From: Haliotis cracherodii
Lineage: Eukaryota
NCBI RefSeq assembly: GCF_022045235.1
Contig: NW_027266275.1
Span: 68,758,001-68,822,000, forward strand
DNA length: 64,000 nt
Reading direction: 5' to 3'
Numbering within the stretch: the first letter of the stretch is position 1; every line of letters starts with the position of its first letter. Both the position numbers and the translations under genes were made by a program. The notes under the pieces were generated by a model, which was not told the origin of the DNA, did no database searches, and saw only the letters and a program-made list of their open reading frames with translations. This document shows positions 1-64,000 of this stretch, in pieces.

Positions 1-117
1 CGGACAAGAACAAGCCGCCACATGGTGTGCAATAATCTTGAACGCGATGTTAAAACTCATGCCGCCTCACTTCACCTTACCTCGCCTATATCATATTCAA
101 TACAACTCACCTTACAA

Positions 118-2686
118 CTAGTTGGCACCACACATACCAAGTCGGTTGCATGACGTTTTAACATTCTGTAATAAAAAAGTGTTCCATTCTTTTACATATT
201 TTTGATTAAATAAACAGTAGTCTTTTAACTCTAACTATCCAGGTTTTATACTTCATTCTGATCATACATATTTATAAGTGTCCTTAATGGATATGTGTAA
301 AGAAATCGACATATATGGCTGTAAAGTGTAAGTTTATGTATATATCAAAACAATGAGTATCTCACTTATACATCCAACATTTACTTACAACCAAATCTAG
401 TAGCTCGATTTCCATTTCGATTGCTGCATCTAGAAAGTCAGCACACTGAAACAGAGTACACAAAATGCTCAAACATAATTAGATGAATGTGAAATTGTAT
501 ACATACACACATTATATAATGATATAAGAATATATATATACCATGACTGATTATGAAATTAACTGTAACACAATATGAGGGGCGACCCTCGGGATCAGAT
601 GGTCAGGCTAGCTGACTTGGGTGATGCACGTCATTGTATCCGATACTCATGGTGTCAAACACATGGATTGTCTAGGACTACACTAAGGAAAGAACTACTG
701 AATTTATATCATAATCAGAAAACTGAACAATGATTGGATAACTATATACACACCTGTTCCTGGCGGTCTTCGCTGAGCTTTTCACAGAACATGGTTTCGA
801 TCAGTTCATTTACAGAGGCCTGTAAAAGAAAAGTTTTTAACTACACGTAGTCATGATTTTATGATTGCATTACATCAACGTGTACGATTTTTTAATGTAA
901 CTTAAAACAAGATGGTACATATTTTATGTATTTGGGGAAATAATGCAAATGTGCCAGACCAACATAGGAGTGATAAACCTTCTCAATATTTGTCACTCAC
1001 AACAGTGTCCATTTGCCTTTCTTTGACGTCTTTGAGAAAGTTCTTGCAGTCCTTGCATCGCCCTCTCCCTTGAACCTACGAAACATGAAATGACAAATTG
1101 AATGCATCATTATCATTATGCCTACAGTTTTTAAACTTTCGATTGTAACCAATGTAACAATAATATTGCAGCACAAAAAGTGTGACGAAAGACGAACCTA
1201 CTTTCTAACCAAATAAATTGTACAAATCATGAACACGTTAAGACATTCATTTGATTGTGAGTAAGTTTGATGAGTTATACCCAGTAAACCTGTTGACAAG
1301 AGGACTGGTACTAGGTATTAATCTTGCCTTGTTTGTAGGTGTGTTCATGTTGGCGGTATCAAGCGACGGACAGTACTTAGTGTCTTTACAGATGGCTTCA
1401 GGGCTCTGTGAAGGTGAACACAATTACATGATATGTTGTAAAACCCAATCCTTTTGCTTACTCGCAGTGTACAGTAATAATTATAGAGTTAAAGGGTAAA
1501 ATCATAGTCCAATCCTCATCATTTTGTGTAACTCAGTGAAAACATAGTAAAGGTTATTATTCTGATAAAGGAAATGTAAGCTGAAATGCTGATATAGAGT
1601 TTTCCATCTCCTTCCCCGGGTATCTAAATTCCATCTGATTGGTACATTCCTGAACTTTTTGCATCAATCACCCTTTTCATGATGTCAGTATATGCAAATG
1701 TTAGCTGACGCAATCTTGTGCTTCATGATTAGTCCATTGATTGGAGCAGGATTTCGGATGATGTAAAAGTTAACAATTACCTGACTGTTGACTTTGTCCT
1801 TCTTCTTCTGGCATATTTTCTGCACTTTTGTCTTACACTGCAAATACGCGTTTTACAATATTAGCCTCAAGAATACTATTTTATCTAATTCACAGCGTTA
1901 AGGATCAACACAGTTTTCTATGAATATAGATTATTGTACATTTTTAATTATCTACCTTGTGATATATTCAGTACATAGCTCTTTTCAATGAAACATCTGA
2001 TCTTGTTGTTTATGAAATCTGTTTGTTTACTATTGAGAACTATTATTTATCTCACCTCTTCCACCTTGCTGGGTTCCATTGAAGAACAGACGTTGTTCAT
2101 TTTTGCTTCCTGTTCTTCCTGAAACACATGTTATATAAAAACTCAGTACAATAGATCTGGAGAAGAGACATGAGTGTATTTGTGACATGTTTACCTCCTT
2201 ACGTTCTGGGGTAGACTTACCTCTAAATATATATGTAGTAATAGATCTATTTGTAGTAGATAGAATACTGATAAATATATGAGAGTAGGCTTCAGTACAA
2301 TATTCTACCAACGACTGGACAGATGCCATTTATTTACGTACAATCGATTCGAGTTCCATCTCCTGGCGATCAGTAATGAAAGCGATGCAATCAGCGCACT
2401 CATCATTTCCATCCTGTATCGACATGGCCATAGCTGAAAACATGTCAATATAAAACGTCAACGCGTCAACTTTAGTCAAAAAATGATTAATGTAAATATG
2501 TTTAGATTCGAACACATCAGAAAAAGAATTAATGCATATAATTGGATTTCCGTAAATATCATATTGCTTCGCCTTAGCAACGACCATGGTATCTACTGAG
2601 AAGTGGATACTAAGAAGGCATGGCCATTTAAACCACTCACCTTGGCTTGCTACAACAGCGACTACAAATGCGAAAAAGGTCTTCAT
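118..2686 (-). CDS. Two-domain secreted saposin-like protein (SAPLIP), copy 1, 193 aa, 9 coding exons
   Basis: Exons 2686-2641, 2433-2342, 2118-2056, 1837-1781, 1405-1328, 1075-1001, 819-754, 445-389, 165-118. All have AG acceptors and GT donors except a GC donor after exon 5; spliced frame is open. Protein: MKTFFAFVVAVVASQAMAMSIQDGNDECADCIAFITDRQEMELESIEEQEAKMNNVCSSMEPSKVEECKTKVQKICQKKKDKVNSQSPEAICKDTKYCPSLDTANMNTPTNKVQGRGRCKDCKNFLKDVKERQMDTVASVNELIETMFCEKLSEDRQEQCADFLDAAIEMEIELLDLVNVKTSCNRLGMCGAN. Hydrophobic N-terminus and two SapB-type Cys patterns. Confidence 0.88.
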
Positions 2687-2707
2687 TGTCCTTGAAGCTG
2701 AGAAATT

Positions 2708-2745
2708 CAACTGTTGTGATGTGTTTAAATGTAAAGCTTTATATA
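2708..2745 (-). promoter_or_regulatory. Candidate TATA box and initiator of copy 1 (same motif upstream of copies 2-6)
   Basis: Reverse complement TATATAAAG at 2745-2737 and CAGTT about 30 nt downstream. Confidence 0.5.
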
Positions 2746-3119
2746 TGTTCCGATTCTTCATAGTTGGTGACTTAGTCAATCACAGCGCACAGTAGGATGG
2801 CTCTAATTAATAGCAAACTAATTCAATGAGACGATTCAGACAGATGTCCTGTTCTTAACGAATATTCTCTGTTTGAAACCTACACATGTTGAGACAATAA
2901 TTGTCGCGTTCTTAATAAAATAACCTGTTTTTGATATCTCTCTCGATTAGATCTCTTTGCCACCTACTGTTGACCATGGTGATACACCCTACAATCAATT
3001 GACATGACGAAAGAACTCAAGAGTCGTAACTAGTCAACAGCTGACTGAATTTGTTTTGCATCTACTTGATTACTAAACTATGTCAATTAGCTGACATTGC
3101 CAATTCTACAAAAGTCAGT

Positions 3120-3240
3120 GGGGCGGTGAGATAGCCTAGTTGATAAAGCATTCGCTCGTCACGCCGAAAACCCGGGATCCATTCCTCACTATTGCTAAAA
3201 GCGGTGTAAAACCAAATTCACTCACTCTCTCACTCACTCT
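3120..3240 (+). mobile_element. tRNA-derived SINE, internally deleted
   Basis: A-box-like TAGCCTAGTTG head, (CACT)n tail and CAAAAGTCAG target-site duplication. Confidence 0.75.
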
Positions 3241-4578
3241 CCAAAAGTCAGGCGATAAACAGAAACGTCTTTCCTATAAACGCTTGCATGTATTCTTCTT
3301 GAGAATTTGTCAAGAGATCTAAACTTTCGGGCAAAAGAAAGCGTAAACACATTTCTTATTGTTGCTAAAATTGAAAAAAAAAAAAAAATGATTATTCGAT
3401 GGTGATGTATTTTATAGATTTATACCTTAAGTTTTGCAGTGTTTCGGCGACTGTTTTCAGCTTAGTAACCTTTTGACAACGTTTGTCAAAATCCCTTGTC
3501 GAGTGTATACTATCAAACAGCATAATGTACGCACACTGCATTCAAAAGAGTGTTCTTATTTATTCAAACGATAACTCATTGTGCGGTGAACCTTGTATTC
3601 TGCTTGGGTAGATAACGAGAACCGAGTTGATTAGATTGTAAATGATATGTGAAACACGTCATACTGATGTATGGAAGGCGTTTGAATTGTTCATTTATCA
3701 ACTTTACTTTCCAGTTTCACACCTGATTAATTACAACATAAGTGAGTGTTTAGTTTCCATTGCCTTAACAATTCAGTTGCATGTAATCATTTGTGTTTTA
3801 ATTAATTCCAAATAGACCTGGCAGTTTGTGTATTATTGTTTGACGTGTTTTATCTAGGTGGGTTCTGTATTTGTTGTTTCTGAATTGTTTATGCCAGTAC
3901 ATTTTTAGTAGATTTTATTTTATTTTATTTTATTGATTAGAAAGCAATCGGCAACATTCGAACTATATCCTGGTGACATACACATTATAGTTTCGCCTGG
4001 GAACGGCTTCTTATACCTTCTTTGTATAATCAAAGTCTTACGCCGTCCAAGTGCAGTGGCACGCAATTTATCGCCGCTACTGCAATCGACGGTTTATGGA
4101 ACGTACAGTTCATGGTGTCCGGTGTGTTTACGACATGTTGATGGGGAGGCAGATGTGTTTACCTGTGAACCATCCCCTCAACATGGAGATACAGATGTAT
4201 CAACCTCTTAACCATCCCTTAAAGTGACAAGGATTGTTCTTAGATCCTAAATAACTCAGGACAAAACGTATGAAGGCGATCAAATCATTTACTTCCTGAG
4301 GAGTGTGTCATCATTAAAAAGACTAAAGTTATTGGTGATGAAACATCCTTGAAGACAAAACAAGAGACCCTTATCAGATGTGATACAAATGCTGACAAAT
4401 CTTTACAGGATGCACGACTATAAAGAGATGACCAGATTTTATTATAGATTGGGAACCCGGACCCAGCATGTACAGAAGCGCGGTACCATGCCTCATGTTT
4501 TAAAACAGTACTCTAAATGTGTATATAATATGAATTCCTCGCATGAAAGCCTCCAAGAAACTTTGTGCAGAGGTAATT

Positions 4579-6221
4579 AAAAGTATATAGGAGAGTTACA
4601 AGGTATAATATTAAAGATAATTACATGAAAATTATTACATTGTCAGAGAATACCACCATATACCACTGTGGTAACGGATTTTGTTAGTAAATTCCGTCCA
4701 TATAATGAAAGGGGTATAGTCCTCGAATTTCACTTCGTGAGTAAGAGCGACTGGTATCTGGATCTGTATCCAAAGGTGGCTTACAGGACAGCAAACATAG
4801 CCTGATTTGTTGTGGAGTTCAACGCTGATGTCAACGGGACCTATACACACAATGTCACACCATAAGTTCTCTCTTATTGTTCTCTTACTCACACAGTGGC
4901 ACCGTACGTGAGTCAGTAAGTCATGGTAGTTGATACCACAGTGTGAACAGATACCATGTAATTTCCCCGGTCTCCACATCGCCCAAATGTGGACAGCAAA
5001 ACAGGCAGCTGCCTTTACGTCAGGACACTCTCGAGCTGTCCTCCTCGCCATGTGTGGGGTCACATCCGGATGAATACTCTCAAAGTTCACAGTGTCAGTT
5101 TCTGATGAAAGTCTTTCCCGCCATGCTGGTACTTCAAAAGTATTCACGGCTTCTTTGACTGTCCTTTTCCATATTTTCCGCTCCAGGGATGTACTGGAAC
5201 TAAGAAATGCCTCAGGGTGACAGGATAATGAATACTTGTGGAGGATGCGATATATGTCTGGGACAAAGATCTTACTTTTGGATGAACACTTATGTATATA
5301 CATGGAGATACGAGTCATAAAAACCTTCTTAGAAAGCAGATGATTAGAACAATGAGAGAGGTGGCCAAGAAAGAATAGTTTCCTGATGTTGATAAGTGAT
5401 TCTATGGGGAGCCAGCCGAGAAGAGCATTAACTATGTCAGACCTAGTATGACGTGGAAGTCCCTGTGCCATTTTGAGAATGGACCTCTGTGCTCTTTCTA
5501 TAGCCAGAATTTCTGCCTTGGAAATCATCGACCATAACACCCAAACATAGCCTTTGGGATACAAATTGGCGTAATAAGTTTTGAGCTTGTCCTTGGGTTT
5601 AGAGCGCGTTCATGCAGTTCCGATTTGACGAGTGCCATGGCTGATGCTTTCATCTTTGAGCAGCTCTCCAGAGTTCTCTACCATGAGTTAAATTCAGTGT
5701 TCAATATAACCAACGTGCTTAAGCTCATTTGTCACTGGGATATCACGTCCATAGAGTACAACACTAGAAGCAGCTGCTTTTCTGTCACTATATCTGACTA
5801 TCTGGCTCTTGGAAAGAGAGAAAGAAAACCGCCAGTCTGAACTATATCTTTCACTGATGGACATCATCTTCTGCAGATTTGCTGATACTGGACTAACAAC
5901 TGCAACTGCAACAGCCTTGTTGCGTATTAGGGTTTTGCAAATTGATGTTTTTTTCCCTTGACTTGTTAGAAGATCAACTGATGACTGGTCAGTGCTCTAT
6001 GTCCAAACGTATCCTTTCTACGTGTGCCTCAATGTGCTTCCTAAACTCTTGATCAAAGTGACGCTCATCTTGGTCGCTTGATACCTGTCTCATATGGTTT
6101 GGCATGATGGTACAGATTTTTTTGGCATTTCTTGTTTGCACACCTTCTTCTTCAAGGCATGGAACTGGTTCCCACGTCGAATTAAAGTCTCAAACATCTT
6201 CTGATCTAGGTTACAAATGGA
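4579..6221 (-). mobile_element. Degenerate non-LTR retrotransposon (LINE), RT core deleted
   Basis: ORF 4635-5564 has a C-terminal CSHC..H...HC zinc knuckle; collinear with the RT-bearing copy at 24249-26376. Confidence 0.8.
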
Positions 6222-6978
6222 CAGGACTAAATATATGAAGGCGATCAAAACCAAAATGGATCCTTGAAGAGAAAACAAGAGACCCGTATTGGGTACTCGG
6301 ACCCAGTATGTACAGAAATGAGGTACCATGCGTCATGTTATAAACAGTACTCTAAATGTGTATATAATCTGAACACCTCGCATTAAAGCCTCCAAGAAAT
6401 TTTGTACTGAGGTAATTGAGAAAAGTATTAAAAGAACGGCAGTTGGTGGAAATAAAAGGAAATAACAACCAGAAAAATACGAACATTCAAATAAAGTAAG
6501 TGAATTAAATATAAACAAAACAAACAAGGTTATGAAGTGTAATAAGATGCAATATTTATTTTTATACATGGTTCATTGAAGCTTGTCAGGTATTTCAAGT
6601 ACATGTAAGAGTTAGTAGCGATGATCCCTTTAGTCTGTTCACCTTTTTGCATAGTATATCATGCTTCTCATGATGTGACTGCTTTCTGCTTTTCATGTTA
6701 ATACATAATGTCTCGTTCTATAATCTATACCATACTATTAATAGTCTCTAGTATGCTCACACTTTACACAGGCAGCCAGTGTTCGAATGCCGGGTCGGCA
6801 CTTTATATTTGGTGTCCTCATTTGGTTGTGATCGCAAGATTGATATACGAGCGAAGAACTGATACACAACCACCACCACTTACTTCGATAATACTGTCTT
6901 ATGGACTTATGGATTTTTCTGGTCTCTATTTTAACCAAACGTCCTTATTCATATTGATATCTAGTTCTTCACATCACA

Positions 6979-7145
6979 GAGACGATGAGGTAGCCTAATG
7001 GTAAAATTGTTAGTTCGTCATGTCGAACACCCGGGTTTTATTCCCACCTGAGTACAATGCATGAAGCCCATGTTCCGGTGTCCCTTTCGTGATATTGTTG
7101 AAATATAGAAGTGGCGTAAAACCATACTCATTCCTCATTCACTCA
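6979..7145 (+). mobile_element. Second, more decayed SINE of the same family (homologues at about 16817-16983, 27480-27645, 37415-37581, 46658-46832)
   Basis: GGTAGCCTA..GTAAAA head, GTACAATG..GAAGCCCAT body, ACTC-repeat tail. Confidence 0.7.
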
Positions 7146-9454
7146 TATGTTGGAGGAAACTACTAGGTCGGCAGAGACCGTGACTGTAAGTGAGATTCAG
7201 TAATGTCCAGCAACAAGACAACTGAGCAGTGCAAGCCAGATGACCATCAAGACACTACGAGTACATCATTATCAGTGCCTGACAAGATGAATACCAGACC
7301 AACTGTACTACAGCAGGAATGTGAAGAGACTGAAAGGAGATGTTCCAAGAGAGTCACCAGACCACTAGTTAGACTGAATCTCTTACCTTGTGAGACAAGA
7401 GCACTTTGTGCCCCGTGAAAGGTCGTGCTCATTGCAGAGACTTTAAAATTAAAGTTTATTCAAATATTTCAAGTTGATAAGTTCTGAGTTAAAAGTTTGT
7501 AACGTTGGTGAAGCTTTAACCATTCAAATGAAGGATAGGTCTGGTATCCATCTGATAATAGTTCTAAGGAATGTAATGTTTCCTTCACTTATTGTCCAAT
7601 GCTAGGCAACCACTACCACATCATATCCTGTGCGACACTAGGTCACGATTAACCGTCACTGTTACCATGCAATGAAATGGTTGAACCTTACATGTCTCCT
7701 TATTGTCTTTGTCACTGTACATTTACATGATTCCCGGTAAAGTGCCCGTGGGTGAAGCGGATATATGAGACTGAGCCGTTGAGCAGTGAATATAATTTCA
7801 ATTAATCAAAAGAGAGTATTAATATTCAAGAGCACCCATGTGTGGCATAGCATTATAGCACCCATCACGAGTGCTGATGAAACTGACGTACTGTTCAAAG
7901 AGGGGTTAACCTAAACTCACTCACTCTTTGCTGTACAAGCGATAGCTTCGTTCTGTTTATCTTCTTAGGATATTTGTTGAAAATAGTAATCGTAATGGGT
8001 TCATTTGCCATTAACTGTTTTATTTCAATTTGTTTCAGGAATTAACTGGTGACAACTTATTATGTTCATTTGTCTTGATCCTGTATACATGTGTCTCCTC
8101 CTTTAATGGTATAATGTCTGGTTCTGAGTATTTAGTTCACCGCATAATGGTCTATCCTCAAGGATGAGGATGCGATTGGTTCAGTCGTCTGAGGCGCCGC
8201 TATTCGCCGTGCAGAGTTGCGTTCCTTGGACAAACCAAACCCAACTCACTTCCTCTATCCTCAAAATAGAACGATAATAGAAAAACGTGTTAAAGTAGTT
8301 TCATTTGATCATCAGTTAACCAGCCTGGACCAATTTCTTTGCGTTCTTGACTGTCGAGAGTCTATGTTATGTATGGTATGATAAATGGCGTTCCACTAGG
8401 ATTCGATTGCTAAATAATTTTCACGTGCCTATTATATGACACAGGTTCAACAAATGATCTCCATATCTCACATAAACGTCCAAGCAACAACAGTTCTCTG
8501 GACAAATGCAAAGTTTTATTGACAATGTTTTACAGGTGACGTTGTTCGTGGGCGATGAAGGATCGAGAGGCAGCATTGTCAGCATCTGCAATACCAAAAA
8601 TACTCACTAAAGTTAACCGTGTCATGTGTAATATTGTAAGAATATTCCATATCATGACTAGTTATCAGGAAAGTGGACAGAGCATCCGTCCGGTGAGCAG
8701 AAGACAGTTGGTCCAGAGTAAGTATTTCTCCCAATCAACCTATGCTGGTTGTTAGAGGCGATTTAATGGGTCGATTGGCCAGGCTCGGTAATTTGGCTGA
8801 TTGCGTGTCTGGTTCAGACAGGCCTTCATATAGCTGGAATAGTGCTGATTGTGGCGTTGAAGTAAACGAAACAAACAGTCAATAGTTCCAACCGAAACTT
8901 GTTCCTCAGACAGCGCTGTAACTATTGCGTAGACAGAAGGAAAACCTCCGTGGTGTATTGGACAGGGCGTCTGCCCGAGGCGCCATTAAAATTACTGTGG
9001 AGTAATTTGTCCTGATTTGTAAACCTAGTTAATTTTTGTAATTCATTTGTTGATTGTATACAACATGCTGGTTCTTTGTTGGTTCAACAAGAAGTTCTTT
9101 TACGTTTTGATTTCTGGATTAACATACTATTTCAATTTGGGAACCAACACGAAACAGTACATAATTTCAATTTGTAAAAGGAAAATAGCAATGTTCAAAA
9201 GCACCCGTGTGTGCTTTAGCGCAACATCAACCATCAACAAGCACTGGCCGGCTTGGTGTCTGAGTATAATTGTGTCATAGTGGGGTTTCTATGTGAAACT
9301 GCGACATGGCATCTCAGTGAGCAAGCACTATAAAGTCCGGACAAGAACAAGCCGCCACATGGAGTGCAATAATCTTGAACGCGATGTTAAAACTCATCCC
9401 GCCTCACTTCACCTTACCTCGCCTATATCACGTTCAATACAACTCACCTTACAA

Positions 9455-12199
9455 CTAGTTGGCACCACACATACCAAGTCGGTTGCATGACGTTTTAACA
9501 TTCTGTAATAAAAAAATGTTCCATTCTTTTACATTTTTAAAATTAAATAAACAGTAGTCTTTTAACTCTAACTATCCAGGTTTTATACTTCATTCCGATC
9601 ATACATATTTATAAGTGTCCTTAATGGATATGTCTACAGAAATCGACATATATGTCTGTCAAGTGTAAGTTTTTGTATATATCAAAACAATGAGTATCTC
9701 ACTTATACATCCAACATTTACTTACCACCAAATCTAGTAGCTCGATTTCCATTTCGATTGCTGCATCTAGAAAGTCAGCACACTGAAACAGAGTACACAG
9801 AATGCTCTAACATAATTAGATGAATGTGAAATTGTATACATACACACATTATATAATGATATAAGAACATATATCATGACTGATTATGAAATTAACTGTA
9901 ACACAATATGAGGGGCGACCTACGGGATCAGATGGTCAGGCTAGCTGACTTGGATGGTGCACCTAATTGTATCCGATACTCATGGTGTCAATCACATGGA
10001 TTGTCTAGGACTACAATAAGGAAAGAATTACTGAATTTATATCATAATCAGAAAACTGAACAATGATTGGATAACTATATACACACCTGTTCCTGGCGGT
10101 CTTCGCTGAGCTTTTCACAGAACATGGTTTCGATCAGTTCATTTACAGAGGCCTGTAAAAGAAAAGTTTTTACCTACACGTAGTTATGATTTTATGATTG
10201 CATTACATCAACGTGTACGATTTGTTAATTTAACTTAAAACAAGATGGTACATATTTTATGTATTTGGGGAAATAATGCAAATGTGCCAGACCAACATAG
10301 GTGTGATTAAACCTTCTCAATATTTGTCACTCACAACAGTGTCCATTTGCCTTTCTTTGACGTCTTTGAGAAAGTTCTTGCAGTCCTTGCATCGCCCTCT
10401 CCCTTGAACCTACGAAACATGAAATGACAAATTGAATGCATCATTATAACTACAGTTTTTAAACTTTCGTCTGTAACCAATGTAACAATAATATTGCAGC
10501 GCAATAAGTGTGACGAAAGACGAACCTACTTTTTAACCAAATAAATTGTACAAATCATGAACACGTTAAGACATTCATTTGATTGTGTGTAAGTTTGATG
10601 AGTTATACTCACTAAACCTGTTGACTAGAGGACTGGTACTAAGTATTAATCTTGCCTTGTTTGTAGGTATGTTCATGTTGGCCGTATCAAGCGACGGGCA
10701 GTACTTGGTGGCTTTACAGATGGCTTCAGGGGTCTGTGAAGGTGGACACAATTACATGATATGTTGTAAAACCCAATCCTTTTGCTTCCTCGCAGTGTAC
10801 AATAATAATTAAAGAGTTAAAGGGTAAAATCATAGTCCAATCCTCATCATTTTGTGTAACTCAGTGAAAACATAGTAAAGGTTATTATTCTGATAAAAGA
10901 AATGTAAGCTGAAATGCTGATATAGAGTTTTCCTCTCCTTCCCCGGGTATCTAAATTCCATCTGATTGGTACATTCCTGAACTTTTTGCATTAATCACCT
11001 TTTTCATGATGTCAGTATATGCAAATGTAAGCTGACGCAATCTTGTGCTTCATGATAAGTCCATTGATTGGAGCAGGATGATGTAAAAGTTAACAGTTAC
11101 CTGACTGTTGACTTTGTCCTTCTTCTTCTGGCATATTTTCTGCACTTTTGTCTTACACTGCAAATACGCGTTTTTATAATATTAGCCTCAAGAATATTAG
11201 TTTATCTAATTCACAGCGTTAAGGATCAACACAGTTTGCTATGAATATAGATTATTGTTCCTTTTTAATTATCTACCTTGTGATATATTCAGTACATTGC
11301 TCTTTTCAATGAAACATCTGATCTTGTTGTTTATGAAATCCGTTTGTTTACTATTGAGAACTATTATTTATCTCACCTCTTCCACCTTGCTGGGTTCCAT
11401 TGAAGAACAGACGTTGTTCATTTTTGCTTCCTGTTCTTCCTGAAACACATGTTATATAAAAACTCAGTACATTAGATCTGGAGAAGAGACATGAGTGTAT
11501 TTGTGACATGTTTACCTCCTTACGTTCTGGGGTAGACTTATCTTTAATTGTATGTAGTAATAGATCTATGTGTAGGAGAATACTGATAAATATATGAGAG
11601 TAGGGTACAGTACAATATTCTACCAACGACTGGAGAGATGCCAGTTATTTGGGGAAATTGAAAAATTCAGATGTAGATTCCGAAACGAACACTTGGTTGA
11701 CTGGTCCCATTACTTTAAGTATTATATTGAGGGTAGGGGTATAAACCATTAGTGTATAATCAAAAAGATAATGTTCTAAACATGTACGTATATGTTAGTG
11801 GGCACGTTTGGAAATAGTACGATTTTTACGAACCATCATGGGTTATAGTCGGTATTATTTACGTACAATCGATTCGAGTTCCATCTCCTGGCGATCAGTA
11901 ATGAAAGCGATGCAATCAGCGCACTCATCATTTCCATCCTGTGTCGACAGGGTCATAGCTGAAAACATGTCAATATAAAACGTCAACGCGTCAACTTCAG
12001 TAATAAAAATATGTTTAGATTCGAACACATCAGAAAAAGAATTAATGCATATAATTGGATTTCCGTAAATATCATATTGCGGCGCCTTAGCCACGACCAT
12101 CGTATCTACTGAGAAGTGGATAGTAAGAAGGCATGGCCATTTAAAACACTCACCTTGGCTTGCTACAACAGCGACTACAAATGCGAAAAAGGTCTTCAT
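9455..12199 (-). CDS. Saposin-like protein, copy 2 (intact)
   Basis: Exons 12199-12154, 11958-11867, 11439-11377, 11157-11101, 10733-10656, 10409-10335, 10152-10087, 9782-9726, 9502-9455. Same exon lengths and splice sites as copy 1; variants AMTLSTQ, TPEAICKAT, NMNIP. Confidence 0.88.
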
Positions 12200-12633
12200 T
12201 GTCCTTGAAGCTGAGAAATTCAACTGTTGTGATGTGTTTAAATGTAAAGCTTTATATATGTTCCGATTCTTCATAGTTGGTGACTTAGTCAATCACAGCG
12301 CACAGTAGGATGGCTCTAATTAACAGCAAACTAATTCAATGAGACGATTCAGACAGATGTCCTGTTCCTAACGAATATTCTCTGTTTGAAACCTACACAT
12401 GTTGAAACAATAATTGTCGCGTTCTTAATAAAATAACCTGTTTTTGATATCTCTTTCGATTAGATCTCTTTGCCACCTACCGTTGACCATGGTGATACAC
12501 CCTACAATCAATTGACATGACGAAAGAACTCAAGAGTCGTAACTAGTCAACAGCTGACTGAATTTGTTTTTGCATCTACATGATTACTAAACTATGTCAA
12601 TTAGCTGACATTGCCAATTCTACAAAAGTCAGT

Positions 12634-12802
12634 GGGGCGGTGAGGTAGCCTAGTTGATAAAGCGTTCGCTCGTCACGCCGAAGACCCGGGATCCATTCCT
12701 CACATGGATGAAGTCAATTTCTGGTGTCCTCCGCCGTGATATTGCTTGACTATTGCTAAAAGCGGCGTAAAACCAAAATCACTCACTCTCTCACTCACTC
12801 TC
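12634..12802 (+). mobile_element. tRNA-derived SINE
   Basis: Same insertion as 3120; tRNA-like head, CACT tail, TSD. Confidence 0.8.
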
Positions 12803-14422
12803 CCAAAGTCAGGCGATAAACAGAAACGTCGTTTCCTATAAACGCTTGCATGTATTCTTCTTGAGAATTTGTCAAGAGATCTAAACTTTCGGGCAAAAGA
12901 AAGCGTAAACACATTTCTTATTGTTGCTAAAATTGAAACAAACAAAAAAATGATTATTCGATGGTGATGTATTTCATAGATTTATACCTTAAGTTTTGTA
13001 GTGTTTCGGCGACTGTTTTCAGCTTAGTAACCTTTTGACAACGTTTGTCAAAATCCCTTGTCAAGTGTATACTTTCTTTATCCGGCAGTTTATACAAATA
13101 CAATCAATACAAAGGTGGTCGTTCTAAGTATCTGTAAGATTATAAATTTCTGTAATATATGACATGGAGGGAGATATGGGTGCAGTCGCCCATTGTTCCG
13201 TAATTGGCAGTCAAGAGTTACGCCCCTTAGGGAAGCCAGCATCCGATGATCATGAGTACGAACGTTTTCATTTTGATCATTTTGTCTTTAGATTTGTATT
13301 TATTTGAACCAAACAAAGAATATGTAGTAATTATACTCATGCGATATACAAGATTTTATCAAACAGCATAATGTACGCACACTGCATTCAAAAGAGTCAT
13401 CTTATTTATTCAACCGATAACTCATTGTGTGGTGAACCTATTATTATGGATGGGTAGATAACGAGAACCGAGTTGATTAGATTGTAAATGATATGTGAAG
13501 CACGTCATACTGATGTATGGAAGGCGTTTGAATTGTTCATTGAACAACTTTACTTTCCAGTTTCACACCTGATTAATTACAACATAAGTGAGTGTTTAGT
13601 TTCCATTGCCTTAACAATTCAGTTGCATGTAATCATTTGTGTTTTAATTAATTCCAAATAGACATGGCAGTTTGTGTATTATGGTTTGACGTGTTTTATC
13701 TAGGTGGGTTCTGTATTTGTTGTTTCTGAATTTTTGATGCCAGTACATTTTTAGTAGATTTTATTTTATTTTATTGATTAGGAAGCAGTCGGCAACATTC
13801 GAACTGTATCCTGGTGACATACACATTATAGTTTCGCCTGGGAACGGCGTCTTATACCTTCTTTGTATAATTCAAAGTCTTACGCTGTCCAAGTGCAGTG
13901 ACACGCAATTTATCGCCGCTACTGCAATCGACGGTTTATGGAACGTACAGATCATGGTGTCCGGTGTGTTTACGACATGTTGATGGAGAGGCAGATGTGT
14001 TTACCTGTGAACCATCCCCTCAACATGGAGATACAGATGTATTAACCTCTTAACCATCCCTTAAAATGACAAGGATTGTTCTTAGATCCAAAATAACTCA
14101 GGACAAAAAGTATGAAGGCGATCAAATCATATACTTCCTGAGGAGTGTAACATCATTAAAAAGACTAAAGTTACTGTTGATGAAACATCCTTGAAGACAA
14201 AACAAGAGACACCTTATCAGATGTGATACAAATGCTGACAAATCTTTACAGGATGCACGACTGAAAGGAGATGACCAGATTTTATTACAGATTGGGAACT
14301 CGGACCCAGCATGTACAGAAGCGCGGTACCATGCCTCATGTTATAAAACAGTACTCTAAATGTGTATATAATATGAATTCCTCGCATGAAAAGCCTCCAA
14401 GAAACTTTGTGCAGAGGTAATT

Positions 14423-16067
14423 AAAAGTATATAGGAGAGTTACAAGGTATAATATTAAAGATAATTACATGAAAATTATTACATTGTCAGAGAATACCAC
14501 CATATACCACTGTGGTAACGGATTTTGTTAGTAAATTCCGTCCATATAATGAAAGCGGTATAGTCCTCGAATTTCACTTCGTGAGTAAGAGCGACTGGTA
14601 TCTGGATCAGTATCCAAAGGTGGCTTACAGGACAGCAAACATAGCCTGATTTGTTGTGGAGTTCAACGCTGATGTCAACGGGACCTATACGCACAATGTC
14701 ACACCATAAGTTCTCTCTTATTGTTCTCTTACTCACACAGTGGCACCGTACGTGAGTCAGTAAGTCATGGTAGTTAATACCACACTGTGAACAGATACCA
14801 TGTAATTTCCCCGGTCTCCACATCGCACAAATGTGGACAGCAAAACAGGCAGCTGCCTTTAGCTCAGGACACTCTCGAGCTGTCCTCCTCGCCATGTGTG
14901 GGGTCACATCCTGATGAATACTCTCAAAGTTCACAGTGTCAGTTTCTGATGAAAGTCTTTCCCGCCATGCTGGTACTTCAAAAGTATTCACGGCTTCTTT
15001 GACTGTCCTTTTCCATATCTTCCGCTCCAGGGACGTACTGGAACTAAGAAATGCCTCCAGGTGACAGGATAATGAATACTTGTGGAGGATGCGATATATG
15101 TCTGGGACAAAGCACATACTTGTGGATGAACACTTATGTATATACATGGAGATACGAGTCATAAAAACCTTCTTAGAAAGCAGATGATTAGAACACTGAG
15201 AGAGGTGGCCAAGAAAGAATAGTTTCCTGATGTTGATAAGTGATTCTATGGGGAGCCAGCCGGGAAGAGCATTTACTATGTCAGACCTAGTATGACGTGG
15301 AAGTCCCTGTGCCATTTTGAGAATGGACCTCTGTGCTCTTTCTATAGCCAGAATTTCTGCCTTGGAAATCATCGACCATAACACCCAAACATAGCCTTTG
15401 GGATACAAATTGCCCTAATAAGTTTTGAGCTTGTCCTGGGTTTTAGAGCGCGTTCATGCAGTCCCGATTTGACGAGTGCCATGGCTGATACTTTCATCTT
15501 TGAGCAGCTCTCCAGAGTTCTCTACCATGAGTTAAATTCAGTGTTCAATATAACCAACGTGCTTAAGCTCATTTGTCACTGGGATATCACGTCCATAGAG
15601 TACAACACTAGAAGCAGCTGCTTTTCTGTCACTATATCTGACTATCTGGCTCTTGGAAAGAGAGAAAGAGAACCGCCAGTCTGAACTATATCTTTCACTG
15701 ATGGACATCATCTTCTGCAGATTTGCTGATACTGGACTAACAACTACAACTGCAACAGCCTTGTTGCGTATTAGGGTTTTGCAAATTGATGTTTTTTTCC
15801 CTTGACTTGTTAGAAGATCAACTGATGACTGGTCAGTGCTCTGTATTTCCAAACGTATCCTTTCCACGTGTGCATCAATGTGCTTCCTAAACTCTTGATC
15901 AAAGTGACGCTCATCTTGGTCGCTTGATACCTGTTTCATATGGTTTGGCATGATGGTACAGATATTTTTGGCATTTCTTGTTTGCACACCTTCTGCTTTA
16001 AGGCATGGAATTGGTTCCCACGTCGAATTAAAGTCTCAAACATCTTCTGATCTAGGTTACAAATGGA
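14423..16067 (-). mobile_element. Degenerate LINE with the same RT-core deletion as unit 1
   Basis: Duplicate of 4579-6221. Confidence 0.8.
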
Positions 16068-19000
16068 CAGGACAAAATGTATGAAGGCGATCAAAACCAA
16101 AATGGATCCTTGAACAGAAAACAAGAGACCCGTATTGGGTACTCGGACCCAGTATGTACAGAAATGCGGTACCATGCGTCGTGTTATAAACAGAACTCTA
16201 AATGAGTATATAATCTGAACACCTCGCATTAAAGCCTCCAAGAAATTTCGTCCTGAGGTAATTGAGAAAAGTATTAAAAGAACGGCAGTTGGTGGAAATA
16301 AAAGGAAATAACAACCATAAAAATACGAACATTCAAATAAAGTAAGTGAATTAAATATAAACAAAACAAACAATGTTATGAAGTGTAATAAGATGCAATA
16401 TTTATTTTTATACATGTTTCATTGAAGCTTGTCAGGTATTTCAAGTACATGTAAGAGTTAGTAGCCATGATCCCTTTAGTCCGTTCACCTTTTTGCATAG
16501 TATATCATGCTTCTCATGATGTCACTGCTTTCTGCTTTTCATGTTAATACATAATGTCTCGTTCTATAATCTATACCATACTATTAATAGTCTCTAGTAT
16601 GCTCACACTTTACACAGGCAGCCAGTGTTCGAATGCCGGGTCGGCACTTTATATTTGGTGTCCTCATTTGGTTGTGATCGCAAGATTGATATACGAGCGA
16701 AGAACTGATACACAACCACCACCACGTACTTCAATAATACTGTCTTATGGATTTTTCTGGTCTCTATTTTAACCAAACGTTCTTATTTATATTGATTTCT
16801 AGTACTTCACATCACAGAGACGATGAGGTAGCCTAATGGTAAAAGTGTTAGTTCGTCATGTCGAACACCCGGGTTTTATTCCCACCTGAGTACAATGCAT
16901 GAAGCCCATGTTCCGGTGTCCCTTTCGTGATATTGTTGAAATATAGAAGTGGCGTAAAACCATACTCATTCCTCACTCACTCATATGTTGGAGGAAACTA
17001 CTAGGTCGGCAGAGACCGTGACTGTAAGTGAGATTCAGTAATGTCCAGCAACAAGACAACTGAGCAGTACAAGCCAGATGACCATCAAGACACTACGAGT
17101 ACATCATTATCAGTGCCTGACAAGATGAATACCAGACCAACTGTACTACAGCAGGAATGTGAATAGACTGAAAGGAGATGTTCCAAGAGAGTCACCAGAC
17201 CACTAGTTAGACTGAATCTCTTATCTTGTGAGACAAGAGCACTTTGTGCCCCTTGGAAGGTCATGCTCATTGCAGAGACTTTAAAATTAAAGTTTATTCA
17301 AATATTTCAAGTTGATAAGTTCTGACTTAAAAGTTTGTAACGTTGGTGAAGCTTTAACCATTCAAATGAAGGATAGGTCTGGTATCCATCTGATAATAGT
17401 TCTAAGGAATATAATGTTTCCTTCACTTATTGTCCAATGCTAGGCAACCACTACCACATCATATCCCGTGCGACACTAGGTCACGATTACCCGTCACTTG
17501 TACCATGCAATGAAATGGTTGAACCTTACATGTCTCCTTATTGTCTTTGTCACTGTACATTTACATGATCCCCGGTAAAGTGCCCGTGGGTGAAGCGGAT
17601 ATATATGACTGAGCCGTGGAGCAGTGAATATAATTTCAATTAATAAAAGAGAGTATCAATATTCAAGAGCACCCATGTGTGGCATAGCATTATAGCACCC
17701 ATCACGAGTTCTGATGAAACTGACGTACTGTTCAAAGAGGCGTTAACCTAAACTCACTCACTCTTTGCTGTACAAGCGATAGCTTCGTTCTGTTTATCTT
17801 CTTAGGATATTTGTTGAAAATAGTAATCGTAATGGGTTCATTTGCCATTAACCGTTTTATTTCAATTTGTTTCAGGAATTAACTGGTGACAACTTATTAT
17901 GTTCATTTGTCTTGATCCTGTATACATGTGTCTCCTCCTTTAATGGTATAATGTCTGGTTCTGAGTATTTAGTTCACCGCATAATGGTCTATCCTCAAGG
18001 ATGAGGATGCGATTAGTTCAGTCGTCTGAGGCGCCGCTATTCGCCGTGCAGAGTTGCGTTCCTTGGACAAACCAAACCCAACTCACTTCCTCTATCCTCA
18101 AAATAGAACGATAATAGAAAACGTGTTAAAGTAGTTTCATTTGATCATCAGTTGACCAGCCTGGACCAATTTCTTTGCGTTCTTGACTGTCGAGAGTCTA
18201 TGTTATGTATGGTGTGATAAATGGCGTTCCACTAGGATTCGATTGCTAAATAATTTTCACGTGCCTATTACATGACACAGGTTCAACAAATGATCTCCAT
18301 ATCTCACATAAACGTCCAAGCAACATCAGTACTCTGGTCAAATGCAAATTTTTATTGACAATGTTTTACAGGTGACGTTGTTCGTGAGGCGATGAAGGAT
18401 CGAGAGGCAGCATTGTCAGCATCTGCAATACCAAAAATACTCACTGAAGTTAACCGTGTCATGTGTAATAATGTAAGAATATTTCATATCATGACTAGTT
18501 ATCAGGAAAGTGGACAGAGCATCCGTCCGGGGAGCAGAAGACAGTTGGTCCAGAGTAAGTATTTCTCCCAATCAACCTATGCTGGTCGTTAGAGGCGATT
18601 TAATGGGTCGAGTGGCCAGGCTCGGTAATTTGGCTGATTGCGTGTCTGGTTCAGACAGGCCTTCATATAGCTGGAATATTGCTGATTGTGGCGTTGAAGT
18701 AAACGAAACAAACAGTCAATAGTTCCAACCGAAACTTGTTTCCTCAGACAGCGGTGTAACTATTGCGTAGACAGAAGGAAAACCTCCGTGGTGTATTGGA
18801 CAGGGCGTCTGCCCGAGGCGCCATTGTAATTACTGTGGAGTAATTTGTCCTGATTTGTAAACCTAGTTAATTTTTGTAATTCATTTGTTGATTGTATACA
18901 ACATGCTGGTTCTTTGTTGGTTTCACACAAAGTTCTTTTACGTTCAGATTTCTTGATTAACATACTATTTCAATTTGGGAACCAACACGAAACAGTACAT

Positions 19001-19292
19001 AATTTCAATTTGTAAAAGGAGAATAGCAATGTTCAAAAGAACCCGTGTGTGCTTTAGCGCAACATCAACCATCAACAAGCACTGGCCGGCTCGGTGTCTG
19101 AGTATAATTGTGTCAGAGTGGGGTTTCTATGTGAAACTGCGACATGGCATCTCAGTGAGCAAGCACTATAAAGTCCGGACAAGAACAAGCCGCCACATGG
19201 AGTGCAATAATCTTGAACGCGATGTTAAAACTCATCCCGCCTCACTTCACCTTACCTCGCCTATATCACGTTCAATACAACTCACCTTACAA

Positions 19293-22032
19293 CTAGTTGG
19301 CACCACACATACCAAGTCGGTTGCATGACGTTTTAACATTCTGTAATAAAAAAATGTTCCATTCTTTTACATTTTTAAAATTAAATAAACAGTAGTCTTT
19401 TAACTCTAACTATCCAGGTTTTATACTTCATTCCGATCATACATATTGATTAGTGTCCTTAATGGATATGTCTACAGAAATCGACATATATGTCTGTCAA
19501 GTGTAAGTTTATGTGTATATCAAAGCAATGAGTATCTCACTTATACATCCAACATTTACTTACCACCAAATCTAGTAGCTCGATTTCCATTTCGATTGCT
19601 GCATCTAGAAAGTCAGCACACTGAAACAGAGTACACAGAATGCTCAAACATAATTAGATGAATGTGAAATTGTATACATACACACATTATATAATGATAT
19701 AAGAATATATATCATGACTGATTATGAAATTAACTGTAACACAATATGAGGGGGGATCAGATGGTCAGGCTAGCTGACTTGGATGGTGCACGTCATTGTA
19801 TCCGATACTCATGGTGTCAATCACATGGATTGTCTAGGACTACAATAAGGAAAGAACTACTGAATTTATATCATAATCAGAAAACTGAACAATGATTGGA
19901 TAACTATATACACACCTGTTCCTGGCGGTCTTCGCTCAGCTTTTCACAGAACATGGTTTCGATCAGTTCATTTACAGAGGCCTGTAAAAGAAAAGTTTTT
20001 AACTACACGTAGTCATGATTTTATGATTGCATTACATCAACGTGTACGATTTGTTAATTTAACTTAAAACAAGATGGTACATATTTTATGTATTTGGGGA
20101 AATAATGCAAATGTTCCAGACCAACATAGGAGTGATAAACCTTCTCAATATTTGTCACTCACAACAGTGTCCATTTGCCTTTCTTTGACATCTTTGAGAA
20201 AGTTCTTGCAGTCCTTGCATCGCCCTCTCCCTTGAACCTACGAAACATGAAATGACAAATTGAATGCATCATTATGCCTACAGATTTTAAACTTTCTATT
20301 GTAACCAATGTAACAATAATATTGCAGCACAAAAAGTGTGACGAAAGACGAACCTACTTTCTAACCAAATAAATTGTACAAATCATGAACACGTTAAGAC
20401 ATTCATTTGATTGTGAGTAAGTTTGATGAGTTATACTGACTGGTACTAGGTATTAATCTTGCCTTGTTTGTAGGTGTGTTCATGTTGGCGGTATCAAGCG
20501 ACGGACAGTACTTGGTGGCTTTACAGATGGCTTCAGGGCTCTGAGAAGGTGAACAGAATTACATGATATGTTGTAAAACCCAATCCTTTTGCTTACTCGC
20601 AGTGTATAATAATAATTATAGAGTTAAAGGGTAAAATCATAGTCCAATCCTCATCATTTTGTGTAACTCAGTGAAAACATAGTAAAGGTTATTATTCTGA
20701 TAAAGGAAATGTAAGCTGAAATGCTGATATAGAGTTTTCCATCTCCTTCCCCGGGTATCTAAAGTCCATCTGATTGGTACTTTCCTGAACTTTTTGCATC
20801 AATCACCTTGTTCATGATGTCAGTATATGCAAATGTAAGCTGACGCAATCTTGCGCTTCATGATTAGTCCATTGATTGGAGCAGGATTTCGGATGATGTA
20901 AAAGTTAACAATTACCTGACTGTTGACTCTGTCCTTCTTCTTCTGGCATATTTTCTGCACTTTTGTCTTACACTGCAAATACGCGTTTAACAATATTAGC
21001 CTCAAGAATACTATTTTATCTAATTCACAGCGTTAAGGATCAACACAGTTTGCTATGAATATAGATTATTGTACCTTTTTAATTATCTACCTTGTGATAT
21101 ATTCAGTACATAGCTCTTTGCAATGAAACTTCTGATCTTGTTGTTTATGAAATCCGTTTGTTTACTATTGAGAACTATTATTTATCTCACCTCTTCCACC
21201 TTGCTGGGTTCCATTGAAGAACAGACGTTGTTCATTTTTGCTTCCTGTTCTTCCTGAAACACATGTTATATAAAAACTCAGTACAATAGATCTGGAGAAT
21301 AGACATGAGTGTATTTGTGACATGTTTACCTCCTGACGTTCTGGGGTAGACTTACCTCTAAATATATATGTAGTAATAGATCTATGTGTAGTAGATAGAA
21401 TACTGATAAATATATGAGAGTAGGGTTCAGTACAATATTCTACCAACGACTGGACAGATGCCATTTATTTTGGGAAATTGGAAAAATCAGATGTAGATTC
21501 CGAAACGAACATATTGGTTGACTGGTCCCATTACTTTAAGTATTATATTGAGGGTAGGGGTATAAACCATTAGTGTATAATCAAAAAGATAATGTTTTAA
21601 ACATGTACGTATATGTTAGTGGGCACGTTTGGAAATAGCACGATTTTTACGAACCATCATGTGTTATAGTCGGTATTATTTACGTACAATCGATTCGAGT
21701 CCCATCTCCTGGCGATCAGTAATGAAAGCGATGCAATCAGCGCACTCATCATTTCCATCCTGTATCGACAGGGCCATAGCTGAAAACATGTCAATATAAA
21801 ACGTCAACGCGTCAACTTTAGTCAAAAAATAATTAGTGTAAATATTTTTAGATTCGAACACATCAGAAAAAGAATGAATGCATATAATTGGATTTCCGTA
21901 AATATCATATAGCTGCACCTTAGCAACGACCATGGTATCTACTGAGAAGTGGATAGTAAGAAGGCATGGCCATTTAAAACACTCACCTTGGCTTGCTACA
22001 ACAGCGACTACAAATGCGAAAAAGGTCTTCAT
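19293..22032 (-). CDS. Saposin-like protein, copy 3 (intact)
   Basis: Exons 22032-21987, 21779-21688, 21253-21191, 20972-20916, 20540-20463, 20237-20163, 19981-19916, 19620-19564, 19340-19293; variants AMALSIQ, EMGLESI, KKKDRV. Confidence 0.88.
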
Positions 22033-22464
22033 TGTCCTTGAAGCTGAGAAATTCAACTGTTGTGATGTGTTTAAATGTAAAGCTTTATATATGTTCCGAT
22101 TCTTCATAGTTGGTGACTTAGTCAATCACAGCGCACAGTAGGATGGCTCTAATTAACAGCAAACTAATTCAATGAGACGATTCAGACAGATGTCCTGTTC
22201 TTAACGAATATTCTCTGTTTGAAACCTACACATGCTGAGACAATAATTGTCGCGTTCTTAATAAAATAACCTGTTTTGATATCTCTCTCGATTAGATCTC
22301 TTTGCCACCTACTGTTGACCATGGTGATACACCCTACAATCAACTGACATGATGAAAGAACTAAAGAGTCGTAACTAGTCAACAGCTGACTGAATTTGTT
22401 TTGCATCTACATGATTACTAAACTATGTCAATTAGCTGACATTGCCAATTCTACAAAAGTCAGT

Positions 22465-22632
22465 GGGGCGGTGAGGTAGCCTAGTGGATAAAGCGTTCGC
22501 TCGTCACGCCAAAGACCCGGGATCCATTCCTCACATGGATGAAGTCCATTTCTGGTGTCCCCCGCCGTGATATTGCTTGAATATTACTAAAAGCGGCGTA
22601 AAACCAAATTCACTCACTCTCTCACTCACTCT
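22465..22632 (+). mobile_element. tRNA-derived SINE
   Basis: Same insertion as 3120. Confidence 0.8.
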
Positions 22633-24248
22633 CCAAAAGTCAGGTGATAAACAGAAACGTCTTTCCTATAAACGCTTGCATGTATTCTTCTTGAGAATTT
22701 GTCAAGAGATCTAAACTTTCGGGCAAAAGAAAGCGTAAACACTTTTCTTATTGTTGCTAAAATTGAAACAAACAAAAAAGATTATTCGATGGTGATGTAT
22801 TTCATAGATTTATACCTTAAGTTTTGCAGTGTTTCGGCGGCTGTTTTCAGCTTAGTAACCTTTTGACAACGTTTGTCAAAATCCCTTGTCAAGTGTATAC
22901 TTTCTTTATCCGGCAGTTTATACAAATACAGTCAATACAAAGGTGGTCGTTCTTAGTATCTGTAAGATTATAAATTTCTGTAATATATGACATGGAGGGA
23001 GATATGGGTGCAATCGCCTATTGTTCCGTAATTGGCAGTCAAGAGTTACGCCCCTTAGGGAAGCCAGCATCCGATGATCATGAGTACGAACGTTTTCATT
23101 TTAATAATTTTGTCTTTAGATTTGTATTTGAACCAAACAAAGAATTTGTAGTAATTATACTCATACGATATACAAGATTTTATCAAACAGCATAATGTAC
23201 GCACACTGCATTCAAAAGAGTGATCTTATTTATTCAACCGATAACTCATTGTGCGGTGAACCTATTATTCTGGATGGGTAGATAACGAGAACCGAGTTGA
23301 TTAGATTGTAAATGATATGTGAAACACGTAATACTGATGTATGGAAGGCGTTTGAATTGTTCATTTATCAACTTTACTTTCCAGTTTCACACCTGATTAA
23401 TTACCACATAAGTGAGTGTTTAGTTTCCATTGCCTTAACAATTCAGTTGCATGTAATCATTTGTGTTTTAATTAATTCCAAATAGACCTGGCAGTTTGTG
23501 TATTATGGTTTGACGTGTTTTATCTAGATGGGTTCTGTATTTGTTGTTTCTGAATTGTTTATGCCAGTACATTTTTAGTAGATTTTATTTTATTTTATTT
23601 TATTGATTAGGAAGCAATCGGCAACATTCGAACTATATCCTGGTGACATACACATTATAGTTTCGCCTGGGAACGGCGTCTTATACCTTCTTTGTATAAT
23701 CAAAGTCTTACGCCGTCCAAGTGCAGTGACACGCAATTTATCGCCGCTACTGCAATCGACGGTTTATGGAACGTACAGTTCATGGTGTCCGGTGTGTTTA
23801 CGAAATGTTGATGGAGAGGAAGATGTGTTTACCTGTGAACCATCCCCTCAACATGGAGATATAGATGTATCAACCTCTTAACGAGCCCTTAAAGTGACAA
23901 GGATTGTTCTTGGATCCAAAATAACTCAGGACAAAATGTATGAAGGCGATCAAATCATATACTTCCTGAGGAGTGTGTCATCATTAAAAAGACTAAAGTT
24001 ATTGTTGATGAAACATCCTTGAAGACAAAACAAGAGACCCTTATCAGATGTGATACAAATGCTGACAAATCTTTACAGGATGCACGACTGAAAGGAGATG
24101 ACCAGATTTTATTACAGATTGGGAACTCGGACCCAGCATGTACAGAAGCGCGGTACCATGCGTCATGTTATAAAACCGTACTCTAAATGTGTATATAATA
24201 TGAATTCCTCGCATGAAAGCATCCAAGAAACTTTGTGCAGAGGTAATT

Positions 24249-26376
24249 AAAAGTATATAGGAGAGTTACAAGGTATAATATTAAAGATAATTACATGAAA
24301 ATTATTACATTGTCAGAGAATACCACCATATACCACTGTGGTAACGGATTTTGTTAGTAAATTCCGTCCATATAATGAAAGCGGTATAGTCCTCGAATTT
24401 AACTTCGTGAGTAAGAGCGACTGGTATCTGGATCAGTATCCAAAGGTGGCTTACAGGACAGCAAACATAGCCTGATTTGTTGTGGAGTTCAACGCTGATG
24501 TCAATGGGACCTATACACACAATGTCACACCATAAGTTCTCTCTTATTTTTCTCTTACTCACACAGTGGCACCGTACGTGAGTCAGTAAATCATGGTAGT
24601 TAATACCACACTGTGAACAGATACCATGTAATTTCCCCGGTCTCCACATCGAACAAATGTGGACAGCCAAACAGGCAGCTGCCTTTACCTCAGGACACTC
24701 TCGAGCTATCCTCCTCGTCTGGGACAAAGCTTATACTTGTGGATGAACACTTATGTATATACATGGAGATACGAGTCATAAAAACCTTCTTAGAAAGCAG
24801 ATGATTAGAACAATGAGAGATGTGGCCAAGAAAGAATAGTTTCCTGATGTTGATAAGTGATTCTATGGGGAGCCAGCCGGGAAGAGCATTAACTAAGTCA
24901 GACCTAGTATGACGTGGAAGTCCCTGTGCCATTTTGAGAATGGACCTCTGTGCTCTTTCTAAAGCCAGAATTTCTGCCTTGGAAATCATCGACCATAACA
25001 CCCAAACATAGCCTTTGGGATACAAATTGGCGTAATAAGTTTTGAGCTTGTCCTTGGGTTTAGAGCGCGTTCATGCAGTCCCGATTTGACGAGTGCTATG
25101 ACTGATGCTTTCATCTTTGAGCAGCTCTCCAGAGTTCTCTACCATGATTTAAATTCAGTGTTCAATATAACCAACGTGCTTAAGCTCATTTGTCACTGGG
25201 ATATCACGTCCATAGAGTACAACACTAGAAGCAGCTGCTTTTCTGTCACTATATCTGACTATCTGGCTCTTGGAAAGAGAGAAAGAGAACCGCCAGTCTG
25301 AACTATATCTTTCACTGATGGACATCATCTTCTGCAGATTTGCTGATACTGGACTAACAACTGCTATATCGTCCGCTTGAGCGGGTGCCATTACATGGAT
25401 ATCCAAGATCACTGCACCAAGTTTGTTGGTGGACAGTTTCTCTCACAGTTCATCTATGTATAGCAGGCAGAGTTTTGCCGACAGGACGCTTCCTTGCCGA
25501 ACACCTCTTGATAACGGAAACCAGTATGATCTTGTGTTATTAACAAGGACGCTGCTCTCGATGAACTTGTAGCTATTGTCAAATATCCCCCACAGTGCAT
25601 CTGGGATTCCAAGATGATACAGCTTGTATAAAAGTCCTTGGTGTCATACTGTGTCAAACGCTTTTGAACTGTCTAGGAAGGCTAAGTTGATGTCGTCCGA
25701 TCGTTCTTTATAGTGAAGTATTGATTCTTCTCGTGCAATAAAGGAGGTGTCACTCGAGGAAAGGTCTAGAAACCACGCTGTTGTATAAATGGAAAGGATT
25801 TACTGTTGGTGAGCTGTTGGATTCTACTACTTACAATGACTTCAAATACCTTGTATATAATCGGCAATAGGGTTACCTCTCGATAGGAATCCGGTAACAC
25901 GCGAGACATGTTGCCTCCTTTGAATATCAGTATGATAGTGCCTCTTTTCCATTGGGCAGGAATGTATCCAATTGTAATAACGAGGTTAAAGAGTTCTGAC
26001 AAGCACTTTGTAAGGTATTTTCCACCATATCGAAGATGTTCATAAAAGATGTTGTCCATACCCGCAGCTTTGTTGCGTATTAGGGTTTTGCAAATTGATG
26101 TTTTTTTCCCTTGACTTGTTAGAAGATCAACTGATGACTGGTCAGTGCTCTGTATGTCCAAACGTATCCTTTCTACGTGTGCCTCAATGTGCTTCCTAAA
26201 CTCTTGATCAAAGTGAAGCTCATCTTGGTCGCTTGATACCTATTTCATATGGTTTGGCATGATGGTACAGATTTTTTTGGCATTTCTTGTTTGCACCCCT
26301 TCTTCTTCAAGGCATGGAATTGGTTCCCATGTCGAATTAAAGTCCAAAACATCTTCTGATCTAGGTTACAAATGGA
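24249..26376 (-). mobile_element. Degenerate LINE retaining the reverse transcriptase core
   Basis: Motifs KAAGMDNI, IPAQWKRG, PDSYREVTLLP..YKVFE, QQRGF, LDSSKAFDTV, GVRQGSVLS and catalytic QADD, interrupted by stops and frameshifts. Confidence 0.9.
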
Positions 26377-29300
26377 CAGGACAAAATGTATGAAGGCAAT
26401 CAAAACCAAAATGGATCCTTGAAGAGAAAACAAGAGACCCGTATTGGGTACTCGGACCCAGTATGTACAGAAATGCGGTACCATGCGTCATGTTATAAAC
26501 AGTACTCTAAATGTGTATATAATCTGAACACCTGGCATTAAAGCCTCCAAGAAATTTTGTCCTGAGGTAATTGAGAAAAGTATAAAAAGAACGGCAGTTG
26601 GTGGAAATAAAAGGAAATAACAACCAGAAAAATACTTTCTCTTTCACAAGACATAATTGGTCTTTTCTCTGTGGTGGAAAGCTGATGCGAAAACACTTTG
26701 CTTTAGGTGTGGCCCTAAAGACACATTAAAGGGTGTACCAAAGTACAGTAGCTACTCAACTCGTTAGGACACGGCGTTTCTCAGTTGACTCTTGATACGG
26801 CTTTTACAGCTTGAAACCGATGTTCCCTATGGATTTCGCAGCAATGTGTTCACCACCCTGGTGTGGGTGATAACGCATTATGACATCAACTTCAAGTAAT
26901 GTCAATTCTCCAAACATTTAATGTCAGTGATATTTAACGATATTTTATAATTAATATATAATTATATTCCAGATGAACATTCAAATAAAGTAAGTGAATT
27001 AAATATAAACAAAACAAACAATGTTATGAAGTGTAATAAGATGCAATATTTATTTTTATACATGGTTCATTGAAGCTGGTCAGGTATTTCAAGTACATGT
27101 AAGAGTTAGTAGCCATGATCCCTTTAGTCCGTTCACCTTTTTGCACTGTATATCATGCTTCTCATGATGTGACTGCTTCCTGCTTTTCATGTTAATACAT
27201 AATGTCTCGTTCTATAATCTATACCATACTATTAATAGTCTCTAGTATGCTCACACTTTACACAGGCAGCCAGTGTTCGAATGCCGGGTCGGCACTTTAT
27301 ATTTGGTGTCCTCATTTGGTTGTGATCGCAAGATTGATATACGAGCGAAGAACTGATACACAACCACCACCACTTACATGTACTTCGATAATACTGTCTT
27401 ATGGACTTATGGATTTTTCTGGTCTCTATTTTTACCAAATGTTCCTTATTCATATTGATATCTAGTACTTCACATCACAGAGACGATGAGGTAGCCTAGT
27501 TGTAAAAGTGTTAGTTCGTCATGTCGAACACCCGGGTTTTATTCCCACCTGAGTACAATGCATGAAGCCCATGTTCCGGTGTCCCTTTCGTGATATTGTT
27601 GAAATATAGAAGTGGCGTAAAACCATACTCATTCCTCACTCACTCATATGTTGGAGGAAACTACTAGGTCGACAGAGACCGTGACTGTAAGTGAGATTCA
27701 GTAATGTCCAGCAACAAGACAACTGAGCAGTGCAAGCCAGATGACCATCAAGACACTACGTTAAAATTTTGTAACGTTGGTGAAGCTTTAACCATTCAAA
27801 TGAAGGATAGGTCTGGTATCCATCTGATAATAGTTCTAAGGAATGTAATGTTTCCTTCACTTATTGTCCAATGCTAGGCAACCACTACCACATCATATCC
27901 TGTGCGACACTAGGTCACGATTAACCGTCACTTGTACCATGCAATGAAATGGTTGAACCTTACATGTCTCCTTATTGTCTTTGTCACTGTACATTTACAT
28001 GATCCCCGGTAAAGTTCCCGTGGGTGAAGCGGATATATATGACTGAGCCGTGGAGCAGTGAATATAATTTCAATTAATCAAAAGAGAGTATCAATATTCA
28101 AGAGCACCCATGTGTGGCATAGCATTATAGCACCCATCACGAGTGCTGATGAAACTGACGTACTGTTCAAAGAGGCGTTAACCTAAACTCACTCACTCTT
28201 TCCTGTACAAGCGATAGCTTCGTTCTGTTTATCTTCTTAGGATATTTGTTGAAAATAGTAATCGTAATGGGTTCATTTGCCATTAACTGTTTTATTTCAA
28301 TTTGTTTCAGGAATTAACTGGTGACAACTTATTATGTTCATTTGTCTTGATCCTGTATACATGTGTCTCCTCCTTTAATGGTATAATGTCTGGTTCTGAG
28401 TATTTAGTTCACCGCATAATGGTCTATCCTCAAGTATGAGGATGCGATTGGTTCAGTCGTCTGAGGTGCCGCTATTCGCCGTGCAGAGTTGCGTTCCTTC
28501 GACAAACCAAACCCAACTCACTTCCTCTATCCTCAAAATAGAACGATAATAGAAAAACGTGTTAAAGTAGTTTCATTTGATCATCAGTTGACCAGCCTGG
28601 ACCAATTTCTTTGCGTTCTTGACTGTCGAGAGTCTATGTTATGTATGGTGTGATAAATGGCGTTCCACTAGGATTCGATTGCTAAATAATTTTCACGTGC
28701 CTATTATATGACACAGGTTCAACAAATGATCTCCATATCTCACATAAACGTCCAAGCAACAACAGTACTCTGGTCAAATGCAAAGTTTTATTGACAATGT
28801 TTTACAGGTGAAGTTGTTCGTGGGCGATGAAGGATCGAGAGGCAGCATTGTCAGCATCTGCAATACCAAAAATACACACTGAAGTTAACCGTGTCATGTG
28901 TAATAATGTAAGAATATTTCATATCATGACTAGTCATCAGGAAAGTGGACAGAGCATCCGTCCGGTGAGCAGAAGACAGTTGGTCCAGAGTAAGTATTTC
29001 TCCCAATCAACCTATGCTGGTCGTTAGAGGCGATTTAATGGGTCGAGTGGCCAGGCTCGGTAATTTGGCTGATTGTGTGTCTGGTTCAGACAGGCCTTCA
29101 TATAGCTGGAATAGTGCTGATTGTGGCGTTGAAGTAAACGAAACAAACAGTCAATAGTTCCAACCGAAACTTGTTCCTCAGACAGTGGTGTAACTATTGC
29201 GTAGACAGAAGGAAAACCTCCGTGGTGTATTGGACAGGGCGTCTGCCCGAGGCGCCATTAAAATTACTGTGGAGTAAATTTGTCCTGATTTGTAAACGTA

Positions 29301-29727
29301 GTTAATTTTTGTAATTCATTTGTTGATTGTATACAAAATGCTGGTTCTTTGTTGGTTTCACACAAAGTTCTTTTACGTTCAGATTTCTGGATTAACATAC
29401 AATTTCAATTTGGGAATCAACACGAAACAGTACATAATTTCAATTTGTAAAAGGAGAATAGCAATGTTCAAAAGCACCCGTGTGTGCTTTAGCGCAACAT
29501 CAACCATCAACAAGCACTGGCCGGCTTGGTGTCTGAGTATAATTGTGTCAGAGTGGGGTTTCTATGTGAAACTGCGACATGGCACCTCAGTGAGCAAGCA
29601 CTATAAAGTCCGGACAAGAACAAGCCGCCACATGGAGTGCAATAATCTTGAACGCGATGTTAAAACTCATCCCGCCTCACTTCACCTTACCTCGCCTATA
29701 TCACGGTCAATACAACTCACCTTACAA

Positions 29728-32491
29728 CTAGTTGGCACCACACATACCAAGTCGGTTGCATGACGTTTTAACATTCTGTAATAAAAAAATGTTCCATTCT
29801 TTTACATTTTTTAAATTAAATAAACAGTAGTCTTTTAACTCTAACTATCCAGGTTTTATACTTCATTCTGATCATACATATTGATAAGTGTCCTTAATGG
29901 ATATGTGTAAAGAAATCGACATATATGGCTGTAAAGTGTAAGTTTATGTATATATCAAAACAATGAGTATCTCACTTATACATCCAACATTTACTTACCA
30001 CCAAATCTAGTAGCTCGATTTCCATTTCGATTGCTGCATCTAGAAAGTCAGCACACTGAAACAGAGTACACAGAATGCTCAAACATAATTAGATGAATGT
30101 GAAATTGTATACATACACACATTATATAATGATATAAGAATATATATCATGACTGATTATGAAATTAACTGTAACACAATATGAGGGGGGATCAGATGGT
30201 CAGGCTAGCTGACTTGGATGGTGCACGTCATTGTATCCGATACTCATGGTGTCAATCACATGGATTGTCTAGGACTACAATAAGGAAAGAACTACTGAAT
30301 TTATATCATAATCAGAAAACTGAACAATGATTGGATAACTATATACACACCTGTTCCTGGCGGTCTTCGCTCAGCTTTTCACAGAACATGGTTTCGATCA
30401 GTTCATTTACAGAGGCCTGTAAAAGAAAAGTTTTTAACTACACGTAGTCATGATTTTATGATTGCATTACATCAACGTGTACGATTTGTTAATTTAACTT
30501 AAAACAAGATGGTAAATAGTTTATGTATTTGGGGAAATAATGCAAATGTGCCAGACCAACATAGGAGTGATTAAACCTTCTCAATATTTGTCACTCACAA
30601 CAGTGTCCATTTGCCTTTCTTTGACATCTTTGAGAAAGTTCTTGCAGTCCTTGCATCGCCCTCTCCCTTGAACCTACGAAACATGAAATGACAAATTGAA
30701 TGCATCATTATGCCTACAGTTTTTAAACTTTCGATTGTAACCAATGTAACAATAATATTGCAGCACAATAAGTGTGACGAAAGACGAACCTACTTTCTAA
30801 CCCAGTAAATTGTACAAATCATGAACACGTTAAGACATTCATTTGATTGTGATTAAGTTTGATGAGTTATACTCACTAAACCTGTTGACTAGAGGACTAG
30901 TACTAAGTATTAATCTTGCCTTGTTTGTAGGTGTGTTCATGTTGGCGGTATCAAGCGACGGGCAGTACTTGGTGGCTTTACAGATGGCTTCAGGGCTCTG
31001 TGAAGGTGAACACAATTACATGATATGTTGTAAAACCCAATCCTTTTGCTTACTCGCAGTGTACAATAATAATTATAGAGTTAAAGGGTAAAATCATAGT
31101 GCAATCCTCATCATTTTGTGTAACTCAGTGAAATCATAGTAAAGGTTATTATTCTGGTAAAGGAAATGTAAGCTGAAATGCTGATATAGAGTTTTCCATC
31201 TCCTTCCCTGGGTATCTAAATTCCATCTGATTGGTACATTCTTGAACTTTTTGCATCAATCACCTTTTTCATGATGTCAGTATATGCAGATGTAAGCTGA
31301 CGCAATCTTGTGCTTCATGATTAGTCCATTGATTGGAGCAGGATTTCGGATGATGTAAAAGTTAACAGTTACCTGACTGTTGACTTTGTCCTTCTTCTTC
31401 TGGCATATTTTCTGCACTTTTGTCTTACACTGCAAATAGGCGTTTTACATTGTTAGCCTCAAGAATACTATTTTATCTAATTCACAGCGTCAAGGATCAA
31501 CACAGTTTGCTATGAATATAGATTATTGTACATTTTTAATTATCTACCTTGTGATATATTCAGTACATAGCTCTTTGCAATGAAACTTCTGATCTTGTTG
31601 TTTATGAAATCCGTTTTGTTTACTATTGAGAACTATTATTTATCTCACCTCTTCCACCTTGCTGGGTTCCATTGAAGAACAGACGTTGTTCATTTTTGCT
31701 TCCTGTTCTTCCTGAAACACATGTTATATAAAAACTCAGTACAATAGATCTGGAGAATAGACATGAGTGTATTTGTGACATGTTTACCTCCCTACGTTCT
31801 TGAGTAGACTTACCTCTAAATATATATGTAGTAATAGATCCATTTGTGTAGTAGATAGAATACTGATAAATATATGAGAGTAGGGTTCAGTACAATATTC
31901 TACCAAAGAGTGGACAGATGCCATTTATTTTGGGAAATTGGAAAATACAGATGTAGATTCCGAAACGAACACTTGGTTGACTGGTCCCATTACTTTAAGT
32001 ATTATATTGAGGGTAGGGCTATAAACCATTAGTGTATAATCAAAAAAGATAATGTTCTTAACATGTACGTATATGTTAGTGGGCACGTTTGGAAATAGCA
32101 CGATTTTTACGAACCATCATGTGTTATAGTCGGTATTATTTACGTACAATCGATTCGAGTTCCATCTCCTGGCGATCAGTAATGAAAGCGATGCAATCAG
32201 CGCACTCATCATTTCCATCCTGTATCGACAGGGCCATAGCTGAAAACATGTCAATATAAAACGTCAACGCGTCAACTTTTGTAAAAAAAAATTAATGTAA
32301 ATATGTTTAGATTCGAACACATCAGAAAAAGAATTAATGCATATAATTGGATTTCCGTAAATATCATATGGCTGCGCCTTAGCCACGACCATGGTATCTA
32401 CTGAGAAGTGGATAGTAAGAAGGCATGGCCATTTAAAACACTCACCTTGGCTTGCTACAACAGCGACTACAAATGCGAAAAAAGTCTTCAT
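29728..32491 (-). CDS. Saposin-like protein, copy 4 (intact)
   Basis: Exons 32491-32446, 32239-32148, 31711-31649, 31429-31373, 30997-30920, 30673-30599, 30416-30351, 30055-29999, 29775-29728; frame open, splice sites conserved. Confidence 0.88.
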
Positions 32492-32923
32492 TGTCCTTGA
32501 AGCTGAGAAATTCAACTGTTGTGATGTGTTTAAATGTAAAGCTTTATATATGTTCCGATTCTTCATAGTTGGTGACTTCGCCAATCACAGCGCACAGTAG
32601 AATGGCTCTAATTAACAGCAAACTAATTCAATGAGACGATTCAGACAGATGTCCTGTTCTTAACGAATATTCTCTGTTTGAAACCTACACATGTTGAAAC
32701 AATAATTGTCGCGTTCTTAATAAAATAACCTGTTTTGATATCTCTCTCGATTAGATCTCTTTGCCACCTACTGTTGACCATGGTGATACACTCTACAATC
32801 AATTGACATGATGAAAGAACTCAAGAGTCGTAACTAGTCAACAGCTGACTGAATTTGTTTTGCATCTACATGATTACTAAACTATGTTAATTAGCTGACA
32901 TTGCCAATTCTACAAAAGTCAGT

Positions 32924-33091
32924 GGGGCGGTGAGATAGCCTAGTTGATAAAGCGTTCGCTCGTCACGCCGAAGACCCGGGATCCATTCCTCACATGGATG
33001 AAGTCCATTTCTGGTGTCCCCCGCCGTGATATTGCTTGAATATTGCTAAAAGCGGCGTCAAACCAAATTCACTCACTCTCTCACTCACTCT
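32924..33091 (+). mobile_element. tRNA-derived SINE
   Basis: Same insertion as 3120. Confidence 0.8.
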
Positions 33092-34626
33092 CCAAAAGTC
33101 AGGTGATAAACAGAAACGTCTTTCCTATAAACGCTTGCATGTATTCTTCTTGAGAATTTGTCAAGAGATCTAAACTTTCAGGCAAAAGAAAGCGTAAACA
33201 CTTTTCTTATTGTTGCTAAAATTGAAAAAAAAAAAAAATGATTATTCGATGGTGATGTATTTCATAGATTTATACCTTAAGTTTTGCAGTGTTTCGGCGA
33301 CTGTTTTCAGCTTAGTGACCTTTTGACAACGTTTGTCAAAATCCCTTGTCAAGTGTATACTTTCTTTATCCGACAGTTTATACAAATACAGTCAATACAA
33401 TGGTGGTCGTTCTTAGTATCTGTAAGATTATAAATTTCTGTAATATATGACATGGAGGGAGATATGGGTGCAGTCGCCTATTGTTCCGTAATTGGCAGTG
33501 AAGAGTTACGCCCCTTACGGAAGCCAGCATCCGATGATCATGAGTACGAACGTTTTCAATTTGATAATTTTGTCTTTAGATTTGTATTTGAACCAAACAA
33601 AGAATTTGTAGTAATTATACTCATGCGATATACAAGATTTTATCAAACAGCATAATGTACGCACACTGCATTCAAAAGAGTGATCTTATTTATTCAACCG
33701 ATAACTCTTTGTGTGGTGAACCTATTATTCTGGATGGGTAGATAACGAGAACCGAGTTGATTAGATTGTAAATGATATGTGAAACACGTCATACTGATGT
33801 ATGGAAGGCGTTTGAATTGTTCATTTATCAACTTTACTTTCCAGTTTCACACCTGATTAATTACCACATAAGTGAGTGTTTAGTTTCCATTGCCTTAACA
33901 ATTCAGTTGCATGTAATCATTTGTGTTTTAATTAATTCCAAATAGACCTGGCAGTTTGTGTATTATGGTTTGATGTGTTTTATCTAGGTGGGTTCTGTAT
34001 TTGTTGTTTCTGAATTGTTTATGCCAGTACATTTTTAGTAGATTTTATTTTATTTTATTGATTAGGAAGCAATCGGCAACATTCGAACTATATTCTGGTG
34101 ACATACACATTATAGTTTCGCCTGGGAACGGCGTCTTATACCTTCTTCGTATAATCAAAGTCTTACACCGTCCAAGTACGACATGTTGATGGAGAGGCAG
34201 ATGTGTTTACCTGTGAACCATCCCCTCAACATGGAGATACAGATGTATCAGCCTCTTAACCATCCCTTAAAATGACGAGGATTGTTCTTAGATCCAAAAT
34301 AACTCAGGACAAAAAGTATGAAGGCGATCAAATCATATACTTTCTGAGGAGTGTGTCATCATTAAAAAGACTAAAGTTATTGTTGATGAAACATCCTTGA
34401 AGACAAAACAAGAGACCCTTATCAGATGTGATACAAATGCTAACAAATCCTTACAGGATGCACGACTGAAAGGAGATGACCAGATTTTATTACAGATTGG
34501 GAACTCGGACCCAGCATGTACAGAAGCGCGGTACCATGCGTCATGTTATAAAACAGTACTCTAAATGTGTATATAATCTGAATTCCTCGCATGAAAGCCT
34601 CCAAGAAACTTTGTGCAGAGGTAATT

Positions 34627-36325
34627 AAAAGTATATAGGAGAGTTACAAGGTATAATATTAAAGATAATTACATGAAAATTATTACATTGTCAGAGAATA
34701 CCACCATATACCACTGTGGTAACGGATTTTGTTAGTAAATTCCGTCCATATAATGAAAGCGGTATAGTCCTCGAATTTCACTTCGTGAGTAAGAGCGACT
34801 GGTATCTGGATCTGTATCCAGTTCTGTTCAACGCTGATGTCAACGGGACCTATACACACAATGTCACACCATAAGTTCTCTCTTATTGTTCTCTTACTCA
34901 CACAGTGGCACCGTACGTGAGTCAGTAAGTCATGGTAGTTGATACCACACTGTGAACAGATACCATGTAATTTCCCCGGTCTCCACATCGCACAAATGTG
35001 GACAGGAAAACAGGCAGCTGCCTTTAGCTCAGGACACTCTCGAGCTATCCTCCTCGCCACGTGTGGGGTCACATCCGGATGAATACTCTCAAAGTTCACA
35101 GTGTAAGTTTCTGATGAAAGTCTTTCCCCGCCATGCTGGTACTTCAAAAGTATTCACGGCTTCTTTGACTGTCCTTTTCCATTTCTTCCGCTCCAGGGAT
35201 GTACTGGAACTAAGAAATGCCTCCAGGTGACAGGATAATGAATACTTGTAGAGAATGCGACATATGTCTGGGACAAAGCCCATACTTGTGGATGAACACT
35301 TATGTATATACATGGAGATACGAGTCATAAAAACCTTCTTAGAAAGCAGATGATTAGAACAATGAGAGAGGTGGCCAAGAAAGAATAGTTTCCTGATGTT
35401 GATAAGTGATTCTATGGGGAGCCAGCCGGGAAGAGCATTAACTATGTCAGTTCTTGATAACGGAAACCAGTATGATCTTGTGTTATTAACAAGGACGCTG
35501 CTCTCGATGAACTTGTAGCTATTGTCAAATATCCCCCACAGTGCATCTGGGATTCCAAGATGATACAGCTTGTATAAAAGTCCTTGGTGTCATACTGTGT
35601 CAAACGCTTTTGAACTGTCTAGGAAGGCTAAGTTGATGGCGTCCGATCGTTCTTTATAGTGAAGTATTGATTCTTGTACAATAAAGGAGGTGTCACTGGA
35701 GGAAAGCTCTTTCTGGAAACCACGTTGTTGTATACATGGAAAGGATTTACTGTTGGTGAGCTGTTGGATTCTACTACTTACAATGACTTCAAATACCTTG
35801 TATATATACCGGCAATAGGGTTACCCCTCGATAGGAATCCGGTAACACGCGAGACATGTTGCCTCCTTTGAATACCGGTATGATAGTGCCTCTTTTCCAT
35901 TGGGCAGGAATGTATCCAGATGTAATAACGAGGTTAAAGAGTTCTGACAAGCACTTTGTAAGGTATTTTCCACCATATCGAAGATGTTCATAAAAGATGT
36001 TGTCCATACCAGCAGCCTTGTTGCGTTTTGGGGTTTTGCAAATTGACGTTTTTTTCCCTGGACTTGTTAGAAGACCAACTGATGACTGGTCAGTGCCCTG
36101 TATGTCCAAACGTATCCTTTCTACGTGTGCCTCAATGTGCTTCCTAAACTCTTGATCAAAGTGAAGCTCATCTTGGTCGCTTGGTACCTGTTTCATATGG
36201 TTTGGCATGATGGTACAGATTTCTTGGGCATTTCTTGTTTGCACACCTTCTGCTTCAAGGCATGCAATTGGTTCCCACGTCGAATTAAAATCCAAAACAT
36301 CTTCTGATCTAGATCACAAAATGGA
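34627..36325 (-). mobile_element. Degenerate LINE with a different internal deletion (QADD region lost)
   Basis: ORF 35789-36295 carries N-terminal RT motifs; deletion junction near 35450. Confidence 0.85.
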
Positions 36326-39300
36326 CAGGACAAAATGTATGAAGGCGATCAAAACAAAAATGGATCCTTGAAGAGAAAACAAGAGACCCGTATTGGGTAC
36401 TCGGACCGAGTATGTACAGAAATGCGGTACCATGCGTCATGTTATAAACACCTCGCATGAAAGCCTCCAAGAAATTTTGTCCTGAGGTAATTGAGAAAAG
36501 TATTAAAAGAACGGCAGTTGGTGGAAATAAAAGGAAATAACAACCAGAAAAATACTTTCTCTTTCACAAGACATAATTGGTCTTTTCTCTGTGGTGGAAA
36601 GCTGATGCAAAAACACTTTGCTTTAGGTGTGGCCCTAAAGACACATTAAAAGGTTTACCAAATTACAGTAGCTACTCAACTCGTTAGGACACGGCGTTTC
36701 CTACTCGGTGACTCTTCATACGGCTTTGATGACAAAACAAAATTACAGCATGAAACCGATGTTCCCTATGGATTTCGCAGCAATGTGTTCACCACCCTGG
36801 TGTGGGATAACATCGATTTGGGTGATAACGCATTATGACATCAACTTCAGGTAATGTCAATTCTCCAAACATTTAATGTCAGTGATATTTTACGATATTT
36901 TATGATTAATATATAATGATATTCCAGATGAACATTCAAATAAAGTAAGTGAATTAAAAATAAACAAAACAAACAATGTTATGAAGTGTAATAAGATGCA
37001 ATATTTATTTTTATACATGGTTCATTGAAGCTGGTCAGGTATTTCAAGTACTTGTAAGAGTTAGTAGCCATGATCCCTTTAGTCCTTTCACCTTTTTGCA
37101 CAGTATATCATGCTTCTCATGGTGTCACTGCTTTCATAATGTCTCGTTCTATAATCTATACCATACTATACTATAATAGTATCCAGTATGCTCACTCTTT
37201 ACGCAGGCAGCCAGTGTTCGAATGCCGGGTCGGCACTTTATATTTGGTGTCCTCATTTGGTTGTGATCTCAAGATTGATATACGACCGAAGAACTGATAC
37301 ACAACCGCCACCAGTTACTTCGATAATACTGTCTTATGGACTTATGGATTTTTCTGGTCTCTATTTTAACCAAATGTTCCTTATTTATATTGATATCTAG
37401 TACTTCACATCACAGGGACGATGAGGTAGCCTGGTTGTAAAAGTGTTAGTTCGTCATAGCGAACACCCGGGTTTTATTCCCACCTGAGTACAATGCATGA
37501 AACCCATGTTCCGGTGTCCCTTTCGTGATATTGTTGAAATATAAAAGTGGCGTAAAACCATACTCATTCCTCACTCACTCATATGTTGGAGGAAACTACT
37601 AGGTCGGCAGAGTCCGTGACTGTAAGTGAGATTCAGTAATGTCCAGCAACAAGACAACTGAGCAGTGCAAGCCAGATGACCACCAAGACACTACGAGTAC
37701 ATCATTATCAGTGCCTGACAAGATGAATACCAGACCAACTGTACTACAGCAGGAATGTGAAGAGACTGAAAGGAGATGTTCCAAGAGAGTCACCAGACCA
37801 CTAGTTAGACTGAATCTCTTACCTTGTGAGACAAGAGCACTTTGTGCCCCGTGAAAGGTCATGCTCATTGCAGAGACTTTAAAATTAAAGTTTATTCAAA
37901 TATTTCAAGTTGATAAGTTCTGAGTTAAAAGTTTGTAACGTTGGTGAAGCTTTAACCATTCAAATGAAGGATAGGTCTGGTATCCATCTGATAATAGTTC
38001 TAAGGAATGTAATGTTTCCTTCACTTATTGTCCAATGCTAGGCAACCATGCACTACCACATCATATCCCGTGCGACACTAGGTCACGATTACCCGTCACT
38101 TGTACCATGCAAAGAAATGGTTGAACCTTACATGTCTCCTTATTGTCTTTGTCACTGTACATTTACATGATCCCCGGTAAAGTGCCCGTGTGTGAAGCGG
38201 ATATATATGACTGAGCCGTGGAGCAGTGAATATAATTTCAATTAATCAAAAGAGAGTATCAATATTCAAGAGCACCCATGTGTGTCATAGCATTATATCA
38301 CCCGTCACGAGTGCTGATGAAACTGACATACTGTTCAAAGAGGCGTTAACCTAAACTCAGTCACTCTTTGCTGTACAAGCGATAGCTTCGTTCTGTTTAT
38401 CTTCTTAGGATATCTGTTGAAAATAGTAATCGTAATGGGTTCATTTGCCAATAACTGTTTTATTTCAATTTGTTTCAGGAATTAACTGGTGACAACTTAT
38501 CATGTTCATTTGTCTTGATCCTGTATACATGTGTCTCCTCCTTTAATCGTATAATGTCTGGTTCTGGGTATTTAGTTCACCGCATAATGGTCTATCCTCA
38601 AGTATGAGGATGCGATTGGTTCAGTCGTCTGAGGTGCCGCTATTTGCTGTGCAGAGTTGCGTTCCTTGGACAAACCAAACCCAACTCACTTCCTCTATCC
38701 TCAAAATAGAACGATAATAGAAAAACGTGTTAAAGTAGTTTCATTTGATCATCAGTTGACCAGCCTGGACCAATTTCTTTGCGTTCTTGACTGTCGAGAT
38801 TCTATGTTGTGTATGGTGTGATAAATTATGGCGTTCCACTAGGATTCGATTGCTAAATAATTTCCACGTGCCTATTATATGACACAGGTTCAACAAATGA
38901 TCTCCAAATCTCACATAAACGTCCAAGCAACAACAGTACTCTGGTCAAATGCAAAGTTTTATTGACAATGTTTTACAGGTGAAGTTGTTCGTGGGCGATG
39001 AAGGATCGAGAGGCAGCATTGTCAGCATCTGCAATACCAAAAATACACACTGAAGTTAACCGTGTCATGTGTAATAATGTAAGAATATTTCATATCATGA
39101 CTAGTCATCAGGAAAGTGGACAGAGCATCCGTCCGGTGAGCAGAAGACAGTTGGTCCAGAGTAAGTATTTCTCCCAATCAACCTATGCTGGTCGTTAGAG
39201 GCAACTTAATGGGCCGAGTGGCCAGGCTCGGTAATTTGGCTAATTGCGTGTCTGGTTCAGACAGGCCTTCATATAGCTGGAATAGTGCTGATTGTGGCGT

Positions 39301-39895
39301 TGAAGTAAACGAAACAAACAGTCAATAGTTCCAACCAAAACTTGTTCCTCAGACAGCGCTGTAACTATTGCGTAGACAGAAGGAAAACCTCCGTGGTGTA
39401 TTGGACAGGGCGTCTGCCCGAGGCGCCATTGTAATTATTGTGGAGTAATTTGTCCTGATTTGTAAACGTAGTTAATTTTTGTAATTCATTTGTTGATTGT
39501 ATACAACATGCTGGTTGTTTGTTGGTTCAACACGAAGTTCTTTTACATTTAGATTTTTGGATTAACATACTTTTTCAATTTGGGAACCAACACGAAACAG
39601 TACATAATTTCAATTTGTAAAAGGAGAGTAGCAATGTTCAAAAGCACCCGTGTGTGCTTTAGCGCAACATCAACCATCAACAAGCACTGGCCGGCTCGGT
39701 GTCTGAGTACAATGTGTCAGAGTGGGTTTCAATGTGAATCTGCGACATGGCACCTCAGTGAGCAAGCACTATAAAGTCCGGACAAGAACAAGCCGCCACA
39801 TGGAGTGCAATAATCTTGAACGCGATGTTAAAACTCATCCCGCCTCACTTCACCTTACCTCGCCTATATCACGTTCAATACAACTCACCTTACAA

Positions 39896-42714
39896 CTAGT
39901 TGGCACCACACATACCAAGTCGGTTGCATGACGTTTTAACATTCTGTAATAAAAAAGTGTTCCATTCATTTACATATTTTTAATTAAATAAACAGTAGTC
40001 TTTAAACTCTAACTATCCAGGTGTTCATACTTCATTCCGATCATACATATTGATAAGTGTCCTTAATGGATATGTGTAAAGAAATCGACATATATGTCTG
40101 TAAAGTGTAAGTTTATGTATATATCAAAACAATGAGTATCTCACTTATACATCCAACATTTACTTACCACCAAATCTAGTAGCTCGATTTCCATTTCGAT
40201 TGCTGCATCTAGAAAGTCAGCACACTGAAACAGAGTACACAGAATGCTCAAACATAATTAGATGAATGTGAAATTGTATACATACATACATTATATAATG
40301 ATATAAGAATATATATCATGACTGATTATGAAATTAACTGTAACACAATATGAGGGGCGACCTACGGGATCAGATGGTCAGGCTAGCTGACTTGGATTGT
40401 GCACGTCATTGTATCCGATACTCATGGTGTCAAACACATGGATTGTCTAGGACTACAATAAGGAAAGAACTACTGAATTTATATCATAATCAGAAAACTG
40501 AACAATGATTGGATAACTATATACACACCTGTTCCTGGCGGTCTTCGCTGAGCTTTTCACAGAACATGGTTTCGATCAGTTCATTTACAGAGGCCTGTAA
40601 AAGAAAAGTTTTTAACTACACGTAGTCATGATTTTATGATTGCATTACATCAACGTGTACGATTTGTTAATTTAACTTAAAACAAGATTGTACATATTTT
40701 ATGTATTTGGGGAAATAACGCAAATGTGCCAGGCCAACATAGGAGTGATAAACCTTTTCAATATTTGTCACTCACAACAGTGTCCATTTGCCTTTCTTTG
40801 ACATCTTTGAGAAAGTTCTTGCAGTCTTTGCATCGCCCTCTCCCTTGAACCTACGAAACATGAAATGACAAATTGAATGCATCATTATGCCTACAGTTTT
40901 TAAACTTTCGTTTGTAACCAATGTAACAATAATATTGCAGCACAATAAGTGTGACGAAAGACGAACCTACTTTCGAACCAAATAAATTGTACAAATCATG
41001 AACACGTTAAGACATTCATTTGATTGTGAGTAAGTTTGATGAGTTATACTCACTAAACCTGTTGACTAGAGGACTAGTACTAGGTTTTAATCTTGCCTTG
41101 TTTGTAGGTGTGTTCATGTTGGCGGTATCAAGCGACGGACAGTACTTGGTGGCTTTACAGATGGCTTCAGGGCTCTGTGAAGGTGAACACAATTACATGA
41201 TATGTTGTAAAACCCAATCTTTTTACTTACTCGCAGTGTACAATAATAAATATAGAGTTAAAGGGTAAAATCATAGTCCAATCCTCATCATTTCGTGTAA
41301 CTCAGTGAAAACATAGTAAAGGTTATTATTCTGATAAAGGAAATGTAAGCTCAAATGCTGATATAGAGTTTTCCATCTCCTTCCATCTGATTGGTACATT
41401 CCTGAACTTTTTGCATCAATCACCTTTTTCATGATGTCAGTATATGCAAATGTAAGCTGACGCAATCTTGTGCTTCATGATTAGTCCATTGATTGGAGCA
41501 GGATTTCGGATGATGTAAAAGTTAACAGTTACCTGACTGTTGACTTTGTCCTTCTTCTTCTGGCATATGTTCTGCACTTTTGTCTTACACTGCAAATACG
41601 CGTTTTTACAATGTTTTTAAGGATCAACACAGTTTGCAATGAATATAGATTATTGTTCCTTTTTAATTATCTATCTTGTTAATACCACATAAATATTAGT
41701 TTATCTAATTAACAGAGTTAAGGATCCACACAGTTTGCAATGAATATATATTATTGTTCCTTTTTAATTATCTACCTTGTGATATATTCAGTACATTGCT
41801 CTTTGCAATGAAACGTTTGATCTTGTTGTTTATGAAATCCGTTTGTTTACTATTGAGAACTATTATTTATCTCACCTCTTCCACCTTGCTGGGTTCCATT
41901 GTAAACAGACGTTGTTCATTTTGGCTTCCTGTTCCTCCTGAAACACATGTTATATAAAAACTCAGTACAATAGATCTGGAGAAGAGACATGAGTGTATTT
42001 GTGACATGTTTACATCCTTATGTTGAGGGGTAGACTTATTTTTAATTATATGTAGTAATAGATCTATGTGTAGTAGATAGAATAGTGATAAAAATATGAG
42101 AGTAGGGTTCAGTACAATATTCTACCAACGACTGGACAGATGCCATTTATTTTGGGAAATTGGAAAATTCAGATGTAGATTCCGAAACTGAACACTTGGT
42201 TGACAGGTCCCATTACTTTATGTATTATATTGAGGGTAGGGGTATAAACCATTAGTGTATCATTAAAAAGATAATGTTCTAAACATGTATGTATATGTAA
42301 GTGTGGACATTTAGAAATAACACAATCTTTACGAACTATAATGGGATATAGTCGGTATTATTTACGTACAATCGATTCGAGTTCCATCTCCTGGCGATCA
42401 GTAATGAAAGCGATGCAATCAGCGCACACATCATTTCCATCCTGTATCGACAGTGCCATAGCTGAAAACATGTCAATATAAAACGTCAACGCGTCAACTT
42501 TAGTCAAAAAATGATTAATGTAAATATGTTTAGATTCGAACACATCAGAAAAAGAGTGAATGCAGATAATTGGATTTCCGTAAATATTATATTGCTGCGC
42601 CTTAGCCACGACCATCGTATCTGCTGAGAAGTGGATAGTAAGAAGGCCTGGCCATTTAAAACACTCACCTTGGCTTGCTACAACAACGACTGCAAATGCG
42701 AAAAAGGTCTTCAT
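39896..42714 (-). pseudogene. Saposin-like protein, copy 5, with a 1-nt frameshift in exon 3
   Basis: Exons 42714-42669, 42461-42370, 41937-41876 (62 nt instead of 63), 41589-41533, 41174-41097, 40850-40776, 40594-40529, 40224-40168, 39943-39896. The + strand reads gtaaacagac at 41901 versus gaagaacagac in copies 1-4, giving a premature TGA in exon 5. An assembly error cannot be excluded. Confidence 0.72.
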
Positions 42715-43148
42715 TGTCCTTGAAACTGAGAAATTCAACTATTGTGATGTGTTTAAATGTAAAGCTTTATATATGTTCCGATTCTTCATAGTTGGTGACT
42801 TAGTCAATCACAGCGCACAGTAGGATGGCTCTAATTAACAGCAAACTAATTCAATTAGACGATTCAGACAGATGTCCTGTTCCTAACGAATATTCTCTGT
42901 TTGAAACCTACACATGTTGAGACAATAATTGTGGCGTTCTTAATAAAATAACCTGTTTTTGATATCTCTCTCGATTAGATCTCTTTGCCACCTACTGTTG
43001 ACCATGTTGATACACTCTACAATCAATTGACATGATGAAAGAACTCAAGAGTCGTAACTAGTCAACAGCTGACTGAATTTGTTTTTGCATCTACATGATT
43101 ACTAAACTATGTCAATTAGCTGACATTGCCAATTCTACAAAAGTCAGT

Positions 43149-43315
43149 GGGGTGGTGAGGTAGCCTAGTTGATAGAGCGTTCGCTCGTCACGCCGAAGAC
43201 CCGGGTTCCATTCCTCACATGGATGATGTCCATTTCTGGTGTCCCCCGCCGTGATATTGCTTGACTATTGCTAAAAGCGGCGTAAAACCAAATTCACTCC
43301 CTCACTCACTCACTC
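43149..43315 (+). mobile_element. tRNA-derived SINE
   Basis: Same insertion as 3120. Confidence 0.8.
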
Positions 43316-44361
43316 TTCAAGAGTCAGGTGATAAACAGAAACGTCTCTCCTTATAAACGCTTGCATGTATTCTTCTTGAGAATTTGTCAAGAGATCTAAA
43401 CTTTCGGGCAAAAGAAAGCGTAAACACATTTCTTATTGTTGCTAAAATTGAAACAAACAAAAAAATGATTATTCGATGGTGATGTATTTCATAGATTTAT
43501 ACCTTAAGTTTTGCAGTGTTTCGGCGACTGTTTTCAGCTTAGTAACCTTTTGACAACGTTTGTCAAAATACCTTGTCAAGTGTATACTTTCTTTATCCGG
43601 CTGTTTATACAAATACAATCAATACAAAGGTGGTCGTTCTTAGTATCTGTAAGATTATAAATTTCTGTAATATATGACATGGAGGGAGATATGGGTGCAG
43701 TCGCCTATTGTTCCGTAATTGGCAGGTCAAGAGTTACGCCCCTTAGGGAAGCCAGCATCCGATGATCATGAGTACGAACGTTTTCAATTTGATAATTTTG
43801 TCTTTAGATTTGTATTTGAACCAAACAAAGAATATGTAGTAATTATACTCATGCGATATACAAGATTTTATCAAACAGCATAATGTACGCACACTGCATT
43901 CAAACGAGTGCTCTTATTTATTCAACCGATAACTCATTGTGCGGTAAACCTATTATTCTGGATGGGTACATAACCGAGTTGATTAGATTGTAAATGATAT
44001 GTGAAACGCGTCATACTGATGTATGGAAGGCGTTTGAATTGTTCATTTCTCAACTATTTACTTTCACACCTGATTAATTAACACATAAGTGAGTTTTTAT
44101 TTTCCATTGCCTTAACAATTCAGTTGCATGTAATCATTTGTGTTTTAATTAATTCCAAATAGATATACACATGGCAGTTTGTGTATTATGGTTTGACGTG
44201 TTTTATCAAGGTGGGTTCTGTATTTGTTCTTTTTTGAATTTTTTATGCCAGTACATTTTTAATAGATTTCGAATGCATATCTTTTTGTTATGAGCCTGAA
44301 TTTGCACTTTTGAAGGTAATTGATTAAGGGTAAAGGGGGTTAATGAAGATTTTCTTGTCGT

Positions 44362-44441
44362 TGAATGAATGAATGAATGAATGAATGAATGAATGAATGA
44401 ATGAATGAATGAATGAATGAATGAATGAATGAATGAATGAA
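44362..44441 (+). repeat. (GAAT)n microsatellite, about 20 units
   Basis: Directly visible; ends a short segment found only in unit 5. Confidence 0.95.
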
Positions 44442-44479
44442 ATCAGATAAATTTTACTGTTTGTGTTTTTATTGATTGG

Positions 44480-46150
44480 GTAGCAATTGGCAACATTCGA
44501 ACTATATCCTGGTGTCATACACATAATAGATTCGTCTGGGAACGTGCAGAGACACGCAATCGGCAAAGTTACAGGACCTGAGTACCCGATACCTAATTTT
44601 GTCAGAGATTTTAACCAACATAGGAATCTGTTCTGTCAAGAATATGTTGTTATGAGAATAACTCATATCTAAGAAAGTGTTTACCTGAAAATATATGTTT
44701 CTTCATTAGAAAACTGCATTTATACACACAACCATTGTCGTGCTAGTTACCATGGATATGATATGATATTGACCAATCAGAAGTAAGCCCCTCCCTTAGC
44801 CTGGTTTCTACAAAGATAGCCACGCACTTACAACAATGTATACATGAGCATAATATAGCGTTTTCTGATGTGTCTTGGCAAAGCCTTTGTGGTGGCATGA
44901 ATATATAGATTATCTTACATGGAACAGAGAAAGAAATAGCTGCCAACTGACATAACAGCTCGTGACACTGCATGTTATCGCCGCTACTACAATCGACGGT
45001 TTATGGAACGTACAGTTCGCGGTGTTTACGACATGTTGATGGAGAGGCAGATGTGTTTACCTGTGAACCATCCCCTCAACATGGAGATACAGATATGTTA
45101 ACCTCCTAACCATCTCTAAAAATGACAAGAATTGTTCTCAGATCCAAAATAACTGAGGACAAAATGTATGAAGGCGATCAAAGCATATACTTCCTGAGGA
45201 GTGTATCATCATTAAAAAGACTAAAATTATTGTGAGACAAATGCTGACAAATCTTTACAGGATGCACGACTGAAAGGAGATGACCAGATTTTATAACGGA
45301 TTAGGGAACTCGGTCCCAGTATGTGCAGAAGCGCGGTACCTTGCGTCATGTTATGAACAGTACTTTAAATGTGTATATAATCTGAATTCCTCGCATAACA
45401 GCCTTCAAGAAATGTTGTGCAGAGGTAATTGAGAAAAGTATTAAAAGAAAGGGAGAAGTACTGGGAATGAACTTGGCTCACAAAACTCTTTGTTACATTT
45501 GTACAGGTTGTAGATAATGTTGATTTTACTGAATATCTGAATGATCAGGTGAAGTTGAGAACTAATAAACAGATACCCACATCTGAAGTATGTTCAGCAT
45601 GATGCAACTACATATGAATTAGTCTTTCTTTCATCAACGACACTTATTTTCAGTTCAGTGAACCAGAATTCGCACAGTTGTATCGAGCTGCTTTCATCAT
45701 TCGAAGAGCTGTTGCCTCTTCACCAAGTGTTTCTGTGTGGCCTCTCGGTGCAGGGAATGTTTCGTTACATGAGTGCCAGAAAGTGGTTTTGCCTGTTCCC
45801 TTATTTTCCTGGCATGGCATAGGAGAACGCTGATGCGAAAACGCTTTGCTTTAGGTGTGGCATAAAGACACATTAAAGATTCTGCCAAATTACAGCAGCT
45901 ACTCAACTCGTTTGGACACGGCGTTTCCTAATCGGTGACTCTTGATACGGCTTTGACGACAATGCAAAACTACAGTGTGAAACCGATGTTCCCACTGGAT
46001 TTCGCAACAATGTGTTTACCACCCCGGTGTGGGATAACATCGATTTGGGTGATATCGCATTATGGCATCAACTTTAAGTTATGTCAATTTTCCAAAAAAT
46101 TGAATTCCAGTGACATTTTACAATATTTTATGATTAATATATAATTATAT
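44480..46150 (+). mobile_element. Decayed relic of a large transposase-like ORF (partial copies in the other spacers and inverted at 54240-54850)
   Basis: Frame-broken peptides across copies: LPEECII..K, EARYHASCY, AFKKCCAEVIEKSI, FALGVA.RHI..SAKLQQLLNSFGHGVS, WDNID. They resemble repeat-encoded uncharacterised invertebrate proteins; family not assigned. Confidence 0.5.
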
Positions 46151-48528
46151 TCCAGATGAACATTCAAATAAAGTAAGTGAATTAAATATAAACAAAACAA
46201 ACAAGGTTATGAAGTGTAATAAGATGCAATATTTATTTTTATACATGGTTCATTGAAGCTGGTCAGGTATTTCAAGAACATGTAAGAGTTTGTAGCCATG
46301 ATCCCTTTAGTCCGTTCAACATTTTGCACAGTATATCATGCTTCTCGTGATGTCACTGCTTTCTGCTTTTCATGTTAATACATAATGTCTCGTTCTATAA
46401 TCTATACCATACTATTAATAGTCTCTAGTATGCTCACTTTTTACGCAGGCAGCCAGTGTTCGAATACTTGGTCGGCACTTTAAGTACTTTATATTTGGTG
46501 TCCTCATTTGGTTGTGATCGCAAGATTGATATACGACCGAAGACCTAATACACAACCACTACCACGTACTTCAATAATACTGTCTTATTGATTTTTCTGG
46601 TCTCTATTTTAACCAAATGTTCCTTGTTTATATTGATACCTAGTACTGCACATCACAGGGACGATGGAATAGCCTAGTGGTAAAAGTGTTAGTTCGTCAC
46701 GGCGAATACCCGGGTTTTATTCCCACCTGAGTACAATGCATGAAGCCCATGTTCCGGTGTCCCTGCCGTGATATTGTTGAAATATAGAAGTGGCGCAAAA
46801 CCGTACTCATTCCTCACTCACTCACTCACTCATAGGGAGGAAAATACTAGGTCGGCAGAGACCGTGACTGTAAGTGAGATTCAGTAATGTCCAGCAACAA
46901 GACAACTGAGCAGTACAAGCCAGATGACCATCAAGACACTACGAGTACATCATTATCAGTGCCTGACAAGATGAATACCAGACCAACTGTACTACAGCAG
47001 GAATGTGAAGAGACTGAAAGGAGGTGTTCCAAGAGAGTCACCAGACCTCTAGTTAGACTGAATCTCTTACCTTGTGAGACAAGAGCAATTTGTGCCCCGT
47101 GAAAGGTCATGCTCATTGCAGAGACTTTAAAATTAAAGTTTATTCAAATATGTCAAGTTGATAAGTTCTGAGTTAAAAGTTTGTAACGTTGGTGAAGCTT
47201 TAACCATTCAAATGAAGGATAGGTCTTGTATCCATCTGATAATAGTTCTAAGGAATGTAATGTTTCCTTCACTTATTGTCCAATGCTAGGCAACCACTAC
47301 CACATCATATCCCGTGCGACACTAGGTAACGATTACCCGTCACTTGCAATGAAATGGTTCAACCTTACATGTCTCCTTATTGTCTATTCATTTACATGCT
47401 TCCAGGTCAAGTGCCCGTGGGTGAAGCGTATATATATGACTCGTGGAGTAGTGAATATGATTTCAATTAGAGAGTATCAATATTCAAGAGCACCCGTGTG
47501 CGTCATAGTATTCTGGGAACCCAAACCCATCTTACTCACTCTGTCCTCAAAATCGAACGATAACAGAAAAACGTGTTAAAGTAGTTTCATTTGATCATCA
47601 GTTGACCAGTCTGGACTAATCTTTTGCGTTTTTGACTGTCGAGAGGTCCCACACAGGTTCCACACATGATCTCCATAACTCACATAAACCGTCCAAACAA
47701 CAGTACTCTGGTTAAATGCAAAGTTTTATTGACCATGGTTTACATGTAACGTTATCCGTGGGCGATGAAGCATCGATTGGCAGCATTTTCAGCATCTGCA
47801 ATGCCGAAAGTTCAAGATGAAGTTAACCGTGTCATGTTTAATAATGTAAGAATAATTCATTATAGTTTATATCATGACTAGTCATTAGGAAAGCGTACTA
47901 TCTGCACAACGCATGAGGACCATCTCCCAATATACCGCCTTCGTGGAGAAATGGACAAAGCGTCCGCCCAGGGAGCAGAAGATAGTTGGTCCAGAGTAAG
48001 TATTTCTCCCAATCAACCTCTCCTGGTCGTTAGAGGCGGCTTAATGGGTCGAGTGGTCAGGCTCAGTAATATGTCTGATTGCGTGTCTAGTTCAGACAGG
48101 CCTTCATATAGCTGGAATATTGATGATTGCGGCGTTGAAGTAAACGAAACAAACAGTCAATGGTTCCAACCGAAACTTGTTCCTCAGGCAGTGGTGTAAC
48201 TATTACGTAGACAGGAGGCGAACCTCCGTGGTGTATTGGTCAGAGCTTCTGCACGAGGAACCATTGTAATTACTGTGGAGCAATTTGTACTGATTTGTAA
48301 ACCTAGTTAATTAGTTAATTGACTGGCTCGGTGTCTGAGTATAATGTGTCAGAGTGGGGTTTCCATGTGACACTGCGTCATGGCATCTCAGTGAGCAAGC
48401 ACTATAAATTCCGGACAAGAACAAGCCGCCACATGGAGTGCAATAATCATGAACGCGATGTTAAAACTCATTTAGCCTCACTTCACCTTACCCCGCCTAT
48501 ATCAGGTTCAATACAACTCACCTTACAA

Positions 48529-51500
48529 CTAGTTGGCACCACACATACCAAGTCGGTTGCATGACTTTTTAACATTCTGTAATAAACAAAAGTTCCTTTC
48601 TTTTACTTATGTTTAATTAAATAAACAGTATTCTCTTAACTCAAACCAGCCAGGTATTTACACATATTGATATATGTCCTTATTTGGTGTATGTAAAGAA
48701 ATCGACACATATGGCTGTAAAGTGTACGTTTATGCATGTACTAAAACAATGAGTATCTCACTTGTACATCCAACATTTACTTACCACCAAATCTAGTAGA
48801 TCGATTTCAATTTCGGTTGCTGCATCTAGAAGATCAGCACACTGGAACAGAGTACACAGAATGCTCAAAAATAATTAGATGAATTTGAAATTGTGTATAT
48901 ACACACATTATATAATGATATAAGAATATATATATATGACGACTGATTATGAAATTAACTGTAACATTATATGAGAGGCGACTAACGGGATCAGATCGTC
49001 AGGCAAGCTGATTTGGATGGTGCATGTCATTGTATCCGATATTCATGGTGTCAAACACATGGATTGTGAAGTCCTGACTCGATTATGAACAGACTGCCGT
49101 AAAATAGCTAGAATATTGCGGGGTGCGGCTTTAAATAACAAACAAAAACTACAATAAGGAAAGAATTACTGAATTTATATCATAAACAGAAAACTTAACA
49201 ATGACTGGAAAACTATATACACACCTGTTCCTGGCGGTCTTCGCTGAGCTTTTCACAGAACATGGTTTCGATCAGTTCATTTACAGAGGCCTGTAAAAGA
49301 AAAGTTTTTAACTACACGTAGTCATGATTTTATGATTGCATTACATCAACGTGTACGATTTGTTAATTTAACTTAAAACAAGATTGTACATATTTTATGT
49401 ATTTGGGGAAATAACGCAAATATGCCAGACCAACATAGGAGTGATAAACCTTCTCAATATTTGTCACTCACAACAGTGTCCATTTGCCTTTCTTTGACGT
49501 CTTTGAGAAAGTTCTTGCAGTCCTTGCATCGCCCTTTCCCTTGAACCTACGGAGACATGAAATGACAAATTGAATGCATCATTATGCCTACAGTTTTTAG
49601 GCTTTCGTTTGTAACCAATGAAACAAGAATATTGTAACAAGATAGACACAATTTTTATGGATAACAACTTTTTTAATAAAGTTGTATCCGATACTCAGTC
49701 TTGCTTGACAACGGTATAAGGATCTATACCGAAACGTCGCCTTTTACAGTATTAAAGAAGTTGTTATCCATAAAAATTGTGTCTATCTTGTCAACTTCTA
49801 AGTAATCCCTATCAAACAATTTAAGAATATTGTAGCACAATAAGTGTGACGAATCGAGACCTCCCCTTTCTAACCAAGTACATTGTACAAATAATGTACA
49901 CGTTAGGACATTCATTTGATTGTGTGTAAGTTTGATGAGTTGTACTCACTAAACCTGTTGACTAGTGGACTAGTACTAGGTATTAATCTTGCCTTGTTTG
50001 TGGGCGTGTTCATGTTGACGGTATCAAGCGACGGGCAGTACTTGGAGGCTTTACAGATGGCTTCAGGGGTCTGTGAAGGTGAACTCAATTGCATGATATG
50101 TTGTAAAACCCAATGCTTTTACTTACTGGCAGTGTACAATAATTATAGAGTTAAAGGGAAAAATATAGTTCAGTTCTCAACCTTTTATGTAAATCAGTTA
50201 AAACATGATAAAGGTTAATATTCTGTTCAACGAATTGTAAGCTGAAATGCTGATATAGAGTTTTCCATCTCTTTCCCCGGGTATCTAAATTCCATCTGAA
50301 TGTTTTGCATCAATCACCTTTTTCATGATGTCAGTATATGCAGATGTAAGCTGACGCAATCTTGTGCTTCATGATCAGTCCATTGATAGGAGCAGGATTT
50401 CGGATGATGTAAAAGTTAACAGTTACCTGACTGTTGACTTTGTCCTTCTTCTTCTGGCATATTTTCTGCACTTTTGTCTTACACTGCAAATACGCGTTTT
50501 TATAATGTTTTTAAGGATCAACACAGTTTGCAATGAATATAGATTATTGTTCCTTTTTAATTATCTATCTTGTTAATACCACATAAATATAAGTTTATCT
50601 AATTAACAGAGTTAAGGATCCACACAGTTTGCAATGAATATATATTATTGTTCCTTTTTAATTATCTACCTTGTGATATATTCAGTACATTGCTCTTTGC
50701 AATGAATCATCTGATCTTGTTGTTTATGAAATCCGTTTGTTTACTATTGAGAACTATTATTTATCTCACCTCTTCCACCTTGCTGGGTTCCATTGAAGAA
50801 CATACGTTGTTCATTTTTGCTTCCTGTTCCACCTGAAACACATGTTATATAAAAACTCTGTACATTAGATCAGGAGAAGAGACATGAGTGTATTTGTGAC
50901 ATGTTTACATCCTTACGTTGAGGGGTAGACTTATTTTTAATTATATGTAGCAATAGATCTATGCGTAGTAGATAGAATACTGATAAATATATGAGAGTAG
51001 GGTTCAGTACATTATTTTACCAACGACTGGACAGATCCCATTTAATTTGGGAAATTGGAAAATTCAGATGTAGATTCCGAAACTGAACACTTGGTTGACA
51101 GGTCCCATTACTTTATGTATTATATTGAGGGTAGGGGTATAAACCATTAGTGTATCATTAAAAAGATAATGTTCTAAACATGTATGTATATGTAAGTGTG
51201 GACATTTAGAAATAAAACCATCCTTACGAACTATAATGGGATATAGTCGGTATTATTTACGTACAATCGATTCGAGTTCCATCTCCTGGCGATCAGTAAT
51301 GAAAGAGATGCAATCAGCGCACACATCATTTCCATCCTGTTTCGACAGTGCCATAGCTGAAAACATGTCAATATAAAACGTCAACTTTAGTACAAAAATG
51401 ATTAATGTAAATATGTTTAGATTGGAACACATCAGAAAACGAATCCTGATTAATGGATATAATTGGATATCTTGAAATATTATATTGCTGCGCCTTAGCC

Positions 51501-51607
51501 ACGACCATCGTATCTGCTGAGAAGCGGATAGTAAAAAGGCATTGCCATTTAAAACACTCACCCTGGGTTGCTACAACAGCGACTACAAATGCGAAAAAGG
51601 TCTTCAT
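48529..51607 (-). CDS. Saposin-like protein, copy 6 (intact, more diverged)
   Basis: Exons 51607-51562, 51356-51265, 50832-50770, 50483-50427, 50070-49993, 49546-49472, 49290-49225, 48841-48785, 48576-48529. Variants AMALSKQ, DVCADCISF, VQGKGR, CADLLDAATEIEIDLLDLV, NVKKSC; all 13 Cys kept. Confidence 0.87.
49637..49822 (+). mobile_element. 186-bp Penelope-like insertion in intron 5 of copy 6
   Basis: 12-bp TSD AAGAATATTGTA (49625-49636, 49823-49834); 42-bp inverted repeat with one mismatch (49637-49678 / 49750-49791); absent from the other six copies; contains a hammerhead-like motif. Confidence 0.7.
49703..49740 (+). ncRNA. Minimal type I hammerhead ribozyme-like motif (U3-A8 variant)
   Basis: GC-TTGACAA-C-GGTATA[AGGATC]TATACC-GAAAC-GTC-GC. 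Confidence 0.55.
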
Positions 51608-52646
51608 TTTCCTTGAAGCTGAGAAATTCAACTGTTGATGTGTTTAAATGAAAAGCTTTATATATTTTCCAATTCTTCAAAGTTGATGAATTTGTCGATC
51701 ACAGCGCACAGTGGGATGACTCTAATCAAACTGATTCTAATGGATGACTCGGGAGAAAATATCCTATTCATAATGAATATTCTCTGTTTGATACCTACAC
51801 ATATTGAGACAAATATGGCGGTGTTCTTAATAATATAACCAGTGTTTGACATCAGTCTAGAGTAGACCTCTTTGCCACCTACTGTTGACCATGGTGATAC
51901 ACATTAAAATAAATTGACATGTCGACAGTTGATTAAGTTTGTTTTGCAGTTACATGTATACTAAAATATGTCAATTACCTGTCATTGCTATGTTCTATAA
52001 CCCCTTGCACCTCGTCGGTATTCTTCTGGAGGATTTTTCAAGAGATGTAAACTGCTGGGTAAAAGAATGTATACACACATGTTGAATGATGTTTGAAAAT
52101 AAAACAAACAAGAAATGATGATTCGATAGTCATGTATTTGATAGGGGTATGGTAGTTGTGATTTGGTCCTTATGTTTGCAGTGTTTCAGCGACTGTTTTT
52201 AAAATAACGTTAACTCTCAATTATTTTTTTCAAAATCCATTTTCAAGTGTGTACATTCTTTTGCCCGTCAGTTTACGTGAATACAATGTTGATTGATCCC
52301 AGTGTCTTCAAGATTATCAGTTGCTGTAATATATATTATTGTGTGAGATAAGATGCCATAAATCGTACGCCAGCATCCGATGATCATGGGTTTTGAACGT
52401 TTACATTTGGGACATTTTTGTCTTTTGTCTTGTACATGTATATCCACCTAACAATTAATGTGTAGTTATTATACTAATGCAATATACATGATTTTTGCAA
52501 GCAACATAATTTAAACACACTGGAACTCGAAAGGCTGTTCTTATTGATTCCACCGAGAACTGTGGTGGTGAACTTTATATTGTAGATTGGCACATAACGA
52601 AAAATGAGTTGATCAGATAACAAATGTTATGTGAATCGCGTCATAT

Positions 52647-52812
52647 TGAGTGAGTGAGTATGATTTTACACCGCTTTTAGCAATTTTCCAGCAATATCAC
52701 GGCGAGGGACATCAGAAATGGGCTTCACACATTGTACCCATGTCGGGAATCGAACCCGGGTCTTCGGCGTGACAAGCGAACGCTTTAACCACTGGGCTAC
52801 CCGACCGCCCCG
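52647..52812 (-). mobile_element. Near-intact tRNA-derived SINE unique to unit 6
   Basis: On the minus strand, A box TAGCCCAGTGG, B box GGTTCGATTCC and ACTC tail. 12-bp TSD GCGTCATATTGA (52638-52649) / GCGTGATATTGA (52813-52824); empty site present in the other units. Confidence 0.85.
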
Positions 52813-53029
52813 GCGTGATATTGATGTTTTGAAGGAGATTGAACTGATTAATCAACACATGAGTTTTTAGTTCCATGGCATTAACATTCAGTATCATGCA
52901 ATCGTGCTATCATTTGTGTTTTAATTAATTCCAAATATATGCACACATGCCAATATTCTGGTTTGACACGTTGGGCTCTGTATTGTTTTTTTTCTGAAGT
53001 TTTATGACAGTTCAATTTAAATCATTTTT

Positions 53030-54010
53030 GGATTTCCCGGTACGCATGTTGTTTCACAGGCAACAGCGTCACCTACATCTGTGCGGCCAGGTACATCCGT
53101 GAACAAGTGAGCAAACTCTTGAATCAACTCTGACACATGAGCCTTTAGCTCAGATGACAAATGACTTAACTTAGCATTCAAGTAAGCAAATACTTCAGAA
53201 TTGTTTATCTTTCTCATCAGTATCACAATATAATACAATATCCACAGGAGAAACAGTGGCAAGACACTGAGAAGGTCCATTGTCATTTTTCATGATACTT
53301 TCAAATCATACTAACACGGCAAAGCTGTGTCGTTTTACGACAGTCTGGTGTTTGCACATTGTCTGTATCACTGACTTTTCTGTAAATAACATAGGGAAAG
53401 TGGTACCTAGTACGTAATGGTTGACGAGGGATTGGCAAACACACTAAGATTCTATCACCAGAACTGTAATTTCTCTCTTGAGACTTTTTGTCATAGTGTA
53501 CTTTCATTTTGTCCTGGGATTTCTGATTTATCCCTGTTAACTGGCCCGAAATGATTAAGCCAAAGCTCCTTTAAGTGTTTTAAAGGTCCACGAACAGTAT
53601 GGCCAAAGACACGGTCAAAAGGACTAAAACCTAGGGACTCCTGAACTGACTCACAACAAACAACAACAAATGAACGCCTTCATCCCAATCTTTCTCAGTC
53701 TCAAAGTAGTAAATCAATGTCATATTCTGCAGAGTTCTCTAAAAATGTTCTTCAAAAGCTGGATTTCGTTTCAGAGGTGCGGTGGGAACTTTCTGATAAG
53801 GTTTGCCAACCATTTGAGACACATGGCATGTTTTTGCAAAATTCAGCCACATCATGCGGCAAATTGGGCCAAAAGAAATGGGACAAGATTTTGTCACAAG
53901 TTTTGTTTGCACCCAAATGGCCTGCCAAAGGTGTTTCATGTGCCACACTCAAAAGATATTTCGATATGAATTTGCAAGAACAATTTGATGGGAAAAAAAC
54001 TTTTATTCAT
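53030..54010 (-). mobile_element. Ty3/Gypsy LTR retrotransposon fragment, Gmr1-like domain order
   Basis: Integrase zinc-finger region AHETPLAGHLGANKT..FFWP, then a GPY/F-type tail MKVHYDKK..GDRILV..PYVI..TPD.RK, then the pre-RT segment KLSHL..LIQEFAHLFTDVPGRT. Frameshifted and deleted. Confidence 0.8.
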
Positions 54011-54857
54011 TATCAGCAGGTACATCTGGTGGCCTCCATTTCCCAATCGAAACGCTATCCTTGAAATGATAGTAAATTGGAAACTTCTGAAGAGAGTGCC
54101 CTGTTGGCATGAACTTTGAGTTCTGGGTCTCCCCATGAAACGTAACTTACGGCTCCCTACTGGTTCCTCAACAGCCAATCTGACAGACCTGACGGTACTC
54201 TCTCTCGAGAACTTAGACAGGTCAAGAGATTGATCCATAATTATTTTGTTGCCAAAGCCGTATCAAGAGTCACCGTCTGGGAAACGCAGTGTCCAAACGA
54301 GTTGAATAGCTGCTGTAATGTTGCAGAACCTGTAAGGTCATACAATTATACCTAAACCTAAGTGTTTTGACATGAGCTTTCTCCCCATAAAGGATAGACG
54401 AATTATGTCTTTGCAAGAGAAAGTATTTTGATGATACTCTTCTGAGAAAACACATCCATTCATCACCTTAAAAACTTTTATTCTGTGTTTTCTTTTGGAT
54501 CTAAGAACATGTAGACACATCTGTCTCTCCATGTTGAGGGGGTAGACAGCAGTACCGGTGACAACCTGCAATGTTAAGAGTTGTTATGTCAAACTTGGCA
54601 GCTATTAATTTCTCTATTCAATCTTGGGTAATCCGTATATCCATGCAATCACAACGGTTGTACCAAGACACATCAGAAACTGATATAACAGACTCATTGA
54701 TACACTGCAAAATGTGACAAAAATACATTGTGGCATGGGCGCGGCCATCTTTCTGAAAGCCTTCCTCCTGATTGGTCAATATAATATCATATCCATGGTA
54801 ATTAGCACAACAATGGTTGTGTATATAAATGAAATTTCCTAAATAATAAAAATATAT

Positions 54858-54861
<4 letters not shown>

Positions 54862-54921
<60 letters not shown>
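54862..54921. repeat. (AT)n microsatellite, about 30 units
   Basis: Directly visible. Confidence 0.95.
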
Positions 54922-54923
<2 letters not shown>

Positions 54924-55699
54924 TTTACCTATACATGGTTTCTTGTATGGCATTGTGGTCTCTAGCTTGAAAAAAAGTCAGCGCATGTACAAAAATCATA
55001 TCAAAATAGAGAACCCATCAACATTAACCACGTTAAACTATAATATGTGTCATGTGTACAACGTATATATGTCCTGGAAAAAGAAACAGGGTTGGTGTCA
55101 TGTATGTTATTTAGGAAATGGTTTTGTCGGTTTTGTTATACAAATTCTCGTCGAATTTCGAAAGAGAAGTTATATAGAAGGTGAACTGGATTGACATTTG
55201 GGAGATTTGGGCCTAACTTATAACAAAGCCACAGTATCGTGCGAGCCTTTCTTCAGTGTTCTCCTTCGGGTATTATCAGGCAGAACAGATTCACGGAATC
55301 CTGTGTTGATTTTAACATCTGACTATGTAACTTTGCCTATTGCGCTTTACCGCACATGGACGGCGTGAGACGTTGTTCCCACACGATACTCTACTCTGTA
55401 TACGTTATCATGATAAAGCTATAATTTCGTCCATTATCAATAAAGACACAAGCTGTAACATTGATCCGATTTCTTTCATTCATTCAACGACAAGGATATC
55501 TTCATTAACCCTGAATCAGTAACCTTCAAAACTGTAATTTAGGCTCATTGCAGAAAAAGATATAATTATTGGAACTGTTTTATTAAACTATACAATGGTA
55601 CAGATTAGTGTGTAAAAATGTACCAGCATATAAAACTTCACATAAGAGCCTCTATACCACAATGAGTACGTTAAAATGTTTTGCCCGGTTCTTCGAGAT

Positions 55700-57115
55700 G
55701 AAAAGTAAATGCTGAAAAAACCAAGTTGATATGGATAGGGTAAAAAATATATCAAGAAATAACTTATGTGAGGACTGGAATTTTGACTGGTCACAAACTC
55801 AGTTTAAGTTATTAGGCATAGATTTTGATGTTGATTTGGAAAAAATGGTCAATTTAAACTATACAAACAAGTTTGATAAGATAGAAAAGGAAATGAAAAT
55901 GTGGGAAAAGAGAACCCTGACACATATGGGTAGAAATGTACTGAAGTCATTGTTGTTACCCAAACTCAATCACCTGTTTTGAAGCATACCAAGCCCACAC
56001 AAAATTGTAATAGAAAAGTTTCAGTCAAAATGTTTTCACTTCATCTGGAGATCTAAACCTGGCAAAGTTAAAAGGAAAATTATGTCATTACATCCTAAAT
56101 ATGGCGGCACCTGTGTCCCAGTGGTCTATTTCTTTTCCACAATGGCATCAAAAGGGTATAGCATATATAAATGACTTCATTCATGACACAGGGAGATTAT
56201 ATGATTTTGATGACTTTGTACAAAACTACAGTTTGAAGACAGACTTTTTGTCCTATCAAGGAGTAAAACTATCAATAGTCGGGTATTTACAGAAAAACAA
56301 TATAATGCATTTTGCTAAAGTTTGCCAAAGACCTATACTCCCATATAATGTATTAAAAAAACAATAAAAAGGGAAGCAAGGTATTTTATGAAGCCCTATT
56401 AAACCCTAATTTCTTGAAAAACAGTTTAAAGATACAGAGTGGACAAACGTTAACCTTATGGCAAAAAGATGTACACAAAGTTCTGAATTAAGATGGTTTT
56501 AGTTTAAAATTAAACATAATATTTTAAGTACTAACTGTTATTTATTATTTATTTAAAATTGGATATGTTGAATTGACAGTTTGTTCATTATGTAATGAAC
56601 CATTTGAAACAATTACTCATGTATTATGTAATTGTCACTATGCTGCTGATATATGGACGAAACTTTCAGATTGGCTTGGAAACTATACAGAAGGCAGAGT
56701 TAATTTTAGTAATGAACACATACTGGATTTAAAGAGAATAATAACAATTCACTCAATGCAGTGAATATGGTAACAAAATCTATGCTGTACACATTTAACA
56801 GAAAAAATTCAAACCAATCTTTTTACTAATTCAAAAAGAAATACGTCGATATTATGAAATTACAAAATATGTTGCATATTAGAATTGTAATTATGCAAGT
56901 TATGCCTTCTGGTCTTCTCTAAATGTATTATTTCGAGACTGTATAACTATGATATCTGATCTGTCCATGCTACAAACATGCCAATAATGTCATAATAAAT
57001 CCATGCATCCTCTGTGTATGATATTGAAATGTAAAATATGGTGAAAAATGGAATAAATAATTAAAAGAAATATAATGTTTTGCTAGGGAAAAACTAATAA
57101 TAAAAAAATAAAACT
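55700..57115 (+). mobile_element. 5'-truncated Tx1/L1-like LINE
   Basis: FKLLGIDF..W.KRTLTHMGR..LKSLLLPKLNHLF, W.QKGI.YI.D and CSLC...ETITHVLCNC zinc knuckle, ending in an A-rich tail. Confidence 0.8.
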
Positions 57116-58264
57116 TCATCAATGAAAAATACAGTACCTATCATGATTAACCGAGTTAAATCAGAATATTGCCATATGTATGCGCAAATAATTAAAACAC
57201 AAATGATAGCACGATTACATGAAACTGAAGTGTTAAGGCCATGGGACTACAAACTCACTCATGTGCTAATTAATCGGTTGTGTAACTGGAACGTAAAGTT
57301 GTGAAATGAACGATTCAAACTCCTTCGATAAATTAATATATCGCGTTTCACATAACATTAGAAATCTGATCAACTCGTGTCTCGTTATTTACCCTAAAAT
57401 ATAAGGTTCACCACACCACAAAAGGTTCTCTGCTAAATAAACAAGAGCACTCTTTCGAGTTGCAGTGTGCTTAAATTATTCTGCTTGATAATATCATGTA
57501 TATTGCATTAGTATAATTACTCCATAGTTTTCGTTTGGTGCATAGACAAGACAAAAAACAAAAATTACCAAAATAAAAAAGTTCGAAACCATGATGATAC
57601 GATGCTGGCACCCCTAAGGGGTGTAATTCTCGACTGGGAATTACGGTACCTTAGACGATAGCACCCGAATAGTCGTATTCATGTATAGACATAAACTTCT
57701 GGGAAAAGGAAAGAAAACACTGAAAATGACAAACGTTATCAAACGTTACAAAAATGAAAACAGTCGGTGAAACACTATGATATCCGTATCAATTACATCA
57801 CCATCGAATAAGCATTTCTTGTTTATTTCATTTAAGTCACCATAAGAAATGTGTGTATACATTCTTTTACCCGGAAGTTTTCATCTCTTGAAAAATTCTT
57901 AAGAAGAATACGGAAGAGGTGCAAAGTCTGGTAATTGACATATTTCAGTCATCATGCTATTTCAAAACAAATCTGATCAACCGTAGACTAGTTACAAATC
58001 ATTTTAGTGAGTATCAACATGGTCAACAGTAGGTGGAAAAGAATCGAATCGAATCGAGGCAGATGTCACAAATAGTTGGTTTTTTTTTATTAAGAACGCC
58101 ATCATTACTGTCTCAACATGTGAAGGTATCAAACAGAGAATATTTTGTTAAGGACAGAATATCTTTCTGCCTGAGTCATCCAATTGAATCAGTTTGATAT
58201 TAATTAGAGTCATCCCACTGTGCGCTGTGATTGACTTTGTCATCAACTATGAAGGTTTGGAACA

Positions 58265-58302
58265 TATATAAAGCTTTACATTTCAACACATTTCAACAGT
58301 TG
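58265..58302 (+). promoter_or_regulatory. Candidate TATA box and initiator of copy 7
   Basis: TATATAAAG about 30 nt upstream of CAGTT and about 55 nt upstream of the ATG; conserved in all seven copies. Confidence 0.55.
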
Positions 58303-58323
58303 AATTTCACAGCTTCAAGTACA

Positions 58324-61173
58324 ATGAAGACCTTTTTCGCATTTGTTGTTGCTGTTGTAGCAGGCCAGGGTGAGTGTTTTAAATGACCATGACATTTTAC
58401 TATCCGCTTATCAGTAGATACGATGATACGTGACTAAGGCGCTGCGATATGATGTGTGAAGATAGTTAGACTTGTAAGGATGCGTTTTTCATGTGAGAGA
58501 ATCTAAACATATTTACATTAATCATTTTCAGTTGACGCATTGACGTTTTATATTTACATGTTTTCAGCTATGGCCATGTCGATACAGGATGGAAATGATG
58601 AGTGTGCTGATTGCATCGCTTTCATTACTGATCGCCAGGAGATGGAACTCGAATCGATTGTACGTAAATAATACCGACTATATCCCATGATAGTTCGTAA
58701 AGTTCAAAATGTGCCCACTAACATATACGTACATGTTTATAACATTATCTCATTGATTATACACTAATGGTTTATACCCTTATCCTTAATATAATACATC
58801 AAAATGGGATTTGTTGTCAACCAAGTGTCATTTGGGAAATAATATGGCAACTGTCAAGTCCTTAGAGGAATAATGTACTGAGTAATGTACTATCTACCAT
58901 AAATGAATCTATTACTGAAGATATGTCCATATATTTATCAGTATTCTATCTACCACAAATTAATCTATTACAACATATGTGTACATATTTTAAAAGAAGC
59001 CTATCCATGAAACTACGAATGTAAAATATCACAAATACACTGCTTCTTTCTCTTCTCCAGATTTAATGTACTGAGTTTTTAAACATTTCTTTCAGGATGA
59101 ACAGGAAGCAAAAATGAACAATATCTGTTCCACAATGGAACCCAGCCAGGTGGAAGAGGTGAGAAAAATAATAGTTCTCAATAGTAAACAAACGGATTTC
59201 ATAAACAAGAAGATCAGACATGTCATTGCAAAGAGGAATGTATTAAATATATCACACATCTGATAATTGAGGTAATAATTTTGATTATCTTTTGCAAACA
59301 ATTATCACTGTTCAGCGTTCTAGAACTGCCTGTATATTTTTAACAAGGTAGATAATTAAAAAGGAACAATAATCTCTATTCATTGTAAATTGTCACTTTT
59401 AAAATCTTAACGCCGTGATCATAGATAATCTAGTATTATCGAGGCTAACATTGTGAAAACGCGTATTTGCAGTGTAAGACAAAAGTGCAGAAAATATGCC
59501 AGAAGAAGAAGGACAAAGTCAACAGTCAGGTAACTGTTAACTTTTACATCATCCGAAATACTGCTCCAATCAATGGACTTATCATGAAGCACAAGATTGC
59601 GTCATCTTACATTTGCATATACTGACATCATGAAAAAGGTGATTGATGCAAAAAGTTCAGGAAAGTACCAATCAGATGGAATTTCGATACCCGGGGAAGG
59701 AGATGGATACCTCCATATCAGCATTTCAGCTTACATTCCCTTTATCAGAATAATAACCTTTATCATGTATACACTGATTTACACAAAACGCTGAGAACTG
59801 AAATTTGTTTTTCCCTTCAACTCTGTTATCATTATTGTAAACTGCGAGTAAGTAAAAGGATTGGGGTTTACAACATTTCATGCAATTTTGTTCACCTTCA
59901 CAGACCCCTGAAGCCATCTGTAAAGCCACCAAGTACTGTCCGTCGCTTGGTACCGCCAACATGAACACACCTACAAACAAGGCAAGATTAATTCCTAGTA
60001 CTAGTCCACTAGTCAACAGGTTTAGTGATGTTAACTCATCAAACTTACACACAATCAAATGAATGTCTTAACGGAGGTCTTCATTCGTCACACTTATTGT
60101 GCTACAATATTATTGTTACATTGGTTACAAACGAAAGCCTAAAACACGTAGGCATAATGATACGTTCAATTTGTCATTTCATGTTTCCGTAGGTTCAAGG
60201 GAGAGGGCGATGCAAGGACTGCAAGAACTTTCTAAAAGACGTCAAAGAAAGGCAAATGGACACTGTTGTGAGTGACAAATATTGAGAAGGTTTATCACTC
60301 CTATGTTGGTCTGGCATATTTGCATTTTTTCCCAAACTACATAAACATGTACCATCTTGTTTTAAGTTAAGTTAACAAATCGTACACGTTGATGTTATGC
60401 AATTATAAAATCATGACTACTTTTAGTTAAAAGCTTTCCTGTTACAGGCCTCTGTAAATGAACTGATTGAAACCATGTTCTGTGAAAAGCTGAGCGAAGA
60501 CCGCCAGGAACAGGTGTATTTATAGTTATCCAATACTTTTTCAGTTTTCTGTTTTTGATATAAATTCAGTAGTTCTATTCTGATTGTTTTTTAACGCCGC
60601 ACTCTGCAATATGTTAGCTACTTTACTGCAGTCTGAAAATAATCAACTCTGGACCAGACAATCCAGTGATTGACATCATGAGTGTTGGAGACAATGACGT
60701 GCACCATCCAAGTCAGCGAGCCTGACTATCTGATACCGTTAGTCGTCTCTCATATCTTACAGTACATTTCATAATGAGTCATCATATATATTCTTATATC
60801 ATTATATAATGTGTGTATGTTTATACTTTCAAACTCATCTAATTGTTTTTGAGCATTCTATGTACTCTGCTTCAGTGTGCTGACTTTCTAGATGCAGCAA
60901 TCGAAATGGAAATCCAGCTGATAGATTTGGTAGTAAGTAAATGTTGGATGAATAAATGAGATGCTCATTATTTCAATACATGCATAAACTTACACTTTAC
61001 AGACATAGATACACCAAATAAGGACAATTATCACTATGTTTAAATAACTGGATAGTTAGAGTTAAAAGACTACTGTTTTTTTTAATTAAACATATGTAAA
61101 AGAGTGGAACATTTTCTTATTACAGGATGTTAAGAAGTCATGCAATCGGCTTGGTATGTGTGGTGCCAACTAG
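58324..61173 (+). CDS. Saposin-like protein, copy 7 (inverted, intact)
   Basis: Exons 58324-58369, 58568-58659, 59096-59158, 59473-59529, 59904-59981, 60193-60267, 60448-60513, 60876-60932, 61126-61173 (582 nt). Exons are clearly better conserved than introns relative to copies 1-6, and all indels fall in introns. Confidence 0.9.
60590..60750 (-). mobile_element. Fragment of another SINE-like family in intron 7 (also 578-676, 8720-8880, 48975-49145, 61610-61740, 63845-64000)
   Basis: Recurring motifs GGTCAGGCTCGCTGACTTGG, CACTGGATTGTCTGGTCCAGACTCGATTATT and AATATTGCTGAGTGCGGCG. Confidence 0.6.
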
Positions 61174-61199
61174 TTGTAAGGTGAGGTTTTTTTAACATG

Positions 61200-61545
61200 A
61201 TATGGGCGGGGTGAGGTGAAGTGAGGCAAAATGAGTTTTAACATCGCGTTCAAGATTATTGCAGTCATATAGCGATGTACATGCACGTGTATGTGGCACC
61301 TACCTTGTACTGATCCGGACGTTAAAGTGCCAGACTGCCAGCTCACTGTGATACTATGTCGCCGTTTTACAATGGAAATCCCACGCAGACACATCATACT
61401 CAGACACCGAGCCGGCCAGTGTTTGTTTTATCCCCTTCAACAAGTACCATATTTTAAGGTCTTTTTGGAATGTCACGGCCGGGGATCGAACAAAACGACC
61501 TGCCGCTCCCCGGGCACATGCTCTATTAACTACAACACGGAGGTT
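61200..61545 (-). mobile_element. Old tRNA-headed SINE in intron 9 (homologues e.g. about 8945-9420)
   Basis: Minus-strand head CTCCGTGTTGTAG..GTTCGATCCCC followed by a GGCTCGGTGTCTGAGTAT..CAGTGAGC core; homologous sequence lies next to all seven copies (copy 1 truncated by the window edge). Confidence 0.55.
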
Positions 61546-61815
61546 CTACTTCTGCCAATGTGGCAGTTACACCACTGTCTGAGAAACGTGTTGGAACTAT
61601 ATCGAATGGTTGTTTATTTACTGTAACGCTGCAATCAGCAATACTCCAACTTTATGACGGCCTGTCAAAAATCGAGTCTGGTCCAGACAAGCCAGAGATC
61701 CATATTGTAAGAAACGATCCACGCCGTCGGGGTACGATGACAGGCAATCAATCTACTGTTATTACATTTATAAACAAGACACGGTTAACTTTATATTGAA
61801 CTTTCGGCATTGCAG

Positions 61816-61905
61816 ATGCTGAATATGCTGCCTCTCGATCCTTCATCGCCCACGGACAACGTCACATGTAAACCATGGTCAATAAAACTTTTCATTTAAC
61901 CAGAG
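61816..61905 (+). other. Probable non-coding terminal exon 10 with AATAAA poly(A) signal (copy 7)
   Basis: Donor AAG|GTGAG 7 nt after the stop (61180/61181), acceptor ttgcag|ATGCTG at 61816, AATAAA at 61881-61886. Homologous acceptor/AATAAA pairs on the minus strand: 8585/8515-8520, 18422/18351-18356, 28857/28787-28792, 39028/38958-38963, 47795/47725-47730. End coordinate approximate. Confidence 0.7.
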
Positions 61906-63269
61906 TACTGTTGTTACTTAGCCAGTTTATGTGCGATATGGAGATCATGTGTGGAACTTTGCAAGAACCGGTGTCATATTATAGGAACCTGACAATTTTT
62001 TAGCAAGGGAATCCTCGTGCAACGCCTGTTTTTACACCATACATAACATAGTCTCTCGACAGTCAAGAACGCAAAGATCCATTTGTATGAATTGGTCCAA
62101 GTTGGTCAACTGATGATCAAATGAAACTACTTGAACATTAATTTCTATTATATTTCGATTTTGAGGATAGGATGGGTGTGTTGGGGTTAACGCCTCTTTA
62201 AAAAGTACTCCAGTTATATCACTTCGTGTCTCCTTAATGTGGGAGGAAAGCCCAAAGTGATTCAGTTCTGAGATGTTAACCACTTTGTCGAAATCCATGA
62301 CCACAGGTATGGTGCCGATAAACCTAAAAACATAATCGGCGTGAACTGGGATCCGAACCAACTATCATAGGTTTCTGGCGTGCCAAAGGGACGCAGCTCT
62401 GCACAGCGAATAGCGGCGCCTTAGATGACTGGGTGAAATGTTGCTAAAGGCGACTTACCGGCAAGGTCTTCAGTGACTTGGTTGATTGAGTATCATCGTA
62501 CACCGATCCTTGCTCGCAACACCAATCATTGGATTGTCTGGTCCAAACTCGATTATATCCAGTTCGACATAAAACATCAAACTAACACACCTCTTCTCGA
62601 AGCAAAGTTTTATACGAAATATAGTGAATATACATGGACATTATTATACGAGCATGTGTGTCAAGCTTAGTTTACGAAATGAATGTCAGATATTTTGTAT
62701 TTCCCGCGAGAAATCAGTATGACACACATGTGAGTGTCATTATTTCTTTATTACCCATTATTTCCCAATCCTTTTCAGCTCCTCTTTAGAAAAATGCACT
62801 GATCATCACACAATTTGTGGAATGACGTCAACAATCTTTAGCTATGTCGTCGTTTCTAGTGCGACGCCATTCCGATCTTACGTCATACAAAGATTCGTCA
62901 ACAATGTCGTCCGTATGACGGAAACTATACACTGGTGCACGAGAAGGGATATTTGACATGCATCAACCAAGTCAGCACGCCTGACCACCTGATCCCGTTA
63001 GTCGCCTGGATCTCCACGGGTCCACGGTTTTAATGAACTCGTTTATTTCTAACCCTATTGGTAATAAATGACTGGATACTCGAGATATGGTTTAAATGAG
63101 ATTGCGGTTGTAGCGGTTTTGTCATCATATACTTATCAGTACTTTGATCATTGTTAGAAATACTGGCCAAGTTAGTCACTCACCATCAAAGTATTATAAT
63201 TCAATGACAGCGACACAAGTGCACCAGCATGATGATATCAGTATACCCTCAAGAACGAACACATATCTT

Positions 63270-63830
63270 AAGCCCTGTTTATATGCATCCATTTACCCCT
63301 GGGGTATTTTTACCCTCGTGGGTATATTTGTGTAAACGCATTTACTCTAAGGGGTTATTATATGCATATGAACGCATTCCGACATTTGCCCCACCAGACA
63401 TTTGCCTCACTGTCTTGCAACACCCCTATATATTTACAATGGACCTGCTCACAGGGAATTTCTTGAAAATGTATGAATAGATATTATGCAATATTTTAGA
63501 GGAGTTTTAGAAGTCAACACCAACAACATTTTCCTGCTAGATTGAAAAATGCCGCCGAAAGCTAAACGTGCTCGAGGTAATGCATGGTCTAAAGAGGAGA
63601 CCAAGTGTATGCCAGACATTGATTCACCCAATCAAACGAAATGATCGAAAGCAACCATATCGATCTTGAAAAGGCTCGACGGGAATATGAAATGAAGAAA
63701 CTTGATGACGAGGCCTCTAAACGCGATTTTGAGCTAAAACATGTCACACATTCAACAGGGTATCCAGACAACTCCAAGAAGAAACATAGACGACTCAGTG
63801 GAGGACAAAAACTCGTCTCCCCGTCGCCAT
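63270..63830 (+). mobile_element. Possible deleted PIF/Harbinger-like element
   Basis: AGCCCTGTTTATATGCA end next to TTA, TACCC/GGGTA subterminal repeats, a Myb/SANT-like start MPPKAKRARGNAWSKEETK at 63549 and a coiled-coil-like remnant at 63641-63745. Confidence 0.35.
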
Positions 63831-64000
63831 TATCACACTATGATGGTTGGTTGGTTGGCTTGTTGTTGAACGCCGCACTCAGCAATATTCCAACTATATA
63901 ACGGCGGTCTGTAAATAATCGAGTCTGGACTAGACAATCCAGTGATTGATATCCTGAACATCGATCCACGCAATTGGGATCGATGACATACATCAACCAA

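What the first reader, a model, noticed from the sequence alone, without database searches (positions are those of the whole stretch)
118..61173. Hidden seven-copy cluster encoding a secreted double-saposin-domain protein
Seen: nine exons of 46-92 nt splice into one 193-aa frame in six of seven copies. Cys28-31-57-68-92-98 and Cys119-122-149-160-184-190 both match saposin-B spacing and follow a signal-peptide-like N-terminus. Exons are conserved while introns accumulate indels and TEs. There is no SapA module, only two domains (prosaposin has four), and no N-X-S/T sequon. Established: SAPLIPs include lipid-binding and membrane-lytic effectors (NK-lysin, granulysin, amoebapores, caenopores). 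Inference: a lineage-specific, recently dosage-amplified secreted membrane-active family (immune, mucus, digestive or gamete role) that I do not recognise as a described gene.
Basis: partly seen in the sequence, partly recalled or inferred. Interest (0 to 1): 0.88.

Follow-up and report, generated by a model that had tools for sequence, protein, structure and literature searches.

The report
Abalone two-domain saposin-like gene array
Black abalone carries a tandem array of at least 12 spliced, expressed genes (seven in this window) for a small secreted protein made of two divergent saposin-like domains; the family is found only in abalones, is already in RefSeq under automatic names, and has not been studied.

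Summary
Seven gene copies lie at 118-61173, six on the minus strand and one inverted. Each has nine coding exons of 46-92 nt that splice to 582 nt (193 aa). Six copies are intact; copy 5 has a 1-nt deletion in exon 3. RNA-like public runs cover only the exons and show all eight predicted junctions, including a GC-AG intron.

Corrections:
- There is a 13th cysteine, Cys76.
- There is a tenth, non-coding exon about 870 nt past the stop codon.
- The array runs beyond the window. It has 12 copies plus a fragment over about 113 kb, and 10 copies are intact.
- The genes are not hidden. RefSeq proteins of Haliotis cracherodii (for example XP_071107792.1) are identical to the spliced models and are named "prosaposin-like" or "uncharacterized".

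Identity as a divergent SAPLIP is well supported:
- the cysteine pattern, twice;
- only saposins hit among solved structures (profile E 0.0016);
- BLASTP links to Pfam-positive abalone saposin proteins;
- intron positions shared with an adjacent array of more canonical two-domain genes.

Pfam itself gives no hit, and the AlphaFold models are of low confidence.

Function is untested. The mature protein is acidic (pI 4.7) and unusually hydrophilic, so a cationic lytic peptide is unlikely. I found no paper on this family.

Verdict: a new, lineage-specific member of a known kind. The scan had already noted a double-saposin tandem family in the window 60 kb upstream.

The parts
118..2686 (-). Gene copy 1, ATG to stop, intact. 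Coding exons: 2686-2641, 2433-2342, 2118-2056, 1837-1781, 1405-1328 (GC donor), 1075-1001, 819-754, 445-389, 165-118. Its 3'-UTR exon lies about 750 nt before the window start.
   Evidence: All eight junctions are seen in RNA-like contigs. The translation is identical to P0017 = XP_071107791.1.
2737..2745 (-). TATA box (TATATAAAG) 59 nt upstream of the ATG of copy 1. The same box and the flanking blocks are conserved in all seven copies.
9455..12199 (-). Gene copy 2, intact, 193 aa.
   Evidence: Identical to P0001 = XP_071107792.1.
8479..8585 (-). Tenth, non-coding 3'-UTR exon of copy 2. The acceptor is at 8585, and AATAAA is at 8520-8515; the 3' end is approximate. Equivalent exons start at 18422, 28857, 39028 and 47795 on the minus strand and at 61816 on the plus strand (copy 7). 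The donor lies 7 nt after the stop codon.
   Evidence: Loose ends of RNA contigs at place 111, located. Acceptor and poly(A) signal.
19293..22032 (-). Gene copy 3, intact.
29728..32491 (-). Gene copy 4, intact.
   Evidence: Identical to P0018 = XP_071107794.1.
39896..42714 (-). Gene copy 5, a pseudogene or sequencing variant. Exon 3 (41937-41876) is 62 nt instead of 63, so the frame is lost just after the Cys57 codon.
48529..51607 (-). Gene copy 6, intact and more diverged (intron divergence about 11% from copies 1-4).
49635..49823 (.). Dispersed palindromic element, MITE-like, inserted in intron 5 of copy 6 (coordinates approximate).
   Evidence: query positions 89-277 match hundreds of loci on both strands.
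58324..61173 (+). Gene copy 7, intact and inverted, head-to-head with copy 6. It is the most diverged copy (intron divergence about 15%).
   Evidence: Identical to P0014 = XP_071107796.1. Groups with H. rufescens P0006 in the tree.
4635..5564 (-). A 309-aa open frame in the spacer. It is the C-terminal part of a dispersed LINE-like ORF and was amplified together with the unit. It recurs at 14479-15408 and is decayed in units 3 and 4.
   Evidence: The same piece was pulled into the H. rufescens model P0008.
545..640 (.). Very high-copy repeat inside intron 7 of copy 1.
   Evidence: word depth of about 75,000 in the DNA-like run X5, with many loose ends at 590-641.

Best explanation
These are real, transcribed genes of black abalone (Haliotis cracherodii). 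They form a tandem array of about 10-kb units, and each unit carries one ten-exon gene behind a conserved TATA promoter.

Shown:
- The mRNA encodes a 193-aa precursor: a cleavable-looking signal peptide (exon 1), then two saposin-B-type domains.
- Each domain is written by four phase-0 exons with introns at equivalent positions, so the gene arose by internal duplication of a four-exon module.
- The family is a fast-diverged sister of an adjacent array of more canonical two-domain saposin-like genes.
- The family exists only in abalones as far as the searches reach.
- It has been amplified by unequal crossing-over of units that include a LINE fragment, and it is kept under purifying selection.

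Inferred:
- The product is secreted or sent to an endolysosomal or digestive compartment as a disulfide-locked helical protein.
- It acts there as saposins do, by binding or extracting lipids or perturbing membranes at acidic pH.
- A digestive-gland or mucosal defence role is the most likely setting.
- High dosage serves to produce large amounts of product.
For: - Gene model and copies.
- Splicing: all eight junctions, and depth on exons only, in three RNA-like runs, against even coverage in a DNA-like run.
- Untranslated exon, TATA box and AATAAA.
- Public annotation: identical RefSeq proteins.
- SAPLIP identity, sequence: two C-x2-C...C-x10-C...C-x5-C patterns. The only solved-structure hits are saposins B and D across whole domains (E 0.066-0.14 for a single sequence; profile E 0.0016). 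BLASTP to the SapB_2-positive P0022 gives E 4e-5 to 2e-4, and both domains align in register to P0025 at E 5e-4 to 0.003.
- SAPLIP identity, gene structure: intron positions (immediately before Cys4; five codons before Cys5) are shared with the P0025 family.
- SAPLIP identity, structure: the top 11 Foldseek hits are all saposins, with probability up to 0.99. VIA gives Z 8.5 to open saposin A for domain 1, and Z 5.6 to Na-SLP-1 and Z 4.6 to saposin D for domain 2.
- SAPLIP identity, language-model features: the nearest clusters are all SapB families.
- Selection: pN/pS 0.08-0.52, and exons 2-3 times less diverged than introns.
- Array extent.
- Acidic pI, as in saposins.
Against: - Pfam SapB_1 and SapB_2 give no hit on the whole protein or on any exon.
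- hhalign against the two-sequence neighbour profile gave only 2.3% probability.
- The AlphaFold models are of low confidence (mean pLDDT 55.8 and 61.8). The VIA-wide search cannot tell domain 1 from generic helical hairpins.
- Domain 1 is much more hydrophilic than canonical saposin domains and carries a polybasic helix 3, so lipid binding is not assured.
- The tissue and conditions of expression are unknown, because the runs are coded.
- The signal peptide was judged by eye only.
Confidence: 0.75

Rival explanations
1. Antimicrobial pore-former of the amoebapore, caenopore or NK-lysin type. The precursor would be secreted into mucus, gut or haemolymph, perhaps cut at the basic site before domain 2 into two single-domain peptides that permeabilise microbial membranes. 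Amplification would reflect an arms race with pathogens.
For: - It is a SAPLIP with a signal peptide and a lineage-specific tandem expansion, as in nematodes, amoebae and the rumen fluke (PMC11727788).
- A basic cluster (GRGR, GKRR or GRRR) sits directly before Cys1 of domain 2 in all species.
- Apparent transcript abundance is high.
Against: - The net charge is -10 and the pI 4.7, whereas NK-lysin and granulysin are strongly cationic.
- pN/pS is below 1 in every pair, with no sign of diversifying selection.
- The dibasic site is degraded to G-R-G-R in most H. cracherodii copies.
- There are no activity or induction data.
Confidence: 0.2
2. Neofunctionalised saposin fold that no longer handles lipids. 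The charge-swapped helices would make the two domains clasp each other, or bind charged polymers such as algal sulfated polysaccharides, mucins or mineral surfaces. The protein would then be a structural or binding component of a secretion.
For: - Domain 1 has GRAVY -0.76 and only 27% hydrophobic residues, against +0.44 and about 40% in the neighbouring canonical family.
- Exon 4 is +6 where the equivalent exon 8 is -6, and exon 2 is -7 where exon 6 is +3. This pattern is conserved across species.
- AlphaFold models domain 1 in an open V-shaped form, as in saposin dimers and lipid complexes.
Against: - The domain-domain prediction gave no verdict.
- The open model has low confidence.
- Domain 2 keeps a normal hydrophobic content.
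- There is no direct evidence for any polymer partner.
Confidence: 0.15
3. Decaying or non-functional duplicates: an annotation artefact of a repeated segment with no protein product of consequence.
For: Two of the 12 copies are broken: copy 5, and copy 10 outside the window. The units carry TE debris.
Against: - Ten copies keep the full frame, all splice sites and all 12 pattern cysteines.
- pN/pS is well below 1 while synonymous divergence equals intron divergence.
- The promoter is conserved even in the oldest copies.
- Spliced transcripts are abundant.
- Orthologues are retained in four species.
Confidence: 0.03

Closest known systems
Adjacent abalone 'prosaposin-like' two-domain family (P0025, 238 aa; array at G000:C12:68671362-68723601, plus strand)
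   Same: Both have a signal peptide followed by two SapB-type domains. Both show the 4+4 exon design, with introns immediately before Cys4 and five codons before Cys5. Both are acidic, tandemly arrayed, on the same chromosome segment and found only in abalones.
   Different: They share only about 23% identity. P0025 domains are hydrophobic (GRAVY +0.44) and reach or approach the Pfam SapB_2 threshold. The family studied here is hydrophilic, has charge-swapped helices and gets no Pfam hit.
Human saposins A-D, prosaposin and PSAPL1 (the source of the automatic RefSeq names)
   Same: They share the six-cysteine spacing, the helical content and the acidic pI. They give the best sequence and structure matches: 1n69, 4v2o, 5u85 and 4ddj.
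   Different: This family has two domains instead of four and no SapA modules. It has no N-glycosylation sequon and an extra Cys76. Identity is about 20%. It is not an orthologue of prosaposin; canonical multi-domain saposin genes lie elsewhere on the same contig, at 68.48-68.50 Mb and 15.73-15.75 Mb.
Amoebapores, caenopores (SPP) and NK-lysin/granulysin
   Same: All are SAPLIP-fold proteins that are secreted or stored in granules. They often occur as lineage-specific multigene families (established knowledge; for expansions).
   Different: Those are single-domain effectors, and NK-lysin and granulysin are cationic. This protein has two domains and a net charge of -10. No lytic activity has been tested.
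Rumen-fluke (Calicophoron daubneyi) SAPLIP expansion, PMC11727788
   Same: It is a species-specific expansion of secreted SAPLIP genes and includes a two-domain member of 193 aa. It is interpreted as feeding or microbe-related.
   Different: It is an unrelated lineage with no detectable sequence relationship. Most fluke members have a single domain. The equal length is a coincidence.

Membership tests
SAPLIP / saposin B-type domain | Six cysteines spaced C-x2-C ... C-x10-C ... C-x5-C in about 75 residues | tested here: met
   Cys28-31-57-68-92-98 and Cys119-122-149-160-184-190 are present in every intact copy and conserved across the Haliotis homologues.
SAPLIP / saposin B-type domain | Match to Pfam SapB_1 (PF05184) or SapB_2 (PF03489) above the gathering score | tested here: not met
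   There is no hit even at E <= 10 on P0001, P0006 or P0007, on single exons, or in six-frame scans of the window region. The family is too diverged for the curated models.
SAPLIP / saposin B-type domain | Detectable sequence homology to accepted saposin domains | tested here: met
   The profile of five family members hits only saposin B chains in the PDB (E 0.0016-0.0019, whole domain). BLASTP to the SapB_2-positive domains of P0022 gives E 4e-5 to 2e-4. Both domains align in register to P0025. Intron positions are shared. hhalign against the two-sequence profile was weak.
SAPLIP / saposin B-type domain | Four- to five-helix saposin fold | tested here: inconclusive
   AlphaFold2 mean pLDDT is 55.8 and 61.8, with helices where expected. 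The top Foldseek hits are all saposins, but with E of about 0.2-0.4. VIA gives Z 8.5 (4ddj) for domain 1 and Z 5.6 (3s63_B) and 4.6 (3bqq_D) for domain 2. In the wide search, generic helical hairpins tie with these.
SAPLIP / saposin B-type domain | Disulfide connectivity C1-C6, C2-C5, C3-C4 | not testable with these tools
   This needs mass-spectrometric disulfide mapping or a solved structure.
SAPLIP / saposin B-type domain | Lipid or membrane interaction | not testable with these tools
   This needs recombinant protein and liposome assays. The composition of domain 1 (GRAVY -0.76) makes the result uncertain.
Prosaposin / PSAPL1 orthologue | Four SapB domains flanked by SapA modules | tested here: not met
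   There are only two domains, and no SapA hit in Pfam. Canonical multi-domain genes lie elsewhere in the genome.
NK-lysin / granulysin-type cationic lytic SAPLIP | Single domain with a strongly positive net charge | tested here: not met
   There are two domains. The mature protein has net charge -10 and pI 4.7.
Secreted protein | Cleavable N-terminal signal peptide, and no retention signal or membrane anchor | tested here: inconclusive
   The N-terminus MKTFFAFVVAVVASQA-MA has an n-region, a hydrophobic core and small residues at -3 and -1. The C-terminus MCGAN has no KDEL-type signal. No signal-peptide predictor is available here.

The most novel reading that the evidence does not exclude
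The family may be a saposin fold turned to a new use. Domain 1 has lost much of its hydrophobic surface, and the equivalent helices of the two domains carry opposite charges: helix 1 is acidic in domain 1 and basic in domain 2, and helix 3 is basic in domain 1 and acidic in domain 2. One chain could therefore fold as a built-in saposin-B-like heterodimer held by electrostatics, or act as a binder of charged polymers such as algal sulfated polysaccharides, mucus or microbial surfaces. That would be a mode of action not described for SAPLIPs, produced in bulk from a 12-gene, abalone-only array.
Probability: 0.15. Interest if true: 0.6.

Novelty: new member of a known kind. Interest (0 to 1): 0.35.

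Why it matters
Saposin-like proteins are a recurrent raw material for lineage-specific secreted effectors in digestion, immunity and parasitism. This region holds two adjacent arrays, one nearly canonical and one strongly diverged, with at least 17 genes in about 175 kb. That makes it a compact natural example of how a lipid-binding fold is duplicated internally, amplified, and pushed in sequence beyond the reach of the curated domain models. Black abalone is critically endangered and suffers from a digestive-tract disease, withering syndrome. An abundant, abalone-only secreted protein that may act in the gut or in mucosal defence is therefore a reasonable candidate for expression and association studies. 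Even so, the finding adds a member to a known kind and does not reveal a new one.

Tried and rejected
- Pfam on the whole protein, on homologues and on single exons gave no saposin hit. Six-frame SapB_1 and SapB_2 scans of the genome hit other loci but not this array.
- hhalign of the family profile against A2 was dominated by the family's own domain, which is fused into H. asinina models, so the result is trivial. Against the clean two-sequence neighbour profile it gave only 2.3% probability.
- The VIA-wide fold search placed saposin A among many generic helical hairpins at Z 7-8, which does not discriminate.
- Complex prediction of domain 1 against domain 2 gave no verdict (score 0.01). This counts neither for nor against interdomain pairing.
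- Literature searches (abalone or Haliotis with saposin, prosaposin or proactivator polypeptide; saposin with digestive gland and gastropod) found no study of this family. One H. discus hannai table lists a 'SapB1' gene co-varying with digestive enzymes in gonad samples. I could not link that gene to this family, so it is a lead only.
- The tissue of expression could not be determined: the runs are coded and both read tools are capped at one call.
- The spacer ORF was considered as a second gene of the unit. I rejected this because it is the C-terminal part of a dispersed LINE-like ORF.
- The pseudogene or artefact reading was rejected (see rivals).
Exon 2 was searched by reference, and whole-protein searches used the database protein P0001, which is identical to spliced copy 2.


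Full report
**What is in the window**

The window is G000:C12:68758001-68822000 of an abalone genome, identified as Haliotis cracherodii by identical RefSeq proteins. It consists of tandem units of 8.6-10.4 kb that are 95-98% identical among the first five. On the minus strand of unit 1 I read an ATG at 2686 behind a TATA box. Nine exons with AG/GT borders follow, down to a TAG at 120-118.

A script that reads window.fa joined these exons. It gave 582 nt (193 aa), with cysteines at 28, 31, 57, 68, 76, 92, 98, 119, 122, 149, 160, 184 and 190. BLASTN of the nine exons found seven complete sets. Six are on the minus strand and one is inverted at 58324-61173. All have the same splice sites, including a GC donor after exon 5. 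Six copies keep the frame. In copy 5, exon 3 is one base short and the frame breaks just after Cys57. It omitted Cys76, which is Ser in two other species and so is not part of the core pattern.

**How the spliced model was searched**

Joining was done only inside scripts, from /data/window.fa, to check frame, cysteines and divergence. Exon 2 was searched by reference (window:2342-2431:-) against 1.84 billion representative proteins. The search returned P0001, a 193-aa protein identical to the spliced model of copy 2. All whole-protein searches, folds and alignments then used P0001 and its database relatives by id. Single exons were also run against Pfam by reference. The window contains no N.

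**Is it expressed and spliced as predicted?**

Yes. I laid three small RNA-like runs and one DNA-like run on window 100-2750.
- The RNA-like runs have depth only over the nine exons and none in the introns. The DNA-like run covers every bin.
- Contigs in the RNA-like runs join 165|389, 445|754, 819|1001, 1075|1328, 1405|1781, 1837|2056, 2118|2342 and 2433|2641, within the stated 1-3 nt ambiguity. These are all eight predicted junctions.
- The 1075|1328 joint fits only a GC-AG intron.
- Contigs run on past position 111 into sequence that is absent there. That sequence lies about 870 nt downstream of each gene, behind an AG acceptor and ahead of an AATAAA. There is therefore a tenth, non-coding exon, whose intron starts 7 nt after the stop codon.
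- Word depths of hundreds to thousands in runs of about 80 Mb suggest abundant transcripts, but the tool warns that contig depth is a poor measure.
- The runs' 'RNA' label is a guess by the tool. Exon-only coverage and the junctions are what make them RNA.
- The tissue is unknown.

**Extent of the array**

A six-frame search of the whole genome with P0001 hit only C12:68730830-68843773. I fetched the flanks and mapped the exons.
- Two more intact minus-strand copies lie upstream.
- An exon 2-3 fragment lies further upstream.
- Downstream lie one minus-strand and one plus-strand intact copy.
- The last plus-strand copy is degenerate: Cys to Trp, a stop in exon 5, a frameshift, and exons 8 and 9 not found.

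In total there are 12 copies, 10 of them intact, over about 113 kb. 'Seven-copy' is a window effect.

**Public annotation**

P0001 is XP_071107792.1. Copies 1, 4 and 7 equal XP_071107791.1, XP_071107794.1 and XP_071107796.1. RefSeq names the H. cracherodii proteins 'prosaposin-like' or 'uncharacterized protein', and the H. rufescens paralogues (at least eight) 'proactivator polypeptide-like 1'. Homologues at E <= 0.01 exist only in H. cracherodii, H. rufescens, H. asinina and H. rubra. The exon-2 HMMER scan of the full library found nothing credible outside them. The genes are therefore annotated but not characterised, and I found no paper on them.

**Is it a saposin-like protein?**

Evidence for:
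- Both halves carry the exact C-x2-C / C-x10-C / C-x5-C pattern.
- phmmer against all PDB sequences returns only saposin B (residues 26-98, E 0.066) and saposin D (117-191, E 0.14). A five-sequence profile raises saposin B to E 0.0016, and nothing else is listed.
- P0001 aligns with the Pfam-SapB_2-positive domains of H. asinina P0022 at E 4e-5 to 2e-4. It aligns with both domains of H. cracherodii P0025 in register at E 5e-4 to 0.003.
- Language-model features place it among SapB clusters (score 0.90, 202 shared features).
- Intron positions are equivalent in the two domains: about 15 codons after Cys2, immediately before Cys4, and five codons before Cys5, all phase 0. The latter two are identical in the P0025 gene, and the first lies within two codons (C2+17 there).
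- The two domains align to each other at z = 4.9 over shuffles.

Evidence against, or weak:
- Pfam finds nothing.
- hhalign to the tiny neighbour profile is weak.
- AlphaFold2 gives mean pLDDT of only 55.8 and 61.8.

On those models the top Foldseek hits are all saposins, with probability up to 0.99 but E of about 0.2-0.4. VIA-align gives Z 8.5, rmsd 4.3 and 75 of 80 residues aligned to open saposin A (4ddj) for domain 1. For domain 2 it gives Z 5.6 to Na-SLP-1 (3s63_B) and Z 4.6 to closed saposin D. In the unbiased wide search, generic hairpins tie with saposin A.

I conclude that this is a divergent SAPLIP. Sequence and gene structure show it, and the structure predictions are compatible without proving it. 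It is not a prosaposin orthologue: it has two domains and no SapA, and canonical multi-domain genes sit at C12:68.48-68.50 Mb and 15.73-15.75 Mb.

**Genomic context and origin**

Directly upstream, at C12:68671362-68723601 on the plus strand, lies a second tandem array of five or six P0025-type genes. These are also two-domain and acidic, but hydrophobic and close to the Pfam threshold. By its position and length this probably refers to that array. Shared architecture and intron positions indicate that the two families descend from one two-domain, 4+4-exon ancestor.

Each unit of the present array also carries a 5'-truncated LINE-like ORF (4635-5564; dispersed copies have open frames up to 1173 aa). 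The same fragment is present in H. rufescens, where one RefSeq model (P0008) runs into it. The LINE therefore predates the amplification and was copied along with the gene.

**Evolution**

- Intron divergence is 2.8-4.9% among copies 1-5, about 11% to copy 6 and 15-17% to copy 7. Exon divergence is 2-3 times lower.
- pS is close to intron divergence, and pN/pS is 0.08-0.52. Selection is purifying, with no sign of positive selection.
- In a protein tree, copies 7 and 8 group with H. rufescens P0006 (support 92/95). The other copies form an unresolved group with a rufescens-only subclade.
- The array therefore predates the split of these species, and later expanded or was homogenised within each.
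- Length differences between introns include TE insertions: a MITE-like element in intron 5 of copy 6 and a very high-copy repeat in intron 7.
- The promoter, with TATA at -59 and several upstream blocks, is conserved in all seven copies.

**What it probably does**

Shown: the protein is secretory-pathway-type by sequence, rich in disulfide-forming cysteines and helical. It is acidic (mature protein net -10, pI 4.7), abundant as mRNA, and under constraint.

Inferred: it acts like a saposin or amoebapore-type protein, interacting with lipids or membranes at acidic pH, in a digestive or endolysosomal compartment or on a mucosal surface. The acidic charge argues against an NK-lysin-type cationic mechanism.

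Two features depart from ordinary SAPLIPs.
- Domain 1 is very hydrophilic: GRAVY -0.76 and 27% hydrophobic residues, against +0.44 and about 40% in the neighbouring family.
- Equivalent exons carry opposite charge: exon 2 is -7 against exon 6 at +3, and exon 4 is +6 against exon 8 at -6. This confirms note s1-846033, and the pattern is conserved across species.

These features allow a more novel reading, either a single-chain electrostatic 'heterodimer' or polymer binding. My one test of it, complex prediction, gave no verdict. A basic cluster directly before domain 2 (KRR or RRR in three species, GRGR in most H. cracherodii copies) could be a processing site, but it is not strictly conserved.

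**Verdict**

This is a new, abalone-specific and unstudied member of the SAPLIP kind. It is already present in automatic annotation and its function is unknown. Lineage-specific SAPLIP expansions are well known elsewhere (for example PMC11727788), so interest is moderate.

Noticed in passing
G000:C12:68671362-68723601 (upstream of the window; L001, L009, L010): A second tandem array of five or six genes with a period of about 10 kb, on the plus strand. It encodes a different two-domain 'prosaposin-like' protein (P0025, 238 aa), which is acidic, hydrophobic and near the Pfam SapB_2 threshold. It shares intron positions with the family in the window.
   Followed up: partly
window 4635-5564 and 14479-15408 (minus strand): An intact 309-aa open frame in the spacer of units 1 and 2. 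It is the C-terminal part of a dispersed LINE-like ORF whose genomic copies have open frames up to 1173 aa. One H. rufescens RefSeq model (P0008, 263 aa) splices the saposin-like gene into this fragment.
   Followed up: partly
window 1328/1327 and the equivalent site in all 12 copies: Intron 5 uses a GC donor (AAG|gcaaga). It is conserved in every copy, including the pseudogenes, and is confirmed by transcript joints.
   Followed up: yes
P0003 (H. asinina, 151 aa): This annotated protein lacks exactly the 26 residues of exon 5, which hold Cys5 and Cys6 of domain 1 and the linker. Because all exons after exon 2 are phase 0, it could be a real exon-skipping isoform or an annotation gap.
   Followed up: no
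P0022 / P0023 (H. asinina, 423 and 561 aa): These 'prosaposin-like' models fuse P0025-type domains to domain 1 of the present family. This suggests that the two families are adjacent in H. asinina too, and that the models are read-through fusions.
   Followed up: no
window 545-640 (intron 7 of copy 1): A short stretch with word depth of about 75,000 in a DNA-like run, and many divergent loose ends. It is a very abundant short interspersed repeat.
   Followed up: no
window 51607-58324, and G000:C12:68829809-68832528: The array changes orientation three times. Copies 6 and 7 are head-to-head, 6.7 kb apart. Copies 7 and 8 are tail-to-tail. Copies 8 and 9 are head-to-head, 2.7 kb apart. I did not look for inversion breakpoints.
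   Followed up: no
G000:C12:15727532-15751741 and 68482563-68498441: Two loci on the same contig have many canonical SapB_1 and SapB_2 exon hits, at least 11 and at least 4 domains respectively. These are the likely true prosaposin-type genes of this genome.
   Followed up: no
P0004 (567 aa, unknown source): A highly repetitive protein with about 12 repeats containing 'TCAECLWYITGWRIT' weakly matched exon 2 (E 9e-6) through the C-x2-C motif. It is probably spurious or a translated repeat.
   Followed up: no
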